Virus record (IMG/VR): IMGVR_UViG_3300006802_000086 | Coordinates: 1 to 64,000 of that record | Source: a virus | Strand: one strand, 5' to 3' | Length of the DNA stretch: 64,000 bases | Made by a program: the position numbers and the translations under genes | Notes under the pieces: generated by a model | Told to the model about the DNA's origin: nothing | Seen by the model: only the letters and a program-made list of their open reading frames with translations | Database searches by the model: none | Shown here: positions 1 through 64,000 of the stretch, one piece after another | How positions within the stretch are numbered: the stretch's first letter is position 1 | How the letters are laid out: each line of letters starts with the position of its first letter

Positions 1-1
1 T

Positions 2-601
2 GATGTTGTTATGAATGATAATATTAATAGAACTAGTCAAACAGTTCCTTCTTCAATTGCAGCATTAAAAGCTCTAGGATATAATGATTCAATTGCATAT
101 CCTTGGTTTGCACCTGCAGGATTTAATAGGGGTGCGTTAAATGATGTTATTAATTCAAAAGTAAGGCTAAACGCCGAAGATAGAAATATTCTTTATGAAT
201 CTAGAATTAATCCTATCGCAAACTTTCCAGACGGCGGTTTTGTTATTTTTGGCCAAAAAACATTGCAACAAGATCGATCATCACTGGACAGAGTTAACGT
301 AAGAAGAATGCTTTTAGAAGTAAAAAGAGTCATATCTGATATTGCTAACAAATTAATTTTTGAAAACAATACGCCGCAAACACGCGCAAGATTTGTTGCT
401 CAAGCAACACCTTTACTAGGCGCAATTCAATCGCAACAAGGTATTGATCAATTTAAAATTGTTATGGATACGTCTAACAATTCTGAGTTGGATATTGAAG
501 AAAACAAGCTTAACGGAAGAATTATTTTAGTCCCTACAAGAGTAGCAGAATTTATCTCTATTGACTTTATAATTACTAACGCAGGTGTTAGCTTTGAATA
601 A
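2..601 (+). CDS. Tail sheath protein 1, C-terminal part (5'-truncated by window)
   Basis: Sheath C-terminal motifs PWFAPAGFNRG, INPI, GQKTLQ, LDRVNVRRMLL, FENN, PTRVAEFI; frame is open to the window edge. Confidence 0.92.
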   Translation, partial: DVVMNDNINRTSQTVPSSIAALKALGYNDSIAYPWFAPAGFNRGALNDVINSKVRLNAEDRNILYESRINPIANFPDGGFVIFGQKTLQQDRSSLDRVNVRRMLLEVKRVISDIANKLIFENNTPQTRARFVAQATPLLGAIQSQQGIDQFKIVMDTSNNSELDIEENKLNGRIILVPTRVAEFISIDFIITNAGVSFE

Positions 602-625
602 CGCATACAAATGGAGTAAACTATT

Positions 626-3601
626 ATGGCAGAATTAACATTTAAATCACCGGGTATCAGTACTAGAGAAATTGATTTATCACAAACAAGATCTTCTAGG
701 CCTGTCGGTATACCAGCTGGAATTATTGGAACTTCTTTAGAAGGTCCAGCTTTTATCCCTTTGACATTTGCAAATTTTAATGATTTTGTAACAACATTTG
801 GGGCATCAGATGGTGAAAAATTCGGGCCAATTGCTGTAAGTCAATGGTTGACAAATGCTCAGTCAGTTACCTATATGAAAGTCCTAGGAATAGGCAACGG
901 AAAACAAAAAAATGCAACAACAGGTAAAGTAACAAATGCAGGTTTTGTTGTGGGTGATAGAATAATTCAAAATAATGGTTATGCAGGTGACAATCCTTAC
1001 GCCAATACAGGAGCCGGCTCTGTTGAAGGTAGAACTTACTTTTTAGGAAGCTTTATGTCAGAATCTGCAGGAAGTACTATTTTTTCTGATCCGGGCATAC
1101 AAACAGGGCCTAATTCAGTTTCTATTCTTAGAGGGGTAATCTTAGCACCTAGTGGCGTAGTTCTTCATTTGTCTGGTAATAATATGGCAGATACATCTGC
1201 ACCAAGTAAGTCGCAAACTGCAACTAACGGAAGCACCCTGGCCGGCCAAAAAGGTTCGCTTACTGGATCGATTAATATAAGCAGCCAAGAATTTGTAATG
1301 ATGATGAATGGTTATTCCAATTCTGATACTGGAAAGACGACAGTATTAACTGCATCTTTAGATATGACAGCACCAAATTATTTTAAAAACGTATTTAACA
1401 CAGATCCGCTTAAGATAGAAGAAGAAGGTCACTATCTTTATGCATCATACGACATATACCCAGATATGGCAACAGTCACAGGAAGTGGAGTTGTTGAAGC
1501 TAGTGGTGTGAGTGGAAACTTAGAAGACGCTATATTTTTATTAACATCGTCAGCAGGAAGAGGATCAGCTAGCTCGAGCACAGAAGTTGACTATGAAGAT
1601 TTTGAATACAGATATACGCATGCATCTTCTCCTTTTGTAATATCTCAAAATTTTGGTAATGCTCCTCATAACTTGTTTAAAATTCATGCGCTGTCAGATG
1701 GCGAAGGTATATCTAATAGATATAAGATATCAATTGAAAATATTAAAAAATCAACATCAACTTCTGACTTGTACGGTACTTTTGATTTAGTTATTAGAGA
1801 CTTTTATGATACAGATCCTTATCCAGTTGTTTTGGAAAGTTTTAGAGGTTTAAGTCTTGACCCCGGGTCTGATCGTTATATTGCCAGGGTTATTGGTGAT
1901 CAAAACATAAGATATAATTTTGATGTTGCCGAAACATCACAAAAAATTATTGTTGAAGGGAATCATCCAGTTAGATCTAGATATATTAGAATCGAAACGA
2001 CCCTAGCACTAGAAGACGCGTCGATTCCTAAAACCTCGTTACCTTTTGGGTTTAGAGGTCCTAATCATTTAGTTACTAGTGGTTCTTTGTTGGCAACAGT
2101 AGACCCGGGTAGTAATTTAAGTAATACAGACATTACTAAAAGAATAATTGAACCGCCGATTCCTTATAGGGAAAGTGTTGCTATTGGTACTGGTTTGCTT
2201 AAAAAGTCTGATTCTAGATATTACTGGGGCGTGCAAACTATGCGTAAAACAAACCCGGCGCAACCTAATTTGACTAGTCTTTTTGACAATAGTTTTGATG
2301 CATTTACTAAGCATTTTCCAAATAATAGAATTAACACGCTTAATTTTTCAGTTGGTAATAATGCAGGTACAGCAAACGTAGCCGGTAGCATTCTAGACAG
2401 TGATTTATTTAATAAAAATAAGTTTTCTTTAGAAAATATACAAGTTCGTACCGGCTCAGATGGCCTCGCGGATCCGGATCAATGGCTAAGTGCTTCTTAT
2501 GTTAGAGATGGCAATATTACACCATCCAGTACAAACAAAACAAGGGCATTTGAAGAAAGCGATTTAGGTAAAGTTGCTAATACTAAGTTTGCTAAATTTA
2601 CCATGATTCTCCAAGGTGGGTTTAACGGTGTTAATATTTTCAATAGAGAAAAGAAAAACCTGACAAATATAGCAGCAAGAAGAGAATATATTGAGTCACA
2701 ATCTACAGCCACTCAACAAAGTACAATTGCGGCATATAGAAAAGCTATCGACTTAATGGCATCAAAAACAGATGTAGATATTCAATTACTAGCATTACCT
2801 GGAATTAGACACCCGTCAATTACTGATTATGCAATTCAAAAAGTAGAAGATAGATTTGATGCTATGTATATTATGGATATCGAAGAAGTAGATCAATTAA
2901 ATAATGTTATAACTTCTTCTGTGCAAAAGCCAAATGTTCAAAATACAGTTGTTAACTTAAGTGGAAGATCCCTTAATTCGTCATTTGCTGCAGCGTATTT
3001 TCCGGATGTTATTGTTACAGATCCAACAACAAAAACATTAGTACAAGTTCCTCCATCAGTTGCAGTGTTAGGTGCATACTCATTTAATGATAAGGTTTCT
3101 CACCCTTGGTTTGCACCGGCAGGTTATGCAAGAGGTGCTTTAAATAGCGTCGAATTACCTTCTGTTAAACTTAATAGAACTAACTTAGATGACTTGTATG
3201 GCGCAGACATCAATCCTATTACAGAATTTCCTAATACCGGTGTGACTATATGGGGACAAAAAACTTTGCTGGCGTCTAATTCAGCATTAGACAGAATTAA
3301 TGTTCGTAGGCTTTTAATTGATGTTCGTAGAAAAGTTAGAAGTGTTGCAAACAGTCTTTTGTTCGAACCTAACAGGGAAGAAACATTAGATAAATTTAAT
3401 TCATTGGTTAACCCTATTTTACAAAGAGTTCAAGAACAAAACGGTGTTGACAGATACAAAGTCATTATTGACACAACGACTACAACTCAAGCAGATGTTG
3501 AAAATAATACAATACGTGGAAAAGTTTATTTGCAGCCTACACGTTCAATTGAGTTTGTTTCACTAGATTTTGTTGTTACAAATGCTGGTGCAAATATTTA
3601 A
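626..3601 (+). CDS. Tail sheath protein 2 (991 aa)
   Basis: N-terminal SPGISTREID; C-terminal PWFAPAGYARG, WGQKTL, LDRINVRRLL, FEPN, PTRSIEFV; SD GGAG. Confidence 0.95.
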   Translation: MAELTFKSPGISTREIDLSQTRSSRPVGIPAGIIGTSLEGPAFIPLTFANFNDFVTTFGASDGEKFGPIAVSQWLTNAQSVTYMKVLGIGNGKQKNATTGKVTNAGFVVGDRIIQNNGYAGDNPYANTGAGSVEGRTYFLGSFMSESAGSTIFSDPGIQTGPNSVSILRGVILAPSGVVLHLSGNNMADTSAPSKSQTATNGSTLAGQKGSLTGSINISSQEFVMMMNGYSNSDTGKTTVLTASLDMTAPNYFKNVFNTDPLKIEEEGHYLYASYDIYPDMATVTGSGVVEASGVSGNLEDAIFLLTSSAGRGSASSSTEVDYEDFEYRYTHASSPFVISQNFGNAPHNLFKIHALSDGEGISNRYKISIENIKKSTSTSDLYGTFDLVIRDFYDTDPYPVVLESFRGLSLDPGSDRYIARVIGDQNIRYNFDVAETSQKIIVEGNHPVRSRYIRIETTLALEDASIPKTSLPFGFRGPNHLVTSGSLLATVDPGSNLSNTDITKRIIEPPIPYRESVAIGTGLLKKSDSRYYWGVQTMRKTNPAQPNLTSLFDNSFDAFTKHFPNNRINTLNFSVGNNAGTANVAGSILDSDLFNKNKFSLENIQVRTGSDGLADPDQWLSASYVRDGNITPSSTNKTRAFEESDLGKVANTKFAKFTMILQGGFNGVNIFNREKKNLTNIAARREYIESQSTATQQSTIAAYRKAIDLMASKTDVDIQLLALPGIRHPSITDYAIQKVEDRFDAMYIMDIEEVDQLNNVITSSVQKPNVQNTVVNLSGRSLNSSFAAAYFPDVIVTDPTTKTLVQVPPSVAVLGAYSFNDKVSHPWFAPAGYARGALNSVELPSVKLNRTNLDDLYGADINPITEFPNTGVTIWGQKTLLASNSALDRINVRRLLIDVRRKVRSVANSLLFEPNREETLDKFNSLVNPILQRVQEQNGVDRYKVIIDTTTTTQADVENNTIRGKVYLQPTRSIEFVSLDFVVTNAGANI

Positions 3602-3638
3602 TACCATATATATATTTATATAAAAACAGGAGACTATT

Positions 3639-4130
3639 ATGGCAGAAACACTTTCAGTAACAGACTTACTACCAAATAAGTTTGAACCGAAAAGAGATTA
3701 TAGATGGGTTTTAGCAATTGAAGGTATTGATTCATTTTTAATATCTGATACAAAAAGACCTGACATATCAATTGACAAAGATGAAATCCCTTTTATTAAT
3801 AGCTATAGAGTTGTTTCTAAAGGTAAGGTTAAGTTTGGCGGAATATCAGTTAAGCTTCATGATCCGATTGCACCTTCAGGTGCACAGCAAGTAATGGAAT
3901 GGATCAGAACTCACTATGAGTCTGTTTCAGGAAGAGCCGGATATGCAGATTTTTACAAAAGAGATCTTCAACTTAAGCTTTTAGATCCTATTGGTACAGT
4001 TATTGAATTGTGGGATATTAAAGGCGCAATCATTACGAGCGCTAATTTTGGAACACTTAGTTACGGTAGTGGAAATATGTTATCAATCGATCTATCATTA
4101 GAAGTTGATAATTGTGTATTGCAATTCTAA
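3639..4130 (+). CDS. Tail tube protein (T4 gp19-like)
   Basis: 163 aa directly after the sheath; FEPKR, DPIAPSGAQQVMEW, YKRD, LDPIG..IE.W; SD AGGAG. Confidence 0.88.
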   Translation: MAETLSVTDLLPNKFEPKRDYRWVLAIEGIDSFLISDTKRPDISIDKDEIPFINSYRVVSKGKVKFGGISVKLHDPIAPSGAQQVMEWIRTHYESVSGRAGYADFYKRDLQLKLLDPIGTVIELWDIKGAIITSANFGTLSYGSGNMLSIDLSLEVDNCVLQF

Positions 4131-4215
4131 GCCTTGATTTAAATAAAAATTGTTTACTTTGTTATAAATCCTCTGTATTGTTATAGAGGATTTTTTATTT
4201 AGGAGAGACATACAT

Positions 4216-5019
4216 ATGCAAAACAAAAACATGCCTACTAGTAATATTTTAAAAGATGATTTTGGTTGGGAGGTACCATTTGAGACAGTACCTTTGCCTT
4301 CTAGAGGCGTTGTATACCACCCGGACAGCAAGTTATATAATAAAGAGTCTATTAGCATAAAAGCAATGACAGCGCTAGAAGAAGACATACTGTCTAGTCA
4401 GGCTTTTATTAAAGAAGGTACATCAGTAGCACGTGCAATTCAGTCTTGTATCGTAGAAGACAATGTTGATGTTGATGAAATGATATCAGGTGATAAAAAT
4501 GCACTTATGATATCGATGAGAATTACAGGTTACGGCTCTAGATACCCTGTTTTGCATTCATGCGCAAACTGTGGAGCTCAAAATGAAGTTGACGTCCAGC
4601 TAAACGAGTTAGCTATTAATCGATTAAAAGAAGAGCCAATCGTCAAAGGAGAAAATAAGTTTAAATTTCTGTTACCTGTCTCAGGAAAAGAAGTTATTTT
4701 TAAATTTTTAACCGGATATGATGAAAAAGAAGAAAAAATTAAAAAGCAAAGAATGAAAAGCATGGGTATTAATTTAGATAATAACGTTACTTCCTTTTTG
4801 GAACAATCAATATTATCAATTGACAATATTACCGATAAAAATAAAATATCGCATTTTATAAAACACATGCCTGCTATGGATTCTAGAAAACTAAGACTTC
4901 ATATAATAAATCAGGAGCCGGGGATAGATATGACTTGGAAATATGTTTGCAATTCTTGCACTCATAATAATGAGTTAGGCATACCAATATCTACAGAGTT
5001 TTTTTGGCCCAGTACATAG
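4216..5019 (+). CDS. Baseplate hub / tail assembly chaperone (T4 gp26-like)
   Basis: VPLPSRG, MTALEEDIL, RITGYG, two CxxC pairs, C-terminal FFWP; lies between tube and tape measure. Confidence 0.75.
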   Translation: MQNKNMPTSNILKDDFGWEVPFETVPLPSRGVVYHPDSKLYNKESISIKAMTALEEDILSSQAFIKEGTSVARAIQSCIVEDNVDVDEMISGDKNALMISMRITGYGSRYPVLHSCANCGAQNEVDVQLNELAINRLKEEPIVKGENKFKFLLPVSGKEVIFKFLTGYDEKEEKIKKQRMKSMGINLDNNVTSFLEQSILSIDNITDKNKISHFIKHMPAMDSRKLRLHIINQEPGIDMTWKYVCNSCTHNNELGIPISTEFFWPST

Positions 5020-5263
5020 CTGGCGCGAAAAAATACTAGAAGAATTTTTTCTGCTCCAGATGCACCTCAACATGTCTTATTCAGAGGTCAAAAGATTACC
5101 AATACGATATCGCCATTGGTTTTTAGACAGAGTTGCGAGGCATTTTAAAGAGAAAAATGAAGCAATTGAAAAAAGATATAACAAAGATGCTAGTCACAGT
5201 AACGACAATTTAAATAATTTGGCAATGTTTGAACAACAAATCAATGATAAGTTAAAAAAATAA
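4979..5263 (+). CDS. Second chaperone ORF (gp51-like/GT-like); probably reached by frameshift from the upstream gene, first ATG at 5060
   Basis: Frame open from 4979; EEFFLLQMHLNMSYSEVKRLPIRYRHWF resembles the small post-chaperone ORF of myoviruses; no SD before ATG 5060. Confidence 0.6.
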   Translation, partial: AYQYLQSFFGPVHSWREKILEEFFLLQMHLNMSYSEVKRLPIRYRHWFLDRVARHFKEKNEAIEKRYNKDASHSNDNLNNLAMFEQQINDKLKK

Positions 5264-5302
5264 TTTTGTGCATACTTATTATTATTATCAAAGGAGTGAT
5301 TG

Positions 5303-7222
5303 ATGCCACCAAACACACCAAATAACCAGAATACATCACAGAGTCAAACTTCTCAAAGCGCGCAAGACATTATTAGCGACCAATTAGGTGATTTAAGCAA
5401 TAGTGCAGATGATGCTACAAAAAGCATGTCAAGATTAAGTGATGAGACTGAAAAAGCCGGCGACAGTGCAAAGTATCTTGGAGTTGGAGCAGTAAGTTTG
5501 ATAACAGCGCTTAGTACTGTTGATGGTCAAACGGGACGAATTGCCCGAAGTATTATGAAAGGAGTAACAACACTAGCAGAAGAAACTTACAACAGCCAAG
5601 CAGAAATTGCCAAAAATATGAATCATATGTTGGATCCCTATACTAAACTTAATGAATCAATTGGAGGAATTACAAGAGAAATGTTTATAAGTGGCGAAGA
5701 AATGAATGCATTTTCTGCCACAGCTTTTGAAACAACGCAAGACTTTCAAAAAGCTTTTGCTGGAATTGGCGATTCTGCAATTACTTTTAAGTCTAATAGC
5801 GGTGATATAAAAAACGCATTTAAATCTCTTTTCCCGACAGAAGAAGATATGCGAGATGCTTATGACATGGTAGGTCAGCTCAATAAAGGAATTGCTGAAG
5901 GATTTGCAATAATGAGCGATGAACTAACTAAGACTGAAAGGGTTAGAATGGTCGCACTAGCACGAGCAACAGGTACTGATATAAAAGTACTTAAAGAATT
6001 GACAGAAAAGCAATTTGCATTTACAGGAGAAGCTAGCACAGATGTTATTGAAAAAATAACAGCGACAGCTGATGCGTTGGCAACTGCAACAGGTTTGCCA
6101 CTTCAAACTCTTAAAAATAGTATTATTGAGATAAAACAAGATACAGAACTATTTGGTGATATTGGTGAAGACGCAGCCGGCCGAATTGCTGCTTCTTTAA
6201 GTATGCTAGGCACATCTTTTCAGTCTTTTAAAGCAATGACCGGTCAATTTATGGATTTTGATAGTGCTGCAAAAAAAATGGGTGACTTATCTGCGATGTT
6301 TGGTATTCAAATGGATGCAATGGAAATGACTTATTTGGCAAATGAAGATCAAGAGGAGTTTCTATATAGAATAAGGGAAGATATTCTTGCATCAGGTGTA
6401 GACGTAGAAAACATGTCAAATGCCAGACTAAGAATGCTTAAATCGCAACTTGGTATGAGTTCTGTAGAAGAAGTAAAAATGTTTTTAAAAGAAGACAGTG
6501 CTTTTGACGAAATTGGTCAAGAAGGAATTGCAGCAGCAGCAGCACAGGCTGAAAACTTAGACGGAATGACAGTTGCAATCAAAAAATTTGCTGAAACAGG
6601 TAACGAAGCCCTTAGATCTATTGATACAGAACGCGCTGTTCAAATGGCTGCAGCTTCTTCAGAAATGGTAAGAGAGCTTAGCAATAGCGTAACACTATCA
6701 GGAGAAGTAGCTGCAAATTTTCAAAAAGTCAACCTGGCAGGATCAGAAAATATTGAAGCCTATAAATCAATGCTTTCTGGGTATAATGGTGTTATTGTTG
6801 ATGGTGCTAAAATGTTAGGAAACGCTACATCATCAACAATTCAAGGTATTGCAGACACGTCAGCTAAAGGTGTAAATTTAATAACTAGCGCATTAGGACA
6901 GTCGACGGAAGCTGCTAATTGGTATAGTAATGTGACCACGCCTCCTGCAACTGTTCAATACGAAGTTGACACCACCGCGATTAACGACGCTATTGTTTCT
7001 GGTTTTAATCCTGCGGCAGAATTAATGCGACAAACCAGTCAACAAACCGGTCAATTAACTGTTGGTCTAACCCAGTTAGTAACACAAATGAAACAGCCTA
7101 GTACACAAACTGTTAACGTAAATTTAGACGGTCAGCAACTAGGATCATCAATGCTGAATATTATAACTAGACCTGGAGTAACAAATTCAGCCGGGCAATC
7201 TTTGGTAGTTGCAGGAGGATAA
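5303..7222 (+). CDS. Tape measure protein
   Basis: Ala/Met/Gly-rich helical protein after the chaperones; C-terminal VNVNLDGQQLG; SD AAGGAG. Confidence 0.75.
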   Translation: MPPNTPNNQNTSQSQTSQSAQDIISDQLGDLSNSADDATKSMSRLSDETEKAGDSAKYLGVGAVSLITALSTVDGQTGRIARSIMKGVTTLAEETYNSQAEIAKNMNHMLDPYTKLNESIGGITREMFISGEEMNAFSATAFETTQDFQKAFAGIGDSAITFKSNSGDIKNAFKSLFPTEEDMRDAYDMVGQLNKGIAEGFAIMSDELTKTERVRMVALARATGTDIKVLKELTEKQFAFTGEASTDVIEKITATADALATATGLPLQTLKNSIIEIKQDTELFGDIGEDAAGRIAASLSMLGTSFQSFKAMTGQFMDFDSAAKKMGDLSAMFGIQMDAMEMTYLANEDQEEFLYRIREDILASGVDVENMSNARLRMLKSQLGMSSVEEVKMFLKEDSAFDEIGQEGIAAAAAQAENLDGMTVAIKKFAETGNEALRSIDTERAVQMAAASSEMVRELSNSVTLSGEVAANFQKVNLAGSENIEAYKSMLSGYNGVIVDGAKMLGNATSSTIQGIADTSAKGVNLITSALGQSTEAANWYSNVTTPPATVQYEVDTTAINDAIVSGFNPAAELMRQTSQQTGQLTVGLTQLVTQMKQPSTQTVNVNLDGQQLGSSMLNIITRPGVTNSAGQSLVVAGG

Positions 7223-7225
7223 AAA

Positions 7226-7438
7226 ATGAAAGAAAAAATACTTATTGAGATATGTAAAAAATATAATATTAATAGTTTGGATGTTGAACAAAAAAAAATT
7301 ATTGAAAATAAATTAGAAAATATATTTTCTAGTCTTTCTCTAATTGAAAAGCTTCAAGGTGATATACTCTCTGATGATCAAAAAATTAAAAATTTTGCTA
7401 ATATGATTGAAGACTACTTAAAGGATAAACATGGCTAG
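7226..7438 (+). CDS. Hypothetical protein (70 aa)
   Basis: Fills the gap in the operon and overlaps the next start. Confidence 0.5.
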   Translation: MKEKILIEICKKYNINSLDVEQKKIIENKLENIFSSLSLIEKLQGDILSDDQKIKNFANMIEDYLKDKHG

Positions 7439-10400
7439 AGAAACCCTTAAAGATTTTTTAAACAAGCGAGGATCCACAGCAGATTCTATATCTTACATAA
7501 GAGAAGACAGTAAAAATGGGTTAGGTATAGATCCTAATACGGGTGACGCACTTTTAGATCTTCTAAATGAAAACAGTGGACTTTTAGGTGATTACCTAAG
7601 TTTTCTTACCAAGGAAGAAAACAATTCATTTCAAATTAAACCTGGTAACTCTGAGGGTACTTCTTTAAAAAGAGGGGACAGTCTAGATATAGCTGATAAT
7701 CAAGGTGCAGAAAAAGTATTTATTGAGCAGGGCACAAATCTAAAAAGTCATCTTAATGAATATAGCAACAGTGGATATATAACAAATGCAGGAGGAGATT
7801 TATCTAGAATTGTAGAAAAAACAGGTAGTCCAAACAATCATAATATTCTTAAAGATGTTGAAGGAAAACCTTTAGATAATTCTGGTAAAACTTTATCTGA
7901 CCCAGAAGGCGATGCAAGTAACGTCGTACAAGAAATAAATAAAGTTTTTTTAAAAAACAATAGATTTTCTAATGTAGGTAACAATAGCAAGAATGCTTTT
8001 GCTGAACTACCTGCAAACTCACAAAACTTTGATGATGAGCTAAAACTAAACGTTCAAAATGAATTTGGAAACTATAATAAAGATGAAAATTTAGTAACTT
8101 TTAATGATCTTAAAGAGATAGGAAAGTCTCTTTTGTTAAGCACGTCAGGTTTTAGTGAAGAACTTGAAAAAGGGTCTAGATTGGCATCTGGTAATACAGG
8201 ATTTAACTCACTAGACATAGATGATCTTAGAGCAAAAAATGCAAAAGGATTTCCTAACAAAAACGACATATCGGTTAGGGACGGAAGAGGTGATTACTTT
8301 ATTAAAGATCCCAACGCAAAAAATAGTAAAAGTTACGGGACAACTTATAATACAGAAATGAACTTTCAAGGAAAAGGATCAGATCTTTTAAATATTGAAG
8401 CAGCTGCATCAATGTATGCACTTAAAAAAATAGCATCTGACTTTTTTAATAGTTTTCTAGAAAAACTAAGAATTCAGGACAGAAATAGCTTAGAAGCTGA
8501 AGCTGAAAGTATTATTACAAAAAATGCAAGTGTAGACGTTGGTACTTACATGTTAGGAAAATCAAGATATACATCTTCTGTTAAAATAAGTAATGAAATT
8601 CTATCAAACCTATTAACAAATACAATATACCCATACGGAGATGCTGTTGACAGAGGACTAGAGGTAATATTTTCAAATGAGTTAAATAACTTACCGGTGT
8701 CTCCTCGTGCAGGTTCTTTTAGAACAACTAATAAAGATAAGAACATAGTTCAAAGTTCAGGGTTTTGGCTAGCAGTGTCTAGATCGATTTTAAAATCTTT
8801 TGATCAAATTATATCAAAATACACTGACGAATCTTTTGGGATAAGTGATGAAAATCAGCTATTTTTAATCTATAAAGATATTATTGAATCTAACAAATTT
8901 ATTCAATTTTATAACACCATGGCAGCAATTGGTGACATTAGTTTGTCTGCGACCGATGGGGAAAAAATAGACATTCCGATACCGGGAAGTTCACTAGAAG
9001 GAAATAAAAGGAGTGCAGAAAAACTAGGTGCTGGGAAGGAGTGGGCTGCAGGTATGGGAAGATATCCAAGAGGGGAAGGACGATATGCATCTGAGCTTTC
9101 TTGGAATCAAGATGCATCACCTTCCATGTATATTTTGCCTGCGAATGTTATTAGGGCAGCAACTAAACTAAACAATCTTTATAAAGGAGTAAACCCAGCA
9201 AGAGGAATGTTAGGTAGTTCCCTTGTGGATAAAACATACTTTGGTTTAGATGTTGATGGTAGCTACAATAGGATTCCAAAAGAAGTTGTTAAAAGCTTAG
9301 AAGATGATTTAGAAGCCGAGTATGTTCCTTTCTATATACAGGACTTAAGAACAAATGAAATAATATCATTTAATGCCTTTTTAACAAACTTAACTGATAA
9401 TATTGCATCAAACCACAACGGGGTCTCAGGTTATGGACGTCTAGACGAAGTCAAAATATACAACAATACAAAAAGAACAGTTGCAGTTGGTTTTATTCTT
9501 ATGGCAACAAATAGAGAAGATTTTGACTCGATGTGGTACAAGATTAATAAGTTAACAACAATGTTGTATCCACAATGGACACCCGGATCCATGGTAAGTA
9601 CTGATGGTGTTTCTAAGTTTTATCAGCCGTTTAGTCAAGTCATAGGCGCTTCACCTATTGTTAGAATGAGAGTAGGGGACATTATTAAATCAAACTACTC
9701 TAGGTTTGCTTTGGCCAGGACTTTTGGAATTGGTGACGCAAGTGTTAAGGCAAATCCTAGTTTAGAAAGTGGAGGGTCATCCAGTATTGCTGGTGCTATT
9801 GGTTCAATATCAGACGGTCAAGTAGGAAACGTCTTGAACCTCGTTCAAGACGTTGCATTAAAACTTTGGTTAGCAGTTTTTGGAAGCCCTATGTCAATAG
9901 GTGACCTTATTTTTAATTCTATTCCTATGCCTAAAAGTAATTTTAAGAGAATTGTTAAAAACTTAGGGCGAGATGTAGCGCTCAAAGCACTTTCTGGTTT
10001 TTTAATTAACGGTTTTGCAAATCCACTTGCTGTCGACAATATTATTAGACAACTTAGAGATCCGGATCACAATTGGGAACGTTCTAGCAAGTTAGGTAAA
10101 ACAAGGGAAAAAGCAAATGATGTGATATCAAACATGTCTTCGCTGTTCCCCGATACAGGATTAAGTGATGGTCTAAGTATATTTAGCAACGACGATAATC
10201 AAAGTGCAGGTCTTTTAAAAATGATGATACTAAAACCTAACACTAATAACGGTTATTTTTCTCCTGACACAAAAAAGACATATTTGATAGCTAGAAGATT
10301 GAACGTTCGTGTTGTTGATTCGGGTTTAGGATTAGAAGGAATGCCTGGCGGCAAAAGAGGTTATAAAGTAAAAGTAGTTGATCTTAGTGCACCTCAAGAT

Positions 10401-10970
10401 TTATTTGGAAAACATTTAAACGTAGTTCATCCTGATATTTTACCAGACCCCTCAGCTTTATTTTCTTCAAGTATTATGGGGTTGACACTGTATGCAACAG
10501 ACCCAGTTGGTTCAATAGGCGATGCATTAACATCAGTTTTTGACGATGCTGCTTTGAGCATGGGTTTGCCTTCTGAGTCAATTGATGCGATAAGCACATT
10601 GCTTTATGCTTCTAATACTAGTCTTTTTATGGAGCCTGGAATTAATCCATTTACTAGAGCATATGAAACCACAGCTGGCCGAGGTCTAGCAGGTGTGATC
10701 AATGGAATTAATTTTAATTGGTTGGATTACCCATGGGAGACTGACTTTAATGCACGTGCTCCCATGGGGTGCAAGATCACTTTTAATTTTGATGTTATTC
10801 ACGACATACCTCCAGGTCTAGACCATAGCGGCTACAATAGAGCTCCGCTTTATAATGTAGGAGAAGTAATGAAAAATATATCAGGAGATCCATATAGTGA
10901 TAATGGAAAAGGGGCGGAATTTAGTTTCAAAAAAGGAAAGTCGACAAGGCTTAAAATAAGGAGGTCATAA
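7431..10970 (+). CDS. Baseplate / tail-tube-initiator-like structural protein (1179 aa)
   Basis: FNAFLTNLTD...GYGRLDEVKIYNNTKRTV...KINKLTTMLYPQW...SPIVRMRVGD and a PWE motif typical of tube-fold baseplate proteins; position in module. Confidence 0.6.
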   Translation: MARETLKDFLNKRGSTADSISYIREDSKNGLGIDPNTGDALLDLLNENSGLLGDYLSFLTKEENNSFQIKPGNSEGTSLKRGDSLDIADNQGAEKVFIEQGTNLKSHLNEYSNSGYITNAGGDLSRIVEKTGSPNNHNILKDVEGKPLDNSGKTLSDPEGDASNVVQEINKVFLKNNRFSNVGNNSKNAFAELPANSQNFDDELKLNVQNEFGNYNKDENLVTFNDLKEIGKSLLLSTSGFSEELEKGSRLASGNTGFNSLDIDDLRAKNAKGFPNKNDISVRDGRGDYFIKDPNAKNSKSYGTTYNTEMNFQGKGSDLLNIEAAASMYALKKIASDFFNSFLEKLRIQDRNSLEAEAESIITKNASVDVGTYMLGKSRYTSSVKISNEILSNLLTNTIYPYGDAVDRGLEVIFSNELNNLPVSPRAGSFRTTNKDKNIVQSSGFWLAVSRSILKSFDQIISKYTDESFGISDENQLFLIYKDIIESNKFIQFYNTMAAIGDISLSATDGEKIDIPIPGSSLEGNKRSAEKLGAGKEWAAGMGRYPRGEGRYASELSWNQDASPSMYILPANVIRAATKLNNLYKGVNPARGMLGSSLVDKTYFGLDVDGSYNRIPKEVVKSLEDDLEAEYVPFYIQDLRTNEIISFNAFLTNLTDNIASNHNGVSGYGRLDEVKIYNNTKRTVAVGFILMATNREDFDSMWYKINKLTTMLYPQWTPGSMVSTDGVSKFYQPFSQVIGASPIVRMRVGDIIKSNYSRFALARTFGIGDASVKANPSLESGGSSSIAGAIGSISDGQVGNVLNLVQDVALKLWLAVFGSPMSIGDLIFNSIPMPKSNFKRIVKNLGRDVALKALSGFLINGFANPLAVDNIIRQLRDPDHNWERSSKLGKTREKANDVISNMSSLFPDTGLSDGLSIFSNDDNQSAGLLKMMILKPNTNNGYFSPDTKKTYLIARRLNVRVVDSGLGLEGMPGGKRGYKVKVVDLSAPQDLFGKHLNVVHPDILPDPSALFSSSIMGLTLYATDPVGSIGDALTSVFDDAALSMGLPSESIDAISTLLYASNTSLFMEPGINPFTRAYETTAGRGLAGVINGINFNWLDYPWETDFNARAPMGCKITFNFDVIHDIPPGLDHSGYNRAPLYNVGEVMKNISGDPYSDNGKGAEFSFKKGKSTRLKIRRS

Positions 10971-11275
10971 TGTCATTTTCAAGATATAGTTTTTCAAATA
11001 GGAACAAAGACTTACTAGGCCGGTCTTACATAACAAATTCAAAAGCTTCTTATAAGATATTTAAGGCTGTCGAAAATGGATTAATAGACTATAGTACTAA
11101 AACTTTAGAAGTAGGTGAAAGATTAGATCAGCTTGCTGGTGTTTATTATCAGGATTCTTCATACTGGTGGGTAATTGCTGCAGCCAGTGGAATTGGTTAT
11201 GCTTTGCAAGTACCACCGGGTACAATTTTAAGAATTCCTAATAATTTATCGTCAATATTTGGAGTAATAGTTTGA
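10970..11275 (+). CDS. LysM-like baseplate protein (P2 gpX / T4 gp53-like)
   Basis: GERLDQLAGVYYQDSSYWWVIAAASGI...VPPGTILRIP. Confidence 0.85.
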   Translation: MSFSRYSFSNRNKDLLGRSYITNSKASYKIFKAVENGLIDYSTKTLEVGERLDQLAGVYYQDSSYWWVIAAASGIGYALQVPPGTILRIPNNLSSIFGVIV

Positions 11276-14200
11276 GCAAATATGATAAAATATCCAATTA
11301 TAATGTTGTTAATGAAAATTTTAACAATATCGTTAGAGAATTTGAAGGTTATCTTTTAGGCCTTTCTAAGAATGACTTTTTACTTTTTAATGACAATCTT
11401 AACGTAGCAGAGCAACTAGAATATCTTGCAGAAGCCGCTAGTGTTGCAGGTCAATACGACAATGATCAAATATTTAAAAAAGAAATAGCTCCTAAAATAT
11501 TTGACAGGACAACAGGTGGTTATTTTATACAAGACTATACTAGGTCTTCTCAGCTAAATAGTACAGAAAAAATTGACAATATGGGTGAATATCTTCATTT
11601 AATTTTTGGTGAAGGGAAAGGGTTTTCAACAGATTCTTTTGATATCAGTAATAATGTAGAAAGATTTTCAGACTGTGTTGTTGAAGTTGCTCAAAGCGGA
11701 AGTGAAGGAAGCGCACCATATGCTATATCTAAAATATTACCCTATGTCAATATTTTAAAAATAAACAGACAAAATAAAAAAGATAATCAAGGTAATGATA
11801 TAAAAGATGCAAACGGGGAAATAGTAAAAGAAATATCACACACTGGTTTGAATGTAGAGGAAGACGACGGAGGAGTAATTTACCCAGGATTAGGAGTTGA
11901 CCCGGGTAATCCAGGGCCTACTGTCCCAAATAGGCTTACCACACCTTCTTTGACAGCGCAAACAATACGCATAGATGGAGTGGGCATCAACGGCCGTCAA
12001 GGGTCACATTTGCCTATATTTTTTGGTGGTATTCCACCTATTGAAATGTCTAGATGTGTTCCTTATTTAGATGTAAAAATTATTAGCACAGACTTTGGAG
12101 AAATTGATAGATTAAATCAGGTTTCTTTTATGAGGTTTGTTAAAAATGGCCCTAATGGTGAATATACAACATATGATGGAATTGGAGCACTAAACAATAC
12201 AGCTGATATTATAGGCGAACAAACTTCTAAATCAGGTACAAAAAATAAAGTATCTAATATGAATATTTTTACTAGCCCGCAAACAATGGCTAATGCAAAT
12301 ATTAATAGGATGAACGGAGAAGGTACTTTTGACCAGACAATTGAAACTAGTCTTTTTGGTGCAAAAAATCAAAACAATCCTGTATACGAACCCATCTCAC
12401 CTTTTTTGACTCTCAAATCTTTTGATGTTAGTATTACAGGAGCAGGAGCAGGACTTTTTGCTTCAAAGTCAGGAAGTCTTAAATTAATACTTCATGATCG
12501 ATCTAGAATGAAGGATCTAGCACCTCTTTTAGCAACAGATAGATTTGCAACAACTAAGATACAGATAGAATTTGGCTGGAACCATCCTGACGGTACAGTA
12601 GGTGGTGAAAATATTATAGGACAATATCTCGACGGGCTTAAAGACATACACATTTACCAGGTTGTTGGATCTGATTATAGCTTTGGGGATGGAGGTGCAG
12701 TTGATATAACTGTTAAACTTGTTGCTTACGGCTTTAGAGAGAATAAAAAAGTTCATTGCGGTGCCGGACCGTTTGTACCAATTAATAGTTTGACTGATTT
12801 AATTGAAACTGCTGTTTTTCAACTTAACTCAAAAATTAATCAAGACAAAGATTACCCTCCTGAGGTTAGGCAAAAATTAAAATTAAACGCAAGAAGTGCT
12901 AGAAGTTTAAATTCAATTGTCACTTGGGAAGAATGGAAGTTTATAAGTGAGTATTTAGGAAAAGATAAGTCAAAAGATGAACTTTTAAATATTATTAAGG
13001 CTGTTTTATCTCCGGAAGTAGATGATGACAATAGTAATCTAGCTGCTGAAAATGCCCTAAGAACTGTATTGAATAAAGATGAAAATAAAGAAACTTTAAT
13101 TAGATCGATGTTTGGAAAAATTTTTGGACTTAGAAGAGACTATAGTACTCCTTTTGTGTATTCTTTTCATAAAAACTTAAATACAGATGTAATAGGTCTT
13201 ATTGATTATAAGTCTGCCAATCGATCTTCTATTGTAGATAAATACAGAATATTTAGAAACAGTAATAAAAAGTACACAAATTTAAAAGACGATAAACCTG
13301 TGACTCTAGGAAAACTTTTAATGTCATTTGTAGGTTGGCCTTTAGCTTCGACATGCGCATACGATGAAGTACAAATGATATTTTATCCTTTAAATCACCA
13401 TGCGGGTCTAGCCAGAGGTCATACTACAGCTAGTTTACCAATACCACTTAATCGTGTAGAGGAAATGTTAATTGATCAAATTAATAAAAATTCTCACATA
13501 ACAGTTGAAACGTTTGTAAACCTCTTAGAAAGAAAACTAATAAGAGATAGAGCACTTCCTGCTTATGGATTTTCAGAAATAACATCTTTGTCACAGATTG
13601 AAAGACTTAAGGATAACAAGACACCTGATCAAAAGTTCTGGTCTATGATACAAATACTTGTAGACACAAACGGGCAAGGGCTAAATGAGAGTGATGAAAC
13701 AGATAAGCAGATTAAAAGTCTCGTTGACAAAACAATCCGTTCCGGAACTGATTTGACAGCTGGGAATAGCGAGGCATCATTTAATGCCACTCCCGATAAT
13801 ATCAAACCTAGAATAAGAGAACTTTATAACGATCACATAACAAAACTTAAAAACAGTATTGATACGGAGATACGAGCTAAATGTAAATCTTATTATGAAA
13901 AAGATGGACTAGGACTAGCTGAACCAAAATTTGTTCCCCCTAACTTAGCAATGGTGTTTGAAACTGTACCTGCAATTGATATTCAAAATGTTGTAGAGGG
14001 AAGTTTTGTATCTAATTTATGGGAAGGCGTTAAAAACGGAATTGGTCTAGAAAATAATGAGTCAAATGGATTAACTGAAAAAACCATTCTTAGAATTCAT
14101 GTATACGATGAAGAGTCAGTGTCATCACCTGAAGATGCAACTTTATTAAGTGCAATTAATAATAAATCTGCATCTAGTCAAATAATTGGAAAAAACAAAG

Positions 14201-14685
14201 ACGAAGAAAGCATAAGAGAGCTTATTGATAAACTATCTTTTGGAGAAATGAAAGAGTACATAAAAAGAAACGTTCCTACTTTGGTATACGGAGCTAGTAC
14301 ATCAACTGTTAAGTCTTTATCAGTTAGCGCAAATACTTCCGGTGATTTAGCTAACGTTTTAATGATAGAAGCATACGGTGGTTTGCAAAACGGTCAAGTC
14401 GATGGACAAAGCTATGATACTAGTTTTGAAGAAGTTGTAGTATTTCCTAATACAGTATCAGTAGGGATGTTAGGTATGCCTATGATAAGTAGAGGGACAA
14501 CCCTTTTTATTGATTTTGGGACAAATACTAGTTTAGATGGTATATACACAGTTACATCAGTTTCTCATAACATTGGTCCTGGAGAGTTTTCGACAACATT
14601 GCAGCTATCTCCTACCGGTCAAGGTGCTGTTACATCCTTTAAAGATAAGTTAGCTAATGCTATAGCTTTAAATAATTCTCAATAA
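11272..14685 (+). CDS. Baseplate hub protein (gp27/late-control-D-like C-terminus)
   Basis: IEFGWNHP; C-terminal GMPMI...GIYTVTSVSHNIGPGEFSTTLQL. Confidence 0.65.
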   Translation: MSKYDKISNYNVVNENFNNIVREFEGYLLGLSKNDFLLFNDNLNVAEQLEYLAEAASVAGQYDNDQIFKKEIAPKIFDRTTGGYFIQDYTRSSQLNSTEKIDNMGEYLHLIFGEGKGFSTDSFDISNNVERFSDCVVEVAQSGSEGSAPYAISKILPYVNILKINRQNKKDNQGNDIKDANGEIVKEISHTGLNVEEDDGGVIYPGLGVDPGNPGPTVPNRLTTPSLTAQTIRIDGVGINGRQGSHLPIFFGGIPPIEMSRCVPYLDVKIISTDFGEIDRLNQVSFMRFVKNGPNGEYTTYDGIGALNNTADIIGEQTSKSGTKNKVSNMNIFTSPQTMANANINRMNGEGTFDQTIETSLFGAKNQNNPVYEPISPFLTLKSFDVSITGAGAGLFASKSGSLKLILHDRSRMKDLAPLLATDRFATTKIQIEFGWNHPDGTVGGENIIGQYLDGLKDIHIYQVVGSDYSFGDGGAVDITVKLVAYGFRENKKVHCGAGPFVPINSLTDLIETAVFQLNSKINQDKDYPPEVRQKLKLNARSARSLNSIVTWEEWKFISEYLGKDKSKDELLNIIKAVLSPEVDDDNSNLAAENALRTVLNKDENKETLIRSMFGKIFGLRRDYSTPFVYSFHKNLNTDVIGLIDYKSANRSSIVDKYRIFRNSNKKYTNLKDDKPVTLGKLLMSFVGWPLASTCAYDEVQMIFYPLNHHAGLARGHTTASLPIPLNRVEEMLIDQINKNSHITVETFVNLLERKLIRDRALPAYGFSEITSLSQIERLKDNKTPDQKFWSMIQILVDTNGQGLNESDETDKQIKSLVDKTIRSGTDLTAGNSEASFNATPDNIKPRIRELYNDHITKLKNSIDTEIRAKCKSYYEKDGLGLAEPKFVPPNLAMVFETVPAIDIQNVVEGSFVSNLWEGVKNGIGLENNESNGLTEKTILRIHVYDEESVSSPEDATLLSAINNKSASSQIIGKNKDEESIRELIDKLSFGEMKEYIKRNVPTLVYGASTSTVKSLSVSANTSGDLANVLMIEAYGGLQNGQVDGQSYDTSFEEVVVFPNTVSVGMLGMPMISRGTTLFIDFGTNTSLDGIYTVTSVSHNIGPGEFSTTLQLSPTGQGAVTSFKDKLANAIALNNSQ

Positions 14686-14726
14686 TCATATTGTAAATTT
14701 TTACTATTTTGTAGTATATAAACTAT

Positions 14727-15787
14727 ATGACTTATGAAATTAAAAAAGATAAAAGATTCAATATTATTATTTCAGGTGAATATTCACCAACTGGAAATAA
14801 AATAAAAATAGACAATTCGTCAATTGACAATATTGATATTGAAAGTTTGAATAGAATTCGTATACTTTCTAATTTAGAAAAAATTAAAACAATTAAAGAA
14901 TTCTATTCAAACTTTTTTATGTCGCTAAATTGTCAGACAGTTTTAGACTATAAAAGAATGTTAGGGTTCAAAAAAACAAAAGAGTATATTGACTATTTAA
15001 AAGAAGAAATTAATTCATCAGTTTGCATGATAACTAGTTATCATTATGAAATATTTCCTCTGAGAAAAAAATGTTACTTAGACTTAAATGACGTTTTATA
15101 TGAAGGAAATATATTAGAAAAACCAATATATGACCACAGTGGTGTGACCGGTAGAACTAGTATTAAAAAAGGATTTAATTACCTCACACTAAAAAAAGAA
15201 AACAGAAAAAAACTAAAATCTACAAACAAAGAAAATATTTTAGTCGAAGTTGACTTTAAGTCTTGTGAACCGTTCTTTTATTTAAAGTCACAGGGGCATA
15301 AGATTAATCAGAATGATGTTTATTCATGGGTTTGTGATAATTATAATATTAAGATAAAAGATCGATCCAGGGTTAAGCGCGGGATATTAGCTTTAATATA
15401 TGGAGCTAATGAGTATACAATTTCTAAATTAATGGGAGTAAAAGAATCTGTCGCTCTTGATATTAAAAAAGACTTAGGCGTACAGACTTAAATGATCGAT
15501 TAGAAAAAGAGTTTATCGAAAATGGATATGTTTTAAATTACTACGGAAGACCAATAACAAGTAATAACAATTTAGTTAACTACTGGATTCAATCTTCAGC
15601 AGTTGATTTTTGCTCATTAGCTTTTTTACAGTTTTATAATCATCAAAATATTGCACCTAGTTTTTTTATCCACGACAGTATGACTTTTGAAACATCGTTA
15701 AAAAGATTTAATGATATCAAAAATATTGTATCTATAAAAGAAAAACATTCAAACATAGAAATACCAGTGGAATTTAATCTATTATAG
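14727..15787 (+). pseudogene. Minimal family A DNA polymerase domain, broken by a -1 frame change near 15467-15490
   Basis: Frame 1 (14727-15491): TGR, motif A EVDFKSCEP, motif B RVKRGILALIYGA. The -1 frame (15467-15787): NYYGRP, NYWIQSSAVD, motif C IHDS. Confidence 0.8.
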
Positions 15788-15801
15788 TAATAATTACTAT
15801 T

Positions 15802-17055
15802 ATGAGAAAAATAAAAGAAATCAAAACCGGAGCTTTTCGTCCTAGTATAGACAGTATAGGTTTAGGTACACATAATAGAACAATGGGAAGGTCTAGTCCG
15901 TCCACCGGTGCAGACTCTTGGTTTAGTAGATATTCCCAGTCTCCGCCTAATATAGTTTTAGATGATGAAGAATACGAAGAAGATGAAGATATGATATTGG
16001 AAAATAGAGTATATAAAAACGGTAAATACTGTCTAATAGAAACTTTAAATAACTTATTAGAACAGCCTGACTATGTTACTCCTTATAGGATTATGGCCGA
16101 TAAGATTAATCAAGCATCCCAAAAAAGAAAAGAAAATGTTAGAAATTTAGATAGTTTAGAAGACATGGTTGAAGATCCAATAGATGAAATGTCTGCCGGT
16201 GGCGTTGCAGGCGTTGCTGTTCCTTTAGGTCATACGAGTAAAGGAAAACCTGAGACTAAGTCACAAAGAAGAAAACGACAAAAGTACAATAGAGAAAAAA
16301 GCTATCCACTTGGTGAAAATTTCCACCAGGATATAATTAAAGAAGGCTGGCGCGAATTGCTTTCAACTATAACAGCAGGAAATATTGATCATAGAAAAAG
16401 GTTAGAAATAGAATACGAGTCGACATTGGATGATATAGCATTATATATTGACTCTAGTAATAAGCATATTAACATATACACCTATATACCAGTAGGTTTT
16501 AACGGAAGCTCCGCTGTAATTGATGTATATAACCCACCTAAGTTGGTAGGTTTTATTAAATCAAGATTGCTTTCTTCTAAATCGAATCCTTGTATACCGA
16601 AAACTTTTCACGTAAAAGTGTCAGCTGTTGCTAAAGATTTTCAAGGAAAAGGTATGGGTAAATTAATTTACAATATCTTAGCAACTGTTGCAAAAAGCAA
16701 AGGTGCAGGAATAACCTCAGATCATAATGTCTCGACCTCTCCATCCGCTACTAGGGTCTGGAATAGTATGGATAGGAACCCAAACTATACTAAAAGAGTT
16801 ACGAAAGCAGGAAATGATAAATTTGATTATAACGGATCAACACCTTTTGATACAGAAGATGATTGCAAGAGACCTGGGATGGGTGAACCTGCTATTGATC
16901 ATAGCCTAGAAATAATTGCTGGTATTGATGATCAAATGGAAGTCATGGAGAGAAGACATAAGAAATACACATCCGATGCAATAAGAATGAACGCATCAGC
17001 CATGAGAAGAAAATTAAAGCATTCCGGTTCTGATACCTTTGACGAAGTTTATTAA
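15802..17055 (+). CDS. Acidic N-terminal region plus C-terminal GNAT acetyltransferase domain
   Basis: SAVAKDFQGKGMGKLIY (acetyl-CoA motif A) followed by SPSATRVW. Confidence 0.6.
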   Translation: MRKIKEIKTGAFRPSIDSIGLGTHNRTMGRSSPSTGADSWFSRYSQSPPNIVLDDEEYEEDEDMILENRVYKNGKYCLIETLNNLLEQPDYVTPYRIMADKINQASQKRKENVRNLDSLEDMVEDPIDEMSAGGVAGVAVPLGHTSKGKPETKSQRRKRQKYNREKSYPLGENFHQDIIKEGWRELLSTITAGNIDHRKRLEIEYESTLDDIALYIDSSNKHINIYTYIPVGFNGSSAVIDVYNPPKLVGFIKSRLLSSKSNPCIPKTFHVKVSAVAKDFQGKGMGKLIYNILATVAKSKGAGITSDHNVSTSPSATRVWNSMDRNPNYTKRVTKAGNDKFDYNGSTPFDTEDDCKRPGMGEPAIDHSLEIIAGIDDQMEVMERRHKKYTSDAIRMNASAMRRKLKHSGSDTFDEVY

Positions 17056-17163
17056 TAAAAAATTAATTTTTTTAATAAATTTTCTCTTAACACAGTAATA
17101 TATTAAAGTTCAATTAATCATTTAGATTTTGAATATTACAAGTTAGACATTAAAGGAGAAAAT

Positions 17164-17949
17164 ATGGCACTTGATTTTGACGCGATTAAACGCAAATTAG
17201 ACAAACTTAGTGGTAATACTACCAGCAGAAATGTAATGTGGAAACCTGAAGAAGGGCAAGAATATAAGGTAAGACTTCTTTCTTTCCCTAACAACGACGG
17301 TCAACCATTTAAAGAGCTTATGTTCTATTATAACATTCCAGGACAAAGAGGCCTTCTGGCACCAAGTCAATTTGGTAAGCGTGACCCAGTTCAAGAACTT
17401 ATTACAAAGCTTCGTGATGAAGGAACAAAAGAAAGCTATGAAATGGCAAAGAAATTGTATCCTAAAATGCGTGTATATGCTCCTGTCTTAGTTCGAGGAG
17501 AAGAAGGTGAAGGTGTTCGAATTTGGTCATTTGGAAAACTAGTATATCAGTCTTTATTATCTCTTATGATGGATGAAGATTATGGTGATATTACAGATCT
17601 TAAAACAGGAACTGATCTTAAAATTAAGTGCACCAAAGCACCTGGTCAGCAATGGGCAAAGACTGAAGTATTACCTGTTCGAAAGTCATCTGCACTCTCT
17701 AGTGACGCAAAACAAGCTAAACAATGGGTTGATGACATTCCTGATATCGATAGTATTTTTCAAATTAAGTCTTATGATGAGTTATCGAATATCATCAATG
17801 GATGGCTTAACGGTGATGAAGTCGAAACTGAAGGTTCAGAATGGGGAACAAAAGGTAGTTCTACATCAGATACTGACTCTAATAATGGAGAAAATTCAGA
17901 TAGCTCATATTCGAGTTTAGATGATGCCTTTTCTGACTTAATGAGTTAA
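17164..17949 (+). CDS. Single-stranded DNA-binding protein (T4 gp32-like)
   Basis: WKP, VRLL, DP, GVRIWSFGK, DYGDITD..TGTD, acidic tail ending LDDAFSDLMS; SD AAAGGAG. Confidence 0.85.
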   Translation: MALDFDAIKRKLDKLSGNTTSRNVMWKPEEGQEYKVRLLSFPNNDGQPFKELMFYYNIPGQRGLLAPSQFGKRDPVQELITKLRDEGTKESYEMAKKLYPKMRVYAPVLVRGEEGEGVRIWSFGKLVYQSLLSLMMDEDYGDITDLKTGTDLKIKCTKAPGQQWAKTEVLPVRKSSALSSDAKQAKQWVDDIPDIDSIFQIKSYDELSNIINGWLNGDEVETEGSEWGTKGSSTSDTDSNNGENSDSSYSSLDDAFSDLMS

Positions 17950-17985
17950 GTTATATCTAACAAAAATATTAAGTTTTATATTTTT

Positions 17986-18013
17986 AAGCCCGAATTTATT
18001 CGGGCTTTTTTTG
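17986..18013 (+). terminator. Rho-independent terminator after SSB
   Basis: AAGCCCGAAT-tt-ATTCGGGCTT followed by a T run. Confidence 0.85.
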
Positions 18014-18069
18014 TTTTATTGATATAATTACTACTAAAGACAAAATATTTGTAAAAAAGAGGTGTAATA

Positions 18070-20136
18070 ATGGCAATGACAAACTATGCTTATGTTTTAG
18101 TTGAATCAAATAGGCAAAAATCAATACAGAGCAGAAGGTGGTTAAAACATAATCCAGGGTTAATACAAGAAAGCTATGATGCTATAACATTTGAATCGAT
18201 TAATTTTGAAAATTTTTATAAAAGAAATAAGATCATTATTGATGAAGCACACAATCAAATATTAGAACACTACGGTTTTTCAAACAGTGATATTGAATAT
18301 CTTAGAGAAAACTGGCTAAAAGACTTAGCTATTGATATTGGTATTGGTGCAGGTTCTATGATACCTGGTATCGGATCTGCAATTGCTACTGGTGGTGTTT
18401 TTTATTATCTTAATAGAGCATTAAACGCAAATCAAAGAGGAGAAATGTTTACAGCCTTTATGGAAGTATTTAGTGCAATCATGACCAGCGCATCAGTAGT
18501 TCCGGCTATAGGAACAGCTTTGACTGCTATTGGAAAAGGACTAATGGCACCTGTCAAAGGATTTCTAGGTCTATTTAAAGGTGGTGGAAAAATTGCAACT
18601 GCTTTTGCTAAGATATTTTCTTGGTTTGGAAAAGGAGCACCTGCAGCAGAAAAAGCAGTCGCTGAAGAAGCAGCAGTAGTTGTATCATCAGCTGCTAAAG
18701 AAGCATCAGCAATTGGGAAAGGCCTAGAAAAACTAGAAGGCCCGCTTGAAACCCTAGCAAAATCGCTTAAAGATACAAACTCAGTTTGGTATAAAATAGC
18801 AGATAAAATTCCAGGTGGAAAGAAAACACTTGAGTTATTAGCTAAAGGTGTAGAAAGTATTAGAAGTATTGGAAGCTTAATAACAAAACTAGGAAAAGCA
18901 GAAGGAGATGAAGCACTTGCAGCTGTTGCCGGGAGTATTGATGAAGTTGCTGAAGTAGGTGGAGCTATAGGTAATGAAGCACTTAAGGCGGAAGCAACAG
19001 CCTTAAAGGCAGAAAAAGCAGCTTTGCAGCGGGAATTATCAGCAACTGCAAAAGAGGCACGTGCAGCATCTAAGGCAGCAAAAACTAGTAGAGAAGCTGC
19101 TGCAGCAACCGATGCACTTGATGCAGCAGCCGATGCAGCTAGACTAGAATTAAGATCTGGGTTTAAAGAAGTTGAAAGAGCTATGAAAGCAGGAGAATAT
19201 GTAGATCCTAAACTTGTCAATCAAATTTCCGATGCAACTTTGGCCAAAGCTGACGACATTGCAAGAGAAGCCGCTGAAGTACTGCCAGATGCATTTAAAA
19301 ATATGAGTCCCGATGAAATAGCAAACGCATTTTTTAAGGATGGTTCCCAGATAAGCTCATTTAAATCTCAGCTTAAAAAAGCAGGAATGCTTTCTGATGA
19401 CTTAGCAAGACTAACAGGGGATGAATTTGCAATAGAATTTGCAAAACAATTCAAAAACGGCCCAGTGGAAATTGCAGACATTGTAAAGACAGCATCTGGA
19501 GTAGTGTCTGTACACGTAAGAGGCGCTAATGGTGCAATATTAAAAGCAACCCCTATGAATATATTTAACATGTTTGGCCCAGAAGAAGGATTCAAAGCAT
19601 GTATGAAAATATTTGAAGGAGGAATTGAGTCAGCAACAGCTGAAGCTCTAAGAGTTGCAACTAAAGAAATGACAGAAGCAGCAACAGAAGCAGCCGCAAA
19701 AAGAGGCGTTGCAACAAATATTGCTAAGAAAATAAAATTGATAAATTCACAACTTGACGATATCATTCCTAGGATAGTTACAGAAACAATGGAAGAAGTT
19801 GCTGAATCCGGTGCAAGAGAAGTAGGGGAAGAAGTTGCAGAAGAAGCTATAAAAAATACTCCGGGATTGCTTAAGGCAATGCTGAAAGGCGTTCAAAAAA
19901 GAGCATACGATCGTTTGGCTGTTTATTTAATTAAAGCTTTAGAAATGGATGATGTTGAAAAGAGACAGGCGACTTACGGAACAAGAGATGATGGAAGAAT
20001 GACTAGTGACGAAAGAAGTGATGCTCAAGGATTAAATGAATATTTTGAAATGAGACAATTGAATAATTTAATTAGAGAGTCAAGAAGAAGATCTAGAATA
20101 ATTAAGGGTCAAAAATTATCTAGATTGATCCATTAA
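18070..20136 (+). CDS. Ala/Gly-rich helical protein with a hydrophobic hairpin (pre-toxin-TG-like); possible virion-ejected protein
   Basis: GIGAGSMIPGIGSAIATGGVFYYL...SVVPAIGTAL; long Ala-rich helices; SD GAGGTG. Confidence 0.5.
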   Translation: MAMTNYAYVLVESNRQKSIQSRRWLKHNPGLIQESYDAITFESINFENFYKRNKIIIDEAHNQILEHYGFSNSDIEYLRENWLKDLAIDIGIGAGSMIPGIGSAIATGGVFYYLNRALNANQRGEMFTAFMEVFSAIMTSASVVPAIGTALTAIGKGLMAPVKGFLGLFKGGGKIATAFAKIFSWFGKGAPAAEKAVAEEAAVVVSSAAKEASAIGKGLEKLEGPLETLAKSLKDTNSVWYKIADKIPGGKKTLELLAKGVESIRSIGSLITKLGKAEGDEALAAVAGSIDEVAEVGGAIGNEALKAEATALKAEKAALQRELSATAKEARAASKAAKTSREAAAATDALDAAADAARLELRSGFKEVERAMKAGEYVDPKLVNQISDATLAKADDIAREAAEVLPDAFKNMSPDEIANAFFKDGSQISSFKSQLKKAGMLSDDLARLTGDEFAIEFAKQFKNGPVEIADIVKTASGVVSVHVRGANGAILKATPMNIFNMFGPEEGFKACMKIFEGGIESATAEALRVATKEMTEAATEAAAKRGVATNIAKKIKLINSQLDDIIPRIVTETMEEVAESGAREVGEEVAEEAIKNTPGLLKAMLKGVQKRAYDRLAVYLIKALEMDDVEKRQATYGTRDDGRMTSDERSDAQGLNEYFEMRQLNNLIRESRRRSRIIKGQKLSRLIH

Positions 20137-20139
20137 TTA

Positions 20140-20168
20140 TTGAAAATATCGAACGTTTGATATATACT
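20140..20168 (+). promoter_or_regulatory. Sigma70-like promoter of the recA operon
   Basis: TTGAAA-N17-TATACT. Confidence 0.7.
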
Positions 20169-20192
20169 CTTAATAACAAGAAAGGAGTGTAT

Positions 20193-21356
20193 ATGACAAA
20201 TAAAGATGATTTTACTTCACAATTAATTAAGTCTCTAAATAAGGACTATAAAACAAAAGTAGCTTATAATTTGGCTGAAGATGAAAGCCCAACGCAAGTA
20301 AAAAGATGGGTTAGCACAGGTTCTAAACTCTTAGATTATATTTGTGCAAATCAAGAAAACGGAGGGTTTCCTGAGGGTAGAATTGTTGAAATGTTTGGTC
20401 CACCGTCTATTGGTAAGTCACATATCGCAACACAGATTGCAAGAAGTACCCAAAAAATGGGTGGTATTGTTGTATATATTGATACAGAAAACGCAACGAG
20501 TATTGAGAATCTAGGAAATTTAGGTGTAGACGTGTCCCAAAGATTTGTATATGTAGATACACATTGCACTGAAGAAGTTCTAGATCTTGCAGAAAAAACT
20601 ATTCTTAAAGCAAAAGCATTAGATAAAGATGTACCCGTTACGATCATTTGGGATAGTGTGGCAGCATCATCACCAAAAGCCGAGCTCTTAGGAGACTATG
20701 ATAAAGAAAGTATTGGATTGCAAGCACGAGCAATTTCAAAAGGAATGAGAAAAATTACTGGCGTAATTGGACAAACAAATAGTTTACTAGTTTGTTTAAA
20801 TCAAATTAGAACAAAAGTAGGAGTTATGTATGGAGATCCTGATACTACACCCGGAGGTAAGGCAATACCTTTTCACTCATCTATACGAATCAAATTGGGA
20901 GCAGGACAACAAATCAAAGAAGGCGACGATGTTATCGGTATTAATGTCTGGGCTAAGACAGTTAAAAATAAAGTTGCACCGCCATTTAGGAAAGTAGCAT
21001 TTCAAATTCACTTTGGAAAAGGCATTGTTGAGCACGAGGAAACATTTGACTTGTTAAGAAAACACGGCATGGTAAACTGTGGTGATCGATCCTATCAGAT
21101 ATCTGGGACAGGTGGTTGGAAAAATATTGAAATGTTTGACGAAACTGGTACTTTGATTGAGTCCAAAAAGTTTAGAAAAACAGAATTTAATGAAATTATG
21201 ACAGATAATTTTTGGGGCCCTGTTGTTGATATTATTTTAAAAGATGCGATGGTTAAAAAAATGGGAACTAGTGAAGGTGTAGAAATAGACTCTGACTCTT
21301 ATGAAGAAATTAGATCACTTAATGATATGTTAGACTTTGAAGAGAGTGATATTTGA
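20193..21356 (+). CDS. recA: RecA/UvsX recombinase
   Basis: STGS..LD, GFPEGRIVEMFGPPSIGKS, YIDTE, IWDSVAA, LNQIR, PGGKAIPFHSSIRI, KNKVAPPFR; ATG 20193 with SD AAGGAG. Confidence 0.95.
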   Translation: MTNKDDFTSQLIKSLNKDYKTKVAYNLAEDESPTQVKRWVSTGSKLLDYICANQENGGFPEGRIVEMFGPPSIGKSHIATQIARSTQKMGGIVVYIDTENATSIENLGNLGVDVSQRFVYVDTHCTEEVLDLAEKTILKAKALDKDVPVTIIWDSVAASSPKAELLGDYDKESIGLQARAISKGMRKITGVIGQTNSLLVCLNQIRTKVGVMYGDPDTTPGGKAIPFHSSIRIKLGAGQQIKEGDDVIGINVWAKTVKNKVAPPFRKVAFQIHFGKGIVEHEETFDLLRKHGMVNCGDRSYQISGTGGWKNIEMFDETGTLIESKKFRKTEFNEIMTDNFWGPVVDIILKDAMVKKMGTSEGVEIDSDSYEEIRSLNDMLDFEESDI

Positions 21357-22333
21357 TGGTTAAAGATAGAGTACTTATTTTTGATGCACTTAATGTTTTT
21401 ATGAGACATTATATGGCGCATCCAGCAATGTCAGATAATGGTGAACAAATAGGTGGAATTGTGGGGTTTTATTATAATTTAGTTAATTTAATTGAAAAAT
21501 GTAAACCAGAGTCTGTCATTGTTGTATGGGAGGGCGGAGGATCAAAAAGAAAGCGAGACATATATCCAGACTACAAAAAAGGTAGTAGACCTGCAAAAAT
21601 GAATAGGTACTACGATAATGATGAAATACCTGACAGCATTGCAAATAGAAATTTTCAAATCAAAAATCTAGTAGGAATATTATCTAATCTACCAATTTGT
21701 CAAGTCTATATTGAAGATGCAGAAGCCGATGATGCGATAGGTTATATTTGCAAGTACAAACTATCAAACAAAAATAAAGTAATAGTCTCCGGAGACCATG
21801 ATTTCTATCAACTAGTCGACGATAATTGTATTATCTATTCTCCTAACTCTAAGTCTTTTGTCGATAAAAAGACCGTAATTAAAAAATACGGAATACATCC
21901 GAACAACTTTTGCCTTGCCAAATCAATGGTAGGCGATAAATCAGATAATATACCAGGGGTACCCGGTCTAGGATTTAAAACGCTAGCTAAAGAGTACGGA
22001 TCGATACTTTTAAAGGAAGATTTTGATAATAACACTTTACAACTATTCATTGATAACGACGTTAAACACAGTGATAATCCAAAGAAAAAGCTATATAAAA
22101 CCATTAAAGACAGTGAAAAGTTAATAGAACGTAATGTGAAGTTGGTCAGATTGGATGTAGATAACCTAGTACATATGCAAACTAAAAGAATTGATGAAAG
22201 TATTGAAAATTTTAAGCCGACATGGAATAATATAAACGCAATTAAATACCTTAAAGAGAATAATATAAAAAATATAGACATACTACAACATGGCTATTTA
22301 TTTAAAACTTTAACCCAAGGAAAAATAATATAA
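21356..22333 (+). CDS. 5'-3' exonuclease / flap endonuclease (T4 RNase H-like)
   Basis: LIFDALN, YKKGS, EADDAI, SGDHDFYQL, GDKSDNIPGVPGLG. Confidence 0.92.
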   Translation: MVKDRVLIFDALNVFMRHYMAHPAMSDNGEQIGGIVGFYYNLVNLIEKCKPESVIVVWEGGGSKRKRDIYPDYKKGSRPAKMNRYYDNDEIPDSIANRNFQIKNLVGILSNLPICQVYIEDAEADDAIGYICKYKLSNKNKVIVSGDHDFYQLVDDNCIIYSPNSKSFVDKKTVIKKYGIHPNNFCLAKSMVGDKSDNIPGVPGLGFKTLAKEYGSILLKEDFDNNTLQLFIDNDVKHSDNPKKKLYKTIKDSEKLIERNVKLVRLDVDNLVHMQTKRIDESIENFKPTWNNINAIKYLKENNIKNIDILQHGYLFKTLTQGKII

Positions 22334-23715
22334 TGAATGCAATGGCAAACAATAACTACTTTTCTAAATACGGCAAAGATTTTCAAGAAAAGATTTTTCA
22401 AGCGCTACTAGATGATCATATGTGGGCTGCACAGATGATGGAGGTAATGAAGTTTGATTATTTCGAATTAAAATATCTTCAATTTTTATGTGATAGATTT
22501 TTTGGTTTCCACGAAAAGTATAGAAACTTTCCAACTATGCAACTGTTAGTATCTATGATCAAAGATGATTTATCATCAGGCGATGATATCATCTTAAGAG
22601 AACAAGTAATTGAGTATCTTACACGTATTAAGTCTAATCCAAACTTTGGTGATCTTAAGTTTGTCAAAGATAAAACACTAGACTTTTGTAAAAAACAAGC
22701 ACTACAACAAGCACTTGAAGAAAGCGTAAAAGCAATTAAATCAGAAAATTATGAGTCAGTACTCAGCATTATGAAAGATGCTGTCTTTAAAGGTAATTCT
22801 TCAACAATTGGACACGACTTTTTTGAAGATCATGAATCAAGATTTACACTTGTAGATCGTGCAACATGCCCAACAGGTATCACCCATCTAGATAAAAAAG
22901 ATGTGCTTAATGGCGGTTTAGGTAGAGGAGAAATTGGAGTTGTAGTTGCTAATACTGGGGTTGGAAAATCTCACTACTTAGTATCTATGGGTGCTGAAGC
23001 ACTTCGAAGAGGTAAGAATGTTGTGCATTATACGTTTGAGTTAACAGAGACAGCAGTAGGAATTAGATATGATTCAAACTTATGCAATATACCGTCTTCA
23101 AACGTCTATGAAAATAAAGAAAAAATACTCAAAACTTATTCAGAAAGCGACTTTGGTCGCTTAATAATTAAGCAATACCCAACAGGGGCTGCGAGCATTG
23201 TTACAATTAGAAATCACTTGGAAAAATTATCAATGAAAGATTTTAAACCGAGTTTAATTGTAATAGACTATGCAGATATTATGCGATCTACTCGTACTTA
23301 TGACTCACTTAGACACGAACTAAAATTAGTCTATGAGGAACTTAGAAACTTGGCAATGGAAATGAACATACCTATCTGGACAGCATCTCAAGCAAACAGA
23401 GATTCAGCTAAGTCTGAAGTTGTTGGACTGGAAAATATGTCTGAAGCTTACGGAAAAGCTATGGTTGCTGACGTCGTTGTCTCCCTTTCTAGGAAGCCTA
23501 TGGAAAAATCAACAGGTGCAGGTCGACTCTTTGTGGCAAAAAATAGAGCAGGGCGCGACGGTCTTATGTTTCCTATTCGCATCGATACAGCTAGATCTAA
23601 AATAGAAGTTTTAGAAGATGTGGGCGAAATGTCTATTACAGATGCTATCGAGGCTAGTAATGCTGGGACCAAAAATATGCTAAAATCAAAGTGGAAAGAA
23701 ATTACAGGAAAATAA
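22333..23715 (+). CDS. Replicative helicase (DnaB / T4 gp41-like)
   Basis: GGLGRGE, ANTGVGKS, YTFEL, IDYADIM, WTASQANR, KNRAGRDG. Confidence 0.93.
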   Translation: MNAMANNNYFSKYGKDFQEKIFQALLDDHMWAAQMMEVMKFDYFELKYLQFLCDRFFGFHEKYRNFPTMQLLVSMIKDDLSSGDDIILREQVIEYLTRIKSNPNFGDLKFVKDKTLDFCKKQALQQALEESVKAIKSENYESVLSIMKDAVFKGNSSTIGHDFFEDHESRFTLVDRATCPTGITHLDKKDVLNGGLGRGEIGVVVANTGVGKSHYLVSMGAEALRRGKNVVHYTFELTETAVGIRYDSNLCNIPSSNVYENKEKILKTYSESDFGRLIIKQYPTGAASIVTIRNHLEKLSMKDFKPSLIVIDYADIMRSTRTYDSLRHELKLVYEELRNLAMEMNIPIWTASQANRDSAKSEVVGLENMSEAYGKAMVADVVVSLSRKPMEKSTGAGRLFVAKNRAGRDGLMFPIRIDTARSKIEVLEDVGEMSITDAIEASNAGTKNMLKSKWKEITGK

Positions 23716-23728
23716 ACAAGGAGTAAGA

Positions 23729-26203
23729 ATGTATACACACGAGCAAGTATTTCAAGCTAGTCTTGAGTACTTTAAAGGGGATGAGCTAGCAGCGAGCGTC
23801 TTTACAAATAAATACGCTTTACAAGATGAAAAAGGAAATTATAAAGAATCAACACCAGACGATATGCATAGAAGGCTGGCTAGAGAATTTGCGAGGATTG
23901 AGAGAAAGTATCCTAACAATATGGTTCTTGAAGAAATTTATCAACTATTAAAAGACTTTAAATATGTGGTGCCACAAGGCTCACCAATGAGTGGTATTGG
24001 AAATGAAGCAAAAATTCAATCTTTATCGAACTGCTTTGTCATTGAATCCCCTGCCGATTCTTATGGGGGAATTCTTAAGACGGACCAAGAACAAGTTCAA
24101 ATCATGAAGCGCAGGGGTGGCGTTGGTTTTGATGTGTCAAAAATTAGACCAAAAGGTATGTACACATCTAACGCAGCAAAAACAACAGACGGAATTGAAG
24201 TATTCTTAGATCGTTTCTCTAATTCATGCCGAGAAGTTGCGCAAGGCGGACGACGTGGTGCGTTAATGTTGTCAATTTCTGTTCATCATCCTCAAGTGAT
24301 GGATTTTATTAAAATTAAGCGAGACTTGACACGTGTGACAGGTGCAAATATCTCAGTTCGTGTAACAGATGAGTTTATGAAAGCTGTTAAATCTGGAACG
24401 GAGTATGTCCAACGTTGGCCAGTAGACTCTCAAACCCCAGAGGTTCATGATCACGTCGACGCAAAAGAAGTTTGGGATGCACTAATTGAAGGTGCACATG
24501 CTTCTGCTGAACCCGGGGTTTTATTTTGGGATACAGCTACACGAATGACTCCATCTGATGTATATACAGCTGATGGTTTTGGTTCTGTTTCTACAAACCC
24601 GTGCGGCGAGATTATCTTATCACCTTACGACTCATGCCGTCTAATGCTGGTTAACCTTACTTCTTTTATTAAAAACCCGTGGACAGAAAAAGCAGAGTTT
24701 GATTATGGTCTTTTTAGAGATGTATCAAGAAAAGCACAGCGTTTAATGGATGATATGATTGATTTAGAAATTGAGCAAATTGAAAAAATCCTTGCTAAGA
24801 TTGATTCTGATCCAGAAGAAGAGTCTGTAAAAGTAGCAGAAAGAAACTTATGGCAAACAATTAAAAAAGTCGCTATTGATGGTAGAAGAACTGGTTTAGG
24901 AATTACCGGCTTAGGTGATGCTCTTGCAATGTTAGGTCAAACTTATGGATCTGATGAAAGCATTAAGACGACAGAAGAAATTTATAAATGGTTGTCATTA
25001 GCATCTTACGAAGAGTCAATTCAGCTAGCCAAAGAACGTGGAAGCTTTCCTATCTGGAGCGAAGAAAAAGAGAAAGGGCACCCATTCCTTGACAGAGTCA
25101 TTTCAGAACTTACTCCTGAAGTTCAAGCTGACTATAAAAAATATGGTCGTCGCAATATTGCAAATACAACAACTGCTCCTGCTGGATCCGTTTCTTGCTT
25201 GACACAAACAACAAGTGGTATCGAGCCTGCATTTATGCTATATTATAAGCGTCGCAAGAAAGTTCAAGCTGACGAAGAAGTTATGTTTGTTGATGATTTA
25301 GGTGATGAGTGGACAGAGTTCCTTGTGTATCATCACGGCTTTAAGGAATGGCTAGATTCTCAAGTCGGCCGTGCGTGGGTCGAACCAGAGCATGCTGTTG
25401 CGGAGAGTCCTTATGCTGGTGCAACTGCAAATGAAATTAATTGGCGTGCAAAAGTAGAACTCCAGTCAGTTGCACAAAAGTGGATCTGCCATGCTATCTC
25501 GAATACTACGAACTTGCCAAATGATATCGATGTAGAAACTGTGAAAGACATCTATATGATGGGCTGGGAACTAGGATGTAAGGGTGTGACTGTATACCGT
25601 GACGGTTCTCGTTCAGGTGTTCTCGTATCTACTGATGAAAAGAAGACAGAGGCAGGTATTGTCGAAAGAGACGCGCCAAAAAGACCTGAAGAGCTGGAAT
25701 GCGATATCTACCATACCTCAGTAAAAGGCCAAAAATGGGTTGTTCTTATTGGCCTACTTGACGGTAAGCCGTATGAGGTCATTGGAGGCTCTGCGGATCA
25801 AATAGAGATCCCTTCTAGATTTAGAAATGGTAAACTATATAAACGAGTCTTCAAGACAAAGAACAGTAAATACGACCTTACCATTGGTGAAGATGACAAC
25901 AAGCTTGTCGTAAAAGATGTAGTATCAGTATTTGATAATCCTAATCATGCTGGCTATACAAGAGTTATTTCAACATCTCTTCGTCATGGCGTGCCAGTTC
26001 AGTATCTTGTAGAACAAATGCAAAAAGATAAAGAAATGGACATGTTTAGTTTTAGCAAGGTTATTTCACGTTGTCTTAAAAACTATATTATTGACGGAAC
26101 TGAAGTCGGAAAAACATGCTCTGAGTGCGGAACTGAAGGGAGTCTAGTATATCAGGAGGGTTGTGTAACGTGCAAAAGTTGTGGAAGTGGAAAATGTGGT
26201 TAA
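23729..26203 (+). CDS. nrdJ: Class II (adenosylcobalamin-dependent) ribonucleotide reductase
   Basis: PQGSPM, SNCFV, RRGGVG, QGGRRGALM, EPG, TNPCGE, APAGSVS, KGVTVYRDGSR; C-terminal Cys cluster; no small subunit adjacent. Confidence 0.92.
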   Translation: MYTHEQVFQASLEYFKGDELAASVFTNKYALQDEKGNYKESTPDDMHRRLAREFARIERKYPNNMVLEEIYQLLKDFKYVVPQGSPMSGIGNEAKIQSLSNCFVIESPADSYGGILKTDQEQVQIMKRRGGVGFDVSKIRPKGMYTSNAAKTTDGIEVFLDRFSNSCREVAQGGRRGALMLSISVHHPQVMDFIKIKRDLTRVTGANISVRVTDEFMKAVKSGTEYVQRWPVDSQTPEVHDHVDAKEVWDALIEGAHASAEPGVLFWDTATRMTPSDVYTADGFGSVSTNPCGEIILSPYDSCRLMLVNLTSFIKNPWTEKAEFDYGLFRDVSRKAQRLMDDMIDLEIEQIEKILAKIDSDPEEESVKVAERNLWQTIKKVAIDGRRTGLGITGLGDALAMLGQTYGSDESIKTTEEIYKWLSLASYEESIQLAKERGSFPIWSEEKEKGHPFLDRVISELTPEVQADYKKYGRRNIANTTTAPAGSVSCLTQTTSGIEPAFMLYYKRRKKVQADEEVMFVDDLGDEWTEFLVYHHGFKEWLDSQVGRAWVEPEHAVAESPYAGATANEINWRAKVELQSVAQKWICHAISNTTNLPNDIDVETVKDIYMMGWELGCKGVTVYRDGSRSGVLVSTDEKKTEAGIVERDAPKRPEELECDIYHTSVKGQKWVVLIGLLDGKPYEVIGGSADQIEIPSRFRNGKLYKRVFKTKNSKYDLTIGEDDNKLVVKDVVSVFDNPNHAGYTRVISTSLRHGVPVQYLVEQMQKDKEMDMFSFSKVISRCLKNYIIDGTEVGKTCSECGTEGSLVYQEGCVTCKSCGSGKCG

Positions 26204-26247
26204 AATGTCCATGTTGCGAATGTGATTCTTGCGATTGTCATAAATAA
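26194..26247 (+). CDS. Putative 17-aa Cys-rich micropeptide MWLKCPCCECDSCDCHK
   Basis: Hand-translated; overlaps the nrdJ stop; 6 Cys and 1 His. Confidence 0.4.
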   Translation: MWLKCPCCECDSCDCHK

Positions 26248-26322
26248 AATTAATTAAAACTTTTAAGACATATATAGATAATTAATTAATAATTAATATT
26301 TGTATGATAGGAGAAAATTATA

Positions 26323-27291
26323 ATGAAAATAACAAAAAAGCAACTAAATGCTCTAATTGAAAGTTTTTTATTGAATGAGGATAGCGAGGTTGATTACGAA
26401 TCTGAAGTGGGCGAAGAAGAAAATGAAACATCCGACAAAAAATCTTCTAGAGGCTACACTAAAGTTAAATATGCATCTCCATACTTAGGTAATACACTTT
26501 CTGAATTCCAGAACTGGGCGAGTAAAAATGGAATGCCTGGAGAGTTTATGAATTATCTAGATCATCTAGAAAATATTACAAATCGATCGAAAGAGCTTGG
26601 TAACTTAACAGACTTAACAAGCGCCGGAGGTGTCGGTGCAATAGGCGGACAATTGTCAACTGAACAGGGAAGAAAAGCTTATCAACAGGAACAAACTGAC
26701 GGTATAGCACTTTTTAGAAAATTTATGACTAATGCAAATGGGCCATATACGCAACAAGCATTTAGTGCCATTACCGACAAAGCCAAATCAATTATTGAAT
26801 ATATTTATTCTAACGGAGGTGCACCAGTCGGACCGGGAACTGAATGGTCACCATCTGCACTTATTGACAAAGTTAGAGGTTCACTCGCGTCAGTGTTTGG
26901 TGACACATCCCCTAGGTTTATGTGCTCTGACTCCGGTGCCATGATTGCATTAGTTCCAATGACTGTTGACTATCAAAAAAATAAGTATGTACCTGCTTTA
27001 GAGAAAGATATGCCTCACCCTGTCGACGTCGAGCTTAAAAAGATCAGGTCTACATTATCTAAGCCACCAGGATATCAGTCTGATATTGATATTAAAATAC
27101 CTGGTAGCGATAATTATCTTGAGCCGGCATATATCGTTCCTATTCGATCTATAAACGACATAGCTACAAGCCTATCTCTTGTGGATAAATTTAATGAAAA
27201 AAATCAACTTACTAAAAGTGATATCGATCAACAAATTAGAGATAGAGGTCAAGACTTAGTAACAGTTGTAATTGCATTCACGAAGGTATAG
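26323..27291 (+). CDS. Leader-bearing hypothetical protein (MKITKKQLNALIESFLLNE)
   Basis: Shared N-terminal motif followed by an acidic linker; SD AGGAG. Confidence 0.6.
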   Translation: MKITKKQLNALIESFLLNEDSEVDYESEVGEEENETSDKKSSRGYTKVKYASPYLGNTLSEFQNWASKNGMPGEFMNYLDHLENITNRSKELGNLTDLTSAGGVGAIGGQLSTEQGRKAYQQEQTDGIALFRKFMTNANGPYTQQAFSAITDKAKSIIEYIYSNGGAPVGPGTEWSPSALIDKVRGSLASVFGDTSPRFMCSDSGAMIALVPMTVDYQKNKYVPALEKDMPHPVDVELKKIRSTLSKPPGYQSDIDIKIPGSDNYLEPAYIVPIRSINDIATSLSLVDKFNEKNQLTKSDIDQQIRDRGQDLVTVVIAFTKV

Positions 27292-27328
27292 CTTAAGCCT
27301 AACTATAGTAATAGTAGTTACAAAACTT

Positions 27329-27359
27329 AAAAGAGCAATGTACATTGCTCTTTTTTTTT
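27329..27359 (+). terminator. Rho-independent terminator overlapping the clpP promoter
   Basis: AAAAGAGCAATG/TA/CATTGCTCTTTT perfect inverted repeat plus T run; TATAAT at 27362. Confidence 0.8.
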
Positions 27360-27404
27360 GTTATAATAAACTATAATTAAAATTGATAAATAAAAGGAGA
27401 ATCA

Positions 27405-28007
27405 ATGCTTTGGAAATATAATACGTCACCCCTCATTAAAGAGTACGAACTTCACATGCAACCCGTTATTGTAACAGTCAATAAGTTTGATGAAGAGTCT
27501 GCAAAAGAGTTTCGAAACAAAGTAGCATTAGCTCACAACACTGGCCAAAAAATCATTCCAGTTGTTATTGACTCTTACGGAGGACAAGTATATTCCCTAA
27601 TGTCAATGATATCGACAATCAAAGGGTCAGAGTTGCCTATCGCAACAATCGTCCAAGGTAAGGCTATGAGCTGTGGTGCTATTCTTTTCTCATTTGGAAA
27701 GGAAGGATATCGTTTCATTGATAGAAATGCAACAGTTATGATTCATGATGTTTCTTCAGGACAACTAGGCAAAGTTGATGAAGTTGTTGCATCAGCGAAA
27801 GAAACTGAAAGATTAAATGAAATTGTTTATAAAATGATGGCGCAGAATTGTGGTAAAAAAGACGATTACTTTTTAAAACTAGTAGACAAGAAAAAACACG
27901 CTGACTGGTTTTTGGATGCTGAAGAATGTATAAAACATGATCTGGCAAATCATATTAGAATACCAAAAATTAACGTCAATGTGGATGTTAACATTGATTT
28001 TGAATAG
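27405..28007 (+). CDS. clpP: ClpP-like serine protease
   Basis: IDSYGG, GKAMSCG (catalytic Ser), VMIHD (His), DWFLDAEE. Confidence 0.85.
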   Translation: MLWKYNTSPLIKEYELHMQPVIVTVNKFDEESAKEFRNKVALAHNTGQKIIPVVIDSYGGQVYSLMSMISTIKGSELPIATIVQGKAMSCGAILFSFGKEGYRFIDRNATVMIHDVSSGQLGKVDEVVASAKETERLNEIVYKMMAQNCGKKDDYFLKLVDKKKHADWFLDAEECIKHDLANHIRIPKINVNVDVNIDFE

Positions 28008-28035
28008 TTATCATTATTAACAGTGGGAGAGTCGA

Positions 28036-28500
28036 ATGGTAAATGAGTTAGCCCAGTATATTGGATGTACTAAAGCACTAGCGACATGGGTGCATGCTGC
28101 ACATCACGTTGCAAAAGGAAAAGGATTTATTGGTGATCATGAAAGTCTTTATGGAAAAATGTATGAGGAAATAATCGATGACTTTGATAAGCTAATCGAA
28201 AAATCTATTGTTATTACAGACTCAGAAGAGATAGCATGTCCTGTTACAATTACGAAAAATTCATTGCCGTTTGTGTCTAAATTTCAGTCACCTGCAAATC
28301 TAGATTCTGACATAATTGCTGTAACTGCATTAGACTTTATGCGTCACCATGTTGATCATTTAACCTCAGTGTATCACATACTAGATAGAGCCGGTGCACT
28401 AACGCTTGGTATGGACGATTATTTGGCTGCTGCAGCAAATCAATATGAAGAATATATATATCTGCTAGGACAACGTGTTAAGAGCGGGAGGGCATATTAA
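28036..28500 (+). CDS. Dps/ferritin-like protein
   Basis: HAAHHVAKGKGFIGDH...YEEIIDDFDKLIEK matches the Dps ferroxidase pattern. Confidence 0.7.
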   Translation: MVNELAQYIGCTKALATWVHAAHHVAKGKGFIGDHESLYGKMYEEIIDDFDKLIEKSIVITDSEEIACPVTITKNSLPFVSKFQSPANLDSDIIAVTALDFMRHHVDHLTSVYHILDRAGALTLGMDDYLAAAANQYEEYIYLLGQRVKSGRAY

Positions 28501-29393
28501 TGGATAAGGTTTTTTATAATGAAAGTTCTGCAGCGAATCTAGGTTGGAAACCAGACTGGTTCAGTTGCACTGATTTTGACGATGATTTGGTAGAAGCAAT
28601 TTCAGCATGGCAAAAGAAAAATGGTCTCAAACCAGATGGTTTATGTGGTCCAGGAACTTTTAGAAGAATTTACACAGAAAGACAAAGCGAAATTGACGAT
28701 TATATACCTGATCTGATTCCGGACAAAGACGAATCCTTTATTGTACACCAAGGAAATTTTTTTCCTATTGACTGGCCAAAAGTTGTGCTTTGGTCAGAAG
28801 AAAAAGGTTATAAAGCACGCAATGGTTTTACTTCTTATTTCGAACCTCGTGATATTAAAATGTTTGTTAATCATTGGGATGTATGCTTAAACAGTAAGAC
28901 ATGTTATAAAGTTTTAGCAAAAAGAGGATTAGCCGTTCATTTTCTTATTGATAATGATGGAACAATTTATCAGTTATTAGATATGAATCATGCTGCTTAT
29001 CATGCAGGAAGCAAGAAACACAATCATAGTTCAATCGGTGTCGAGATATCAAATGCATATGACCCCAAATATCAAAGCTGGTATCAGAAAAACGGCTATG
29101 GTGAAAGACCAATACTCACAGAAGAGACTGTCCATGGCAAAAGCTTAGGTGATTTTACAGGTTTTTATGATGTACAACTTAATGCGCTTAAAGCGCTTTG
29201 GAAGGCTGTTCACGAAGCAACAGGAATTCCTCTTAAGTGTCCTACCGATAAAGAGGGCAACACACTTAAAAAAGTATCAACATCAGCTGCAGCAAACAAT
29301 TTCAAAGGTTTTGTTAGTCATTATCACTTGACAAATAGAAAAATTGATTGTGCAGGCTTAGATATAAATGCAATGCTAAAAGATATTAAATAA
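28500..29393 (+). CDS. N-acetylmuramoyl-L-alanine amidase (Amidase_2) with peptidoglycan-binding domain; likely endolysin
   Basis: WQKKNGLKPDGLCGPGT; VNHWD, VHFLIDNDGTIYQL, AYHAG, SIGVEI, SHY...KIDC. Confidence 0.88.
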   Translation: MDKVFYNESSAANLGWKPDWFSCTDFDDDLVEAISAWQKKNGLKPDGLCGPGTFRRIYTERQSEIDDYIPDLIPDKDESFIVHQGNFFPIDWPKVVLWSEEKGYKARNGFTSYFEPRDIKMFVNHWDVCLNSKTCYKVLAKRGLAVHFLIDNDGTIYQLLDMNHAAYHAGSKKHNHSSIGVEISNAYDPKYQSWYQKNGYGERPILTEETVHGKSLGDFTGFYDVQLNALKALWKAVHEATGIPLKCPTDKEGNTLKKVSTSAAANNFKGFVSHYHLTNRKIDCAGLDINAMLKDIK

Positions 29394-29495
29394 AATATTT
29401 TTACACTTTTAATGGCAATTATATAATTAATTGTTATTAGGATTACTTCTGTATTCCAAGTTTAGTTTAGTTTAGTTTTTGTTTGAGTATAGTTA

Positions 29496-32400
29496 ATGAC
29501 TGCGATAAGAGTAAATGAGTCGTCGGGATCCATTGGGTCTCTACAAATTGCTGATGGATATGGAGGGTTTTTATCCGGAAGTATCATTGCAGGTTCAAAT
29601 GTAACTGTACAAGATGACGGAAGCGGAAACTTTACTATAGCTAGTACCGGAGGCGGTGGAAGTATAACAGTTAACTCAGGTTCTGTTAATGTTTCCACCG
29701 TTTCTACTATTGCAGCATCAGACGGGTTTATCGTTAATGATGAAGGTAGCGGAAGGGCAGCCTTAACAGCATCAATCGGTGTATCTGAAGACGGAACATA
29801 TACAGACGGTTTATTTAAAGACTTTACACCACAAACACGGTTAGGAGTCGCAATCGATCGGTTTAATGAGATTCTTTCTCTTTTAGCACCTGCTCCAGCA
29901 CCCGACCTAGACGATATAGATGTAGATGTTGACGGAACTGATGTTGAATTATCATTTGGCGCTTCTAATGACTTAGAAGGAGAAGTTACACCTTATTTTA
30001 GCGTAGGTACTGCTGCCGGTTTTTCTGCACTCGATGTTAACGATACATACTCGACAGCAGTTAGCGGAAACAATCTAAGGGCATCAGTTTTTACAGGCAC
30101 AACGCCAATAGTAGGCGATTTAAACGAAGATGTAATACAAGATCCGTCCGGGACAGGCAATAACTATCCAAACAAATCTTTTGGGAATGCTGATCAAGGA
30201 ACACTAAAATTAGAAATAAATGGATCTGTAATTCATACAGTCGATTTAACTAGTTTCACAGGCACAGGTAACCCAGGTAGCGGCACCGGTATCACGAATT
30301 CATCCGGATCCTGTTTTACAAACTTTTCAATCGCTGGTCCTGGAACATTAGATAATGGAACTGAATTTCCTAACTTTAAGCACAGGACAGGAAAGTTTAA
30401 AGTAATTACATCTGATCAACGTCAAGGTTGGAACTATGCTAGAGTCTTGCACGAATACGGAACTACAAATCTAACAACAAACTATGTTGAGTGGGTCAAC
30501 GATTCGAATGCAGACGCATTGACTGCAACAGGAAATGAAATTGACTTTACAGGCACAGGAACTGTCCACCTATCAGGCGTCGAGTATTTTACAGGTGGGT
30601 CAGTTGAATATCGCGTAAGAGGTAACAATGTTTATAGAAATGTTTACGATACTAACAATATAACATTTACTACTTCTAATGCAGGATCATTAAGTAGCGG
30701 TGTATCATTTTCTATATCAGGTCAGTCTAAACCTACTATCGATACAGTCTCAGGTGAAGATCATACAAAAGTATTACATTTAACCGGTTCAGGTAATGTT
30801 ACAGCAAATTACATGATTAACGGTTCTGTAACAGCCGGCGTTAATATTACGCATCCTTTAAAATCAAATCTTTCAAATGCCGGCCAGACAACTGCGTCTG
30901 GGATTCTTGCTTATAATTTGTCGAATAATTCTACAAATTTAGTTGAAACTTTTAGAAGAGAAAATTTTAGAATCGTATCCGGTTCATATAATAACCAGGC
31001 GTCACTAACAGACTCAGGAAATGTTTGGGACAGCACTGTCCATATGACAGCATCTAATGGTGCACACACAAATGGCCTACAATTTTATAATCAAAGATTA
31101 TATTCACCAACAAACACACTTAACTCTGGTGATTTTAGAGATACTGACGATGGTGGTTCATTAGATAATGCACCCAGAGAAAACCCTGATTATTCTGGAG
31201 AATCTGGCCAACGAACTTTTTATAGATGGTTTAGAAATGAAACAGGCACCACGCAATATGATTTCACAATTAATATTCAAGGAAGCGGTACAACCATAGT
31301 TCCAGCTGCAACAGGATTAGATAGTGGCAAAATAAGAGTTTTTGTTAAGTTTCCAAATAACGGAAGTAGAGAAACTGGTTGGCTAGATTTGGCAAATGAA
31401 TTTGTTTTAGACAACTATAATGACAATGACGGAGCACATACAGCAAACGGATCTCTTTCTTTTGACAACACACTAAATGCATTAAATTACGTAACCTTAG
31501 GGACAGTCGGTGTATTAGATGATGAATATATAGGATTACGAATTGAAGCTGATTCTAGTTGGACAGGTTATATTAGCCAAATAACTGTATCTTTCGGAGC
31601 GGGAACAGGTACAATAACACCCATTCCAGATTTAGATGACATTGACTGTAGTAACTCAGGAACAACAGCTTTGTTATCATTTGGTGCTACAAAATCTATA
31701 ACAGGATATGAAAATGTGGGCACAACTGCTGGGTTTAGCGCTGTAGGTTTAAATGGCTTATATAATCAAACGTCAAGTGGCAATAATTTAAGAAGAGCAG
31801 TTTTTGACAAAACAACTACTATAGAGGGTGTCTTGAACCAAGACGTGAGCTTTGTTTCTCCTGACTACGTAGCAAATTCTTTTTCGGATGCCAATAGTGG
31901 ATCTTTGGTTTTAGAAGTAAATGGAAGTGATTTACACTCAGTCGATTTAACCGGGGCATATAATAATGTAGGTTCTGGTGAGCCGGGTATTAATGATGGC
32001 ACCGGTGGAACATCTTTTACGGGTAATAGCGGGTTTTGGGACTTAAGTGTTTGGCGTCCTGCTGAATATGACAACGATGTTCCTTATTACTTAGAAATAC
32101 AAAGAACAGGTAAATACAGAGTTCATACAGACGATCAAAGGGACGGTTGGAATTATGCCAAGGTTAAACATATTGGTAGCTGGGGAACAAGAACTACCAA
32201 CTATGTTGAATGGGTAAACGATAGTGAAAGCCAAAATAACAATATTACAGATGCAGGAACTGGGATAACGCAATTTGGCGATGATGATATATTCCATTTG
32301 AGCGGTGTAAAATATTTTGTCAATCCGACAGGCAGTATCGAAACACGAATTAGCAATATCTATAAAAATGTCTATTCAAACGCTAGTGACGCAATATCTT

Positions 32401-33404
32401 TAACATCTTTGACAAATGCAAATGCAATATCAATTGTTCAAAGAGGCAGTGGTTTAACTTCGGACAGGACAGAAAATGACGGTTTTGCTCCACTACAATC
32501 GTTAAATACAAATTCAGATTCTCAAAATGAAGTAACTCACATAACTGCATCAATACAGTTTAGTCAATCAACTTCTTTAAGCGGAGCTTTTACTTCTGAC
32601 ACCGGTTCACAACTTTTAAATTGTGGTGGATCATTAACTTTTAAGCATCCGCTTAAAAATGATCTTACAACGTCTACACAGACTGCAACTAATCTTTTGG
32701 TATACTCAGCAAGTGACAACTCTACTCACAACAACGAGTATTTTAATGGAGAGCAGTATAGAATACAAAGTGGTAGTTACACAACACAAGGCAGTATTAC
32801 CAACGTTAGTAACGAATGGGATTCAACAACATCAATTAATGACGCAGCAGAAACAGGATTTGTTAAAGGGTTGATGGTTTACGATGGTATATTAATATCG
32901 CCTATAAAGGGCGGTAATTCTGGCGACTTTACCAATCACGTTGAAGGCGGGGTTTTTGAAGGCCCAGACAATAATGTCGATTATAGTAGCTTGACAGAAA
33001 CTAATAGAGAATATTTTAGATACTTTGAAAATACATCTAATAATGATCTTGCAAGATTTGGTATAACATTATATGGAGATGCAACTATTGTTTCCGGGTC
33101 TCATACAAAAGGTGCAGATAAAAATTGTACAATTGAATTAAAGTGCCCGGGAAAAAATCAATTTGTTGACTTAGCTAAACCCTTTTCAGTAGGGGCTGGT
33201 TCTTCTAATGAAGGTGACGGTTGTTTGTCAGGAACACTTGATGCAGCAATCGATGGAAGCGGTGCAGCAAATGAAGTTAACTTTGGTATTTATAATGTAC
33301 AAGGTCAATCATCAGGAGCTGAGTCTATTGTTTTAAGGGTTACTAGTCACAAAGATTGGACGGGTTATATTAGTCAGATTAATATCAGATGGAGTGTTCC
33401 CTAA
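29496..33404 (+). CDS. Large beta-rich virion structural protein built from an internal duplication (1302 aa)
   Basis: Gly/Ser/Thr/Asn-rich; two copies of a unit running from PDLDDID to WTGYISQI. Confidence 0.7.
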   Translation: MTAIRVNESSGSIGSLQIADGYGGFLSGSIIAGSNVTVQDDGSGNFTIASTGGGGSITVNSGSVNVSTVSTIAASDGFIVNDEGSGRAALTASIGVSEDGTYTDGLFKDFTPQTRLGVAIDRFNEILSLLAPAPAPDLDDIDVDVDGTDVELSFGASNDLEGEVTPYFSVGTAAGFSALDVNDTYSTAVSGNNLRASVFTGTTPIVGDLNEDVIQDPSGTGNNYPNKSFGNADQGTLKLEINGSVIHTVDLTSFTGTGNPGSGTGITNSSGSCFTNFSIAGPGTLDNGTEFPNFKHRTGKFKVITSDQRQGWNYARVLHEYGTTNLTTNYVEWVNDSNADALTATGNEIDFTGTGTVHLSGVEYFTGGSVEYRVRGNNVYRNVYDTNNITFTTSNAGSLSSGVSFSISGQSKPTIDTVSGEDHTKVLHLTGSGNVTANYMINGSVTAGVNITHPLKSNLSNAGQTTASGILAYNLSNNSTNLVETFRRENFRIVSGSYNNQASLTDSGNVWDSTVHMTASNGAHTNGLQFYNQRLYSPTNTLNSGDFRDTDDGGSLDNAPRENPDYSGESGQRTFYRWFRNETGTTQYDFTINIQGSGTTIVPAATGLDSGKIRVFVKFPNNGSRETGWLDLANEFVLDNYNDNDGAHTANGSLSFDNTLNALNYVTLGTVGVLDDEYIGLRIEADSSWTGYISQITVSFGAGTGTITPIPDLDDIDCSNSGTTALLSFGATKSITGYENVGTTAGFSAVGLNGLYNQTSSGNNLRRAVFDKTTTIEGVLNQDVSFVSPDYVANSFSDANSGSLVLEVNGSDLHSVDLTGAYNNVGSGEPGINDGTGGTSFTGNSGFWDLSVWRPAEYDNDVPYYLEIQRTGKYRVHTDDQRDGWNYAKVKHIGSWGTRTTNYVEWVNDSESQNNNITDAGTGITQFGDDDIFHLSGVKYFVNPTGSIETRISNIYKNVYSNASDAISLTSLTNANAISIVQRGSGLTSDRTENDGFAPLQSLNTNSDSQNEVTHITASIQFSQSTSLSGAFTSDTGSQLLNCGGSLTFKHPLKNDLTTSTQTATNLLVYSASDNSTHNNEYFNGEQYRIQSGSYTTQGSITNVSNEWDSTTSINDAAETGFVKGLMVYDGILISPIKGGNSGDFTNHVEGGVFEGPDNNVDYSSLTETNREYFRYFENTSNNDLARFGITLYGDATIVSGSHTKGADKNCTIELKCPGKNQFVDLAKPFSVGAGSSNEGDGCLSGTLDAAIDGSGAANEVNFGIYNVQGQSSGAESIVLRVTSHKDWTGYISQINIRWSVP
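29901..33395 (+). repeat. Two diverged protein-level tandem repeats, period about 1.7 kb
   Basis: Shared blocks PDLDDID, GT.AGFSA, SGNNLR, LE.NGS, DQR.GWNYA, TTNYVEWVND, HLSGV.YF, HPLK, RI.SGSY, WTGYISQI. Confidence 0.85.
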
Positions 33405-34768
33405 TGGCATTAAAGACTAACGAAACAGCAACACTTTTTTCTCAAAAGAAATTACTGGGTAAAGCACACACATCTAACTTAAACTTAGATGTAAACGAGT
33501 CTATTGGGTCAACAATACAATCCTCAGCTGGTTTATTGTTTGGTGAAGCTATTCCAACAAATCCAAGTTTAACCTTAAATACAGTTCAAAGTAATACTGT
33601 TGAATATGTAGAATTTGTCTTAGAAACGATTGCAGGTTCAACTTACGATGCAAATGATCAAGGAGGTGGCGCAGGTAGTGACAGTGGTGAGTCTTCACAA
33701 GTGTCAGGTCCGCACGCTTATGCTTTTAAATTTAAATCAGATTACGAAACTGATACTGATAATTCAAGAGCTAATGATGGAAACTTTGACAATGATAAAA
33801 TTGTACATGAAACGTTAGGGAAAGTTCAGCTAATACCACCCTTTTATTCAAGAGAGTTAGTTAATCCGTATATCATTAAAATTTATAAAGACGATGGCGC
33901 AGGTGGTATTGGGGACGAAATACCCCTATTAGATGATATTGACTGGCAAGTTGATACATACAACGGTGTACTTTTCGTTCAAGATTATAATGCTTCAAAA
34001 ATACCTGCTTTTGCTCGAGCATTTATTTATGTTGGTAAGATGCTTGACGAAGTTGTCTCTGATGCTGCAGCTTCAGGAGGTTCAGGTGGATCCGGCGGAG
34101 GTAGCAGAGAAAAAAGAGATTACGAAATATCATCAACAATCAGCTCTGGTTCAGCATTTACAGCAACAGATTCGAGCTTTACTGATTCCGAAAACGACAT
34201 AACGCTAATTGATGTTTTTTATAACGGTCAATTAATGCTGTCAGGAACTAACTCTGAAGTAGGTGCTTTAGACGCAGACTATTTCACACTATCAACAAAC
34301 CAGATAAAGTTTGGATTTGACCTATTGCCAGACGATACAGTTAGCGTGATAACATATTCATCAGGTAGCGCATCGTCGGGAGGAGACGCAGACACAGGAG
34401 CTGAATATCTAGTTTTAAGTGCAACCGGTTCTTTAAGTAATGAAAGAGTTCTGACAGCTGGAACCGGTTTACAGTCAACAGATGCTGGAGCCGGCGGCGC
34501 CTTTACAATAAAAGTTGAAAAAGAAATGGTGTTTAACGAAAAACTAGGCGGCACAGTTGACGGAACTAATACACTATTTACACTCGCTAATACACCTTTT
34601 GCAACTAATGAGATAAGTATATTTGTGAATGGTCAACTCCAGACGCCACCTGATTTAACAACTTGGCAAGACTATTCAGTAACCGGTTCTAACGTCTATT
34701 TTACAACCGGATCAACTCCAGAAATAGGATCTCTAATTTTAGCAATGTATAATAAGGTGGTGTCATGA
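33404..34768 (+). CDS. Virion structural / fibre-associated protein
   Basis: ATG overlaps the upstream stop; two (V/I)F.NGQL...DY modules; Gly-rich linkers. Confidence 0.6.
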   Translation: MALKTNETATLFSQKKLLGKAHTSNLNLDVNESIGSTIQSSAGLLFGEAIPTNPSLTLNTVQSNTVEYVEFVLETIAGSTYDANDQGGGAGSDSGESSQVSGPHAYAFKFKSDYETDTDNSRANDGNFDNDKIVHETLGKVQLIPPFYSRELVNPYIIKIYKDDGAGGIGDEIPLLDDIDWQVDTYNGVLFVQDYNASKIPAFARAFIYVGKMLDEVVSDAAASGGSGGSGGGSREKRDYEISSTISSGSAFTATDSSFTDSENDITLIDVFYNGQLMLSGTNSEVGALDADYFTLSTNQIKFGFDLLPDDTVSVITYSSGSASSGGDADTGAEYLVLSATGSLSNERVLTAGTGLQSTDAGAGGAFTIKVEKEMVFNEKLGGTVDGTNTLFTLANTPFATNEISIFVNGQLQTPPDLTTWQDYSVTGSNVYFTTGSTPEIGSLILAMYNKVVS

Positions 34769-34989
34769 ATAATAATTATATAACTAGTGATATTGCTATT
34801 GCTTCGTATCTTATGATGAAAGGGATGCAATTAGTTGATGCCAGAAAAGAAAGAAATGGAAGATTTCGTTTTGAATTTGCAGACCCACAAGGTTTAGCTC
34901 AAAAATATGTCGTAGAATATGTTAATTCAGAATCTGCAAAATTTGACGCACATATGAAAAATCTCAAAAATATTATTTTTAAAAATTGA
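34765..34989 (+). CDS. Small DUF5659-like protein
   Basis: YITSDIAIASYLMMKG...RFRFEF pattern. Confidence 0.55.
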   Translation: MNNNYITSDIAIASYLMMKGMQLVDARKERNGRFRFEFADPQGLAQKYVVEYVNSESAKFDAHMKNLKNIIFKN

Positions 34990-35103
34990 TAACTTAAGAT
35001 AATTTCTCGCATATATATTAATAGATTTAAAAAATCAAAATTAGAAGTTGAGTTTGGGTTATAAGAAATAGAAGTATATTAACAATAACACAAGGAGATA
35101 TAT

Positions 35104-36981
35104 ATGGCTTCAAAAACACAATTAAGACTGGGTCAAATTACTGGCTCATTTGACAATGTTGAAGGCGGCATTGTAGATAACAGGGCAGCTCAAGCAGGTG
35201 CAGCAAATATTAATGCATTGACATTAAGTTCAGGCTCTCTAGTAGGCGTTTTTTCAGAACTTGCTTCTGCTGTTAAAAGAGTTCACGGTGGTGATACTTT
35301 TGCCGGTGCTCTTGCTGGTGAGTTTTTGCAAGGAATTACAGTAGCAGATGCAGGTGGTTTAACAATTGGTGCCGGTGGAAATGAATTCAGTATTACTGAG
35401 TCTAGTGATGACGTTACTCTTAAAACTTTAATATCTGACAAGGATATGATTTTTAATGTGAACGACGACGGAACTGACACAGAGGTATTTAGGTTAGACG
35501 GAGACGTATCAGCGCTTAAGATGGCGTCTGGAAAGCAAATCCAATTCGGTGACGCTGGAGAAAACATTAGTGGTGATGGTACTGATCTTGCAGTTAATTC
35601 GAGCAATAACATCGATATTGTTGCGGCTAATCTTTTGACAATTGATGCACAAGGTACTGATTCTGGAGACGGTGTAAAAATTACATTAGGGTCAGATACA
35701 GCTGATACAGTATTTAAAGTGGTTAACAACAGTGATTCAGACGCTTTTACTATTAATGGTGCAAAGAATGCTACTGTCGGCGGTAATTTAACAGTTACGG
35801 GTGATTTAACTGTAAATGGTACAACCACAACTATTAATACTGACAGCTTGGTTGTTGAAGATGCAGTTATTGCTTTAGCATCAGGATCAGCAGCAACTGC
35901 AGACGTTAACTCAGCTTTGGTTTTCCAAAGAGCAACTGCAGATTTAGGTGGCAACACTGATATGCAAAACGGTGCATTGATGTTCTTGCAAGGAACAGGG
36001 TTTAAATTAGGCTATACAAATGACAACGCTGAAACTGCACAAGGTTCCCTTGCAATTGCTAATGATGATTTAGCATCAGTTTGGGTTGACAGGTTAAATA
36101 TTGCCGGAGACACTCACTATTTTAATGTAGCTGGTAGTACACTTTCAGCAATCGCCAATTCAGAATTTGAAGTTCAATCAGGCGGTGATATCGTTCTTGA
36201 TGCAGACAGTGCAAAAGTTATTTTGAAAGATGCTGGAACTGAAATAGGTAGGTTAACGCATGACTCAGGAAACGCTACGTTTATTCTTTCATCGTCGGGT
36301 ACCGACAGCATTTCTTTAGAATCTAGATCAGGTGAGGTATTCTTTAACGACCAAGATTTAACTGTAACAGCCGGTCTTAACGTTCAAACTGCTAATCAAA
36401 TTAAATTCGGTCACGTGTCAGGCGGTTCGCATACCGTAGGCTTCTTAAATCTTAAAGATAATGCAGTCTCAATACTTTCCGCTTCAAGTGGTTTACAAAT
36501 TGATGCAGGTGCAGATGCAGCGAATTTACAGTTGAAATCAGACAATGCTAACACATTTGCTTTTAAGGCGCCTGGTGCATTAGGCGGTAGCTATACAGTT
36601 CAAATGCCTGGAAATGGTAATATCGCAATAGGTAAAGTTCTTAAAGTAAACAATAACATAGGCGGTGGAGAATGGGGATTAGACTGGGCATCTGAGACAG
36701 CTGCATCTTATGAGAAAGCTGCAAAAATTATCACTGGTGGGACTGTAAATGCTGGGACAGGTGTCGACATGTCATCAGTTAATCATGGGACTGCTCCTGC
36801 TTCATTACAAGTTGCTTATGCTAATGCTGACGTTTTTGTTAACGGTCAGTTATTGCTTTCAGGAACTGAAGCTAATAGATCTGGTGGTAATGTAGACTAT
36901 ACTGTATCTGGTGGACAAGAATTGACATTCGCTTTTAATCTTGAAGATGACGATATCATATCAGTGTTTGTAAGAGGCTAA
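35104..36981 (+). CDS. Tail fibre / virion fibre protein
   Basis: GNLTVTGDLTVNGTTTTINT..L.VED motif; C-terminal VFVNGQLLLSG...DY module shared with 33404; SD AAGGAG. Confidence 0.7.
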   Translation: MASKTQLRLGQITGSFDNVEGGIVDNRAAQAGAANINALTLSSGSLVGVFSELASAVKRVHGGDTFAGALAGEFLQGITVADAGGLTIGAGGNEFSITESSDDVTLKTLISDKDMIFNVNDDGTDTEVFRLDGDVSALKMASGKQIQFGDAGENISGDGTDLAVNSSNNIDIVAANLLTIDAQGTDSGDGVKITLGSDTADTVFKVVNNSDSDAFTINGAKNATVGGNLTVTGDLTVNGTTTTINTDSLVVEDAVIALASGSAATADVNSALVFQRATADLGGNTDMQNGALMFLQGTGFKLGYTNDNAETAQGSLAIANDDLASVWVDRLNIAGDTHYFNVAGSTLSAIANSEFEVQSGGDIVLDADSAKVILKDAGTEIGRLTHDSGNATFILSSSGTDSISLESRSGEVFFNDQDLTVTAGLNVQTANQIKFGHVSGGSHTVGFLNLKDNAVSILSASSGLQIDAGADAANLQLKSDNANTFAFKAPGALGGSYTVQMPGNGNIAIGKVLKVNNNIGGGEWGLDWASETAASYEKAAKIITGGTVNAGTGVDMSSVNHGTAPASLQVAYANADVFVNGQLLLSGTEANRSGGNVDYTVSGGQELTFAFNLEDDDIISVFVRG

Positions 36982-37003
36982 TTTTTTAGTTATTCTTAAT
37001 ACG

Positions 37004-37037
37004 AAGAAGGGGTATTTACTATCCCTTCTTTTTTTTT
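37004..37037 (+). terminator. Rho-independent terminator
   Basis: AAGAAGGG...CCCTTCTT followed by a T run. Confidence 0.75.
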
Positions 37038-37065
37038 ATAATAATTAGAGTTAAAGGAGACAACA

Positions 37066-37407
37066 ATGAAAAAAGAAATTTTTAAAGATTTAATCAAACC
37101 GAAGCTGGTAGATCAAACAATTTATCAGCTATCACAAGTCAAAGGATTTGTCGACGTGTCTTTACGTGAGGTTGCTACTAAAAATTTTGAAAGTGATGAA
37201 GCAAAAATTAAATATTTACTTGATACACTTTATAGCGTTCGTGATTTTGTCATGGCTCAAACAACAGACAACTCCATGCGTCAAACACTTATCAAACAAT
37301 TTGAATTAATTGAAAAAGAAGTAGAAACGGGAAACGATTTAAAAGAGCAAAAAGAAAGTCGATCAAAGACGCTAGACGAACTATTGGCGTCAGACCCGTC
37401 AAATTAA
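37066..37407 (+). CDS. Hypothetical protein
   Basis: ORF with SD AAAGGAG. Confidence 0.6.
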   Translation: MKKEIFKDLIKPKLVDQTIYQLSQVKGFVDVSLREVATKNFESDEAKIKYLLDTLYSVRDFVMAQTTDNSMRQTLIKQFELIEKEVETGNDLKEQKESRSKTLDELLASDPSN

Positions 37408-37423
37408 GAGACAGGAGAAATAA

Positions 37424-37843
37424 TTGAAAGTTTTGCAAACTGCTAATTTAGGAAAAGGATATGCTGATAGAACATCTGATATTAGGTATTCTATTTATGA
37501 TACATTAGGTTCGGAGACAACATCTGCAACTAACTCGGGTATTTATCAGTTGGGAACGAGCACCGGATTGTATGGTGTAGAGTTAAATCTCAATAATCGC
37601 TTTAGTGGGTCAATTGTTTGGTCAGTTGATGGTAATACAAATGTATACGCAACAGAAGAGATAAAAATGGATCAAAAAATGGCACGATTTATTCATACCG
37701 GCAGATGGATTATCGATGAAAATACAAATCAAATGGTATTCTATGAAGATGATAATGTGACAGAGATCGCCAGATATGATCTTAAAGATCGCGACGGTAA
37801 TGCATCAATAACCGAAATATTTGAAAGATCTAGGATTAGTTAG
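37424..37843 (+). CDS. Putative virion protein
   Basis: TTG start with SD AGGAG; C-terminal GRWII..NQMVFYEDDN.TEIARYDL...ER. Confidence 0.5.
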   Translation: MKVLQTANLGKGYADRTSDIRYSIYDTLGSETTSATNSGIYQLGTSTGLYGVELNLNNRFSGSIVWSVDGNTNVYATEEIKMDQKMARFIHTGRWIIDENTNQMVFYEDDNVTEIARYDLKDRDGNASITEIFERSRIS

Positions 37844-38214
37844 TGGCATTAATTCAACGTCCCGGAGGTTTACTAGTAACAAGAGGATTAGGAGGACCGA
37901 CCACGCAGATTATCGCGAGAGGATTCCTACCTATACTGGTAGATGAGATAGTTGAAGTTGCTCGCGGAGCACGTGTATTAGGTAGTAGATCTAAGCAAAA
38001 AATAGAAGATCTGATAGACGAGTTAAAAATCACCGCAGCTTTAATTGCAATTAATGGAAAAGACCTTGTCAAACCGATAATTAATACTATAAACAGAACT
38101 TACGAGGATAAACCTGCACCAAAAATTGAGGTTACTCCTACTAAATTATCCGTAAGACAACCTGATATAAAAGTATCAGTTAAGAAAGTGAGGAATAAAA
38201 ATGTCGACGATTGA
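37843..38214 (+). CDS. Hypothetical protein
   Basis: GTG start coupled to the upstream stop; LVTRGLGG...IIARGF. Confidence 0.5.
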   Translation: MALIQRPGGLLVTRGLGGPTTQIIARGFLPILVDEIVEVARGARVLGSRSKQKIEDLIDELKITAALIAINGKDLVKPIINTINRTYEDKPAPKIEVTPTKLSVRQPDIKVSVKKVRNKNVDD

Positions 38215-38701
38215 TCTAATGATTGATGAGGAAAATGAATTAACATTTCAAGTACACATTGAAGGTACTAGACCGGGATCAGCAAAATGTCGGCTTATGC
38301 TCGAGTCAAAAGATATGGCATTGGCGTTTGAAGGTCAGTCAACAGGAGATGAAGTGACAGTTGTTTTACCTCCATTAGATCACGTAATCAAGGAAGGAAT
38401 GTACGATATGACTTTAGAAGTCGTCGTCGATGATCGATTTTTTGAGCCTCTTAAATTGCAAGGTGCATTTGAAAAGAGGCTCAAGGTGACAGCAGAGGCA
38501 GTCACTGTTCGAACAAAGCCAAAAGTGAAAACATCAGCTTCACTTGTTGAAGTTAAAAAGAGTAACAAACCTGCACAAGTAAGCGTTTCAAATAGCACCA
38601 GTCAAAAACAAAAAAGAAAAAATATTCAAGAAACAAAAACATATACTGATAAAGATATCATGGATTTAATAAAATCGTTATCTAAAAGAGGAAAAAGATG
38701 A
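38201..38701 (+). CDS. Hypothetical protein (Ig-like N-terminus, basic tail)
   Basis: Overlapping ORF in the operon; SD GAGG. Confidence 0.55.
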   Translation: MSTIDLMIDEENELTFQVHIEGTRPGSAKCRLMLESKDMALAFEGQSTGDEVTVVLPPLDHVIKEGMYDMTLEVVVDDRFFEPLKLQGAFEKRLKVTAEAVTVRTKPKVKTSASLVEVKKSNKPAQVSVSNSTSQKQKRKNIQETKTYTDKDIMDLIKSLSKRGKR

Positions 38702-38925
38702 TTTTTATCTTGTTTTATTTAGCAATTGCATTTTCAATTTACTACAGTCTTAAAACACATCTAAGCACGATTGAACTTCTTTATGCAAAATTAGATGTTA
38801 AATCTAGGCAAAGACTAGACAATAGACGCTTCAAAGTAAACAAAAAATTAAAATGGGTTTTGTTATGGCCTGTTCTATTAGCACAAGAAATATATGCAGA
38901 GTATAAAAAGAAAAAACAAGATTAA
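38698..38925 (+). CDS. Small membrane protein
   Basis: Two hydrophobic stretches; ATGA overlap. Confidence 0.5.
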   Translation: MIFILFYLAIAFSIYYSLKTHLSTIELLYAKLDVKSRQRLDNRRFKVNKKLKWVLLWPVLLAQEIYAEYKKKKQD

Positions 38926-39619
38926 ACTATTAGAATATAAGCTAGCTTTTGAAGAGGCTGTACAAGTTAAAAAAGAATACGAAGAAGGCGCTAATGACTT
39001 AAATTATCGCCTTTCTTTTTTTCGAAAAAGACTAGTCAAAACGCAATGCTCAAATCCTGAAGTTTTTGACGCTGCTTTTATGCGGGACAGTAAAGAATAT
39101 AATAAAACAAAAGACATAGAGATACCCAGAGTTAAAAAAGAGACACTTTTACCAAAAAACAATATAAAACCATGGGCTAAAAAATTATATAGAAAAATAG
39201 CTATATCATGTCATCCTGATAAAATCTCTAATATATCATCTAAAGAATTAAAAGAAAAGTTGACTTCTAATTATCTCATTGCGACTAAGTCATATGAAGA
39301 AGCAGAATATAGCGACTTACTTATGATAGCAGCTGACCTAAATATCGAGTTTTCAGAAGAAAAGATTCAAGAACATGTTGTACCTGATTTAATAAAAAAG
39401 ACTAATATTATAAATAGCACTAAGAAAAAAATAGAATGGCAATGGCACCACGTCCCGCATGCGATGAGAAATGATGAGCTTAAAAAAATATTAACAGCTA
39501 TGGGATTTGAGTTTACTGAAGAGCTAGTTGAAGAAGTTAATAAAAGAAAAAAGCCTAGATCTAGAAAAGCCGGGGTAAAACCAACTAACAAAATACAAAG
39601 AAGAAAAAGGCTAAGCTAG
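38894..39619 (+). CDS. J-domain-containing protein
   Basis: KKLYRKIAISCHPDK (HPD motif). Confidence 0.65.
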   Translation: MQSIKRKNKIKLLEYKLAFEEAVQVKKEYEEGANDLNYRLSFFRKRLVKTQCSNPEVFDAAFMRDSKEYNKTKDIEIPRVKKETLLPKNNIKPWAKKLYRKIAISCHPDKISNISSKELKEKLTSNYLIATKSYEEAEYSDLLMIAADLNIEFSEEKIQEHVVPDLIKKTNIINSTKKKIEWQWHHVPHAMRNDELKKILTAMGFEFTEELVEEVNKRKKPRSRKAGVKPTNKIQRRKRLS

Positions 39620-39691
39620 GATTGTAAATCCCCGACAATACTCTTTAAATTTAATAGTTAACAAATTTAAATTTAAAAGAAGGAGTATTTT

Positions 39692-40507
39692 ATGCCTGAA
39701 GGACCAGAAGTAAAAATAACAACAGATTTTTTAAACATGCTTGTAGGAAAATCATTCCACAGTTTTGCAATCTTGTCAGGAAGATATACAAAAACAGACG
39801 GGATTCCAAACACAGAGATTGCAGGTTTACCGGCAAAGATATCATCGGTCAACTGTAAAGGAAAGTTTATATACTTTACGCTCACTGATGAAATACTTAA
39901 CAAAAAATACTATCTTTTTAATACACTGGGTATGACTGGGATGTGGTCAGAAAAAGAATCAAAACATTCGAGATTTGTAATTTATTTTGATGATGATACT
40001 CGACTATTTTACAATGATATTAGAAATTTTGGTACACTTAAATTTGTCCACACTAAAAAAGAACTAGACAAAAAACTTGACTCACTAGGTCCTGATATTT
40101 TAAAGACTGATATCGACTGGCTGGGATATAGAAATCGTTTTCTTAAGAAACCTAATAAAACAATTGCAGAGTGTCTTATGAATCAATCTGTGATCTCTGG
40201 CGTAGGTAATTATTTAAAAGCAGAGATATTATATGCAACAAAAATATCACCAAAAAGATTAATCAAAGATATTGTAAACGATGAATGGCATAAACTTTAC
40301 TTTGAAACAATCACAATTGCACAAAGATCGTATAAGTTGGGCGGTGCAACTATTGAAAGTTATAGACAACCTAATGGCGAAAAAGGTTTGTACAGTCGAC
40401 GTTTTGCAGTGTATAATCAAAAGTCAGATCCTTTAGGAAATGAAGTAATTAAAGAAACAACAGCAGATAAGCGTACCACACATTGGGTACCATCAATTCA
40501 AAAGTAA
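39692..40507 (+). CDS. Fpg/Nei family DNA glycosylase/AP lyase with zincless finger
   Basis: MPEGPEV, KGKF, LGMTG, DIRNFG, LGPD, LMNQ..ISGVGNYLKAE; C-terminal DPLGN...RTTHWVP with no Cys4 finger. Confidence 0.92.
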   Translation: MPEGPEVKITTDFLNMLVGKSFHSFAILSGRYTKTDGIPNTEIAGLPAKISSVNCKGKFIYFTLTDEILNKKYYLFNTLGMTGMWSEKESKHSRFVIYFDDDTRLFYNDIRNFGTLKFVHTKKELDKKLDSLGPDILKTDIDWLGYRNRFLKKPNKTIAECLMNQSVISGVGNYLKAEILYATKISPKRLIKDIVNDEWHKLYFETITIAQRSYKLGGATIESYRQPNGEKGLYSRRFAVYNQKSDPLGNEVIKETTADKRTTHWVPSIQK

Positions 40508-40516
40508 GGAGAAAAA

Positions 40517-40753
40517 ATGAAAGAAACTGTTACTCTAAATGATAGTGTTATTGCACATTTGGTAAAATTAATCCAAGTAGGTTTTTTAACAGGAACCGAC
40601 ATTGTTGATCATTTTAGAATGATCAAAATGACAATTGAAGACGGTGAACTTTTTCTAGACACAGACTATGAAAAAAATCATGAAGTCAATGTGCAAAAAA
40701 TGCTAGATGAAGCCCAAGAATTAGAAAATAAAGTAGAAGACACAGAGGGGTAA
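40517..40753 (+). CDS. Hypothetical protein
   Basis: SD AAGGAG; in operon. Confidence 0.6.
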   Translation: MKETVTLNDSVIAHLVKLIQVGFLTGTDIVDHFRMIKMTIEDGELFLDTDYEKNHEVNVQKMLDEAQELENKVEDTEG

Positions 40754-40754
40754 A

Positions 40755-41132
40755 ATGAACTGCAAGCTTGAAGAAATGTTTAAGTTAAGGCTATCATTCA
40801 TGAATATGATGAAGGAACACATTCCCGAGTCTTATCCTGAATTTCCAGTTGATATTACTGAAAAGTCATCTCAGCAAGTTTGCAGAGATTTAGCTCTCAA
40901 AGGTGTTGAAGAAATGTTTGAAGCTCTGCAACATCTCAAAAACTGGAAACCACATCGTAAGACTGAAATTAATGACGCCTTAAATAAGGAAGAGTTTTTA
41001 GAAGAAGTCGTAGATGCACTAAATTATTTTTTTGCGATGCTTATTGTCACAGGTTTTGATGACAAAGAGCTGTTTGAAGCCTATTTAAAAAAGGACAAGA
41101 AAATTAGAGAGAGGCTATTAGATGGATACTAA
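40755..41132 (+). CDS. All-alpha NTP pyrophosphatase (dimeric dUTPase/dCTPase/MazG-like)
   Basis: EEMFEA..WKPH..EEVVDALNY..YLKK..R..GY. Confidence 0.75.
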   Translation: MNCKLEEMFKLRLSFMNMMKEHIPESYPEFPVDITEKSSQQVCRDLALKGVEEMFEALQHLKNWKPHRKTEINDALNKEEFLEEVVDALNYFFAMLIVTGFDDKELFEAYLKKDKKIRERLLDGY

Positions 41133-41379
41133 AATTGTTTTTAACGGAAGACAATTTACAAATACTGTAGATCTAACAAAAGAAATAAAACAATTAAAAC
41201 CTGAAGAACTTAAGTTTTCAGGTTCTTTAGTGTACGATTCAGGGTTAAGTATGTTTTTGTTTAATTCTGTAAATTATGAAAAGATTGAGTATTATATGAA
41301 GGAAATTAACAATATTAACAAAACTAGTGAGGTGGAATTTGAATTTCAAACAGATGATGAAAAAGCAGGAAGCTTATAA
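41122..41379 (+). CDS. Hypothetical protein
   Basis: Overlapping ORF in the operon. Confidence 0.45.
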   Translation: MDTKIVFNGRQFTNTVDLTKEIKQLKPEELKFSGSLVYDSGLSMFLFNSVNYEKIEYYMKEINNINKTSEVEFEFQTDDEKAGSL

Positions 41380-42289
41380 TAGAAAAATCGTTGGAAGATC
41401 CGATCAATTATCACAAGAATTAAAAGAAAAAATAACACAAGAAAATGTTTTATGCGCTCATTCAGAATTAAGTGCTTTAGTTAACGCTACACACTATAAA
41501 AATCATCACACTCATTCAGAGCCTGTAGCAAATAGGTCGACTGTTCTTTATGAAACAGTTGATGTAATTCGCTATATGATTGCAACTTTAAATACGTGGG
41601 GTATTACGTCAGGAGAATTTGAAAAAGCCTTTGATAAAAAAGATGTATATCTCAATAAGCATCACGAGATGCAACAAAAAAAATGGGATGGTGTACAACC
41701 TGTAGCAATTGTTGACATTGATGATGTATTAGCAAATTTTAGAGAAGGATTTTCTAATTGGCTGAAGAAAGAGTACGGAGTAGAGCCTGATGTTAATTCT
41801 AAAGAATACTACTTTATTACAGCACTATCAAAAATCAATATGAACTCAGAAACTGTCTTTAAGAGGTATTTAGATAGTGGAGGATTTGCAGATCTTACTA
41901 TAGATACAGACAATTTAGAACTTTTACATCAACTTAAACACCAAGGATATTGGATACATCTTCTCACAGCAAGGCCTGAGGAAGAATTGCAATGTCTATA
42001 TGATACTTACTACTGGATTTGGCTGCAAAATATTCCTTGCGATGCAATTTCATTTTCACCTGAAAAATTTAGATGGTGTGCCAAGTCAAAATATTATGAT
42101 GCAGGTGCTATTAAATTTGCAATTGATGACGCACCTAAACACGCACAAGACTATGCTAAGCATGGAATAAAATGCTTCGTTCCTAAAAAGTCATACAATG
42201 AGCATCTTCACGATAAAAATATTTTTCTTTATAAAAATTATAGTCACATTACTAATTTATTAATGATGCAAGGTTTGTTAAGGGAATGA
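41327..42289 (+). CDS. Fusion of a degenerate all-alpha NTP-PPase domain and a HAD 5'(3')-deoxyribonucleotidase (start may be 41339 or 41354)
   Basis: N-terminal ELSAL...YETVDVIRY...FDKKD; C-terminal VDIDDVLANF, LLTARP, AIDDAP. Confidence 0.7.
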   Translation: MRWNLNFKQMMKKQEAYNRKIVGRSDQLSQELKEKITQENVLCAHSELSALVNATHYKNHHTHSEPVANRSTVLYETVDVIRYMIATLNTWGITSGEFEKAFDKKDVYLNKHHEMQQKKWDGVQPVAIVDIDDVLANFREGFSNWLKKEYGVEPDVNSKEYYFITALSKINMNSETVFKRYLDSGGFADLTIDTDNLELLHQLKHQGYWIHLLTARPEEELQCLYDTYYWIWLQNIPCDAISFSPEKFRWCAKSKYYDAGAIKFAIDDAPKHAQDYAKHGIKCFVPKKSYNEHLHDKNIFLYKNYSHITNLLMMQGLLRE

Positions 42290-42344
42290 TGATATAACTG
42301 GCTCTAACCTCATATATATGATTATATAGACAAAGGGTAAAGAT

Positions 42345-43352
42345 ATGCATGTCAAAATGTCAGATTTAAAATTAATTGTAGAAAGATTCTTAAAAGAACA
42401 AGAAGGCGACTGGCTAGGTGATGAAGAAGATAATCTAGGTAATTTAGGCGTAAACAGACTTGATCAAAAATTAAAAAATTTAAAAAATTTGTGTATTGAT
42501 CAGATTATTGATGAATTATCAAGCTCAAACTTTAGAGATCAAAACATTTCAGAACAGATGTTAAAAGTAGTAGAGCGAAACTTAAAAAATGTAAGTGTTG
42601 TTGTGTCAAAAGTCACAGCTAGTAAAGAAATTAATCTTTCTTCAATGGCTATTTGTTTTACACCTAACATTACACATACCAAAGAAGAAAATAATATGGT
42701 TTTACAGACACCTAAAATACCTAGCGACATCAATGATATTTCTAAAGATGTGCTTAGTAGATATAATTCTTCTCCTGGAAAATACCCAATCATACTTTTT
42801 CTAGAAAAAAATATATCCAGTGACATAGATGATCAGAAACTCAAAGATATTTTACTTCACGAATTAGGTCATGTTAAAAACAACACAATAAAGGCACTAT
42901 CATTAACAGCATCAGATCAGTCTGGAGAAAATATAGGAAACATTCAGCTTAATCGAGATGAGATAAAGTCAATTTTAAGAAAAGACTTTAAAGAAAAGTC
43001 TGTTAATGAAATAATATTCATATTAACTTCTGAAGGCTGGTTAGACAAAGAACAAAAAGATGAAAATCAAGAGTTAGTAAGTGAGCTTAAAGAATATTAT
43101 GATGGTGTTGAAGACTCAAGCAACATGAAAGCAGTTGAAGAGTTAGCTGTCAGAGTATCTGCGCTAAAAAGAAATAGTGAAGCTTTTACAAGATTTGTTG
43201 TCAATAAAGAAATAGATCGCTATACCAACATATCAAAAGATTATAATCTAGACATTGCTGACATAGTTTTACTTATAAGTAAAAATGCAAATACTAATGA
43301 TATAAATAAAATTGTCAAAAATAAGCAGTCAAGAAAAAATGTAACTGTATAA
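42345..43352 (+). CDS. Leader-bearing putative zinc metallopeptidase
   Basis: MHVKMSDLKLIVERFLKEQE leader; LLHELGH and a downstream EELAVR. Confidence 0.55.
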   Translation: MHVKMSDLKLIVERFLKEQEGDWLGDEEDNLGNLGVNRLDQKLKNLKNLCIDQIIDELSSSNFRDQNISEQMLKVVERNLKNVSVVVSKVTASKEINLSSMAICFTPNITHTKEENNMVLQTPKIPSDINDISKDVLSRYNSSPGKYPIILFLEKNISSDIDDQKLKDILLHELGHVKNNTIKALSLTASDQSGENIGNIQLNRDEIKSILRKDFKEKSVNEIIFILTSEGWLDKEQKDENQELVSELKEYYDGVEDSSNMKAVEELAVRVSALKRNSEAFTRFVVNKEIDRYTNISKDYNLDIADIVLLISKNANTNDINKIVKNKQSRKNVTV

Positions 43353-43367
43353 AATATTTGATATAAT
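43339..43367 (+). promoter_or_regulatory. Sigma70-like promoter
   Basis: ATGTAA-N17-TATAAT with extended -10 TG. Confidence 0.7.
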
Positions 43368-43398
43368 AAAAAATATAAAACATACTAAAGGAGAAAAT

Positions 43399-43626
43399 AT
43401 GATTTTATTACTAGCAACACTATTTACAGCACAAGCAGAAGAAAACATGATCAGATATCAAAATAAAACAGAGATTGACTTTGACGCATTAGAACTTACG
43501 GGCGAAATGGTAAAACCGCAAGGATCACTAATCATTGAGAGAAGTAACGTTCGATTCAATCCGCTTATTGAACTTCGCAAAGACTTTAATCCGGAAATGG
43601 CAAAATCAGTTAACTTAATTAAGTAG
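43399..43626 (+). CDS. Exported small protein resembling gliding-motility protein CglF/GltF
   Basis: Signal peptide ending AQA; KTEIDFD..ELTGEMVKPQG...R...FNPLIELRKDF.PEM.KS; has its own promoter, SD and terminator. Confidence 0.7.
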   Translation: MILLLATLFTAQAEENMIRYQNKTEIDFDALELTGEMVKPQGSLIIERSNVRFNPLIELRKDFNPEMAKSVNLIK

Positions 43627-43666
43627 TTTTCCTGACCAATAAAACTAATTAGTTTAGTAATTTTTT

Positions 43667-43705
43667 AAGCACTATTTTGTAATAGTGCTTTTTTTGTCAT
43701 ATAAT
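43667..43705 (+). terminator. Terminator hairpin with an embedded promoter for the thyX operon
   Basis: AAGCACTATT-ttgt-AATAGTGCTT-TTTTT; TTGTAA(43677)-N17-TATAAT(43700). Confidence 0.8.
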
Positions 43706-43740
43706 GATTATACAAATTAAATATTAAAAAAGGAGAATGG

Positions 43741-44727
43741 ATGCCTCAAAACAGTAACTTAAAACCTATTACGTTGCCGATGCAACTTAAATTTGGTGAA
43801 AAGCCAAAAACAGAATTTTACAACAATTTATCTGCACTTAAAGTTGAACTAGTTGATTCACCTACCAGATCGCAGGCACTCAATGTTGCATGGCAATATG
43901 TCAAAGCAACATGGGCAGATCATCATGATGAGACAAACCCATCTACTACATCTTTGCAAGAATTGTCAGCCAATCTAGAAGACGTGCTTAATTTTCGCGC
44001 ACTTCCAACTCCAATGGAGTGCCTAGGATTTACCTTTAAATTAAGCGGGCTTTCATTCCAAGAAGTAACTCATATCATTCGACATCGAGCTGGATCATTT
44101 GCTGCACAGTGCACAGGTGACCGTGATCTTCGACATGATCCTGCTGTTATTCCAGAAGCTGTACAAAATAGTCCAGAATTTTTAACTCGTTGGAAGAAAT
44201 TAGTAGAAGATAGCAAACAACTTTATGCAGACATGACAGACTCAAAAGATGTGTCTATGATGGACGCACGAATGATCCTTCCAAAAGCAATGACGTCCTT
44301 TTATCTTATGCGCCTCAATCTTAAAGATCTACTAGGTTTTATTGCGCAACGTCAAGATATGCAAATTCAACCTGCTGCTGATAATCTTCTTGCTGTCTAC
44401 ATGGCACGTGAAGTCCTAAAGATTTTACCAGAAGCTAGCACGCGCATTAATTTCGACAAACCAGACATGCATTATGTGAAAACTTTCCGTGTACCTGATG
44501 GTAAAGGTGGTCATACATCTCGAGGTACAAATCTGTACTGGCCAGAACCTAAGAATGATAAGTTTGAGTATCATCCTGATGACAGTATTTACCAGGCACG
44601 CCGCGAAGATATCAACGGGACACACAATCCAGGAGGTGATACTGTATTTACAAAATTGTGGTCAGAAACAATTGAAGAGATCGATGAAATGAAATATGAA
44701 TATAACAAATTTATGGGGAGAGAATAA
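43741..44727 (+). CDS. thyX: Divergent flavin-dependent thymidylate synthase (ThyX-like)
   Basis: HIIRHRAGSFAAQC (RHRx7S with Ser replaced by Cys), DARMILP, NLKDLLGFIAQR. Confidence 0.7.
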   Translation: MPQNSNLKPITLPMQLKFGEKPKTEFYNNLSALKVELVDSPTRSQALNVAWQYVKATWADHHDETNPSTTSLQELSANLEDVLNFRALPTPMECLGFTFKLSGLSFQEVTHIIRHRAGSFAAQCTGDRDLRHDPAVIPEAVQNSPEFLTRWKKLVEDSKQLYADMTDSKDVSMMDARMILPKAMTSFYLMRLNLKDLLGFIAQRQDMQIQPAADNLLAVYMAREVLKILPEASTRINFDKPDMHYVKTFRVPDGKGGHTSRGTNLYWPEPKNDKFEYHPDDSIYQARREDINGTHNPGGDTVFTKLWSETIEEIDEMKYEYNKFMGRE

Positions 44728-44728
44728 T

Positions 44729-45178
44729 ATGAGTTTAGGAAAAGTTTATTTAGCAAGTGGGTGGTTTTCACCTGAATGGTTGGAAGAAGTAGAAAATATC
44801 AAAGCGGTATTTGAAAAACACGGTGTTAGTTATTTTTCACCAAAAGATGAAAATCTATGTGATAACGACGCAAATGAGTCAATGCAAGATCAGATCTTTA
44901 GTGGTAACATTAAACACTTGCATGAATGCGATTGGATGTTGTGTAACACACGCAACAAAGATATGGGAAGTATTTTTGAGGCAGGTTATATGAACTGTCT
45001 AGAAAAACCAATCGTATATTTCTGCGACGGCCTTCCTCCAGGTGCACAATTTAATCTTATGTTGGCAGCTAGTGGTATTAAGGTTTGTCGATCGTTAGAA
45101 GACCTAGATACATACCTTGCACAATGCAAAACTACAGAAAGACTAGTCGTTGAAAGATATCAAGGAGATATTGAGTAG
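44729..45178 (+). CDS. Nucleoside 2-deoxyribosyltransferase / nucleotide N-glycosidase family protein
   Basis: VYLASGWFS, FSPKD, DMGSIFEAGY, KPIV, NLML. Confidence 0.85.
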   Translation: MSLGKVYLASGWFSPEWLEEVENIKAVFEKHGVSYFSPKDENLCDNDANESMQDQIFSGNIKHLHECDWMLCNTRNKDMGSIFEAGYMNCLEKPIVYFCDGLPPGAQFNLMLAASGIKVCRSLEDLDTYLAQCKTTERLVVERYQGDIE

Positions 45179-45210
45179 ATTAATCTTTAGTCTTCTTAAG
45201 CCTAACAGGA

Positions 45211-48200
45211 TTAAGCTAATGCTTTCTTGTTAGGCACTATTTTAACTAAAATTAAGAAAACTGTATGTGATCTGTTAATTGATATCTTTTTCATAGTTCC
45301 ACCTGTTGTCGATGTGTTGTCTAAATTACCACCAATTAATTTTCCTCCTGAGTAAACGTTCATATGTGCACCTGACTGAGGCTCCGATCCTGCAAATTTT
45401 TTAAAGGTTTTCATACCGCAACCAGAAGGAAGTCCTCTTTTAGAACTATAACCGTTAAGCGAAAAGACGCCGTCTAGAAGGTTTAAGTCAGATCTAGATT
45501 CGACCTCTTCCCTAGTAAAGGGTAGCAAAACTACTTGCCCGATAAAACTTTCAGGATCATTTTCAACTTCTTGTCTTTTTAACATTAATTGTGCCCACGG
45601 GTATGAAATCCCCATTTGCTTTGGCACGCTGTTTACTATATCGTAGGCAGGATGCGAAGGAGTTACCATTGCATTGAAAGTATGTCCACTCCAAGCTACT
45701 CTATTTAAGTACTTCCAACTATCTTTAATATTGACAGGCATGAATGTATCTGGGTGCATCAGCGCTATTTTTCCGTCACCATGATTTGTAATTGCTTGCT
45801 TGACAACAATATCATTTATTTTCTTAAGACCTTCTTCTGACTTTTCGCCAAACCCTGTGATTTGTGAAAGTAATCTCTCACCCTCAGCAGCACCTGCAGA
45901 CATGTCCAGCTGTTCAAACTTAATAGGTAAAGAATCCTCATCTAAAAATGCATGTTCCTTCGGATTAAAATTTTTCTTAGAAGCTTTTGAAGAGTTGTCC
46001 TTGACAGAATTCGAAGACTTCGATACTTGTTTTTCTTTTTCAATAATTTTTTTCTGAAGTTCACTATTTCCTTTAAACGATTTACTTACTGCATCTGGGC
46101 CGCTATAATTACCGTCCTTAATATCTTTGTATACTTTGGCAGGATTAATATAGTTTTCTTTAAATAAATAATTTCTAATTTTACGAACTGATTCATTCAA
46201 AGGTTCAATCTTAAAATTCTTGTCAACACCTCTTTTTGCCTGTCCTATCTGTCCGGACACGGAATCGACAGCAATAACAATGTCATCAATATAGAATTTA
46301 TAATATCTGTTTTTCATACCTCTGCCAGCTGTATATGTTCCAGGCTCACCTTTTTTATCTCCGTAAGCCATTTCCATTTTTCCACCGGTATCTTGATTTT
46401 TCTTTTTATTGAATTCCTGCGTAGCTTTTTTAATAGCTTCCGGGTCTTGTGCGAGTCTTACCATCTCTGCAACGCCTGAAGGATTTTTCTTTTTCGGATC
46501 ATTAAGTACTAAACTAGCCACTTGTGCAGCGTTATTTTTAAATTTAAGAATCGTTTCTTTTTTAACACCCTTGTCAATTGCTGCTTTTATAATCATGTCA
46601 ATATTTTTTTCGATCCAGGCCACCCAAGCTTTGTCTGTGTTAGGCCCCCAATCTCCATCAACTGTAGTACCAATAACACCTTGGACATATTCAACATCTT
46701 TTTTATTATTTTCTATTAAGACACTTTTAATTGCTTTTCTTAAGCTTGCTTCTGTTAAAATCATTTTACCTTTCCTTGTTTTAAAAATATTTTCTGCCAT
46801 GGCTTTTTGCTTAGGCATAATTTCTGATTCAATTGTTGCAACAAATTGCTCACCAGGCTTTTCATCAACATGCACACCATCTCTCGAGCTAGTAACATTT
46901 GACTCAAACCACGGGTAGGGATCGATAACATTAATTCTTCCTGACATTCCTAATTGAGACTCAACAGCATCAATACCTGCAACAATCTCTCTGTTTCTTT
47001 TTGCTCGAGTTGCTTTAAATTTTGAAACTTCTCGCTCAGGTTTTCCAGGGGTGTTGACATATGTTGTTTTCTCTGTAGGTTTAACTGCAGGCGGCGCCAA
47101 GACCCAAGTTATTTGTGCGTCTTCTGGGGCATTTTGTAAAATATCTTTTGCCAAATAACTAGCTCTGCTAGAACCGTTGCCGCCTAGCGTAAGGATAATA
47201 TTGTTTGTTCTGCTGACTGCATCAATAATTTTATCTTCCCCAAACTCACTCATGACGCCTGCTGGTGTAGCTCCGTTCTTCTGAAAAAAGTTCTTTCCCT
47301 TCGTAGCTGTGCCTAGGCGTTTTCTAATTCCTTTTCCTAGACCGCTGTTGCCTTGACTGTCTGCAATGTATACATACGGGAGAGGTTCGTCAGAAGATTC
47401 TCTCTGTTGTTTCTGTTCGCCACTTTCTCCTTCAAATCCTAATAAAAATAATTTAGCTTCTTCGTGCCTTCTCTTTTCTAGGCCCTGCACATATTCACCC
47501 TTGCTAGTTCTAGGTTTTGCATCTATTACATCAGCTGCTTCTTTATAACGACCTTGATTAATTAATTGCGTTATAGACTCGCCTTTATTATTTTTAAATT
47601 TATTTAAAGCACTTGCACCTCCATTAAAGCAATAACTTGCTAATGCAACAAACATGTTATGAGTGATTGGTGCTTTTAATTGTGACTTAAATACTCGTGT
47701 ATGTTTTGCAACGTCGCTTCCAAAGAGTTCTAGAGCTTGTTGTAAATTCATTTCCTTTGATCCACTTCCTAAAAATTCTTTAAATTTTTCTCTTTCGTTT
47801 GATCTAATTAAGTGCCCAATGCCAATTGTTGGATATCCGCTTGACTCTTCATAGCTATTTATTGTTCTCCCGCCTTTGTCATCATAAACTTTTGATCTAA
47901 AACCTTCACCGCCTTTTATAAATACTTGAATTTCTTTAGACACGTCTTCGTATTGACTAGCACTTTTTAATGTTTGATCCGCAGTAAATTTTCCACCACC
48001 AGCCTTGTTAATTTTTGCCTCAAGACCTTTGACAGCTTTGTTAACAATTTTAGCGTCTGAATTTGAATTATTACCTGGCGAAGTAGGAATATTAAGTTTT
48101 GACTTTGATTTCACAGCTTTCTTAAGTGTGTCAGCTTTTTTCTTGATAGTATCCTTAAACTCACTGCTAATTTTCTCTGCACCTTTTATGCTCCCAGATT

Positions 48201-49272
48201 CAATTCCTTTTTGGACTTTGTCAATAATTTTGCTTACATCTAATTTTCTCTCTCTTAGAATTTTATATCTATGTCTTTTTAGAATTCTTTGTTCTTTTAA
48301 GTATTCCCCGCCTTTTCCTCTAGGTCTTTGGTAAACTTCACCATCAGTATCAATAGCAACTGCAACATCATCAATCCAAAATTTTAAATAGTCTTTGTCG
48401 ATACCTTTGCCTGTCTCTGCTTTTTTAAACCCCATTAATACTGGCTCGTTATTTGTTCCAAATTTTTTAAGATACTCTTCATACTCTTCTTTAAAAGTTG
48501 TATATGCTAACTTAAAATGGTCATTGTTAAAACTACCTCGCCTTCCTAAGGTTTTGTCATCGCTAGGCAGGTCTTTAAGCGCATTTGCAATTTCTTCTTT
48601 AGATTTATTATCATTAATCCAGTCTCGAAACATATCACCCTTATCTTGGTTTAAATCTTTAGGAATTCTTTTAAGCTGCTCATCTGTAAATTCATATTTT
48701 TTATCTTTTGAAGATTTCGATTGTGATTTTGTTCCACCATATTTTTTATCTAAATTCTCACCACCTTTCTTGTTGATAGGTGTCCAAGGTCCATTATTTT
48801 TACTGTAACTCCACCCAAATTCTGCAGAAGGATCTTTTTTGTATTTGTAAACACCGTCGCCATCATCGTATATTTTTTCTTTAGAAAAATTTTCTATCTT
48901 TCCTATTTGTTCAGCGGCCGGCCCTGAAATAACTTTATATTTGCCATTACCTAAGTCTTCGTAAGTAAAGCCTGATAAGTCTTTGTCAGATTTAATCCCA
49001 AGTTCTTGAGCATTTTTACCTAAAGTTTCTTTTTTGGTAAATTCTTCATAATAAGTTTTAAGCATGTAATAAGCTACTCTTTTCCCATCAGGAACATCTG
49101 CCTTATCTAAAGCTGCCTTTATATTTGGTGCTTTTGTAGATTTAAAACGCAAAGCATTGTCATTAGAGCCAAAACCTGTGTCAAAGCCTATATACTTTTT
49201 TGATTCTTCTTGCTCGCGAAGAAGTCTTTTGAGTGATTTAATTTTAATAAGTTTGTTTAGATTGTTATTCAT
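45211..49272 (-). CDS. Multidomain cell-envelope hydrolase: GH24 lysozyme, SGNH esterase, PG-binding domain and possible amidase-like C-terminus (1353 aa)
   Basis: EGFRSKVYDD..GYPTIGIGH..ALASYCFN..GLEKRRHEEAKLF; IADSQG/LGGN/DGVH; VDGDWGPNT; AWSG...H...IGGN. Confidence 0.75.
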   Translation of the reverse strand: MNNNLNKLIKIKSLKRLLREQEESKKYIGFDTGFGSNDNALRFKSTKAPNIKAALDKADVPDGKRVAYYMLKTYYEEFTKKETLGKNAQELGIKSDKDLSGFTYEDLGNGKYKVISGPAAEQIGKIENFSKEKIYDDGDGVYKYKKDPSAEFGWSYSKNNGPWTPINKKGGENLDKKYGGTKSQSKSSKDKKYEFTDEQLKRIPKDLNQDKGDMFRDWINDNKSKEEIANALKDLPSDDKTLGRRGSFNNDHFKLAYTTFKEEYEEYLKKFGTNNEPVLMGFKKAETGKGIDKDYLKFWIDDVAVAIDTDGEVYQRPRGKGGEYLKEQRILKRHRYKILRERKLDVSKIIDKVQKGIESGSIKGAEKISSEFKDTIKKKADTLKKAVKSKSKLNIPTSPGNNSNSDAKIVNKAVKGLEAKINKAGGGKFTADQTLKSASQYEDVSKEIQVFIKGGEGFRSKVYDDKGGRTINSYEESSGYPTIGIGHLIRSNEREKFKEFLGSGSKEMNLQQALELFGSDVAKHTRVFKSQLKAPITHNMFVALASYCFNGGASALNKFKNNKGESITQLINQGRYKEAADVIDAKPRTSKGEYVQGLEKRRHEEAKLFLLGFEGESGEQKQQRESSDEPLPYVYIADSQGNSGLGKGIRKRLGTATKGKNFFQKNGATPAGVMSEFGEDKIIDAVSRTNNIILTLGGNGSSRASYLAKDILQNAPEDAQITWVLAPPAVKPTEKTTYVNTPGKPEREVSKFKATRAKRNREIVAGIDAVESQLGMSGRINVIDPYPWFESNVTSSRDGVHVDEKPGEQFVATIESEIMPKQKAMAENIFKTRKGKMILTEASLRKAIKSVLIENNKKDVEYVQGVIGTTVDGDWGPNTDKAWVAWIEKNIDMIIKAAIDKGVKKETILKFKNNAAQVASLVLNDPKKKNPSGVAEMVRLAQDPEAIKKATQEFNKKKNQDTGGKMEMAYGDKKGEPGTYTAGRGMKNRYYKFYIDDIVIAVDSVSGQIGQAKRGVDKNFKIEPLNESVRKIRNYLFKENYINPAKVYKDIKDGNYSGPDAVSKSFKGNSELQKKIIEKEKQVSKSSNSVKDNSSKASKKNFNPKEHAFLDEDSLPIKFEQLDMSAGAAEGERLLSQITGFGEKSEEGLKKINDIVVKQAITNHGDGKIALMHPDTFMPVNIKDSWKYLNRVAWSGHTFNAMVTPSHPAYDIVNSVPKQMGISYPWAQLMLKRQEVENDPESFIGQVVLLPFTREEVESRSDLNLLDGVFSLNGYSSKRGLPSGCGMKTFKKFAGSEPQSGAHMNVYSGGKLIGGNLDNTSTTGGTMKKISINRSHTVFLILVKIVPNKKALA

Positions 49273-49353
49273 ATAACTCTGCCTCTAGAATATTTTGATA
49301 AACATATTATATATATGTTCTATAATTTTAAAATAATAGCAAAGCAATTAATT

Positions 49354-49382
49354 ATGAAAACTTTAAAACTTCTAAGTATTAT
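49354..49382 (+). promoter_or_regulatory. Sigma70-like promoter
   Basis: ATGAAA-N17-TATTAT. Confidence 0.55.
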
Positions 49383-49403
49383 AAGTTTATTAGAGGAGGT
49401 TTT

Positions 49404-50396
49404 ATGAAAAAAGTATTTATTACCGGTGAAAAAGGTTTTATTGGAACAAATTTGGCCAAACGTGCCAAATTACACGGTTTCGAACATGTCTCTGGTGTGC
49501 ATGCACAAAACGAAGACGCAGTTTTCGTATCACAATATGTCACAGAAAAGGGTGAACCTTGTGTGCATCAAAATAGCGAGGAAGCATGGCAATCTTTCTT
49601 TGAAGTCAACAGCATCGACTATGTAATCCATAATGCAGCAGTTGTAGGTACAGATGTAGTTGCACTCAATGCAAAAGAGTCAACATTAACCAACGTGCAA
49701 GGTACTTTCAACATCTGTCGTGCTGCAAAGAAATGCGGTATTCCAGTCTGTTATATGGGAACCACAGTTATTTATGACACACCTAAGTATCAACAATCAG
49801 CTATTGTCGAAGACTCCGATCGCGGCCCTAGTACATTCTACGGTTGTCAGAAACTCTCAGCTGAGGAAGTTGTCAAGTCTCATAGCAGCAAGTGGATGAT
49901 CGTCCGCCCACTCTTTGCTTATGGCGGTGAAGGTGATATGAATTCTCTTATTGCCAAAACGATCTATGCAAAACTCAACGGTGTAGAAAAGATCCAAATG
50001 TTTCTCGATCCTAGTAAGATTAAAGACTACTTACATGTCAATGACTACTGTGACGGTGTTTTCTCTTGCATGAAAGAAGACAAGTGCTGGAACAATGACT
50101 TTAATATCGCCGCAGAAACACCACTTGTCACCGGTGAAATTATCAAATTAATGGACGAAGTGTGTGGTCAGAGTTTCGCAGATACTGTAGAATGGCTTCC
50201 GCAGACTGAATATATGGGAAATCATATCTTATCAAGTGCAAAAGCAAGAGAGTATACTGGCTGGTCTCCACGTATATCACTGGCTAAAGGTATTCGCATG
50301 TCATACGAAAGTATTCTCAAGTCAGAAGGTTATAATCCTCTGCGTTATCTTGAAGAAGCAGCAGAGCGCAATATTGATTTAACAGAGTATTTTTAG
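49404..50396 (+). CDS. NAD-dependent nucleotide-sugar epimerase/dehydratase (extended SDR)
   Basis: ITGEKGFIG, HNAA, YGCQK (YxxxK), RP..AYG, KDYLHV.D; SD GAGGAGG. Confidence 0.9.
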   Translation: MKKVFITGEKGFIGTNLAKRAKLHGFEHVSGVHAQNEDAVFVSQYVTEKGEPCVHQNSEEAWQSFFEVNSIDYVIHNAAVVGTDVVALNAKESTLTNVQGTFNICRAAKKCGIPVCYMGTTVIYDTPKYQQSAIVEDSDRGPSTFYGCQKLSAEEVVKSHSSKWMIVRPLFAYGGEGDMNSLIAKTIYAKLNGVEKIQMFLDPSKIKDYLHVNDYCDGVFSCMKEDKCWNNDFNIAAETPLVTGEIIKLMDEVCGQSFADTVEWLPQTEYMGNHILSSAKAREYTGWSPRISLAKGIRMSYESILKSEGYNPLRYLEEAAERNIDLTEYF

Positions 50397-50432
50397 CCAC
50401 CTCTTAATAATTATCTTTAGTGAGGATGACAT

Positions 50433-52589
50433 ATGAGAATTTCAAGGCGACAACTCGGTCTATTGATAGAAAATTATTTACTCCAAGAAACGCGGCAAGC
50501 AAGACAATGGATACAAAATTCAGTCCCAGCTGAAGAACAGCAAGACTATTTAGATGCATACAATAGAGGGGTCACGATTTTATCAGACCTCTCTTGGATT
50601 AAAAAAGTAAGAGGCGGTGAGCCTGTTGCTGATATTGTGGGTGATGTTATAAGCTTTAGGATGGATGACAGTCAAACAAAACTGTTAGCCAACGGTTTTC
50701 CAACTGATCTAACAAAAAGAAACTATCCCACAGTTGGTGAACTGAGAAGAGCTCTAGCAGTTATTAATACAGATTTAGACATGTCAAGAAATCAAGATAT
50801 CTCTATAGAAACATCAAGCCCTAATATCGATGTTATTGGTAATATAGGCCCGTGGACAATTCTCTTGCCTAAGACAAAAGAAGGATCGACAGCTTGTGAC
50901 ATTAGCGGTAAAGATACCACTTGGTGCACTACCAAAACAAGAGGACAAAACTTATTTTATAATTATGCAAAAGATGATTTATTCTTATATTATGTAATGG
51001 ATTACAGTCGCACCCCGGATGACCCATACAAAAGCCAAGACAGAGCATGCGTAGAAAACAACGATAGTCGTCTATCAGTTGGAATTATTAGAGGTGAAAT
51101 AACCTTGGAAGGTGAAGATGGCGGTGTTTCTGTTGACGCTGCGAATAAAGGACTCTATCCCGAAGACTTAGAAAGTGCTCTAGGTCAATATCATGATCAG
51201 GTAATTAATTTAATCAAAACCAACTTTGATTCTCACCAGTCACATCCGGGTAGAGAAAAATTTAGACAAGCAGCACAAAATATTGTTATTATGCGTGATG
51301 CAGTTAGAGACTTGACGCCGCCTGCCAAGGCTGATTTTTTAGGTGAAGTATCCTATTCAACAAGCATGACACCCGAAGTTGTAGTCTATTTATTTAATTT
51401 TGCTAACGAACCAATTAGAACTAAAGACTACAATACGGATGACTGGTTTTTAGAGCATGAAAGTAAAGGCAGGATTATTGAAAATATTTTTCTTAATGAG
51501 CCTAGTGCAAGCATTCCTGTGCGACTAAGAAAGTCTTTAATAGTAGAGCTAACTAAGAAACTAGGTGAAGAAGGCTTATACGCCTACCAAGATGCACGTG
51601 GATGGTACGTCGGAACGGCAGCATCAGAACTACTAAATTCACAAAAAGAAGTTAAATCATATTTAGACCTATTGCTAGAATATTCAAATAGCCGATCTTA
51701 CGATACTACGTTTGGAGATCCTATAGAGCAAATTTTAGAATCCTATTTAAGAAAACTCGACTTAAGTGATCCTGAGGTGTATCAGATAACTTTGAGTTTT
51801 ATTCCTAACGCAAGAAGCACAAATTCAATTGTCCCTATTGTTAAAAATGAAAGTATCGAAGAGAGTGTACTAGAGGACATTCTTATAAATACGCCACTCT
51901 TGCAAAACAAAGACAAAATGAGTCATGTTGCTTACGAATTATTAAATGCTCGCGCGCTCGCCATCCAACAAGTAATGGCCGAAAGAAAATTTGGAAACGG
52001 ATTAAGCGCTGAGTTTTTACAAAAACATGCAAGAAGACTAACTAACGATTTTAAAGATAGAATGAGTTTAACAAAGTTGCTTTTTCAAGAAAATTTGCCT
52101 AAAAGCTTGTTTGACGAAATATTTGATTACGTCGATACCATTGTTAAGACACCGCGGACACCTGAACAGCAAAGAAACTACATTGTAGTACTAAAGGACA
52201 TGTTGAGGCACCCTTTCATGCCTGACGATGTAATAAATGAATATTCTAATGACCCAGAATTTCATGAACCACTATTGTCGAGGGTTTGGAGCACTAACAC
52301 AACTAACCCTGAAGTAGTTGAAAAGATTCTAGAAACTACAAAAGATCCGATCCCTCCATATTTTCATGACATACTAGCTAATAGTAACATGACAAAAAGA
52401 ACTTATGAAATATTAATAAACTTGCTTGATGAAGGGCTAGCTGATATGCAAGAACTAGGCGCAGTTGGAATGTTTGAGTTCAATCTAGATCCACCTCACA
52501 GTGCTGAAGATGTAAGAAGATGCTTTGAGCACGCTTACGCCGCTGGACTAGCTAAATTAAGAGAGAGAAGGGCAGAGTTTGAGATATAA
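50433..52589 (+). CDS. Leader-bearing protein with WCT domain and helical repeats
   Basis: MRISRRQLGLLIENYLLQE; TTWCTT..GQNLFYNY; paralog of 59228. Confidence 0.6.
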   Translation: MRISRRQLGLLIENYLLQETRQARQWIQNSVPAEEQQDYLDAYNRGVTILSDLSWIKKVRGGEPVADIVGDVISFRMDDSQTKLLANGFPTDLTKRNYPTVGELRRALAVINTDLDMSRNQDISIETSSPNIDVIGNIGPWTILLPKTKEGSTACDISGKDTTWCTTKTRGQNLFYNYAKDDLFLYYVMDYSRTPDDPYKSQDRACVENNDSRLSVGIIRGEITLEGEDGGVSVDAANKGLYPEDLESALGQYHDQVINLIKTNFDSHQSHPGREKFRQAAQNIVIMRDAVRDLTPPAKADFLGEVSYSTSMTPEVVVYLFNFANEPIRTKDYNTDDWFLEHESKGRIIENIFLNEPSASIPVRLRKSLIVELTKKLGEEGLYAYQDARGWYVGTAASELLNSQKEVKSYLDLLLEYSNSRSYDTTFGDPIEQILESYLRKLDLSDPEVYQITLSFIPNARSTNSIVPIVKNESIEESVLEDILINTPLLQNKDKMSHVAYELLNARALAIQQVMAERKFGNGLSAEFLQKHARRLTNDFKDRMSLTKLLFQENLPKSLFDEIFDYVDTIVKTPRTPEQQRNYIVVLKDMLRHPFMPDDVINEYSNDPEFHEPLLSRVWSTNTTNPEVVEKILETTKDPIPPYFHDILANSNMTKRTYEILINLLDEGLADMQELGAVGMFEFNLDPPHSAEDVRRCFEHAYAAGLAKLRERRAEFEI

Positions 52590-52621
52590 AGATCACAAGC
52601 TAAAAACAGAATAAAGTGAAA

Positions 52622-52650
52622 ATGTAATAAATACTTTTTTTGTATAGAAT
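52622..52650 (+). promoter_or_regulatory. Sigma70-like promoter
   Basis: ATGTAA-N17-TAGAAT. Confidence 0.65.
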
Positions 52651-52668
52651 ATTAAAAAAGAGGTGATC

Positions 52669-53070
52669 ATGAAAAAAGAATTACAAGACAAACTATTCGA
52701 AACTTATCCAAACATTTTTAGACAAAAAGACTTAGACAAAACACAGACAGCAATGTGCTGGGGTATCAGCTGCGGTGACGGTTGGTATACGATCTTAGAC
52801 GAACTATGCGCAAATATCCAAAACAGAATTAGAAATGTAAACAGAAACAAGCCTGAAGAGGAGCACCTTGTTTGTGAAGCAGTCCAAGTCAAAGAAAAGT
52901 TTGGCGGGTTATGCTTTTACACTTACGGTGGTGACGACTATATCGACGGCTTAATAAGCTTGGCTGAGTCAATGTCTTATCGAACATGTTCTGAGTGCGG
53001 CAACCCATCAACACTCAATGAAAAAAATAGAGGTTGGATATATACTCTTTGTGATAATTGCAAAACCTAG
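52669..53070 (+). CDS. Conserved phage hypothetical protein with Zn ribbon
   Basis: CGDGW, QVKEKFGGL.FY, CSECG, GWIYTLC. Confidence 0.7.
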   Translation: MKKELQDKLFETYPNIFRQKDLDKTQTAMCWGISCGDGWYTILDELCANIQNRIRNVNRNKPEEEHLVCEAVQVKEKFGGLCFYTYGGDDYIDGLISLAESMSYRTCSECGNPSTLNEKNRGWIYTLCDNCKT

Positions 53071-53116
53071 TAATATTTATTTTATAGCCATAGCCAACAA
53101 GGAGCGGGAGATGTAC

Positions 53117-53164
53117 ATGAAGCTGTCAAGAATTCAATTACGAAGATTGATTTTTGAAGCTTAA
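53117..53164 (+). other. Leader-only mini-ORF MKLSRIQLRRLIFEA
   Basis: Hand-translated; SD GGGAG upstream; matches the shared leader. Confidence 0.55.
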
Positions 53165-53195
53165 GCTTCAGTAGTCAATGAAGAAGAAGTAAAAA

Positions 53196-54089
53196 ATGCT
53201 AATTAAAAAATCTGAATTAAAAAAATTAATTGAAAGCTTTTTAAACGAAGAAGAGGATACACCTAAAAAACCTACAATCGTTGAAAAACCAAAAACAAAG
53301 GCCTTCAATCCTTCAACAAATCCTCAGCAGAATAAAATGTTTTACCCAGTAATGTCTGGAAATCATGAAGGAGGATTTTTAGCAGAAGTTGAAGGATCTG
53401 GCTTCTATATGTTATTAGATGAAGACGAGGTCTCAAGATGGAATAATCCAGATGCAGTAGTTAAAAAAATCGATGCAGTTAAAAGAGCCATAGAGGCTAA
53501 CGGCTTTTCCATACCTGAAGCAAAGTTAATCAAACATGTTAATGACGGAAGAGTTGTATTTGCAACAAAACTAGTAGAACCGGTATCATCTGACGAAAAA
53601 GTAATTTACAAAATATATGACGCAGTTTACGACACTATTTTAGATAGTTCAGCAACAGCACTCGGCTTTGATATTTTAAGCCCTTCACTTCAACTATTAA
53701 GCAGTGAAATCAATGCAGCGCAAGCAGCAAAAAAAATGTCCCAAGGAAGATTTTTAGATGCCGGAATTGCAGCCATCGCATCATTACCCTATTTTGTACC
53801 CGGAAAGGTATTAACCCCTCTTAAATCACTAAGTGTAACCAATCAATCTCGAGCGATGAACTTGATTTATAGTTCTCCGGCGATCCAACAAGCCTTGTGG
53901 TCAATTGTTCATTGGCTTCAAGAACACGAAATGCAAATTAGGGAAGTGCTTGAAAAGATAGTGTCTGTATGTGAGTTCACATACGGCGAATTTAAAGAAG
54001 GAGCAGGAATGGCCATTGACTATACATGGCGTCTACTTAAGGCATTTTTTAAAAGCTTGACAAATGAAGAATTTAAACTGCCTAGTTAA
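53196..54089 (+). CDS. Leader-bearing hypothetical protein with a pre-toxin-TG-like hydrophobic segment
   Basis: MLIKKSELKKLIESFLNEEE; GRFLDAGIAAIASLP. Confidence 0.55.
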   Translation: MLIKKSELKKLIESFLNEEEDTPKKPTIVEKPKTKAFNPSTNPQQNKMFYPVMSGNHEGGFLAEVEGSGFYMLLDEDEVSRWNNPDAVVKKIDAVKRAIEANGFSIPEAKLIKHVNDGRVVFATKLVEPVSSDEKVIYKIYDAVYDTILDSSATALGFDILSPSLQLLSSEINAAQAAKKMSQGRFLDAGIAAIASLPYFVPGKVLTPLKSLSVTNQSRAMNLIYSSPAIQQALWSIVHWLQEHEMQIREVLEKIVSVCEFTYGEFKEGAGMAIDYTWRLLKAFFKSLTNEEFKLPS

Positions 54090-54106
54090 TTAAACAAGAG
54101 TTAAAA

Positions 54107-55030
54107 ATGCTAATTAAAAAATCTGACTTAAAAAAAATAATTAACGTCTACTTAAGAGAACAAGCTTCTATATCCAAAGTCATGGCAAAGCAAACCACAA
54201 AGAAAAATTTACAATCTGATCTTGACCAAGGAACAGTTGAAAGTGTATTAGGACTTCTTGGTGACGCGTCAGAAGTATATGCGGCAATCACAGATGAAGC
54301 AAAAGCAGTTCAATTTTCTGAAAATTTTATTAATGCACTGTATGTTGCTTCTCCGGAAATTGTTGATTTTTTAAGTAATCCTAAGATTAGGAATGCCGTC
54401 GTCAAATTAAAATCTTTAATAAAATCGTCAACAATTGTTGTAAAGCTTGGTTCACTGACAGTACTGTCTGAAGTATTAGGGTTTTTAATGTTAGTACTTG
54501 CAGTACCTAGAATGGCATATCAAGTTTTAGATAATTTAGCATCTGTTGAAGGTCAATTAGTTAATTTAAAGAAAGCACCTGGCCGGAAAAATGAAGGAAA
54601 GCCTTTAAAACCTGAAGATCTTTCTGATAAATTTACAACAGGAGGCCTAGCAAAACTAGGAATAAAAACCAAAAATGATCTATTTCTTATTTTAGCTGCA
54701 AACATAATATCTGAAAAAGAAGGACAAAACATCGGATTTAAGATGCTCCAAGATGGGATAATTTCAAATGAATTCTGGGGTGAAATATTAAAAGCTAGAA
54801 AAAAAGTCAAAAGCCGGCCAATTGATGATATGAATGAATTGATTGAAAAAGCAGATAAATTACCAAAAGAAATAAAACACAATGCAATTGTGCTAGGTTT
54901 TGTAACAAATGTTTTAGGCGGATTATTTGCAATCCAATCTGAAAATATTCAGCAGACACTCTCTATAAAAGGATTTTCCCCTGATGATATAATTAAGTTT
55001 TCTGCGCAAGCATATGATAGCATTAAATAA
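54107..55030 (+). CDS. Leader-bearing hypothetical membrane-associated protein
   Basis: MLIKKSDLKKIINVYLREQ; hydrophobic LGSLTVLSEVLGFLMLVLAVP. Confidence 0.55.
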   Translation: MLIKKSDLKKIINVYLREQASISKVMAKQTTKKNLQSDLDQGTVESVLGLLGDASEVYAAITDEAKAVQFSENFINALYVASPEIVDFLSNPKIRNAVVKLKSLIKSSTIVVKLGSLTVLSEVLGFLMLVLAVPRMAYQVLDNLASVEGQLVNLKKAPGRKNEGKPLKPEDLSDKFTTGGLAKLGIKTKNDLFLILAANIISEKEGQNIGFKMLQDGIISNEFWGEILKARKKVKSRPIDDMNELIEKADKLPKEIKHNAIVLGFVTNVLGGLFAIQSENIQQTLSIKGFSPDDIIKFSAQAYDSIK

Positions 55031-55039
55031 AAGTTAATA

Positions 55040-55068
55040 ATGTAATCTTAAACTTCTTGTGGTATACT
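55040..55068 (+). promoter_or_regulatory. Sigma70-like promoter of dnaE
   Basis: ATGTAA-N17-TATACT with extended -10 TG. Confidence 0.7.
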
Positions 55069-55099
55069 ATAACAAAAATACTACAAGGAGTTTTAACAT

Positions 55100-58000
55100 A
55101 TGGACATTAAATTATTAACACCACCCGATCGATTTGTTGGCTTTCATGGTCATACAGGATTTTCTGTTTTTGACGGTCTAGGTTATCCATCTGATCATAT
55201 CGACTTTGTACTTGAAAACGGTATGGATGCTTGGGCACTAACTGATCACGGAAACGGCAGTGGATTAGCACATGCTTATAAACATGCACAAAAAATCCAA
55301 AAGTCTGGTCGCAAATTCCGTCAAATTTACGGTTGTGAATTCTATTTTGTTCCGTCACTTAAAGACTGGAAATCCGACTACGAACAAGCCAAAGTAGATC
55401 GAGCTGCAGCAAAACAAGCTGCACTTAAAGAAGACGAAGAAGGCGGTCATATTATTGAAAACGAAGATGAGACTAAGACTTTGGATTTAGGTAAAGACGA
55501 ATGGAAACGACGTTATCATCTGGTTGTTACTGCACAAAACCGCGAAGGTTTAGGTAATTTATTTACCCTGATTAAACGTGCCTATACAGACGGCTTTTAT
55601 AGATATCCTCGCATTGACTTTGATCTACTTAAGCAGTATGGAAAGGGTTTGACAGTATCGACAGCTTGCCTAGGTGGCATCTTTTCTAATCGAATTATGC
55701 GTGGTAACGCATTAAACCTCACAGACGAACAAATTCAAAACGAATTATTGTACTTATCTGATCGATTTGTTGATGCTGTGGGCGAAGACAATTTCTATTT
55801 AGAGGTGCAGTTTAATAGACTTAAGCAACAACATCTCGTAAATCATCATTTATTGCGTCATGCTGATAAAACAGGGCTTCAGCTTATTGCGACTCCTGAC
55901 TCTCATTATTACTCACCGGATAAATGGGAGGCAAGAGAGTTATATAAGAAACTAGGGTGGATGGGTAATGATCCATCACCACTTCCTGAATTCGAGGATC
56001 TTAAGTGTGAACTATATCCTAAAAATGCACAACAAATGTGGGATGAGTTTACTCGACACTATGATGAGTACAAAGAAACATATGAAGGTTACGAAGAGGC
56101 AATTAAAAAGTCAATTGAAATTACACATGATATTGCATGGGAAAAGTGTGAAGACTGCTGGATTGATACTTCTGTTAAACTTCCCGATTTCAATCGACCT
56201 GATCAAACAGCTTTCCAACAGCTTGCAGACAAAGTCAAGCATGCAATCGTTAAGGAAGGCCTTCATACAAAAACTGAGTATGTCGAAAGAGCTAAACACG
56301 AATTAGAAGACATTAAATTCTTAGGTTTTGAAAATTATTTTCTAGTGATGAATGAAGTATTTCATAAAGCTGCTGATCATACCTTGTTCGGAGCAGCACG
56401 CGGTTCTGGTGGTGGATCACTTGTAAATTACTTGTTAGGAATCACGCAGGTCGATCCGCTTAAATATGACTTACTTTGGGAACGTTTTCTGGGTAGACAC
56501 AGAACTTCATGGCCAGATATTGACTCCGATGCAGGTGATCGTGATGCACTAATCAATGCAGCGCGTGAGTTATACGGTGATGAGGCTGTTATTCCAGTGT
56601 CTAACTTTAACACACTTAAGCTTAAATCCTTAGTAAAAGACATTGCCAAGTTTTACGGTGTCGATTTTGGTGAAGTCAATAAAATGACAGGACCTCTCCA
56701 AGATGAAGTCATGGCACAAGCACGAGATGAAAACACAGAAAAGTCTGTGTTTGTTCTTAAACACGCAGACTGTATGGAATATTCAAAAGGTTACCGCTCT
56801 TTTATGGAAAAATATCCAAAAGTAAAGGATCATATTGAATCCCTCTTTATGCAAAACAGATCGATTGGTCGACATGCCGGTGGAGTTATTATCGGCCCAC
56901 CAGAAGACTTAGAACAATCAATGCCAATTATTGGTGTTCGCGGTGAACTACAAACACCTTGGACAGAAGGTATGAACTTTCGAAATCTTGAAGACAATGG
57001 GTTTATTAAGTTTGACTTTCTTGGACTTACACTTCTAAAAGATGTTGAAAACTGCATCCGACGAATTCTTACACGTGAGCGAGGCGAAGAACCTACGTTT
57101 CTAGAAATCCGCGATTGGTTTGACAAACATCTGAACTGTCGATATGTTGATCAGGACGACGATGCAGTTTGGAAACATGTCTATCATCAACGTCGAAAGG
57201 TAGGTGTATTTCAGTTCACTGCTGAAGGTGCACGCCGATTTTGTGAAGATGCAAAACCAACAAACATTGAAGAGCTGGCCGCACTAACAGCAATTTATCG
57301 ACCCGGGCCTCTTCGTGCCAACGTTCATAAAAAGTATGTCAAAGATAAGATGAATTCAGATGAAATTCATTATGCACACCCAATCATTCAGGAAATTCTC
57401 GGCCCAACTTTTGGACATGTAACATTCCAAGAGCAGTTCATGCTTCTCGCACAAAAGCTAGGCGGGTTTACACCAGCTGAGTCAGATAAGCTTCGAAAGA
57501 CCCTGGTAAAGAAATCCTTGGATACAATGGGTAAGAAAGGAGATGAACGTGAAGCAGCTAGAGTTAAATTTGTGACCGGTGCGAAAGAAATCAATGGCGT
57601 ACCAGAACATATCTCCCAAGAGCTATGGGAACGGATTGAATTTTTCTCAGTTTACGGCTTTAATAAATCTCACGCTATTGCCTATGCAATTGGGTCTTAT
57701 TATGCAGCGTGGCTTCACACATACTATGAAACTGATTGGTTAGGTACAATTCTTCAGTCTGAAAACAATAACCCAAATGCTTTATCAAAAGCAATTGCCG
57801 AGATTAAAGAAATGGGCTATCGCATTGAACTACCAGATGTTAATGAATCAGGTACGTATTGGCAATGGTCAGATCGAAAGCAAGCATTTATCCCACCTTT
57901 AACATCAATTAAAGGCGTAGGAAAAACTGCAGTTGTTGAAATTATGGAAAATAGACCGTATGAGTCAGTTGACGATATGTTGTTTGATAGGGAAGGGAAG

Positions 58001-58618
58001 TGGCGTCATTCTAAACTTAATAAAACTGGATTTGCATCACTGTGCAAAGTAGAAGCATTTAACGGATTACGTGAAATGTGGGACGGTACAATTGACAACC
58101 ACAATCAACTATATAATATTATTATTGAAAATTATAACACACTAAAGAAAAGTCGATGGGGTATGACAACCAGAAAAGCAAAGAAAGAAAATGCGCCTGA
58201 ATATCTTCCTCTGCTTATCGAACAAACAAAAGACACAGAAGACTGGAGTCGTATTGAAAAGTTAAATGCATATCAAGAGTTATGTTCAGCAACACGTGAT
58301 GATTTGGCATTTCCTGACGATATGATGGAAAAAATTAGAAGTGCCGGTGTAAAGTCTGTTTTAAACATGCTACCTGGAGAGAAATGTGTTGCTTGGTGCT
58401 GCATTGTTGATATGATACAAAAGAAAACTAAAAATCAAAAAGTATTTTATCGACTTAAAATTACAGATTATGAAAATAATACAGGGTGGCTTCGTATGTG
58501 GGGTGACAAACCTGAAGAAATGGAACCTTATTCTATCTGGCTTGTTGAGGCACATAATGACCCTAGTTGGGGTGCTAGCACAAGTGTAAGAAAAATCAGA
58601 CCTTTAGTTGTTGACTAA
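55100..58618 (+). CDS. dnaE: DNA polymerase III alpha subunit (family C)
   Basis: PHP domain HGHTGFS.FDG, ALTDHG, DSHY; RGSGGGSL, PDIDSD, GRHAGG, KFDFLGL, RPGP, YGFNKSHA, PDVNES. Confidence 0.96.
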   Translation: MDIKLLTPPDRFVGFHGHTGFSVFDGLGYPSDHIDFVLENGMDAWALTDHGNGSGLAHAYKHAQKIQKSGRKFRQIYGCEFYFVPSLKDWKSDYEQAKVDRAAAKQAALKEDEEGGHIIENEDETKTLDLGKDEWKRRYHLVVTAQNREGLGNLFTLIKRAYTDGFYRYPRIDFDLLKQYGKGLTVSTACLGGIFSNRIMRGNALNLTDEQIQNELLYLSDRFVDAVGEDNFYLEVQFNRLKQQHLVNHHLLRHADKTGLQLIATPDSHYYSPDKWEARELYKKLGWMGNDPSPLPEFEDLKCELYPKNAQQMWDEFTRHYDEYKETYEGYEEAIKKSIEITHDIAWEKCEDCWIDTSVKLPDFNRPDQTAFQQLADKVKHAIVKEGLHTKTEYVERAKHELEDIKFLGFENYFLVMNEVFHKAADHTLFGAARGSGGGSLVNYLLGITQVDPLKYDLLWERFLGRHRTSWPDIDSDAGDRDALINAARELYGDEAVIPVSNFNTLKLKSLVKDIAKFYGVDFGEVNKMTGPLQDEVMAQARDENTEKSVFVLKHADCMEYSKGYRSFMEKYPKVKDHIESLFMQNRSIGRHAGGVIIGPPEDLEQSMPIIGVRGELQTPWTEGMNFRNLEDNGFIKFDFLGLTLLKDVENCIRRILTRERGEEPTFLEIRDWFDKHLNCRYVDQDDDAVWKHVYHQRRKVGVFQFTAEGARRFCEDAKPTNIEELAALTAIYRPGPLRANVHKKYVKDKMNSDEIHYAHPIIQEILGPTFGHVTFQEQFMLLAQKLGGFTPAESDKLRKTLVKKSLDTMGKKGDEREAARVKFVTGAKEINGVPEHISQELWERIEFFSVYGFNKSHAIAYAIGSYYAAWLHTYYETDWLGTILQSENNNPNALSKAIAEIKEMGYRIELPDVNESGTYWQWSDRKQAFIPPLTSIKGVGKTAVVEIMENRPYESVDDMLFDREGKWRHSKLNKTGFASLCKVEAFNGLREMWDGTIDNHNQLYNIIIENYNTLKKSRWGMTTRKAKKENAPEYLPLLIEQTKDTEDWSRIEKLNAYQELCSATRDDLAFPDDMMEKIRSAGVKSVLNMLPGEKCVAWCCIVDMIQKKTKNQKVFYRLKITDYENNTGWLRMWGDKPEEMEPYSIWLVEAHNDPSWGASTSVRKIRPLVVD

Positions 58619-58654
58619 ATACATATATATGCATGCATTACTTATGAGGTGTCT

Positions 58655-59200
58655 ATGAAGATTACAAGAATGGAATTAAGAAGACTAATTCAAGAGTCTT
58701 TAAGCATGAACGAAAGTTTGTCACTAATCATTAGCGGCGTTTTGGCTGCCCCTGTGCTTTTAGAAGGGCTAGCCCACATAATAGAAAAAGCAGGGAAAAA
58801 GTTTGGAAGAGAAAAGGCCGAGCTCAAAGCAGAAAATCTCGAGCACTTTGCTCATAAAGTACACGGTGTGTATGAAGCACCGATTAAATTTTTAATTAAA
58901 AAGTCAGCAAAAGCTGCAAAAAAAGAGATATCAGAAGAAAAAGTACAAAAATATACTGATATTATTTTTGGTATTATTATTGCATGCTTAATGGCTAGCG
59001 CAGGTTTATCAATACTAGAACACGCTAAACACTTAGGACCGCATGCTGAACTAGTAACTACAGGAATGTTAGCTCTAGAATCTGCTGATATTGTTGTCGA
59101 AGGAGTTGAATTATCACAAATTATTTCTCGTCTCAAAAATCCGGCGAGTCATGAAAAATTAGCAGCAGCTATTGAAGAGCATTCAAAATCACATCATTAA
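58655..59200 (+). CDS. Leader-bearing membrane protein
   Basis: MKITRMELRRLIQESLSMNE; hydrophobic helices; His-rich; SD GAGGTG. Confidence 0.6.
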   Translation: MKITRMELRRLIQESLSMNESLSLIISGVLAAPVLLEGLAHIIEKAGKKFGREKAELKAENLEHFAHKVHGVYEAPIKFLIKKSAKAAKKEISEEKVQKYTDIIFGIIIACLMASAGLSILEHAKHLGPHAELVTTGMLALESADIVVEGVELSQIISRLKNPASHEKLAAAIEEHSKSHH

Positions 59201-59227
59201 AGCTTTGAAAGCAATAAGAGACCGGCG

Positions 59228-61573
59228 ATGAAAATAACACGTAGACAGTTAAGTACATTGATAGAAAATTACTTAAAGCAAGATAATATACTTTTTGAAA
59301 TAAAAAAGAAATCATTTAATCAGTTTATAGCAAGAGGTTTAATGACCCAGCAAGAATTTGATATATACGTTTTTCGAAATGACTGGGTTGCGCCTTTTAC
59401 TGATCCTGTAATACGCAAAGTTCTCTTCAATACATTGAACGCTGATGAAGGGCATAGTGTTAGAGAAATTGCTGAGCGTGGTCAAGAGTTTTTGGAAAGA
59501 ATTGTTGATCTTGCCAGAACACCTGACCCGGACAACCCAGGTCAAAATATGCTCAAGTCCACACGCGTAAGAGGTACTTCAGGAGTTAATCCTAATGATA
59601 TCATAGATATAAATAGCAAGATAGATGTTGACAACCCTGACAATACAGCAGCAACTTATAATGATATGTCAAGCTACTTAGAGAACCGATCTGGTATTGC
59701 TAAGAGAGCTGACGTGCTAACAAACGCAATTCAGGCAGGATTTGACGGCACTGATACATCTAATTTTGAAGTAATTTCTGCACCGGGAAGCCCTTATGTT
59801 GTGACTTATCCTAAAACCTATAAAGGATCGATAGCTGTTGCACGTATGGGCCCAGACTTTCAGTATTACGATCCGAACACCTCTGCAGGTCGACAAGTGA
59901 TTGGAAAAATGACATGGTGTACATCAGTTGATAGTGCAGGAAACATGTTCTTAAATTATCACCGCGCACAAAATCTGCACATGTACTACTTAGTCAAAGT
60001 TAAAGACTATAACCCTACTAGCCCAGATAGAAAACTTTGCTTAAGTTTTGCCAAGACAGACTCCGGAGACGTAATATATCGAACCGGGCACTCATCTGTC
60101 GACGGAGATAACAAAGCACTAAGTGAGAAAGACGCAAAAGAATACATTGGCAAGTCATTGTTCGAAACAATTGTCAATGATGTCAAAAGACCAGAAAGAT
60201 TAGTAATCAATCCTGTAAAATACTACAAGTCAATAAATTTAGAGCAATATATTGACATGAGAAACGCACATCAGAATGAACAAGATACAAAGCTTTTTGC
60301 TAAAGAAGCTGAACAAATTGCAAAATATACAGAAAATAATGACATTATAAAAGCAATCCTAGGTGATAACAATCCAATTGTTTCAGGAGTTGCTTATCCT
60401 TATATAAAGGACAGTAAAGTCTTTGACTCAATTATAGAAAAAAGCAATGGAAACATAGATGTTTTTATTAACCTCTTTAAGGCAAAAGCACTACAACCTC
60501 AGCATATCAAGAAAATTTATATGACGTCTAGGCAAGGAGGAAAAGTTGATCCTGACATTATGGTATATGCTACAGAGCACGCATCAACGCCCCTCGATGT
60601 ATTGAATTTAGTTTTTGATGATGCGCTAAATGATCGGTTAATTCCAAAAGAGTCTGGTTTTAAAACGTATAATTCACTCTTTGTAATATGTCAATTAGTT
60701 AGGAGTAAAAATGCTTCATCTGATTTACTTAGAAAAGTGTATGCATATTTAGACAAAAATAGAAATATTGATTATACTAACAGCTATATTCCATTAATCG
60801 CTAGCCATCCAAACACACCTCCTGATTTAATTGCAAAAGAAATCGAAGGTCTAGTAACACCCTCAAGCAATCCTTTGTCAGCACACTCCGGAACATCATC
60901 GTCAGGTCATAGTAGGACAGATGCCGCGATGATGATAAGAAGAATCATCAGTGGTATTAGCAATGAAATGTTTGAAGCAATTGGTGAAAAAACATTTAAA
61001 AATATATTAGACTATTTTGTCATACAAGATTTTGCAAATTATCAACCGTTAGCTATAGCAAATCGATTTACAGAAAACCATAGATTGTCCTTGGAATATG
61101 CGCTAAAAATGTTTGAATATGCAATGTTTAAAGAAAACGAGCCTAAACCTCGAGGCAAAGAAAGTTTAACCTTAAAATGGGCAGATCTAGCAACTGCATT
61201 TGCTGAGAATCTATCAATGTACGTTTATCCTGTAAGCATTTATATTGATGAAAATCCACATTACAATGATTACATGATGGAAGTTGCAATGCCTCTCTCT
61301 GAACAAGACTTAAATGGTACAACAGAGATACATGGTCTTTTAAATGGATTTTATGGACAATCTCATACAATACAGCTCCAAAAGTCAATAGAAGAATATA
61401 TTCAAAAATATAGCGAACAGCCTGAAAACGATAATCCTGACTATAATATCTATGCACAACAGTTGTTGAAAATAGTGAAAGAAATAAATAGAAAAAAGCA
61501 GGAGTATGCTCAATATTCTCGAAGAACAGGGTTCCAATTCCCTAGCAAGTATAGCAATATGTTTGAATATTAA
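59228..61573 (+). CDS. Leader-bearing protein with WCT domain and LRV-like helical repeats
   Basis: MKITRRQLSTLIENYLKQ; MTWCTS..GNMFLNY; HASTPLDVL, SKNASSDLL, SHPNTPPDLI. Confidence 0.6.
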   Translation: MKITRRQLSTLIENYLKQDNILFEIKKKSFNQFIARGLMTQQEFDIYVFRNDWVAPFTDPVIRKVLFNTLNADEGHSVREIAERGQEFLERIVDLARTPDPDNPGQNMLKSTRVRGTSGVNPNDIIDINSKIDVDNPDNTAATYNDMSSYLENRSGIAKRADVLTNAIQAGFDGTDTSNFEVISAPGSPYVVTYPKTYKGSIAVARMGPDFQYYDPNTSAGRQVIGKMTWCTSVDSAGNMFLNYHRAQNLHMYYLVKVKDYNPTSPDRKLCLSFAKTDSGDVIYRTGHSSVDGDNKALSEKDAKEYIGKSLFETIVNDVKRPERLVINPVKYYKSINLEQYIDMRNAHQNEQDTKLFAKEAEQIAKYTENNDIIKAILGDNNPIVSGVAYPYIKDSKVFDSIIEKSNGNIDVFINLFKAKALQPQHIKKIYMTSRQGGKVDPDIMVYATEHASTPLDVLNLVFDDALNDRLIPKESGFKTYNSLFVICQLVRSKNASSDLLRKVYAYLDKNRNIDYTNSYIPLIASHPNTPPDLIAKEIEGLVTPSSNPLSAHSGTSSSGHSRTDAAMMIRRIISGISNEMFEAIGEKTFKNILDYFVIQDFANYQPLAIANRFTENHRLSLEYALKMFEYAMFKENEPKPRGKESLTLKWADLATAFAENLSMYVYPVSIYIDENPHYNDYMMEVAMPLSEQDLNGTTEIHGLLNGFYGQSHTIQLQKSIEEYIQKYSEQPENDNPDYNIYAQQLLKIVKEINRKKQEYAQYSRRTGFQFPSKYSNMFEY

Positions 61574-61574
61574 A

Positions 61575-61603
61575 ATGTAATTAGTGCAATAGTTTAATAT
61601 AAT
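61575..61603 (+). promoter_or_regulatory. Sigma70-like promoter
   Basis: ATGTAA-N17-TATAAT. Confidence 0.7.
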
Positions 61604-61624
61604 ATTACCAAAAGAGGTAATACT

Positions 61625-62536
61625 ATGTCATACACTACACCAATAAACTATATTTTTATTGAAGGGCCTGACTGCAGTGGGAAAACAACACTTTATGAAA
61701 TGATCCACAAAGAGTCAGGTTATCAATGGAATATTCAAGATCGATCAGCGTTATCAATGTTAATCCATGCCCGATATTATGGTCGTGATACATTTAATCA
61801 TGTTGAACAGTTAAAAAAAGAGCTATACAACATTAACAATCAGTTGGTTATATGTCTACCGGATTGGAAAGTGATTGTTGAACGATTTCAAAAACGCGGC
61901 GACCCTATTCAAAATATTACTAGCCTTCGCAAAATCTATGAACTGTTTGAAGAGGCAGTACAAGAGTTTCAAAACTATGCAAACGTAACAGTTATTAGAC
62001 ATGAAGTAAATAAGCACACAGTAAAAGATTTAGTTACATGGTTTAAATATTTTGAAAGACGTTCTTTGAGTGAGTTGCAAACTTATGTATTACAAACAGT
62101 TGCAGCAAGTGGTAAAAAAGAAGCTTTAGGTTTTAATTTTGTTCATTATGACACCGGTGATTTTAATGATATTAATAAACAGATGTTATTGTATGATAAA
62201 GAAAAAGATTATTATCAAAAAATTGAGACTGCAGTTTTTGACAAGATTAAATCAGAAATGAAAGGAGAAAACGAATATGAAAGACCGGAAGAATTGGACT
62301 CGAGAAGATTTATTTATACTGATGATTCTTGTATTAGTCTTGCTCATTTTTTAGTTCGTGACGGTTATATGGATGCTAAATTCTTTTTGCGATCATCAAA
62401 TGTTAAAGATACATTGCGATATGATTTAAATTTTGTTAAACACTTGTCAGGCGAGGTTTTTCGTTATTTCAAATGCGATAGACAAGGTGACTATTGCAAA
62501 ATTGAAGTTGTCATTAATTCAGGACATGTAATATAA
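61625..62536 (+). CDS. dNMP kinase fused to a thymidylate-synthase-like catalytic core
   Basis: IEGPDCSGKTT, QDRS..S..Y, RGD; C-terminal DSRRF..SCI..HFLVRDG..FLRSSNV...RYDL...SGHV. Confidence 0.7.
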   Translation: MSYTTPINYIFIEGPDCSGKTTLYEMIHKESGYQWNIQDRSALSMLIHARYYGRDTFNHVEQLKKELYNINNQLVICLPDWKVIVERFQKRGDPIQNITSLRKIYELFEEAVQEFQNYANVTVIRHEVNKHTVKDLVTWFKYFERRSLSELQTYVLQTVAASGKKEALGFNFVHYDTGDFNDINKQMLLYDKEKDYYQKIETAVFDKIKSEMKGENEYERPEELDSRRFIYTDDSCISLAHFLVRDGYMDAKFFLRSSNVKDTLRYDLNFVKHLSGEVFRYFKCDRQGDYCKIEVVINSGHVI

Positions 62537-62548
62537 AAAAGGAGAGAG

Positions 62549-62722
62549 ATGATTAAAACGTTAATGCTAACAGCCATGTTAGCCAATCCACAAGTTGAAG
62601 AAATTCGACCAGACAATGAAAAGAAAATTAAAACAATTGCAATTTCTGCAACTTTTATTATTGTTGTAAACTTACTGGCATATTCACCAATCATTGCAGC
62701 AAACATTAACAAAGGAGAATAA
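62549..62722 (+). CDS. Small membrane protein (57 aa), missing from the ORF track
   Basis: SD AAGGAG; hydrophobic IAISATFIIVVNLLAYSPIIAA; fills the operon gap. Confidence 0.55.
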   Translation: MIKTLMLTAMLANPQVEEIRPDNEKKIKTIAISATFIIVVNLLAYSPIIAANINKGE

Positions 62723-62725
62723 TAA

Positions 62726-62968
62726 ATGAAAAATGAAGATTTAATACCCGTAACGGATAACACATTGAAAGATTTTGTGAACGCAAGAAAAGAAAACAAA
62801 CCGATTGCGATACAGATGCAAAGATGGATAGAACACAAGAAGAAATATTTCTCAAATTTTCTATCTTATGCATTTGACAAAAAAGGAAATCTATATAGGC
62901 GAGATTTTTTAACAAAAAACGGATGGGTAAAAGTTAACACCCTAGACGAAAACGATCTAAAGAGGTAA
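62726..62968 (+). CDS. Hypothetical protein
   Basis: SD AAAGGAG; in operon. Confidence 0.55.
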   Translation: MKNEDLIPVTDNTLKDFVNARKENKPIAIQMQRWIEHKKKYFSNFLSYAFDKKGNLYRRDFLTKNGWVKVNTLDENDLKR

Positions 62969-62970
62969 TA

Positions 62971-63390
62971 ATGAAAGTTAAAATTAAAAAATTGCACACA
63001 GAGGCAGTAATTCCCCAATATGCAAAACCAGGTGATGCAGGTATGGATTTGACTGCGGTTCACGTTTCAACTGATCAATATGGTTGTTTTACATATCACA
63101 CAGGATTAGCAGTTGAGATACCACCTTGGCACGTTGGTCTCCTGTTTCCAAGATCTTCTATATATAAAACTGGACAAAGACTTACAAATTGTGTAGGCGT
63201 AATTGATAGCGGTTATAGAGGCGAAATCATGATGAAGTTCTCTCTATCAGCTAATCGCAATGAATATCAAATTGGTGATAGAATTGGTCAGCTAATTATT
63301 CTTCCATACCCTCAAATTAAGTTTGAAGAAGTCGACTCACTTGATAGTTCTGAACGCGGCGAAGGTGGTTATGGAAGCACCGGTAAATGA
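62971..63390 (+). CDS. dut: Trimeric dUTPase
   Basis: AGMDL, TGLA, PRSS, GVIDSGYRGEI, GDRIGQL, RGEGGYGSTG. Confidence 0.95.
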   Translation: MKVKIKKLHTEAVIPQYAKPGDAGMDLTAVHVSTDQYGCFTYHTGLAVEIPPWHVGLLFPRSSIYKTGQRLTNCVGVIDSGYRGEIMMKFSLSANRNEYQIGDRIGQLIILPYPQIKFEEVDSLDSSERGEGGYGSTGK

Positions 63391-63631
63391 AAAAAACATA
63401 AAACCTGGCGATTTTATTTTATTAAAAATAATGAACAGGTGGAAGAAGTATGAAGTATCAAGTGTTAAAGATGACTGGATTTATTTTAAAAATCCGGACG
63501 GAAAAGAGTTCGTTCTGAACACAAAAATACACACACATCATATGAAATATCCTAAAACTAAAAAAACAGAAAAAATCAAAGACAAAAAGAAAACAAAGAA
63601 AAAAACAACAAGGAAAAAGAAAAATGGGTGA
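63371..63631 (+). CDS. Small basic hypothetical protein (start uncertain)
   Basis: ATG 63371 preceded by GGTGG; Lys-rich tail. Confidence 0.45.
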   Translation: MEAPVNEKNIKPGDFILLKIMNRWKKYEVSSVKDDWIYFKNPDGKEFVLNTKIHTHHMKYPKTKKTEKIKDKKKTKKKTTRKKKNG

Positions 63632-64000
63632 ATACGATTTTATGATAAAAAGAATACAAAAATTAATTATTGATGTTCCGGACTTTCCAAAACCCGGAAT
63701 TTTGTTTAAAGATATATCGCCTATTTTTAGCGATCAAAGTGAGCTTCGAAATCTCATTACAGCACAAGCTCGCTTTATTAAAAACAACGGCCGAGACTTT
63801 GATAAAATCGTAGCAATAGAGTCACGAGGTTTTCTTTTAGGGACACTTCTTGCTTATGAAACCGGTTTACCCCTGGTGCTTGCTAGAAAAGCAGGAAAAC
63901 TACCTAGAGAAACTGTATCAGCCTCATATGGGTTAGAATACGGAAGTGATAAAATTGAAATTCATACCAGTGACATATTAGAAGACGAACATGTCTTGAT
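63624..64000 (+). CDS. apt: Adenine phosphoribosyltransferase (3'-truncated by window)
   Basis: Hand translation: DVPDFPKPGILFKDISP, AIESRGF, RKAGKLP, YGLEYGSD. Confidence 0.92.
   Translation, partial: MGEYDFMIKRIQKLIIDVPDFPKPGILFKDISPIFSDQSELRNLITAQARFIKNNGRDFDKIVAIESRGFLLGTLLAYETGLPLVLARKAGKLPRETVSASYGLEYGSDKIEIHTSDILEDEHVL

What the first reader, a model, noticed from the sequence alone, without database searches (positions are those of the whole stretch)
26323..61573. Dispersed family of unrelated proteins sharing an N-terminal leader: candidate capsid-loading address for an injected payload arsenal
Seen: near-identical first ~18 residues on proteins whose bodies are otherwise unrelated. 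26323 MKITKKQLNALIESFLLNE; 42345 MHVKMSDLKLIVERFLKEQE; 50433 MRISRRQLGLLIENYLLQE; 53117 MKLSRIQLRRLIFEA; 53196 MLIKKSELKKLIESFLNEEE; 54107 MLIKKSDLKKIINVYLREQ; 58655 MKITRMELRRLIQESLSMNE; 59228 MKITRRQLSTLIENYLKQ; 49272(-) ..IKSLKRLLREQEE. The motif is a basic amphipathic helix usually ending in (L/I)-x-E. No replication or metabolic gene in the window carries it. Established: T4 internal proteins use a short N-terminal capsid-targeting sequence, and the T4 prohead protease gp21 cuts after (L/I)-x-E. Inference: this is a portable tag that loads diverse cargo (peptidase, membrane helices, repeat proteins, wall hydrolases) into the head for injection. The genes are scattered as plug-in cassettes between early operons.
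Basis: partly seen in the sequence, partly recalled or inferred. Interest (0 to 1): 0.88.

Follow-up and report, generated by a model that had tools for sequence, protein, structure and literature searches.

The report
Shared head-loading-type leader on phage proteins
Seven genes in this fragment of an uncultured huge T4-related phage (ten on the whole contig) start with the same roughly 16-residue peptide in front of mostly unrelated bodies; it most likely works like phage T4's "load into the head, then clip off" tag, used here on a much larger scale, but nobody has seen the loading or the cut.

Summary
A model built only from other viral contigs finds 10 N-termini on this 79-kb contig, 7 of them in the window, at 11-30 bits. 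The next best N-terminus scores 2.4 bits. Every match starts at Met1, and conservation is at the protein level, not the DNA level. "Near-identical" is overstated, since median identity over 18 residues is 39%.

The leader is M-K-I-T-[KR]-x-Q-L-x-x-[LI]-I-E, extended here by x-[FY]-L-x-x-E. It is virus-specific and widespread in uncultured marine T4-related phages. This scan had already noted it on other DNA.

The contig has no T4-type head protease; its ClpP-like gene is a separate enzyme. However, 5 of 5 large relatives encode the T4 gp21-type protease, including a relative with the same gene order, whose head genes lie just upstream of where this contig starts. Elsewhere, leader genes cluster beside that protease gene. 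All 10 leaders carry its L/I-x-E cutting motif.

Against a close relative, the leader genes are exactly the ones replaced, as whole cassettes.

Head loading followed by trimming is the best reading (about 0.55). Injection of an "arsenal" is much less supported: the bodies are acidic and almost all lack known domains.

The parts
26323..27291 (+). Leader gene, 322 aa; leader at 26323-26379 (MKITKKQLNALIESFLLNE). It lies in a replaceable slot between the ribonucleotide reductase gene and the ClpP-like gene, with its own upstream motif and a downstream hairpin terminator.
   Evidence: 30.4 bits on the independent HMM. No Pfam or PHROG match. In relatives G006 and G011 the same slot holds a different leader protein; those two are 65% identical to each other and match this one only over the leader. 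DNA similarity to the relatives stops at 26256-26259 and resumes at 27322-27354.
42345..43352 (+). Leader gene, 335 aa, with a diverged leader (MHVKMSDLKLIVERFLKEQE). The body has an invariant HExxH motif and is a possible zincin-like metallopeptidase.
   Evidence: 18.7 bits. Orthologues carry the canonical leader, and H172, E173 and H176 are invariant. The fold matches to zincins are weak, Z 4.6-6. The gene is absent from the matching site in G006.
50433..52589 (+). Leader gene, 718 aa; a distant paralogue of 59228.
   Evidence: 25.8 bits. 24% identity to 59228 over the N-terminal domain. Its slot in G006 holds only a 70-aa ORF.
53117..53164 (+). Leader-only mini-ORF (MKLSRIQLRRLIFEA, then a stop); probably the remnant of a lost cargo gene.
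   Evidence: Read directly from the sequence. 6.6 bits on the seed HMM.
53196..54089 (+). Leader gene, 297 aa.
   Evidence: 23.1 bits. It matches its neighbour 54107 only over the first 24 residues. No orthologue in G006.
54107..55030 (+). Leader gene, 307 aa, with a weaker leader (MLIKKSDLKKIINVYLREQ).
   Evidence: 11.1 bits. No orthologue in G006.
58655..59200 (+). Leader gene, 181 aa. The body has two long hydrophobic stretches and may be a membrane protein.
   Evidence: 23.1 bits. Sequence shown. No orthologue in G006.
59228..61573 (+). Leader gene, 781 aa: leader helix, a conserved alpha/beta domain (about residues 140-330) and a C-terminal armadillo/HEAT-like repeat region.
   Evidence: 28.9 bits. 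34 homologues, all unnamed, with the leader conserved across them. AlphaFold2 model with mean pLDDT 82. The only Foldseek matches are armadillo and importin repeat proteins. The G006 orthologue is only 36% identical, against 60-94% for the backbone genes.
26269..26276 (+). CATATATA motif 54 nt upstream of leader gene 26323; candidate late promoter element.
   Evidence: Six independent intergenic sites stand in front of the tail tube gene 3639, gene 35104, leader genes 26323, 42345 and 58655, and 45211-49272(-). Nine matches were found against 3.8 expected, and none of 100 shuffles reached nine. The looser form YATATATA also precedes the amidase gene at 28500. The exact motif is not conserved in G006 or G011.
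42311..42318 (+). CATATATA motif 34 nt upstream of leader gene 42345.
58622..58629 (+). CATATATA motif 33 nt upstream of leader gene 58655; gene 59228 follows after a 27-nt gap.
27405..28007 (+). Context: ClpP-like protease gene. It is not the prohead protease of this lineage.
   Evidence: PF00574 match at 3e-24. It has its own terminator and a TATAAT-type promoter. The gene is conserved in G006 and G011, and G011 additionally has a gp21-type protease in a T4-like head module.
45211..49272 (-).
   Evidence: Leader HMM score 0.0 bits. PF00959 match at 6.5e-18. It shares the CATATATA upstream motif and occupies a slot that holds other genes in G006.

Best explanation
The leader is most likely an N-terminal prohead-targeting propeptide, analogous to T4's capsid targeting sequence but with a different sequence. 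As an amphipathic helix (about residues 5-16), it would dock newly made proteins onto the scaffolding core while the head assembles. A T4 gp21-type head protease would then cut it off after Glu at the built-in L/I-x-E sites, at residue 13/14 and, in this lineage, also at 18/19. Shown here: the tag exists, sits only at Met1, is selected at the protein level, and is virus-specific. It sits on unrelated cargo in replaceable cassettes. It also co-occurs and clusters with gp21-type protease genes. Inferred, not shown: docking, cutting, retention in the head and ejection into the host. The gp21-type gene of this particular phage is also inferred; it should lie in the roughly 74% of the genome that is missing, just upstream of the contig start.
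For: (1) The tag is specific and separates cleanly from other sequence. Across viral contigs, 63 of 63 pattern matches lie at ORF starts. In 596 Gb of cellular genomes there were only 23 matches, of which about 2 look genuine. (2) Protease link. The T4 gp21 family (Pfam PF03420) is present in 5 of 5 large relatives found through the tail sheath. It is also present in 4 of 5 other large leader-bearing records. G011 shares gene order with this contig and has terminase, portal, gp21, a scaffold-like gene and a T4-type major head protein 11-21 kb upstream of its sheath genes; that is where this contig begins. (3) Clustering. 15 of 44 fragmentary leader-bearing records hold gp21, against 7.9 expected from their completeness (P=0.004). 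The control family DnaB_C is found in 8. In L005, L020, L044, L057 and the complete genome G002, a leader gene lies 0-1 genes from gp21. In G002, 5 of 11 leader genes lie within 10.3 kb of it (P=0.004). (4) Cutting motif. All 10 leaders here, and 99 of 102 elsewhere, contain [LI]-x-E, against 26% of background N-termini; Glu14 occurs in 70 of 102. gp21 cuts after L/I-X-E, and T4 propeptides are 10-20 residues long (PMC9026906, PMC5694885). (5) Cargo turnover. Against the close relative G006, backbone genes are 60-94% identical, while leader genes have no orthologue or only a 36%-identical one. The same slots hold other leader genes. T-even internal proteins likewise share only the targeting sequence (PMC3012670). 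(6) Leaders are more alike within a genome than between genomes (0.62 against 0.53, permutation p<=0.001), as expected for a tag matched to one genome's receptor. (7) Three leader genes share an upstream motif with the tail tube and endolysin genes.
Against: There is no virion proteomics and no cultured relative; a tblastn search of 50,697 phage records with the leader found only one uncultured record. No gp21-type gene lies on this contig. The leader HMM matches neither T4 IPI, IPII and IPIII nor gp21, gp22, gp23, gp24 and gp68, so the likeness to T4's tag is one of format, not detectable homology. The bodies are acidic (median pI 5.0 against 5.6 for the background, p=9e-6), whereas mature T4 internal proteins are basic (pI 7.9-9.7). 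One cargo, 58655, looks membrane-embedded. Most of the window's leader genes lie among replication and nucleotide-metabolism genes and have no late-type motif of their own. The gp21 association is partly phylogenetic, because all carriers are T4-related.
Confidence: 0.55

Rival explanations
1. The tag recruits expendable accessory components into the scaffolding core. These are degraded and expelled at maturation, like T4 gp22, gp67 and gp68. On this reading the proteins are not a payload delivered to the host.
For: The bodies are acidic, and the stretch after the leader is rich in Asp, Glu, Gly and Pro. In several marine T4-related contigs, leader genes occupy the positions next to gp21 where T4 has its core genes. 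Many cargo proteins are small and lack known domains.
Against: Expendable scaffold parts would not be expected to turn over completely between close relatives while the head genes stay conserved. Some cargo is large and well folded, such as the 781-aa armadillo-repeat protein and the HExxH protein.
Confidence: 0.15
2. The leader is a recognition tag or degron for the phage's ClpP-like protease working with a host unfoldase. It would set the lifetime of a group of proteins and have nothing to do with the virion.
For: A ClpP-like gene lies directly after the first leader slot here and in G006 and G011. PF00574 is present in 3 of 5 leader-carrying genomes tested.
Against: The complete genome G014 has leader genes but no ClpP. 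Leader genes cluster with gp21, not with ClpP. The ClpP-like gene has an early-type promoter, whereas some leader genes share the tail-gene motif.
Confidence: 0.08
3. The leader is a general docking or oligomerisation helix used inside the infected cell, for example to gather the proteins on a common host or phage partner. Loading into the capsid plays no part.
For: It is a short charged amphipathic helix. Leaders have a genome-specific flavour. One cargo appears to be a membrane protein.
Against: This does not explain the conserved Glu in an L/I-x-E context. Nor does it explain the clustering beside the head protease gene.
Confidence: 0.12
4. The leader has no tag function. It is a relic of new genes being born by copying an existing 5' end, and is kept because it gives efficient translation initiation.
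For: The first codons are A-rich. Tandem arrays exist, such as 16 leader genes in 9.8 kb of L048. A leader-only stub lies at 53117.
Against: Leu8 is invariant in 102 of 102 leaders and Ile12 is present in 95 of 102, while the codons vary. Within protein families whose bodies have diverged to 30-40% identity, the leader stays conserved. Whole cassettes are swapped with no DNA similarity in the leader.
Confidence: 0.07

Closest known systems
Capsid targeting sequence (CTS) of phage T4 internal proteins IPII and IPIII (MKTYQEFIAE; read from the T4 record), removed by the prohead protease gp21
   Same: It starts at Met1 with M-K and is short: 13-19 residues here, against 10-20 in T4. It ends in I/L-x-E, the gp21 cutting motif. 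It sits on unrelated, fast-changing cargo genes scattered outside the head module. Carrier lineages encode gp21-type proteases (PMC9026906, PMC5694885, PMC3012670).
   Different: No sequence similarity is detectable by HMM. The tag is longer, with two candidate cut sites. There are at least 10 tagged genes in 79 kb, against a handful in T4. The cargo is mostly acidic, while T4's is basic. It is found only in uncultured phages, so nothing has been tested.
Propeptides of inner-head and ejection proteins of phiKZ, 201phi2-1 and SPN3US, cut by gp21-related S80 proteases
   Same: These are huge phages with many head-internal proteins, processed after Glu at a three-residue motif (PMC5694885, PMC9026906).
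   Different: Those propeptides are mostly longer than 100 residues, their motif is S/A/G-x-E, and they share no common N-terminal sequence. Here one short shared leader is reused, with L/I-x-E.
Encapsulin cargo-loading peptides
   Same: A short portable peptide directs unrelated cargo into a shell with the same fold as phage capsids (own knowledge).
   Different: They are usually C-terminal, are not removed, and belong to cellular compartments rather than virions.

Membership tests
T4-type capsid targeting sequence / gp21-processed head-internal proteins | A short propeptide (10-20 residues) at the extreme N-terminus | tested here: met
   All ten matches begin at Met1, and the conserved part spans 16-19 residues.
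T4-type capsid targeting sequence / gp21-processed head-internal proteins | The propeptide ends in the gp21 cutting motif L/I-x-E | tested here: met
   10 of 10 leaders have it ending at residue 13-15 or 18-19, against 26% of background N-termini. The motif definition comes from PMC9026906.
T4-type capsid targeting sequence / gp21-processed head-internal proteins | A gp21-type (S77, PF03420) prohead protease in the same genome | tested here: inconclusive
   Absent from this contig, which is 26% complete. Present in 5 of 5 large relatives, including G011, which shares gene order.
T4-type capsid targeting sequence / gp21-processed head-internal proteins | Sequence similarity to the T4 targeting sequence | tested here: not met
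   The leader HMM gives no match to T4 IPI, IPII or IPIII, nor to the N-termini of gp21, gp22, gp23, gp24 or gp68.
T4-type capsid targeting sequence / gp21-processed head-internal proteins | The protein is present in the virion with the propeptide removed, and the tag alone is enough to package a foreign protein | not testable with these tools
   There is no cultured carrier and no proteome.
T4-type capsid targeting sequence / gp21-processed head-internal proteins | Mature cargo is basic and associates with DNA, as in T4 IPI-III | tested here: not met
   Median body pI is 5.0, and 76% of bodies are below pI 6. Mature T4 internal proteins have pI 7.9-9.7.
ClpP-type (S14) prohead protease system | The protease gene lies in the head module between the portal and capsid genes and is the only head protease | tested here: not met
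   The gene lies between the reductase gene and Dps-like and amidase genes, behind a TATAAT-type promoter. Relative G011 has both this gene and gp21 in a T4-like head module.

The most novel reading that the evidence does not exclude
The leader could be a sequence-readable address that marks the whole set of head-packaged, host-injected proteins of a large group of uncultured marine T4-related and huge phages. That set would comprise hundreds of unrelated, mostly acidic protein families, which could include DNA-mimic-type counter-defence proteins. The genome-specific variants of the tag would co-evolve with each phage's scaffolding core. The injected proteome could then be predicted from sequence alone.
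Probability: 0.25. Interest if true: 0.8.

Novelty: new variant of a known kind. Interest (0 to 1): 0.62.

Why it matters
T4 shows that a 10-residue tag is enough to load any protein into a phage head and deliver it into a cell. The T4 literature has suggested this may be a general way for T4-like phages to vary what they inject. This leader would be the first sign that the strategy is used on a large scale in nature. It has a different tag sequence and is carried by abundant uncultured marine phages, on the very genes that turn over fastest between relatives. If confirmed, it gives a simple sequence rule for finding packaged or injected proteins in metagenomes. Many of those are likely host-takeover or counter-defence factors without known domains. 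It would also give a second, independent tag for protein packaging in engineered phage heads.

Tried and rejected
- A repeated DNA element or shared promoter and 5' end as the cause was rejected. Codons differ, the upstream DNA is unrelated, and no DNA similarity runs through the leader when cassettes differ.
- The ClpP-like gene at 27405 as the prohead protease was rejected.
- Megablast of 20 kb of the window and tblastn of the 59228 protein against 50,697 phage records found nothing. tblastn of a marine leader protein also found nothing. A 22-residue consensus leader found only the uncultured record LR756508.
- A search of the paper library for leader strings gave no papers.
- Pfam and PHROGs gave nothing for seven leader proteins.
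- The ESM Atlas search for 26323 was uninformative; its model has pLDDT 0.36.
- No close relative of the 26323 protein was found in IMG/VR.
- The 367-kb genome G001 has only 1-2 leader genes and is not close kin, so it did not help.
- T4's late promoter TATAAATA is not used upstream of these genes. The exact CATATATA motif is not conserved in G006 or G011, so the evidence on timing is weak.
- PHROGs did not recognise scaffold candidates or leader proteins located next to gp21.
- Gene 35104-36981, first suspected to be the capsid protein, has no head-protein match and varies in length between relatives. It is more likely a fibre-type protein.
- The Foldseek search with the whole 781-residue model left the conserved alpha/beta domain of 59228 unexplained.


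Full report
**What the DNA is.** The window is the first 64 kb of a 78,992-bp IMG/VR viral contig. CheckV rates the contig 26% complete, which implies a genome of roughly 300 kb. It encodes two tail sheath paralogues, a tail tube protein and a baseplate hub protein. It also encodes a UvsX-like recombinase, ribonucleotide reductase, ThyX, a DnaE-type polymerase and other nucleotide-metabolism enzymes. No cultured phage is close. The best sheath match is 30% identical, to the uncultured 484-kb record LR756508.

**Checking the observation.**
- Ten genes on the contig begin with M-[KR]-I-[TS]-[KR]-x-[QE]-L-x-x-[LI]-I-E. In this lineage the motif usually continues x-[FY]-L-x-x-E.
- A seed HMM run over all six frames scored the ten at 21-28 bits. 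The next best hit scored 8.4 bits.
- To avoid circularity I built a second HMM from 102 distinct leaders found in other viral contigs. It scores the ten at 11.0-30.4 bits. The next best N-terminus scores 2.4 bits, and the best internal stretch in about 22,000 residues scores 4.5 bits.
- Codons for the conserved residues vary and the upstream DNA is unrelated, so selection acts on the peptide.
- With the first 25 residues removed, only 50433 and 59228 are related to each other.
The N-terminus at 49272(-) scores 0.0 bits. The ORF at 53117 is a 15-residue leader followed by a stop. The leaders are a motif with a median of 39% identity, not near-identical copies.

**Distribution.**
- A degenerate DNA pattern for the leader found 60 stretches in IMG/VR. 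All 63 matches lie at ORF starts, and most have a ribosome-binding site.
- Some contigs carry arrays of leader genes: 16 in 9.8 kb of L048.
- The same pattern found only 23 matches in 596 Gb of cellular genomes. Most are internal to genes or belong to unrelated proteins such as ScpB; about two look genuine.
- A consensus leader matched nothing among 50,697 deposited phage genomes except LR756508.
- No paper in the library contains the leader strings.
- Earlier notes of this scan describe the same MKITK leader on another marine T4-related phage. I tested that lead independently here.

**The protease question.**
- The contig has no T4 gp21-type (PF03420) gene. It has a ClpP-like gene at 27405.
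- That gene sits behind a terminator and a TATAAT-type promoter, among non-head genes.
- Relatives found through the sheath protein include five large records. All five encode a gp21-type protease.
- G011 is the closest large relative (134 kb, sheath 65% identical). It matches this contig in gene order from the two sheath genes through helicase, reductase, a leader gene and the ClpP-like gene.
- G011 carries terminase, portal, gp21, a scaffold-like gene and a T4-type major head protein 11-21 kb upstream of the sheath genes.
- This contig starts inside the first sheath gene, so its head module should lie just off its 5' end. The ClpP-like enzyme is therefore an extra enzyme, not the head protease.

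**Link between the leader and the head module.**
- Four of five other large leader-bearing records encode gp21.
- Among 44 fragmentary leader-bearing records, 15 contain gp21. Their completeness values predict 7.9 (P=0.004).
- A control core gene, DnaB_C, is found in 8 of the 44, all of them larger fragments.
- In four whole-contig loci (L005, L020, L044, L057) a leader gene lies 0-1 genes from gp21. T4 keeps its core genes 67, 68 and 22 in these positions.
- In the complete 187-kb genome G002, 5 of 11 leader genes lie within 10.3 kb of gp21, one of them immediately after it (P=0.004).

**Cutting motif.** gp21 cuts after Glu in L/I-X-E. T4's own protease carries LIE-9, and Alt is cut at ITE-6 (PMC9026906, PMC5694885). 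All ten leaders here contain [LI]-x-E ending at residue 13-15 or 18-19. So do 99 of 102 leaders elsewhere, and Glu14 is present in 70 of 102. Only 26% of ordinary N-termini have such a site. One caveat applies: my retrieval pattern required Glu13 in at least one leader per locus, so the count at position 13 is biased. The count at position 14 is not.

**Cassette behaviour.**
- G006 is a close relative with the same gene order; its backbone proteins are 60-94% identical. The leader genes are exactly the ones with no orthologue (26323, 42345, 53196, 54107, 58655, 68936, 70020, 75117) or a very diverged one (59228 at 36%).
- The same slots in G006 hold other leader genes.
- In the slot between the reductase and ClpP-like genes, G006 and G011 share a 65%-identical leader protein. 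This contig has an unrelated body behind the same kind of leader.
- DNA similarity stops at 26256-26259 and resumes at 27322-27354, so the promoter, leader and cargo were exchanged as one unit.
- Leaders are more alike within a genome than between genomes (0.62 against 0.53, p<=0.001).

**Timing.** A CATATATA motif occurs at six independent intergenic sites. They stand in front of the tail tube gene, gene 35104, the minus-strand lysozyme protein and three leader genes. A looser form also precedes the amidase gene. The exact motif is not conserved in relatives, and most leader genes lack one. The evidence for late expression is therefore only suggestive.

**Cargo.**
- Pfam names almost none of 110 leader proteins.
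- The 59228 family has 34 unnamed homologues with a conserved leader. Its model shows a leader helix, an unexplained alpha/beta domain and an armadillo/HEAT-like repeat region.
- The 42345 family has an invariant HExxH motif and weak fold matches to zincins, Z 4.6-6.
- The 58655 protein has hydrophobic stretches of membrane type.
- Bodies are more acidic than other proteins of these phages (median pI 5.0 against 5.6, p=9e-6). Mature T4 IPI-III have pI 7.9-9.7.
- The leader HMM matches no T4 head or internal protein.

**Verdict.**
- The tag is real, modular and virus-specific, and it is tied to the T4-type head maturation machinery.
- The best reading is a capsid-targeting-type propeptide that is loaded into the prohead core and removed by the gp21-type protease (about 0.55).
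- Whether the cargo stays in the head and is injected is open (about 0.3). An expendable core role, a ClpP or chaperone tag, or a non-virion docking helix remain possible.
- I class it as a new variant of a known kind of system.
- This scan had already noted the same leader on other DNA. This window adds four things: the huge-phage lineage, the extended leader with two candidate cut sites, the evidence for whole-cassette replacement, and the statistics on clustering beside gp21.

Noticed in passing
window 27405-28007: A ClpP-like protease gene with its own terminator and TATAAT-type promoter. It is conserved (84% identical) in relatives that also encode a gp21-type head protease. Its role is unknown.
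   Followed up: partly
window 45211-49272 (-): The only credible minus-strand gene: a 1353-aa protein with a phage lysozyme domain and the CATATATA upstream motif. It occupies a slot that holds two leader genes and an unrelated minus-strand gene in G006.
   Followed up: partly
G000:C1:68936-69370 (beyond the window): The body of this 144-aa leader protein contains a G-L-G-T-D-E ... R-S stretch that looks like an annexin-type repeat. This was seen by eye only.
   Followed up: no
window 11-601 and 626-3601: Two tandem tail sheath paralogues; the first is cut by the contig end. G011 has the same pair (1031 and 984 aa).
   Followed up: partly
L048 (IMGVR_UViG_3300020438_006626): An array of 16 small leader genes in 9.8 kb. 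In some cases a second leader lies in frame inside a longer ORF with no stop between them.
   Followed up: no
window 56082-56126 (+), inside dnaE in another frame: A leader-like start (MKVTKRQLKSQLKLH, 8.4 bits) in an alternative frame of the polymerase gene. It is probably chance.
   Followed up: no
L176:10159-10704 (G011), L044:1006-1452(-), G002:102215-102688: A small conserved protein encoded just after gp21 or after the leader gene next to it. Its leader-like N-terminal region (..ELKKILKPLIKECIKE..) is shared by very different T4-related marine phages. It may be a core protein related to the origin of the tag.
   Followed up: no
window 35104-36981: A 625-aa protein with the late-type upstream motif. 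Its length varies between relatives (797 aa in G006, 43% identical) and it has no family match. It is probably a fibre or receptor-binding protein rather than the capsid protein.
   Followed up: partly

What the first reader, a model, noticed from the sequence alone, without database searches (positions are those of the whole stretch)
39692..50396. Nucleotide-remodelling cluster suggesting a non-canonical, possibly sugar-bearing DNA base
Seen: setting aside the inserted leader genes and cglF-like gene, this region holds a Nei glycosylase, an all-alpha NTP-PPase, an NTP-PPase/HAD nucleotidase fusion, an atypical ThyX, a deoxyribosyltransferase/N-glycosidase and an NDP-sugar epimerase. The kinase-TS fusion and a normal trimeric dUTPase lie at 61.6-63.4 kb. 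Established: phages with substituted DNA pair a TS-family modifier and kinase with a pyrophosphatase that removes the canonical dNTP (T4 gp42/gp1/gp56). NDT-family members MilB and DNPH1 hydrolyse hydroxymethylated pyrimidine nucleotides. Inference: a pyrimidine substitution pathway whose combination I do not recognise. No DNA glycosyltransferase is visible in this window, so the epimerase could instead serve virion glycosylation.
Basis: inference. Interest (0 to 1): 0.75.

Follow-up and report, generated by a model that had tools for sequence, protein, structure and literature searches.

The report
Phage gene set for modified cytosine
This fragment of an uncultured giant water phage carries a conserved gene set that most likely replaces DNA cytosine with 5-hydroxycytosine, perhaps sugar-coated; it is a stripped-down, fused variant of a pathway published in 2025-26 and includes a rewired ThyX-like enzyme of unknown role.

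Summary
The contig is only about 26% of a roughly 300 kb myovirus genome.

The decisive gene lies outside the given span, at 61625-62536. It fuses a YorR-like nucleotide kinase to a roughly 160-residue minimal thymidylate-synthase (TS) fold. That fold keeps the catalytic Cys, Asp at the Asn177 position (dCMP-type) and Asn at the Asp169 position. Lee et al. (NAR 2026) found the last change diagnostic of flavin/O2-dependent 5-hydroxy-dCMP synthases.

The span itself holds supporting parts:
- a gp56-like all-alpha NTP pyrophosphatase
- a degenerate copy of it fused to an NT5C-type nucleotidase
- a true deoxyribosyltransferase
- a NEIL1-like glycosylase
- a sugar epimerase
- a rewired ThyX

Relatives carry a canonical ThyX as well, so the rewired copy is probably not the dTMP synthase. 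It travels with the minimal TS-like enzyme in three unrelated phage lineages, including cultured Geobacillus phage GR1.

No glycosyltransferase lies on this contig. Two relatives that reach about 115 kb upstream carry a GT4 pair, so sugar decoration is plausible but unproven.

This scan has already met the fusion and the rewired ThyX on other genomes. Verdict: a new variant of a known kind.

The parts
39692..40507 (+). NEIL1/mimivirus-Nei1-like DNA glycosylase with a zincless finger. N-terminus MPEGPEV; no Cys4 finger.
   Evidence: Pfam gives three Fpg/Nei domains. The best solved relatives are 3a45, 3a42, 3vk7 and 4nrw at E 6e-53, against about 1e-21 for bacterial Fpg. Sequence. Present in 17 of 36 related loci.
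40517..40753 (+). 78-aa conserved small ORF of unknown function, always directly upstream of the NTP pyrophosphatase.
   Evidence: No Pfam or PHROG hit. tblastn match in 30 of 36 loci.
40755..41132 (+). All-alpha NTP pyrophosphatase (MazG/gp56/DCTPP1 superfamily); candidate dCTPase/dUTPase.
   Evidence: phrog_12184 E 1e-13. BLASTP to the RB69 gp56 dCTPase E 3e-4. EExxE and EExxD are invariant (A5). AF2 pLDDT 91. Foldseek rows are weak (E 0.5-1) but are all DR2231, dimeric dUTPases, DCTPP1 or HisE. Present in 30 of 36 loci.
41327..42289 (+). Fusion protein. The N-domain is a degenerate paralogue of the NTP pyrophosphatase with the EExxE motif lost. The C-domain is an NT5C-type HAD 5'(3')-deoxyribonucleotidase with the DIDDV, T and DD motifs intact.
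   Evidence: Pfam NT5C E 7e-7, phrog_420 and phrog_415. Paralogy E 9e-8. Sequence. Present in 23 of 36 loci. A homologous HAD gene sits next to a standalone TS-like gene in the unrelated contig L054.
43741..44727 (+). Rewired ThyX paralogue of 328 aa. Motif RHRx7C with the Arg displaced, Leu at the position of the T. maritima folate-stacking His53, and a roughly 90-aa C-terminal extension.
   Evidence: Pfam Thy1 E 1e-17. No PDB hit by single sequence. The profile hits T. maritima ThyX only at E 1e-3, and the best hit is the S88C mutant. Relatives also hold a canonical ThyX. It co-occurs with the minimal TS-like gene in GR1 and in G012.
44696..45178 (+). Nucleoside 2'-deoxyribosyltransferase. 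The start is probably the Met at 44729, two bases after the ThyX stop codon.
   Evidence: PF05014 E 1.5e-16. PDB 6evs E 5e-7 and 1s2d, with the D..G..FE.G catalytic motif aligned. Present in 35 of 36 loci.
49404..50396 (+). SDR-family NDP-sugar 4-epimerase-like enzyme (SDR1).
   Evidence: PF01370 E 8e-29. The best PDB hits are Pal (6bwl) and the GalE 4zrm at E about 5e-15. An SDR occurs in 27 of 36 loci.
61625..62536 (+). Key enzyme. A YorR-like dNMP kinase (aa 1-148) is fused to a minimal TS fold (aa about 150-303) with Cys236, Asn259 (ThyA Asp169 position), Asp267 (ThyA Asn177 position) and Asp233/234 (near the Leu143 position). It is a predicted 5-hydroxy-dCMP synthase plus kinase.
   Evidence: AF2 pLDDT 93.5. 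The Foldseek top hit is 9iqu, the HY126 dCMP hydroxylase, E 4.8e-6, followed by 9iqc and T4 dCMP hydroxymethylase. VIA-align gives YorR Z 13.4 over residues 8-148 and TS 3v8h Z 9.9 over 151-303. The profile hits T4 dCH at E 0.015 with Cys and Asp aligned. hhalign to RB69 gp48 gives E 2.4e-5. Family statistics.
62971..63390 (+). Canonical trimeric dUTPase.
   Evidence: PF00692 E 2e-21.
63624..64000 (+). Phosphoribosyltransferase, running past the window end to 64181. Beyond the window lie SDR2 (64225-65226, a WbpP/WbgU-like UDP-HexNAc 4-epimerase), thymidine kinase (65181-65801), a DHH phosphoesterase (65815-66651) and an Fe/Mn superoxide dismutase (67338-68015).
   Evidence: Pfam. SDR2 against PDB gives WbpP and WbgU at E 1e-42 and 6dnt at E 1e-49.

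Best explanation
The region is the nucleotide-supply module of a roughly 300 kb aquatic myovirus that builds its DNA with a C5-modified cytosine, most likely 5-hydroxycytosine.

Proposed flow:
1. The all-alpha NTP pyrophosphatase (40755-41132) returns dCTP, and perhaps dUTP, to the monophosphate. This keeps dCTP away from the phage DnaE polymerase and feeds dCMP forward. This step is inferred by analogy with T4/RB69 gp56.
2. The minimal TS-fold domain of the 61625-62536 protein attacks C6 of dCMP with Cys236. It reads cytosine through Asp267 and, like the Asp169-to-Asn enzymes RB69 gp48, DLP3 gp80 and HY126 AfhB, uses a flavin and O2 to make 5-hydroxy-dCMP. Fold and signature residues are shown; the chemistry is inferred.
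3. The fused YorR-like kinase phosphorylates the product, and host NDP kinase finishes the job (inferred).
4. After replication, glycosyltransferases encoded elsewhere in the genome may add sugars to the 5-hydroxyl. A GT4 pair is seen in two relatives. The two conserved UDP-sugar 4-epimerases would supply Gal- or GalNAc-type donors. This is the weakest step.

The HAD nucleotidase, deoxyribosyltransferase, thymidine kinase and dUTPase recycle deoxyribose into dTMP for a 65% A+T genome (inferred).

The NEIL1-like glycosylase probably removes 5-hydroxyuracil, the mutagenic deamination product of 5-hydroxycytosine (inferred).

The rewired ThyX is a flavoprotein tied to the minimal TS-like enzyme and is probably not the dTMP synthase. 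Its reaction is unknown.
For: TS-like domain:
- The model is confident. The nearest solved structures are the phage dCMP hydroxylase 9iqu/9iqc and T4 dCMP hydroxymethylase. A TS aligns over residues 151-303 at Z 9.9.
- Profile-to-sequence alignments place Cys236 on T4 Cys148 and Asp267 on T4 Asp179.
- Against RB69 gp48, a validated 5hodCMP synthase, the motifs SRR, C, RSxN, D and SAHV all align.
- Lee et al. (PMC13326640) showed that Asp169-to-Asn predicts 5hodCMP synthesis in every homologue they tested. They also showed that these enzymes work with a dNMP kinase.
- Their clusters hold a YorR- or Tmk-like 'nucleotide kinase' beside the synthase. Here that kinase is fused (YorR Z 13.4).
- Asn occupies this position in 113 of 117 close family members.

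Linkage of the accessory genes:
- Gene order is conserved in 36 loci.
- In the unrelated complete contig G012/L054, a standalone TS-like gene is followed directly by HAD/NT5C and dUTPase_2/MazG genes.
- In cultured Geobacillus phage GR1, the kinase, rewired ThyX and minimal TS-like (RSSN, D) are separate neighbouring genes, with NDT, a 459-aa glycosyltransferase and a nitroreductase-type flavoprotein nearby.

Rewired ThyX is not the housekeeping copy:
- A canonical ThyX is present in G001, G002, G008 and G012, and a ThyA in G010.

Glycosylation:
- A GT4 pair (PF00534, PF20706) lies in both relatives whose contigs reach about 115 kb upstream of ThyX.
- SDR2 resembles WbpP/WbgU at E 1e-42.
Against: - No chemistry was measured. 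The Asp169-to-Asn rule was validated only on full-size TS homologues of 217-240 aa, not on this roughly 160-aa minimal fold. That fold lacks much of the usual cofactor-binding surface, and Pfam PF00303 does not detect it.
- Fold similarity to 9iqu is moderate (TM 0.41 by target length, rmsd 5.7 A). Sequence links are weak (E 0.015 and 2.4e-5).
- The specificity of the NTP pyrophosphatase is unknown. It resembles dUTPases as much as dCTPases.
- The phage encodes a NEIL1-like glycosylase, and that family excises 5-hydroxycytosine (own knowledge). This would be self-destructive unless the base is shielded or the enzyme is selective.
- No glycosyltransferase is on this contig. The relatives' GT genes sit beside baseplate genes and, in G001, next to UGDH, sulfotransferase, methyltransferase and GT2 genes. 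That arrangement looks like glycan synthesis.
- About 40% of family representatives carry Asp rather than Asn at the diagnostic site, so the family is not uniform.
Confidence: 0.55

Rival explanations
1. The phage does modify cytosine at C5 through the kinase/TS-like fusion, but the product is not 5-hydroxycytosine. It could be 5-hydroxymethyl- or 5-methyl-dCMP, or a base made jointly with the rewired ThyX flavoprotein.
For: The fold is equally close to T4 dCMP hydroxymethylase. 59 of 150 family representatives have Asp at the diagnostic site, so both chemistries may exist in the family. The Asn rule is untested on minimal folds. The rewired ThyX co-occurs with both the Asn-type and the Asp-type fusions.
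Against: This protein and 113 of 117 close relatives have Asn. It shares the SAHV motif with RB69 gp48. The minimal fold lacks the N-terminal folate-binding elements that a hydroxymethylase would need.
Confidence: 0.17
2. This is ordinary nucleotide salvage and pool sanitation in a large phage with canonical DNA. The enzymes boost dTTP supply and remove dUTP and damaged bases, and the TS-like domain is a regulatory or nucleotide-binding relic.
For: MazG, dUTPase, TK, NDT, NT5C, RNR and ThyX are common auxiliary genes of large aquatic phages. Each has a canonical salvage role. A Nei glycosylase fits plain repair.
Against: The catalytic Cys, both Arg of SRR, R-S and the cytosine-type Asp are invariant across 145 or more of 150 representatives at 50% clustering. 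That level of conservation indicates an active enzyme. A cytosine-reading TS fold has no role in canonical salvage. The fusion to a kinase mirrors the synthase-plus-kinase pairs of proven 5hoC phages.
Confidence: 0.13
3. Cytosine is modified, but the base carries no sugar. The epimerases, and the relatives' glycosyltransferases, serve virion or host-surface glycans instead.
For: There is no GT on this contig. In G001 and G007 the GT4 pair lies next to a gp25-like baseplate gene. G001 adds UGDH, sulfotransferase, methyltransferase and GT2 genes typical of polysaccharide synthesis.
Against: Both epimerases sit inside the replication and nucleotide module, flanking DnaE and the fusion gene, in most relatives. 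Both GT4 proteins pass the cut-off of PF20706, 'GT4 in conflict systems'. GR1 has a GT inside its version of the module. All known 5hoC phages glycosylate it. An unshielded 5hoC would be a substrate for the phage's own NEIL1-like enzyme (own knowledge).
Confidence: 0.35

Closest known systems
Glycosylated 5-hydroxycytosine pathway of Escherichia phages RB69 and HY126 (Afh genes), Acinetobacter phage DLP3 and Rhizobium phage RL38JI (Lee et al., NAR 2026, PMC13326640; PDB 9iqu, 9iqc)
   Same: A TS-fold enzyme with the catalytic Cys, Asn177-to-Asp and Asp169-to-Asn. A partner nucleotide kinase of the YorR/Tmk type. An all-alpha dCTPase-like NTP pyrophosphatase. NDP-sugar enzymes. GT4-type transferases in relatives.
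   Different: - The TS fold is cut down to about 160 aa, invisible to Pfam PF00303, and fused to the kinase.
- The sugar genes are 4-epimerases, not the arabinose-5-P isomerase, kinase-uridylyltransferase and phosphatase set.
- Extra conserved partners are a rewired ThyX, NDT, an NT5C-type nucleotidase fused to a dead MazG domain, and a NEIL1-like glycosylase.
- The replicase is DnaE rather than PolB.
- The hosts are uncultured aquatic bacteria.
T4 hydroxymethylcytosine system (gp42 dCMP hydroxymethylase, gp1 dNMP kinase, gp56 dCTPase, alpha/beta-glucosyltransferases)
   Same: The same logic: remove dCTP, modify dCMP with a TS homologue carrying Asp at the specificity position, phosphorylate with a phage kinase, glycosylate on DNA.
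   Different: The diagnostic Asp169 position is Asn here, whereas T4 has Asp (RSNDV). There is no recognisable folate-binding N-terminal part. The kinase is of a different family (YorR-like, not gp1). No T4-type glucosyltransferase is present.
Flavin-dependent thymidylate synthase ThyX (Pfam PF02511; T. maritima TM0449)
   Same: The 43741-44727 protein has the ThyX fold signature, the RHR motif, and the Arg residues matching T. maritima R147 and R174.
   Different: - Cys replaces Ser88.
- The S-x-R-Y segment is replaced by C-T-G-D-R.
- Leu replaces the folate-stacking His53, and Gln75 becomes His.
- It has a 90-aa C-terminal extension.
- Relatives keep a separate canonical ThyX.
Mimivirus Nei1 and human NEIL1 (zincless-finger Fpg/Nei glycosylases; Imamura et al. 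2012, cited in PMC7139703)
   Same: This is the best sequence match by 30 orders of magnitude over bacterial Fpg. It has the N-terminal Pro-Glu and no zinc-finger cysteines.
   Different: It is encoded by a phage predicted to carry 5-hydroxycytosine, a base that this enzyme family normally excises (own knowledge). Its substrate range is untested.

Membership tests
[quoted passage not shown] | Thymidylate-synthase fold | tested here: met
   AF2 pLDDT 93.5. Foldseek gives 9iqu at E 4.8e-6, plus 9iqc and T4 dCH. VIA-align gives TS 3v8h at Z 9.9, rmsd 2.8 A, 133 residues over model positions 151-303.
[quoted passage not shown] | Catalytic Cys (E. coli ThyA Cys146) | tested here: met
   Cys236 aligns with T4 Cys148 and with the RB69 gp48 Cys. 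It is Cys in 145 of 150 representatives.
[quoted passage not shown] | Asp at the ThyA Asn177 position (dCMP specificity) | tested here: met
   Asp267 aligns with T4 Asp179. It is Asp in all 139 aligned representatives.
[quoted passage not shown] | Asn at the ThyA Asp169 position (diagnostic, per Lee et al. 2026) | tested here: met
   The RSSN motif (Asn259) aligns with RSQN of RB69 gp48 and with RSND of T4. It is Asn in 113 of 117 close homologues and in 68 of 150 representatives.
[quoted passage not shown] | Full-size TS domain of about 217-240 aa, recognised by Pfam PF00303 | tested here: not met
   The domain is about 160 aa. There is no PF00303 hit at E 0.01 or below. Single-sequence phmmer against PDB finds no TS.
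[quoted passage not shown] | Flavin binding and O2-dependent hydroxylation of dCMP | not testable with these tools
   This needs protein purification and the plasmid-nucleoside LC-MS assay of PMC13326640.
[quoted passage not shown] | Cognate nucleotide kinase | tested here: met
   The N-terminal domain matches YorR 3kb2/2axp at Z 13.4, and the profile gives E 1e-7. DLP3 gp78 also hits YorR in Lee et al. Table 1.
T4-type complete cytosine replacement | dCTP-specific pyrophosphatase | tested here: inconclusive
   It is an all-alpha NTP pyrophosphatase with intact metal motifs. BLASTP to RB69 gp56 gives E 3e-4. Fold rows include both DCTPP1 and dUTPases. Specificity is unknown.
T4-type complete cytosine replacement | DNA glycosyltransferase | tested here: inconclusive
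   None is on the 79 kb contig, which is 26% of the genome. A GT4 pair lies in both relatives that reach about 115 kb upstream. Its target is unknown.
ThyX (flavin-dependent thymidylate synthase) | Thy1 domain | tested here: met
   PF02511 E 1.3e-17, 64.6 bits against a cut-off of 24.8.
ThyX (flavin-dependent thymidylate synthase) | ThyX motif RHRx7S-x-R-Y | tested here: not met
   The sequence reads RHRAGSFAAQCTGDR. Cys124 sits at the Ser position and the Arg is displaced by two residues. This is invariant in the family. The canonical copy in relative G001 reads RHRTWSYNEISRRY.
ThyX (flavin-dependent thymidylate synthase) | Folate-stacking His (T. maritima His53) | tested here: not met
   The HMMER alignment places invariant Leu88 (LPTPME) against HETPFE. 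The role of His53 is from own knowledge.
Nucleoside 2'-deoxyribosyltransferase | PF05014 domain with the catalytic Glu | tested here: met
   PF05014 E 1.5e-16. The FEAG Glu aligns with the nucleophile region of 6evs and 1s2d.
DNPH1/MilB-type nucleotide N-glycosidase | Membership of the DNPH1-like subfamily (PF15891) and a phosphate-binding motif | tested here: inconclusive
   PF15891 scores 29.2 bits, below its cut-off of 30. No DNPH1 or MilB chain is among the PDB hits. The GWF motif is of the nucleoside-type enzymes (own knowledge).
Fpg/Nei DNA glycosylases | Three domains, N-terminal Pro-Glu, and a zinc or zincless finger | tested here: met
   Three Pfam domains. N-terminus MPEGPEV and a Cys-free C-terminus. 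The best match is the zincless viral Nei1 group at E 6e-53.

The most novel reading that the evidence does not exclude
The rewired 330-aa ThyX paralogue is a new flavoenzyme of pyrimidine-nucleotide modification that works with the minimal TS-like domain. It might deliver reduced or oxygenated flavin to a TS fold too small to hold its own cofactor, or it might perform a second C5 reaction. On this reading, this very abundant aquatic jumbo-phage lineage, and Geobacillus phage GR1, would carry a hypermodified cytosine not yet chemically described, for example Gal- or GalNAc-type glycosylated 5-hydroxycytosine.
Probability: 0.3. Interest if true: 0.8.

Novelty: new variant of a known kind. Interest (0 to 1): 0.62.

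Why it matters
The enzyme family is large. It has 409 representatives at 50% identity, and hundreds of near-identical copies occur in Tara, JGI and ENA metagenomes. Pfam-based screens, such as the one used to chart 5-hydroxycytosine phages, cannot see it.

If the prediction holds, several things follow.
- A widespread lineage of giant aquatic phages has non-canonical cytosine. That would bias metagenomic library preparation, restriction and CRISPR sensitivity, and nanopore base-calling.
- The minimal TS fold would show how little of the scaffold is needed for flavin-dependent hydroxylation.
- The recurrent pairing with a rewired ThyX, beside a normal ThyX, points to an uncharacterised flavoenzyme.
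- Geobacillus phage GR1 is cultured and carries the split version of the module, so the whole hypothesis is directly testable at the bench.

Tried and rejected
- **Complex prediction.** Complex prediction of the rewired ThyX (A2) with the minimal TS-like domain (A4) gave no answer (score 0.00). This is not evidence either way.
- **Locus searches.** The search for related loci found nothing with representatives P0369 and P0345. The alignment A3 was too diverse to search with.
- **tblastn against phage records.** The TS-like domain against 50,697 phage records gave no match. Only GR1 appears when GR1-like queries are used.
- **megablast of the region against phages.** No match.
- **Single-sequence PDB searches.** The ThyX, the NTP pyrophosphatase and the fusion nucleotidase gave nothing useful.
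- **Variable genes between NDT and the epimerase in relatives.** These were screened for glycosyltransferases. None was found. They are PG-binding, TseH-like, DnaJ, ligase and VWA proteins.
- **The conserved 241-aa gene upstream of Nei.** It looked like a candidate pathway member but resembles viral J-domain proteins.
- **HAD domain against RB69 gp51 (the AfhF-like sugar phosphatase).** Only E 0.004 over 59 residues. It was therefore rejected as an AfhF homologue in favour of NT5C type.
- **RNA data.** No RNA holder was listed among the sequencing runs, and read laying was not used.
- **Glycosyltransferase in other relatives.** The GT protein of G001 was not found in five other partial records. 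This is explained by those contigs ending before the syntenic position.

Full report
**What the DNA is**

The window is the first 64 kb of a single 78,992-base viral contig. CheckV rates it 26% complete. It encodes a tail sheath, tube and baseplate hub. It also encodes gp32-like SSB, RecA, DnaB, RNR and ClpP and a DnaE-type polymerase. It is therefore a fragment of a roughly 300 kb myovirus.

No deposited phage is close at the DNA level. Near-identical DNA sits in freshwater-labelled metagenomes. Relatives occur in salt-marsh and Tara samples.

**The observation**

The gene order is conserved across 36 IMG/VR loci fetched through the ThyX gene:

[J-domain-like 241 aa] - Nei - 78-aa ORF - NTP pyrophosphatase - [85 aa] - MazG/HAD fusion - (variable) - ThyX-like - NDT - (variable cargo) - SDR1 - 135-aa ORF - DnaE - kinase/TS fusion - dUTPase - PRTase - SDR2 - TK - DHH

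The 335-aa, 75-aa and antisense 1353-aa genes occupy variable slots. In relatives those slots hold unrelated cargo.

**The key enzyme**

The 303-aa product of 61625-62536 folds with pLDDT 93.5 into two domains.
- Residues 8-148 match the Bacillus prophage kinase YorR (Z 13.4) and Tmk- or dNK-type kinases.
- Residues 151-303 align with thymidylate synthase (Z 9.9, rmsd 2.8 A, 133 residues).
- By Foldseek the best solved match is 9iqu, 'phage HY126 dCMP hydroxylase AfhB with dCMP' (E 4.8e-6). It is followed by 9iqc and T4 dCMP hydroxymethylase.

A family profile finds T4 dCMP hydroxymethylase in the PDB (E 0.015). Cys236 lies on Cys148 and Asp267 on Asp179. hhalign against RB69 gp48 gives E 2.4e-5, with SRR, Cys, RS-x-N, Asp and S-A-H-V in register.

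In E. coli ThyA numbering the protein has Cys146, Asn177-to-Asp, Asp169-to-Asn and an acidic residue near Leu143. Lee et al. (PMC13326640) showed three things:
- RB69 gp48 and DLP3 gp80 make 5-hydroxy-dCMP with a flavin and O2.
- The product needs a phage dNMP kinase to reach DNA.
- Asp169-to-Asn was diagnostic in all nine further homologues tested.

Their clusters also contain a YorR- or Tmk-like 'nucleotide kinase' next to the synthase. Here the two are one polypeptide.

The family is large: 708 close homologues and 409 representatives at 50% identity. About half are 300-aa fusions and half are 150-230-aa standalone proteins. Cys, R-S and the cytosine-type Asp are essentially invariant. The diagnostic site is Asn in 68, Asp in 59, Glu in 8 and His in 5 of 150 representatives. 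Among close relatives of this protein it is Asn in 113 of 117.

The domain is only about 160 aa and Pfam PF00303 does not see it. That is probably why HMM-based surveys have not listed it.

**Accessory genes**

*NTP pyrophosphatase.* The 125-aa protein is an all-alpha NTP pyrophosphatase with invariant EExxE and EExxD motifs. It shows weak direct similarity to the RB69 gp56 dCTPase (E 3e-4). Its fold neighbours are DR2231, dimeric dUTPases and DCTPP1. Its specificity is open.

*MazG/HAD fusion.* The N-domain of the next protein is its paralogue (E 9e-8) but has lost EExxE. The C-domain has intact HAD motifs of the NT5C deoxyribonucleotidase type.

*Link to the TS-like enzyme.* In the complete, unrelated 81 kb contig G012/L054, a standalone Asp-type TS-like gene is followed at once by HAD/NT5C and dUTPase_2/MazG genes. 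It is preceded by a dCMP deaminase. This is independent evidence that these two genes belong with the TS-like enzyme.

*NDT.* The NDT protein matches true nucleoside deoxyribosyltransferases and keeps the catalytic Glu. I found no support for a MilB- or DNPH1-type nucleotide hydrolase. With the nucleotidase and thymidine kinase, it can move deoxyribose between bases at the nucleoside level.

*Nei.* Nei is most like the zincless viral Nei1/NEIL1 group (E 6e-53 against about 1e-21 for bacterial Fpg). The assignment of those PDB codes to mimivirus Nei1 is from my own knowledge, as is that family's activity on 5-hydroxyuracil and 5-hydroxycytosine. Imamura et al. 2012 is cited in PMC7139703. This creates a tension with 5hoC DNA. 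The tension is resolved if the base is glycosylated or if the enzyme is tuned to the deamination product 5-hydroxyuracil.

**The rewired ThyX**

The 328-aa protein is a ThyX by Pfam but reads RHRx7C-TGDR. It has Leu where the T. maritima enzyme has the folate-stacking His, His at the Gln75 position, and a 90-aa tail. All of these are invariant in its family.

- G001, G002 and G008 each hold a second, canonical ThyX (E 1e-34 to 4e-50; motif RHRTWSYNEISRRY). It lies 56-78 kb downstream of the rewired copy. This contig ends 35 kb downstream, so it cannot show one.
- G012 has a canonical ThyX directly beside a 326-aa rewired paralogue with the same Leu and Cys features.
- A GR1 relative has a ThyA as well.

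In GR1 itself, the rewired ThyX (47% identical to this one) is followed, with overlapping stop and start codons, by a 151-aa minimal TS-like gene with RSSN and Asp. The kinase half is a separate gene 1.2 kb upstream. A nitroreductase-type flavoprotein, NDT, an HD protein and a 459-aa glycosyltransferase are nearby.

So the rewired ThyX and the minimal TS-like enzyme travel together in three unrelated phage lineages, usually beside a normal thymidylate synthase. I conclude that the rewired ThyX probably does not make dTMP. What it does instead is unknown. A complex prediction gave no answer.

**Sugar**

SDR2 (64225-65226) resembles the UDP-GlcNAc 4-epimerases WbpP and WbgU (E 1e-42). SDR1 is a more distant GalE/Pal-like enzyme. 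No glycosyltransferase is on the contig.

In G001 and G007, a syntenic block PD-(D/E)XK nuclease - GT4 - GT4 lies about 115 kb upstream of ThyX. Both GT4 proteins also pass PF20706. The eight other partial records all end before that distance, so the pair is present in both informative records.

Its neighbours are a gp25-like baseplate gene and, in G001 only, GT2, UGDH, sulfotransferase and methyltransferase genes. A virion or host glycan target therefore cannot be excluded.

**Verdict**

This is the supply module for a C5-modified cytosine, most likely 5-hydroxycytosine. It is a fused, minimal variant of a pathway described in 2025-26, with extra conserved partners whose roles are open.

This scan has already reached the same reading of the fusion and of the rewired ThyX on several other genomes of this lineage.

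- the co-conservation statistics
- the recurrence of the TS-like, HAD and MazG triad in an unrelated phage
- the split arrangement in a cultured phage
- the canonical ThyX copies in relatives
- the position of the GT4 pair

No chemistry has been measured, so the product and the sugar remain predictions.

Noticed in passing
window 45211-49272 (-): This is the lone antisense gene of 1353 aa, with a phage-lysozyme domain at residues 456-605. It sits in a variable slot between NDT and the epimerase. In relatives that slot holds unrelated cargo: PG-binding, TseH-like, DnaJ, DNA ligase and VWA proteins.
   Followed up: partly
Geobacillus phage GR1, OK896991.1 23909-30175 (L002 7158-13424): This cultured siphovirus carries the split form of the module: NDT, thioredoxin, HD protein, a 459-aa glycosyltransferase, a YorR-like kinase, RNase H, a nitroreductase, the rewired ThyX and a 151-aa minimal TS-like gene with the Asn and Asp signature. 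The last is annotated as hypothetical. GR1 has no other thymidylate synthase.
   Followed up: partly
family of the 61625-62536 C-domain (A4; P0251-P0400): The family splits almost evenly between Asn and Asp at the ThyA Asp169 position, in both fused and standalone forms. In the loci examined, SDR1 is present in 3 of 4 Asn-type loci and in the single Glu-type locus, and absent from all 4 Asp-type loci. The sample is small and not phylogenetically independent.
   Followed up: partly
genome 67338-68015 (L001 7338-8015), outside the window: This is a phage-encoded Fe/Mn superoxide dismutase just downstream of the nucleotide module. It could cope with reactive oxygen from flavin/O2 chemistry.
   Followed up: no
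G001 (IMGVR_UViG_3300028384_001500) 202-214 kb (L044, L045): This island holds three GT1/GT4, two to three GT2, a split-looking UDP-glucose dehydrogenase, a sulfotransferase, a methyltransferase, a cupin and a PIN-PhoH protein, next to a gp25-like baseplate gene. Only the nuclease-GT4-GT4 core is shared with G007.
   Followed up: partly
window 38894-39619: This 241-aa gene is conserved in 22 of 36 related loci and evolves fast (about 30-45% identity). By the ESM Atlas it resembles viral J-domain proteins.
   Followed up: partly
window 23729-26203: The class I/II-type ribonucleotide reductase large subunit carries a C-terminal TSCPD domain. The following 322-aa ORF (26323-27291) has no Pfam hit, although an RNR small subunit might be expected there.
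   Followed up: no
window 40517-40753 and 52663-53070: Two small conserved ORFs (78 aa in 30 loci, 135 aa in 9 loci) are fixed neighbours of the NTP pyrophosphatase and of the epimerase/DnaE genes. Their function is unknown.
   Followed up: no

Follow-up and report, generated by a model that had tools for sequence, protein, structure and literature searches.

Multi-domain virion-associated hydrolases such as Gp49 and Gp44 of Staphylococcus aureus phage phi11 bring together a glycan cutter, a CHAP/NlpC-P60-type peptide cutter and an SGNH domain, Gp44 (Tal) being a tail lysin with an SGNH/GDSL domain, and their modules are shuffled among relatives (PMC4876445). Phage T7 gp16 (1318 aa), an ejection protein housed in the head, has a lytic transglycosylase at its N-terminus (PMC8954989); it shows that a protein packaged in the capsid is able to breach the wall as the phage enters, and the wall-cutting module moves between proteins of related phages. 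On the T4 internal proteins IPI-III and Alt, a capsid targeting sequence is removed by gp21 (PMC9026906). With respect to wall chemistry, O-acetylation at MurNAc C-6 blocks lysozymes, and Ape1/PatB enzymes display an SGNH fold with a full Ser-Gly-Asn-His set (PMC6174289; PDB 7trr).

The protein described here, P0001, bears partial likeness to each of these systems, and its gene looks like a fusion of two address-tagged genes. It is encoded by a real and uninterrupted open reading frame of 1353 aa at 45211-49272 (minus strand, as for all features of the protein below; stop codon included) within the window, i.e., the whole 64,000-nucleotide stretch analyzed; the source record is a 79-kb fragment of an uncultured marine jumbo myovirus covering ~26% of the genome. 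P0003 (52% identity) and P0004 (43%) are collinear with it over the full length. The initial annotation had called this the only credible minus-strand gene, as borne out by the nesting of all other minus-strand frames of at least 100 aa in longer plus-strand frames, bar one dubious case (115 aa, 62491-62838). As in phi11-type hydrolases, P0001 joins a glycan cutter, a putative peptide cutter and an SGNH domain in modules that are shuffled among relatives; unlike them, it has no homologue among tail-tip, Tal or tape-measure scaffolds, its gene lies apart from the tail module and runs on the opposite strand, leader-type helices occur both at its N-terminus and internally, and host and phage type differ. 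P0001 is of similar length to T7 gp16; however, no sequence or fold relation between the two was found, globular enzyme domains follow one another along P0001 with no membrane-spanning C-terminus predicted, and T7 is a podovirus.

Domain composition of P0001

In the two-unit reading, unit A (residues 1-836) opens with a short tag, followed by an N-domain, copy 1 of a repeat and a GH24 muramidase, to which an SGNH esterase-type domain is directly attached. Unit B (residues 837-1353) consists of a leader-type amphipathic helix, a PG_binding_1-like motif, repeat copy 2 and an NlpC/P60-CHAP-like domain with Ser at the nucleophile position. The protein can still be described, as originally proposed, as a multi-enzyme peptidoglycan-attacking protein in which GH24, SGNH-fold and CHAP-like domains of predicted activity are joined. 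The N-domain (residues 27-130; 48883-49194; pLDDT 62-86) is common to P0003, P0004, P0005, P0008, P0018 and P0061 and gave no family match in a profile search of P0001. A duplication of ~90 residues, also noted initially, was recovered at 29% identity (E 1e-8); copy 1 (residues 287-373; 48154-48414) consists of an FWIDD..RG beta unit plus a helix with KILRE, and copy 2 (residues 982-1067; 46072-46329) of FYIDD..RG plus the helix LNESVRKIRNYLFKE.

The annotated GH24 lysozyme (residues 456-605; 47458-47907) matches PF00959 at E 6.5e-18 (65.7 bits against a curated cut-off of 22.3) and the fold of 6et6 (Foldseek E 8.6e-8, TMt 0.77). Its catalytic E456, D465 and T482 are present in an E-G-x(7)-D ... 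T-I-G-I-G-H context and presumably correspond to E11, D20 and T26 of T4 lysozyme. For the SGNH hydrolase (residues 630-826; 46795-47385; pLDDT >90), the assignment holds as a fold match to GDSL/SGNH esterases: Foldseek returned 8ik1 (E 2.4e-5, TMt 0.54), 7e16 (E 1.3e-4) and PatB (7trr, E 3.8e-4), with generic esterases/lipases matching as well as or better than PatB. The P0001 domain alone has no Pfam match at E up to 10, and the remote relatives P0040 and P0042 have GDSL/SGNH Pfam matches below threshold. All four catalytic blocks, S639 (ADSQG), G667, N699 (GGNG) and D798-x-x-H801 (DGVH), are intact and kept in 18 of the 18 domain-bearing sequences of alignment A2. Shared with Ape1/PatB are the fold and the complete Ser-Gly-Asn-His set, and the P0001 domain is joined directly to a muramidase, whose action O-acetylation of the substrate would prevent; there is no sequence-level relation. 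As an esterase-type domain, it would plausibly remove the O-acetyl groups that block muramidases. Across 11 related, non-independent proteins, SGNH is present in all eight muramidase/transglycosylase-type forms and in none of the three glucosaminidase forms.

Within unit B, the proposed peptidoglycan-binding motif (residues 856-895, VDGDWGPNTDKAW..; 46588-46707) is visible only through relatives: residues 836-980 have no Pfam match in P0001 itself, whereas the aligned phmmer relatives P0031 and P0043 carry PF01471. The C-terminal domain (residues 1105-1349; 45226-45960; pLDDT >90) contains AWS...H...IGGN motifs that are invariant in the family, as are W1194-S1195, R1233, E1256, H1303, N1305 and N1316, and an early guess that it is CHAP-like agrees with the fold search. 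VIA-align gives Z 5.0-6.8 to ~30 NlpC/P60/CHAP chains in the top 50 rows (104-132 residues aligned), short of the Z of 8 from which a chance arrangement is improbable; Atlas features give CHAP clusters at 0.92, and BFVD contains CHAP matches at E 0.015-0.065. Foldseek on the PDB and PDB sequence profiles gave no match for the domain, hhalign against the phi11 CHAP domain gave a probability of 0.4%, and none of 14 C-terminal-family members matched Pfam, PF00877 and PF05257 included, at E up to 1. DUF2272 (PF10030), the other family suggested, matched nowhere in the record (E up to 10). The predicted domain would thus resemble NlpC/P60-CHAP peptidases in fold, at a middling level of match (Z <8).

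The likeness to these peptidases (6bim, 8wt3 CwlO, 7cfl, PlyGRCS 8h1i and the LysGH15 CHAP domain 4olk) extends over ~110-120 residues and includes a His at a strand start followed by a polar residue 13 positions on; in P0001, the invariant H1303 starts strand 1302-1308 and the invariant N1316 ends strand 1311-1317. We take the P0001 pattern 'PGD..v..(n)..H.n.Y.G...IGGN' to resemble 'pGDlvff..HVgIY.G..fiHA' of these peptidases. P0001 differs from them in a ~100-residue helical insert between Ser and His and in the nucleophile position itself, where Ser1195 (AWS), not Cys, stands at the N-terminus of a predicted helix and is invariant in 12 of the 12 members of alignment A4 covering it, the equivalence with Cys being drawn from secondary-structure order (topology) and not from superposition. 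None of the NlpC/P60-CHAP family HMMs detects the domain, and with Ser where Cys is expected, it may be a binding domain that has no activity.

Leader-type helices and the junction of two proposed units

A leader HMM detects 11 other proteins of the record at 21-28 bits each, always at the N-terminus, many tagged proteins of this phage being non-lytic. Most of these tags end in hydrophobic-x-(x)-Glu, as such resembling the T4 capsid targeting sequence (PMC9026906), also a short N-terminal amphipathic tag on unrelated proteins. The tag described here differs in its length (~19 residues), in its sequence, in surviving inside fused proteins, and in its setting, a fragment in which no gp21-type protease was found.

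The initial annotation had placed four leader-like or LxE segments in P0001, one of which is clearly leader-like. Leader PSSM scans of P0001 leave residues 837-855 as the sole standout (9.2-11.4 bits; ~0.1 expected per protein). This helix (residues 837-854; 46711-46764) marks where the two units meet; almost all fused homologues have their top PSSM match here, P0003, P0004, P0005, P0006, P0008, P0011, P0012 and P0018 reaching 13-23 bits relative to a null maximum of 11.3 bits in 12,751 windows, and the helix is kept at the same place in every one of them. T840, E841, L844, R845, L852 and E854 are invariant in alignment A3, with the pattern persisting in distant architectures. As the preceding linker (residues 827-839) has pLDDT <50, the junction helix is probably exposed. 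The N-terminal segment (residues 7-23, ending LLREQEE; 49204-49254; pLDDT ~50) is borderline at 5.2 bits; its orthologue in P0003 reaches 12.5 bits at position 2, and A3 shows no variation at L17, L18, E20 and Q21. KILRE and LNESVRKIRNYLFKE score at background and occupy equivalent positions within the repeat module.

Both units have free, tagged counterparts. P0019 (670 aa) is a leader-X-GH24-SGNH protein (GH24 298-463, SGNH 485-668) that stops at the equivalent of the junction, and P0016, whose 224 aa hold a leader and an SGNH domain, ends just before the helix. Conversely, P0014 (536 aa) begins with a leader, its residue 1 aligning to residue 837 of P0001, and P0027, P0033, P0035 and P0038 likewise start at this point. 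Such proteins, ending before or starting at the junction helix and so split at the equivalent of position 46764, support a fusion of two tagged units. The three-enzyme kit put forward at first does not follow, as leader PSSM scans and alignments revealed no tag or low-confidence leader-type helix between GH24 and SGNH of P0001.

Proposed virion carriage and competing readings

Upstream of P0001, 44 nt from its ATG, lies the palindromic promoter-like motif ATATATAT/CATATATA (49309-49317), the strand of which is not assignable because it is palindromic and sits in a divergent intergenic region. Each of the record's 11 plus-strand copies of ATATATAT has a start no more than 100 nt downstream of it, among them the starts of the tail tube, amidase and fibre-like genes, two leader genes and 65815; we infer a late-type signal common to these genes and P0001. 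The reading we favor, with somewhat better than even confidence, is that P0001 is a large modular two-unit peptidoglycan-degrading enzyme, made late, tag-loaded into the virion and opening the wall at entry. The product would be loaded via the tag with which at least 11 further proteins of the phage begin, its glycan cutter, esterase and peptide cutter would act together on the wall, and a cut at the internal tag may occur. Against virion carriage, the gene is surrounded by nucleotide-metabolism and replication genes, with the tail genes far off (11-5019), and homology of P0001 to known structural proteins was not found. That P0001 instead serves as a lysis-stage or accessory non-virion wall hydrolase, its tag and junction helix being merely structural or docking helices, strikes us as improbable. 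Such an enzyme would aid in dismantling an unusual (e.g., O-acetylated) wall late, consistent with the gene's location outside the structural module and with the endolysin character of every recognizable domain (phrog_7 endolysin, E 4.1e-27). The motif shared with the amidase gene fits this as well, that gene encoding a 297-aa Amidase_2 plus PG_binding_1 protein without a tag (28500-29393); however, since this canonical endolysin candidate is already present, P0001 is probably not the ordinary endolysin. Moreover, inspection of its N-terminus revealed no signal or SAR segment, and its tag is common to many non-lytic proteins. A length of 1353 aa, three predicted lytic activities and non-catalytic N-terminal and repeat modules are typical of virion-associated lysins, not of endolysins.

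The initial annotation went further than virion carriage, proposing a polyprotein cut into a de-acetylase, a muramidase and an amidase; the cuts would fall at L-x-E/leader sites and be made in the capsid by the head protease. We hold this to be unlikely, even though conservation of the internal tag in proteins that no longer begin with it argues for continuing function, and the A3-invariant residues, the probable exposure of the helix behind its low-pLDDT linker and the Glu-terminated tags reminiscent of the gp21-removed T4 sequence (PMC9026906) all point the same way. By tag logic, the untagged GH24-SGNH boundary allows at most two products, and KILRE and LNESV... belong to the repeat and score no better than background. 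The motif itself is not enriched, [LIVM]-x-E occurring 12 times in P0001 against 19.1 +/- 3.9 expected, nor is L-x-E depleted in the other tagged proteins (78 against 62.8 expected). The cleavage rule borrowed from T4 finds no support, with no gp21-type (Peptidase_S77) head protease in the 79-kb record (~26% of the genome) and a ClpP-type enzyme (27405-28007) as its sole protease. Separately, the tag might be a portable address-and-processing signal, a ~19-residue helix used by a group of marine jumbo phages, whose internal copy is kept on fusion of two tagged genes because it is still read. A single antisense, fast-reshuffling gene would then supply the capsid with two separately released wall-degrading enzymes, one combining muramidase and esterase and the other a CHAP-like peptidase of Ser type, both of which would move on into the host envelope; this we put forward tentatively, as an unlikely reading. 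Least probable is translation from the internal ATG at 46764, which would add a leader-tagged 517-aa protein beginning exactly as P0014. The SD-like AGGAAAGGT (AAGGA) noted earlier does precede this ATG, with AAGGAAAGG before M837, but 10.5% of in-frame internal ATGs have an SD match of the same quality in front of them. M837 is Thr in P0004 and Phe or Leu in the P0007/9/10/11/12/13 group; thus, the helix is conserved and the internal start is not.

Module exchange and meaning for the family

Related phages retain the antisense slot between NDT-like and epimerase genes with the enzyme modules swapped. At loci L003-L005, identity amounts to 86-88% for the ThyX-like and NDT-like neighbours and to 63% for the epimerase, and the lone opposite-strand gene between them encodes a 979-aa protein in which SGNH is the only module in common with P0001. 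Across relatives, glycan cutters include GH24, GH19, SLT and glucosaminidase, with peptide cutters being CHAP-like or M23.

Multi-domain phage lysins are already known. Retention of a tag copy at the junction, together with both halves as free tagged proteins, constitutes a natural experiment on tag function, and the C-terminal domain represents a family that Pfam does not model, of putative CHAP-like fold and with Ser invariably replacing Cys. The pairing of SGNH with muramidase-type, and not glucosaminidase-type, modules renders a de-O-acetylase role directly testable, with enzymes for lysozyme-resistant walls as a possible yield. Ultimately, a fixed antisense slot in which modules are exchanged between well-conserved neighbours suggests fast adaptation of these phages to host wall chemistry.

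Domain content and predicted folds

On sequence and model evidence, P0001, the 1353-residue product of the minus-strand ORF at 45211-49272, is a predicted three-enzyme peptidoglycan hydrolase of modular build and two-unit origin, encoded in a conserved antisense hot-spot. The ORF is translated without an internal stop, GC skew flips across it although its GC content does not differ from the genome's, and all other credible genes lie on the plus strand. The record is 78,992 bp long (the window being its first 64 kb) and, at a CheckV completeness of 26%, implies a genome of ~300 kb. Encoded in this fragment are tail sheath, tube, and hub proteins (11-5019), a gp32-like SSB, a UvsX-like recombinase, a DnaB-like helicase, a ribonucleotide reductase, and a DnaE-type polymerase; no tRNA genes are present in the window. 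Cultured phages include no close relative: among 50,697 phage records, the sole match was to the GH24 part at ≤34% identity. Two IMG/VR scans returned no relatives. A 434-bp stretch at 62537-62970 lacks a plus-strand ORF; its sole frame, a hydrophobic, low-complexity minus-strand one of 115 aa (62491-62838), is probably not a gene.

The only Pfam match on P0001 is Phage_lysozyme (GH24; residues 456-605, E 6.5e-18), in the part that is also matched by endolysin families in PHROGs; searching six separate segments against Pfam with the E-value limit relaxed to 10 added no further family, PDB sequence searches with the single protein or a profile gave no match, and an Atlas search with residues 185-400 gave no usable one. 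Two AlphaFold models built from homologue alignments (residues 1-860 and 800-1353) contain confident globular parts at residues 27-130 (N-domain), 456-612 (GH24), 630-826 (pLDDT >90), and ~1100-1349 (C-terminal; pLDDT >90), with stretches of pLDDT <50 between domains (133-193, 234-293, 384-439, 616-625, and 827-839). In Foldseek, the GH24 part matched GH24 muramidases (6et6, E 8.6e-8), and residues E456, D465, and T482 are present at the catalytic positions. Residues 630-826 matched GDSL/SGNH esterases, including 8ik1 (E 2.4e-5), 7e16, PAF-acetylhydrolases, and the sialate esterase 7pzg, and also the peptidoglycan O-acetyltransferase PatB (7trr, E 3.8e-4); the SGNH blocks S639 (ADSQG), G667, N699 (GGNG), and D798-x-x-H801 are kept in all 18 domain-bearing homologues. 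Residues 287-373 and 982-1067 are genuine copies of one repeat, 29% identical to each other (E 1e-8). The peptidoglycan-binding stretch at 856-895 has no Pfam match in P0001 itself, yet relatives aligned there carry PF01471.

For the C-terminus, the initial annotation had suggested a DUF2272 or CHAP-like domain. The former did not hold up, as the DUF2272 HMM found no match on the record. The latter received a mixed answer: 14 members of the C-terminal family gave nothing relevant against Pfam, a PDB profile search with this family was blank, hhalign against the phi11 CHAP domain returned a probability of 0.4%, Foldseek with the C-terminal half found nothing in the PDB at E up to 0.001, and a BFVD search gave weak CHAP matches only. 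However, in an exhaustive structural alignment ~30 of the 50 best-ranked rows were NlpC/P60 or CHAP peptidoglycan hydrolases (e.g., 6bim, Z 6.8; CwlO, 6.4; LysGH15 CHAP, 5.0; 104-132 aligned residues), and a language-model search ranked viral CHAP clusters first (0.92). The modelled domain thus probably has an NlpC/P60-CHAP-like fold, a rating held at that level because the structural scores are middling. In the model, S1195 (of AWS) starts a helix, H1303 starts a strand, and N1316 ends the next strand, an order that would correspond to a papain-like triad in which Ser takes the place of the expected Cys, the equivalence being one of topology and not of superposition. Invariant positions across the family are W1194-S1195, R1233, E1256, H1303, N1305, and N1316.

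The leader tag and the two-unit fusion

One ~19-residue pattern, M-K-I-[ST]-[RK]-x-Q-L-x-x-L-I-x-E..., opens at least 11 further proteins encoded in the record (starts at 26323, 42345, 50433, 53196, 54107, 58655, and 59228 in the window and at 68936, 69386, 70020, and 75117 in the record). These eleven proteins are otherwise unrelated, the tested bodies match no Pfam or PHROG family, and a leader HMM scores 21-28 bits at exactly those N-termini and almost nowhere else. A weaker twelfth copy lies at the N-terminus of a small ORF at 53117. The tag is basic and amphipathic; reading it as a Tat/Sec signal was rejected, the tag being charged throughout and carrying KK, not RR, in many copies.

Since the HMM from the 11 genome tags missed motifs within the long ORF of P0001, window-wise PSSMs were used. 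Of the four leader-like or LxE segments proposed earlier, the one at residues 837-855 is clear (9.2-11.4 bits, with ~0.1 such window expected per protein) and the N-terminal one is borderline (5.2 bits), the orthologue P0003 scoring 12.5 at position 2; KILRE and LNESVRKIRNYLFKE, however, score at background level and occupy equivalent positions within the two repeat copies. The tripeptide [LIVM]-x-E is not enriched in P0001 (12 vs 19.1 ± 3.9 expected). A separate test for L-x-E depletion showed no consistent pattern, with 78 vs 62.8 ± 6.8 expected in the tagged proteins and 11 vs 18.5 ± 3.4 expected in P0001. Of the internal in-frame ATGs, 10.5% have an SD match as good as the AAGGA before M837 (46764), and the M837 position is Thr, Phe, or Leu in homologues.

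An exhaustive search with residues 610-1353 over 1.84 billion cluster representatives recovered only 44 relatives. Separate proteins corresponding to either side of M837 exist: residue 1 of P0014 (536 aa) aligns to residue 837 of P0001 and the protein covers the remainder, four others (P0027, P0033, P0035, and P0038) also begin at this junction helix, and P0016 (224 aa; leader and SGNH) and P0019 (670 aa; leader, GH24, and SGNH) both end where the junction linker begins. A leader with a free CHAP-like domain occurs in P0024, P0025, P0030, and P0034. The junction helix is retained in every fused homologue whatever the flanking modules, its upstream neighbour being SGNH in P0003-7 and P0009-13 and a glucosaminidase in P0008, P0015, and P0018, and it is usually the best leader-PSSM score of the fused protein (13-23 bits). 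Because the halves exist as free tagged proteins and the junction helix is kept in every fused form, P0001 is best read, from these comparisons, as a head-to-tail fusion of two tagged units, with the tag of the second unit apparently retained under selection. The earlier idea of a fusion of leader-tagged genes thus stands for two units but not for a three-enzyme kit; no tag separates muramidase and SGNH, which always occur together (P0001/3/4/7/9/19).

A 103,774-bp contig encodes a protein identical to P0001. In another assembly of the same phage (a 29,168-bp contig), gene calling splits it into P0060 (581 aa; residues 1-570 identical plus 11 divergent) and P0002 (759 aa, starting at residue 595), which indicates a frameshift inside GH24, caused by misassembly or by natural variation.

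The antisense slot in related phages

In related contigs from one metagenome scan (L002-L005 and L007), the genes from the fibre-like one to the epimerase keep their order, with neighbour identities of 86-88% (ThyX-like and NDT-like) and 63% (epimerase). The slot gene is again the sole opposite-strand gene; the SGNH module and the junction helix are all that its 979-aa product shares with P0001. Across the family, the glycan cutters are GH24, GH19, SLT-like, GRYQ-type, or glucosaminidase domains, and the peptide cutters are CHAP-like or M23. SGNH is found in 8/8 muramidase/transglycosylase-type forms and 0/3 glucosaminidase forms, in a small and non-independent sample; this co-occurrence fits the block that MurNAc C-6 O-acetylation imposes on lysozymes (PMC6174289).

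On L005, a second gene (10432-11295) shares the lysin's rare strand; its product likewise opens with the tag (MYISETKLRKIVR...) and is similar to the tagged protein encoded at 53196 in the window. Further tagged genes on L003 (1116-2621 and 10039-10998) lie where the window has different ones. Because related phages place other tagged genes at those positions, the tagged genes appear to be mobile and to vary in content, interspersed among core genes that are conserved.

Proposed late expression and virion carriage

The palindrome ATATATAT lies 44 nt upstream of the lysin gene (49309). Elsewhere it occurs only ahead of the tail tube gene, the amidase gene, fibre-like and leader genes, and one further gene (3606, 28452, 35011, 42312, and 58623 in the window; 65782 in the record); on the plus strand, 11/11 occurrences precede a gene start by no more than 100 nt, most often by ~33 nt. 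This makes ATATATAT a candidate late-promoter element of the phage. The T4 late-promoter motif TATAAATA showed no placement upstream of genes in the record.

A tagged, acid-rich 322-aa protein (26323-27291) directly precedes a ClpP-type protease (27405-28007; PF00574, E 3e-24; PHROG head maturation protease), and the two could be a scaffold/protease pair.

Several observations count against virion carriage of P0001: it has no homology to structural proteins, its gene sits amid replication genes, and a search of the record (about a quarter of the genome) for a gp21-type protease gave no match, the ClpP-type enzyme being the sole protease there. Structural roles were also considered and rejected, as P0001 is neither a long helical rod, as a tape measure would be, nor a carrier of gp5/gp27-type domains, as a baseplate spike would be, and it lies outside the tail module. 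Carriage as an entry lysin is nevertheless suggested because an untagged 297-aa Amidase_2 and PG_binding_1 protein at 28500-29393, preceded by ATATATAT, is likely, by sequence, the ordinary endolysin; because the size and architecture of P0001 match those of the virion lysins phi11 Gp44/Gp49 (PMC4876445) and T7 gp16 (PMC8954989); because the palindrome upstream of its gene otherwise precedes only the restricted gene set listed above; and because the tag resembles the T4 capsid targeting sequence (PMC9026906) in design. On balance, a cut at the internal tag seems unlikely, and virion carriage is somewhat favoured; P0001 would then act as a late, virion-carried entry lysin.

What the first reader, a model, noticed from the sequence alone, without database searches (positions are those of the whole stretch)
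61625..62536. dNMP kinase fused to a stripped-down thymidylate-synthase core with a cytosine-type specificity residue
Seen: the last ~85 aa follow the order of TS motifs (SRR, catalytic Cys in SCI, F.V.DG, RS, terminal H). RSxD has become RSSN, and the E. coli Asn177 position appears to be Asp (TLRYDL; compare GFRND in T4 dCMP hydroxymethylase, as I recall it). The N-terminal folate-binding part looks absent. Established: Asn versus Asp at this site determines dUMP versus dCMP preference. Inference: a dCMP-acting, possibly folate-independent C5-modifying enzyme channelled to its own kinase. ThyX could already supply dTMP, which would free this domain for another job.
Basis: partly seen in the sequence, partly recalled or inferred. 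Interest (0 to 1): 0.72.

Follow-up and report, generated by a model that had tools for sequence, protein, structure and literature searches.

The report
Kinase fused to minimal dCMP-type thymidylate-synthase domain
An uncultured marine giant phage encodes one protein that joins a small nucleotide kinase to a stripped-down thymidylate-synthase-type domain with a cytosine-type active site, so it and hundreds of relatives probably make an altered cytosine nucleotide for their DNA, though the chemistry is untested.

Summary
ORF 61625-62536 (303 aa) is real and has its own promoter-like site and ribosome-binding site.

Residues 1-145 are a YorR/dTMP-kinase-like P-loop kinase. Residues 146-303 fold confidently (pLDDT 94) into a 158-residue core of the thymidylate synthase (TS) fold. 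The seven best structural matches are all TS-superfamily enzymes. The best is the flavin-dependent dCMP 5-hydroxylase of phage HY126 (about RB69 gp48).

Profile comparisons give these E. coli equivalents:
- C236 = Cys146
- R227/R228 = Arg126'/127'
- R256-S257 = Arg166-Ser167
- D267 = Asn177 (the dCMP-type Asp)
- N259 = Asp169, the change published as diagnostic of 5-hydroxy-dCMP synthases

The folate-side small domain (W80, W83, Y94) and the C-terminal 55 residues are missing.

The fusion is a core gene of a DnaE-encoding jumbo-phage lineage. It is present in 81 of 81 loci, usually directly after dnaE, and no ThyA or DHFR was found.

One caveat is new. Position 259 switches among D, N and E at least 11 times on the family tree, so the product (5-hydroxy-dCMP or something else) cannot be read from it.

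Earlier follow-ups in this scan found the same family on other DNA and read it much the same way.

Verdict: a new variant of a known kind; chemistry untested.

The parts
61575..61603 (+). Promoter-like site: ATGTAA, 17 nt, TATAAT
   Evidence: Read directly from the sequence. The consensus scanner did not list it because its -35 is weak, so this is a pattern only.
61611..61617 (+). Shine-Dalgarno-like AAAGAGG, 7 nt before the ATG
61625..62536 (+). Whole ORF, 303 aa: kinase fused to a minimal TS-fold domain (P0001)
   Evidence: 708 homologues in 90% clusters and 235 representatives at 50%, nearly all about 300 aa with both domains.
61625..62059 (+). N-terminal P-loop (d)NMP-kinase-like domain, residues 1-145. 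P-loop GPDCSGKT at 61664-61687, DRS at 61739-61747, LID RFQKRGD at 61883-61903.
   Evidence: phrog_761 'thymidylate kinase' 4.7e-13. Profile hit to YorR 2axp, 8e-6. VIA: YorR Z 13.3, dTMP kinases Z about 10.5. 14 of 49 members hit Pfam Thymidylate_kin and 5 hit dNK.
62060..62533 (+). C-terminal minimal thymidylate-synthase-fold domain, residues 146-303
   Evidence: AF2 pLDDT 94.1. Foldseek and VIA top hits are all TS superfamily. hhalign and hmmsearch.
62300..62308 (+). S226-R227-R228, equivalent to E. coli ThyA S125-R126-R127 (phosphate-binding arginines supplied across the TS dimer)
   Evidence: hhalign alignments. R227 in 188 of 195 and R228 in 187 of 195 members.
62330..62332 (+). C236, equivalent to the catalytic nucleophile Cys146
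   Evidence: Cys in 187 of 195 members.
62390..62401 (+). R256-S257-S258-N259, equivalent to R166-S167-C168-D169. Asn replaces the folate-activating Asp.
   Evidence: R and S in 189 of 195. Position 259 is N in 154, D in 31, H in 4 and E in 2 of 195. In 81 viral loci it is D in 39, N in 26 and E in 15.
62423..62425 (+). D267, equivalent to Asn177 of ThyA and Asp179 of T4 dCMP hydroxymethylase (the base-specificity residue)
   Evidence: Asp in 191 of 195 members.
62525..62527 (+). H301, equivalent to His207 of ThyA. The protein ends two residues later.
   Evidence: His in 187 of 195.
55100..58618 (+). DnaE-type DNA polymerase III alpha. It is the conserved upstream neighbour of the fusion in related phages; in this window two unknown genes (58649-59200 and 59228-61573) lie between them.
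   Evidence: Pfam. DnaE is in 81 of 81 loci, median centre-to-centre distance 2.6 kb.
62971..63390 (+). Trimeric dUTPase, downstream neighbour
   Evidence: Pfam PF00692, 2e-21
43741..44727 (+). Atypical long ThyX paralogue (328 aa)
   Evidence: PF02511, 66 bits. Larger related genomes carry this form plus a canonical ThyX of about 250 aa.
40755..42289 (+). Two all-alpha NTP-pyrophosphohydrolase-like genes, the second fused to an NT5C/HAD nucleotidase. Candidate dCTP/dUTP-clearing enzymes.
   Evidence: phrog_12184 1.3e-13, phrog_173, Pfam NT5C. The specificity is inferred.

Best explanation
The gene encodes a bifunctional enzyme of phage nucleotide metabolism.

The C-terminal 158 residues are a minimal thymidylate-synthase-fold enzyme. 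It binds dCMP: Asp267 reads the cytosine, and Arg256/Ser257 plus Arg227/Arg228 from a partner subunit hold the phosphate. Cys236 attacks C6 and activates C5 for substitution.

Three things point away from methylene-tetrahydrofolate as the cofactor: the folate-side small domain and the C-terminal lid are deleted, the folate-activating Asp169 is Asn here, and the closest relatives are flavin/O2-dependent dCMP 5-hydroxylases. The most likely reaction is therefore folate-independent, most plausibly hydroxylation to 5-hydroxy-dCMP.

The fused N-terminal kinase then phosphorylates the modified dNMP to the diphosphate, the step that host kinases do poorly. The altered cytosine can then be polymerised by the phage DnaE.

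Shown here: the fold, the residue equivalences, conservation, the fusion and the synteny. Inferred: catalysis, substrate, cofactor, product, dimerisation and channelling.
For: - Fold: domain-only AF2 model, pLDDT 94.1. The best VIA match is 9iqc, the HY126 dCMP hydroxylase with dCMP and FAD: Z 11.8, 141 of 158 residues aligned. It is followed by ThyA, MilA and T4 dCH at Z 10.8-8.4, then a gap to Z 5.4. The Foldseek top hits are 9iqu and 9iqc.
- Sequence: hhalign against 5-hydroxy-dCMP synthases gives E 7.5e-9. It aligns C236, RSSN with RSQN, D267 with D194, and H301. hmmsearch against PDB finds T4 dCH and AfhB first.
- Published rule: Lee et al. 2026 (PMC13326640) report that N177D plus D169N marks 5hodCMP synthases. 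Nine diverse D169N homologues made 5hodC in vivo, and a UV-detectable 5hodC peak in DNA needed co-expression of the cognate dNMP kinase (expression alone gave only a trace detected by ion chromatogram). The window's protein carries both changes and its own kinase.
- The title of PDB 1bjg says that D221(169)N does not promote opening of the folate imidazolidine ring.
- Catalytic and phosphate-binding residues are kept in 187-191 of 195 members down to about 25% identity.
- Kinase: P-loop, DRS and Arg-rich LID motifs; YorR Z 13.3; TMPK-like hits.
- Context: the gene sits in a nucleotide operon (DnaE, SDR, TK, DHH, dCMP deaminase) in 81 of 81 loci. There is no ThyA or DHFR but there is ThyX in five related records of 200-284 kb. 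NTP-pyrophosphohydrolase genes lie nearby.
Against: - No activity data exist for any member.
- The domain lacks the small domain that known 5hodCMP synthases keep, including the invariant FYGPR (Tyr94-equivalent) segment of alignment A3. How a flavin would bind is therefore unknown.
- Position 259 is N in the window but D or E in 54 of 80 related viral loci. It changes state at least 11 times on the tree, with no clearly co-switching partner residue. Either the residue does not decide the chemistry in this family, or the chemistry is not the published one.
- No DNA glycosyltransferase was found next to the gene. GT2 genes occur in only 3 of 5 large relatives and lie far away.
- No member reaches E <= 0.01 on Pfam PF00303.
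Confidence: 0.4

Rival explanations
1. The domain is a minimal but still folate-dependent dCMP hydroxymethylase or methylase that makes 5-hydroxymethyl- or 5-methyl-dCMP, as T4 gp42 does. The kinase plays the part of T4 gp1.
For: T4 dCMP hydroxymethylase is the best sequence hit of the C-domain profile (E 6.6e-4) and aligns over 155 columns at 27% identity. More than half of the related viral loci carry Asp or Glu at the Asp169 position. The 'xRDG' Arg245 is shared with T4 dCH and MilA.
Against: - The window's protein has Asn at the Asp169 position. The title of PDB 1bjg states that this change in TS does not promote opening of the cofactor imidazolidine ring.
- The W80/W83 region and the C-terminal lid that hold folate in TS are deleted.
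- Frequent D/N/E switching is hard to reconcile with a strict need for the acid.
- There is no DHFR in five large relatives. This is weak evidence, because a hydroxymethylase does not need one.
Confidence: 0.15
2. The domain catalyses some other cysteine-driven reaction on dCMP that needs neither folate nor flavin. Examples are another C5 substituent, C5 exchange or dehalogenation-type chemistry, or Cys-assisted deamination. This could yield a base not yet described.
For: - The nucleophile, the phosphate clamp and the cytosine-reading Asp are invariant, while the cofactor-side residue 259 drifts among D, N, E and H.
- The cofactor-side architecture is largely deleted.
- Family-specific conserved residues have no securely aligned TS counterpart: Y196/Y197, E211 and the G214-x-N216-x-Y218 loop.
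- From my own knowledge: TS itself carries out folate-independent C5 exchange and dehalogenation.
Against: There is no positive evidence for any particular alternative. A zinc dCMP deaminase is already encoded in the same operon. The closest relatives all use a bound cofactor.
Confidence: 0.2
3. The TS-like domain is no longer an enzyme. It serves as a dCMP/dNMP-sensing or dimerising module for an ordinary dNMP (for example dTMP) kinase.
For: The domain has lost about 40% of a normal TS, including the Tyr94 and Trp80 regions and the C-terminus. No member reaches E <= 0.01 on Pfam PF00303. The kinase part on its own looks like a dTMP-kinase or dNK relative.
Against: The catalytic Cys is kept in 187 of 195 members. 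The E58-like Glu193 and His301 are also kept across sequences that share only about 25% identity. A purely binding or dimerising module has no evident need for the nucleophile.
Confidence: 0.1

Closest known systems
Flavin/O2-dependent 5-hydroxy-dCMP synthases (dCMP 5-hydroxylases) of the TS superfamily: HY126 AfhB (PDB 9iqu, 9iqc), RB69 gp48, DLP3 gp80
   Same: - TS fold, and the best structural match (Z 11.8).
- Catalytic Cys and the SRR motif.
- R-S-x-N in place of R-S-x-D.
- Asp at the Asn177 position.
- The 'xRDG' Arg and the terminal S-x-H-V motif.
- A functional need for a dNMP kinase.
   Different: - Here the domain is 158 aa rather than about 235 aa.
- It lacks the small domain (the invariant FYGPR/Tyr94 region) and the last 12 or so residues.
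- It is covalently fused to the kinase.
- No member reaches E <= 0.01 on PF00303, whereas all listed RB69-like proteins carry PF00303.
- The Asn is not fixed within the family.
T4 gp42 dCMP hydroxymethylase together with T4 gp1 dNMP kinase
   Same: The pathway logic is the same: modify dCMP at C5, then phosphorylate it with a phage kinase. gp42 is the best sequence hit of the C-domain profile. Asp179 corresponds to D267, and R-N-D to R-Y-D.
   Different: T4 uses two separate proteins. gp42 is full-length (246 aa), folate-dependent, and has Asp at the 169 position.
ThyA thymidylate synthase (E. coli and others)
   Same: Same fold (Z 10.2-10.8), with C146, R166/S167, R126'/R127' and H207 retained.
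   Different: ThyA has Asn177, Asp169, W80/W83/Y94 and a C-terminal lid, and it acts on dUMP. The sequence signal is weak (hhalign probability 74%). No ThyA is found in this phage lineage.
YorR of the B. subtilis SPbeta prophage (PDB 2axp/3kb2) and dTMP kinases
   Same: The N-terminal domain has the same fold (Z 13.3, 23% identity, 140 residues aligned). It has the P-loop, a DR motif and an Arg-rich LID.
   Different: YorR is a stand-alone protein of unknown substrate. No TS-like domain is attached.

Membership tests
Thymidylate synthase / dCMP hydroxymethylase superfamily (fold level) | TS alpha/beta fold with a central sheet | tested here: met
   Domain model pLDDT 94.1. The seven best VIA chains are all TS superfamily (Z 11.8-8.4, 133-143 of 158 residues aligned), and the next chain scores 5.4. 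Foldseek gives 380 hits at E<=0.001; the 50 listed are all TS-fold chains.
Thymidylate synthase / dCMP hydroxymethylase superfamily (fold level) | Catalytic Cys (E. coli C146) and the phosphate clamp R166/S167 plus R126'/R127' | tested here: met
   C236, R256, S257, R227 and R228 are aligned by hhalign and hmmsearch and kept in 187-189 of 195 members.
Thymidylate synthase / dCMP hydroxymethylase superfamily (fold level) | Match to Pfam PF00303 above the gathering score | tested here: not met
   PF00303 is not among the hits for P0001 at E<=10, and none of 49 diverse members hits it at E<=0.01. One short relative gives E 0.0047, below the cut-off.
Thymidylate synthase / dCMP hydroxymethylase superfamily (fold level) | Folate-side small domain (W80, W83, Y94) and C-terminal lid | tested here: not met
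   The alignments to RB69 gp48, T4 gp42 and ThyA place large target-only insertions here. The protein ends 2 residues after the His207 equivalent. Structural matches stop at chain residues 209-226.
5-hydroxy-dCMP synthases (Lee et al. 2026; He et al. 2026) | Asp at the Asn177 position (dCMP preference) | tested here: met
   D267 aligns with RB69 D194 and T4 D179. Asp in 191 of 195 members.
5-hydroxy-dCMP synthases (Lee et al. 2026; He et al. 2026) | Asn at the Asp169 position (the published diagnostic) | tested here: met
   N259 in RSSN aligns with N186 in RSQN. However, across 81 related loci the position is D in 39, N in 26 and E in 15, with at least 11 switches.
5-hydroxy-dCMP synthases (Lee et al. 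2026; He et al. 2026) | Acidic residue at the Leu143 position | tested here: inconclusive
   D233/D234 precede C236, but the loop before the Cys is deleted, so the positional equivalence is uncertain.
5-hydroxy-dCMP synthases (Lee et al. 2026; He et al. 2026) | Flavin binding and O2-dependent hydroxylation of dCMP | not testable with these tools
   This needs the purified protein or an in vivo LC-MS assay.
dNMP / dTMP kinase-like P-loop kinases | P-loop, DR(S/Y) motif, Arg-rich LID and the kinase fold | tested here: met
   GPDCSGKT, DRS and RFQKRGD. YorR Z 13.3 and TMPKs Z about 10.5. phrog_761 4.7e-13.
dNMP / dTMP kinase-like P-loop kinases | Pfam Thymidylate_kin above the gathering score | tested here: inconclusive
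   P0001 scores 18.7 bits against a cut-off of 27. The relative P0262 scores 41.4 bits. 14 of 49 members match at E<=0.01.

The most novel reading that the evidence does not exclude
The minimal TS core, with its cofactor side deleted and the Asp169 position drifting among D, N and E, performs a C5 (or other cysteine-driven) reaction on dCMP that is neither the folate nor the published flavin chemistry. If so, an abundant, uncultured marine jumbo-phage lineage carries a cytosine derivative not yet described, made and phosphorylated by a single 303-aa polypeptide.
Probability: 0.2. Interest if true: 0.85.

Novelty: new variant of a known kind. Interest (0 to 1): 0.68.

Why it matters
TS-superfamily enzymes that alter dCMP or dUMP are the entry points to most known phage DNA hypermodifications. 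This family would extend that in three ways.
- It would be the smallest working version of the TS fold (about 155 aa).
- It would be the first TS-superfamily base-modifying enzyme I am aware of that is fused to its own nucleotide kinase. I found none in the papers searched.
- It would be a marker, invisible to Pfam, for modified cytosine in a widespread lineage of marine and freshwater jumbo phages.

Practical consequences follow. Modified C would affect how such viromes are sequenced, cut and amplified. A compact two-step enzyme would be a convenient tool for making modified dNDPs. The D/N/E variation at the Asp169 position offers a natural experiment on what switches this fold between folate and flavin chemistry.

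Tried and rejected
- Single-sequence searches (Pfam, NCBIfam, phmmer against PDB) gave nothing for the C-terminal half. Only profiles and structure revealed it.
- tblastn against cultured phages found only a weak kinase-domain hit in a pelagiphage. The DnaE has no close cultured relative either, so the host and phage family stay unknown.
- A search for stand-alone short forms of the mini-TS domain found 13 hits, nearly all on tiny contigs and so probably fragments. This gives no good evidence for a split form. P0227 looks like an LpxB chimera.
- I looked for a residue co-switching with N259 versus D/E that would define two functional classes. Only diffuse, lineage-like associations appeared.
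- I looked for a linked DNA glycosyltransferase. None lies in the conserved neighbourhood. GT2 genes are distant and occur in only 3 of 5 large relatives. The conserved unknown 212-aa neighbour gave no lead.
- The adjacent SDR is an NDP-sugar-epimerase-like enzyme, but its link to DNA modification is only positional.
- The He et al. 2026 Nat Chem Biol paper on AfhB is not held, so the flavin-contact residues could not be compared.
- Model coordinates are not exposed, so the interdomain packing and the equivalence of the long helix 194-213 (TS helix B or helix G) could not be settled.

Full report
**What is there.**
The window is the first 64 kb of a 78,992-bp IMG/VR virus record that CheckV rates 26% complete. 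It carries a contractile-tail sheath gene, a class II ribonucleotide reductase and a DnaE-type polymerase. The virus is therefore a large tailed phage with no close cultured relative.

It is preceded by ATGTAA-N17-TATAAT and an AAAGAGG ribosome-binding site.

**N-terminal domain, residues 1-145.**
It has a P-loop (GPDCSGKT), a DRS motif and an arginine-rich LID (RFQKRGD).
- It matches phrog_761 'thymidylate kinase' at 4.7e-13.
- The family profile hits B. subtilis YorR (2axp) at 8e-6.
- The AF2 model superposes on YorR with Z 13.3 and on dTMP and deoxynucleoside kinases with Z about 10.
- Among 49 diverse relatives, 14 hit Pfam Thymidylate_kin and 5 hit dNK.

It is a (d)NMP or deoxynucleoside-kinase-type domain. 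The exact substrate cannot be read from sequence.

**C-terminal domain, residues 146-303.**
Single-sequence searches see nothing. Three other lines of evidence agree that it is a cut-down thymidylate-synthase fold.

(i) Structure. The domain-only AF2 model (47-sequence alignment, pLDDT 94.1) finds TS-fold chains in all 50 listed Foldseek hits (380 hits at E<=0.001), with TM-scores of 0.46-0.64 normalised to the query. With VIA-align, the seven best of 48,161 chains are:
- 9iqc, the HY126 'monooxygenase with dCMP and FAD': Z 11.8, 141 of 158 residues aligned
- four ThyA chains: Z 10.8-9.8
- MilA: Z 9.7
- T4 dCMP hydroxymethylase: Z 8.4, 21% identity

The next chain drops to Z 5.4. The full-length model gave the same families.

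(ii) Profile against profile. The family against 22 RB69-gp48-like proteins gives probability 94.6-95.8% and E 7e-8 to 7.5e-9. Against T4 gp42 alone it gives 92%, and against E. coli ThyA alone 74%.

(iii) Profile against PDB sequences. T4 dCH (E 6.6e-4) and HY126 AfhB (E 2.3e-3) are the top hits.

**Residue equivalences** (coordinates checked):

| This protein | E. coli ThyA | Note |
|---|---|---|
| S226-R227-R228 | S125-R126-R127 | |
| C236 | C146 | |
| R256-S257-S258-N259 | R166-S167-C168-D169 | |
| D267 | N177 | T4 D179, RB69 D194 |
| H301 | H207 | |
| E193-x-x-Y-Y | E58-x-x-W-F | lower confidence |

Arg245 in 'VRDG' is shared with T4 dCH, MilA and RB69 gp48, but not with ThyA.

**What is missing.**
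- the small domain between helix B and the SRR strand, which holds W80, W83 and Y94 (and the invariant FYGPR segment of RB69-like enzymes)
- the loop before the Cys
- everything after the His207 strand, about 55 residues in ThyA

Helix A, the long strand and one long helix are present in residues 146-225.

**Conservation.**
The family is large. There are 708 clusters at 90% identity and 235 representatives at 50%. Almost all are about 300 aa with both domains, and none has a meaningful name.

Counts in 195 full-length members:

| Residue | Members keeping it |
|---|---|
| C236 | 187 |
| D267 | 191 |
| R227 / R228 | 188 / 187 |
| R256 / S257 | 189 / 189 |
| H301 | 187 |
| E193 | 188 |
| P-loop Lys (K20) | 190 |

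A 47-sequence C-domain alignment, reaching down to 25% identity, keeps E193, R227, R228, C236, R245, R256, S257, D267 and H301 invariant. Keeping the nucleophile this consistently argues for catalysis rather than mere binding.

**Comparison with what is known.**
Lee et al. (NAR 2026, PMC13326640) showed that RB69 gp48, DLP3 gp80 and nine diverse homologues make 5-hydroxy-dCMP. They reported four relevant points:
- the oxygen comes from O2
- the enzymes bind a flavin
- N177D together with D169N is the family's signature
- expression alone gave only a trace of 5hodC; a clear peak in DNA needed co-expression of the cognate dNMP kinase

HY126 AfhB (9iqc/9iqu) is nearly identical to RB69 gp48.

The window's protein carries both signature changes, is closest in structure to AfhB, and has the kinase built in. 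In addition, the title of PDB entry 1bjg records that TS D221(169)N 'does not promote opening of the cofactor imidazolidine ring'. An Asn here therefore argues against methylene-folate chemistry.

**A caveat I consider important.**
In 81 related IMG/VR loci the Asp169 position is D in 39, N in 26 and E in 15, while every other key residue is constant. On a maximum-likelihood tree the state changes at least 11 times. One example is an E subclade nested inside the window's N clade. No other column switches cleanly with it.

There are two possible readings. Either this residue does not decide the chemistry in the minimal enzymes, or the chemistry differs from both published types. The specific product call (5-hydroxy-dCMP) is therefore only the most likely of several.

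**Genomic context.**
Clustering all ORFs of 81 loci shows a fixed module: DnaE (81 of 81), the fusion (81 of 81), an NDP-sugar-epimerase-like SDR (75), thymidine kinase (67), a DHH phosphoesterase (61), dCMP deaminase (69) and an Fe/Mn SOD (65).

This window also holds:
- an Fpg/Nei glycosylase
- two NTP-pyrophosphohydrolase-like genes, one fused to an NT5C nucleotidase
- a nucleoside-deoxyribosyltransferase-family gene
- a second SDR
- a trimeric dUTPase
- a phosphoribosyltransferase

Five related records of 200-284 kb (70-100% complete) have no ThyA and no DHFR. Four of the five have two ThyX genes, one canonical and one long and atypical. The window's ThyX is the atypical one.

No DNA glycosyltransferase is linked to the gene.

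**Verdict.**

The gene is best described as a new architectural variant, minimal and kinase-fused, of the dCMP-acting branch of the TS superfamily. The product is most likely 5-hydroxy-dCMP but is not settled.

Earlier follow-ups in this scan reached much the same reading on relatives in other genomes. My analysis was done before I read them.

Noticed in passing
window 43741-44727; related records G001-G005: The ThyX in the window is a long (328 aa), weakly scoring paralogue (66 bits). Four of five large related phage records carry this atypical form plus a canonical ThyX of about 250 aa (E about 1e-50). The atypical copy may do something other than make dTMP.
   Followed up: partly
window 44696-45178: This is a nucleoside 2-deoxyribosyltransferase-family gene (PF05014, 1.5e-16). 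The family also contains dNMP/hmCMP N-glycosidases such as MilB and DNPH1 (from my own knowledge). The gene overlaps the end of the atypical ThyX and is present in 46 of 81 related loci.
   Followed up: partly
window 58649-61573: Two unknown genes (183 and 781 aa, no Pfam hit) lie between dnaE and the fusion in this window. In most related loci dnaE is the immediate upstream neighbour. Notes by other first readers say these genes share an N-terminal leader motif with other genes of the window; I did not test that.
   Followed up: no
L003:2226-3227 (record 64225-65226) and window 49404-50396: There are two extended-SDR NDP-sugar epimerase/dehydratase-like genes. One of them is the conserved downstream neighbour of the fusion in 75 of 81 loci. 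Its best NCBIfam matches (TviC, GalE) fall far below the cut-offs, so the sugar is unknown.
   Followed up: partly
L003:5339-6016 (record 67338-68015): An Fe/Mn superoxide dismutase gene is conserved in the same operon (65 of 81 loci). This is unusual for a phage, and it would fit O2/flavin chemistry nearby. That link is speculation.
   Followed up: no
L057:12061-13089 and L033:8541-8987: Some relatives insert a GMP-reductase/IMPDH-like gene (24 loci) and a small cupin-like 'cysteine dioxygenase' PHROG member (23 loci) into the same nucleotide module. Neither is present in this window.
   Followed up: no
window 45211-49272 (- strand): This is the only large minus-strand gene (1353 aa). It contains a phage lysozyme domain (PF00959, 6.5e-18).
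   Followed up: no
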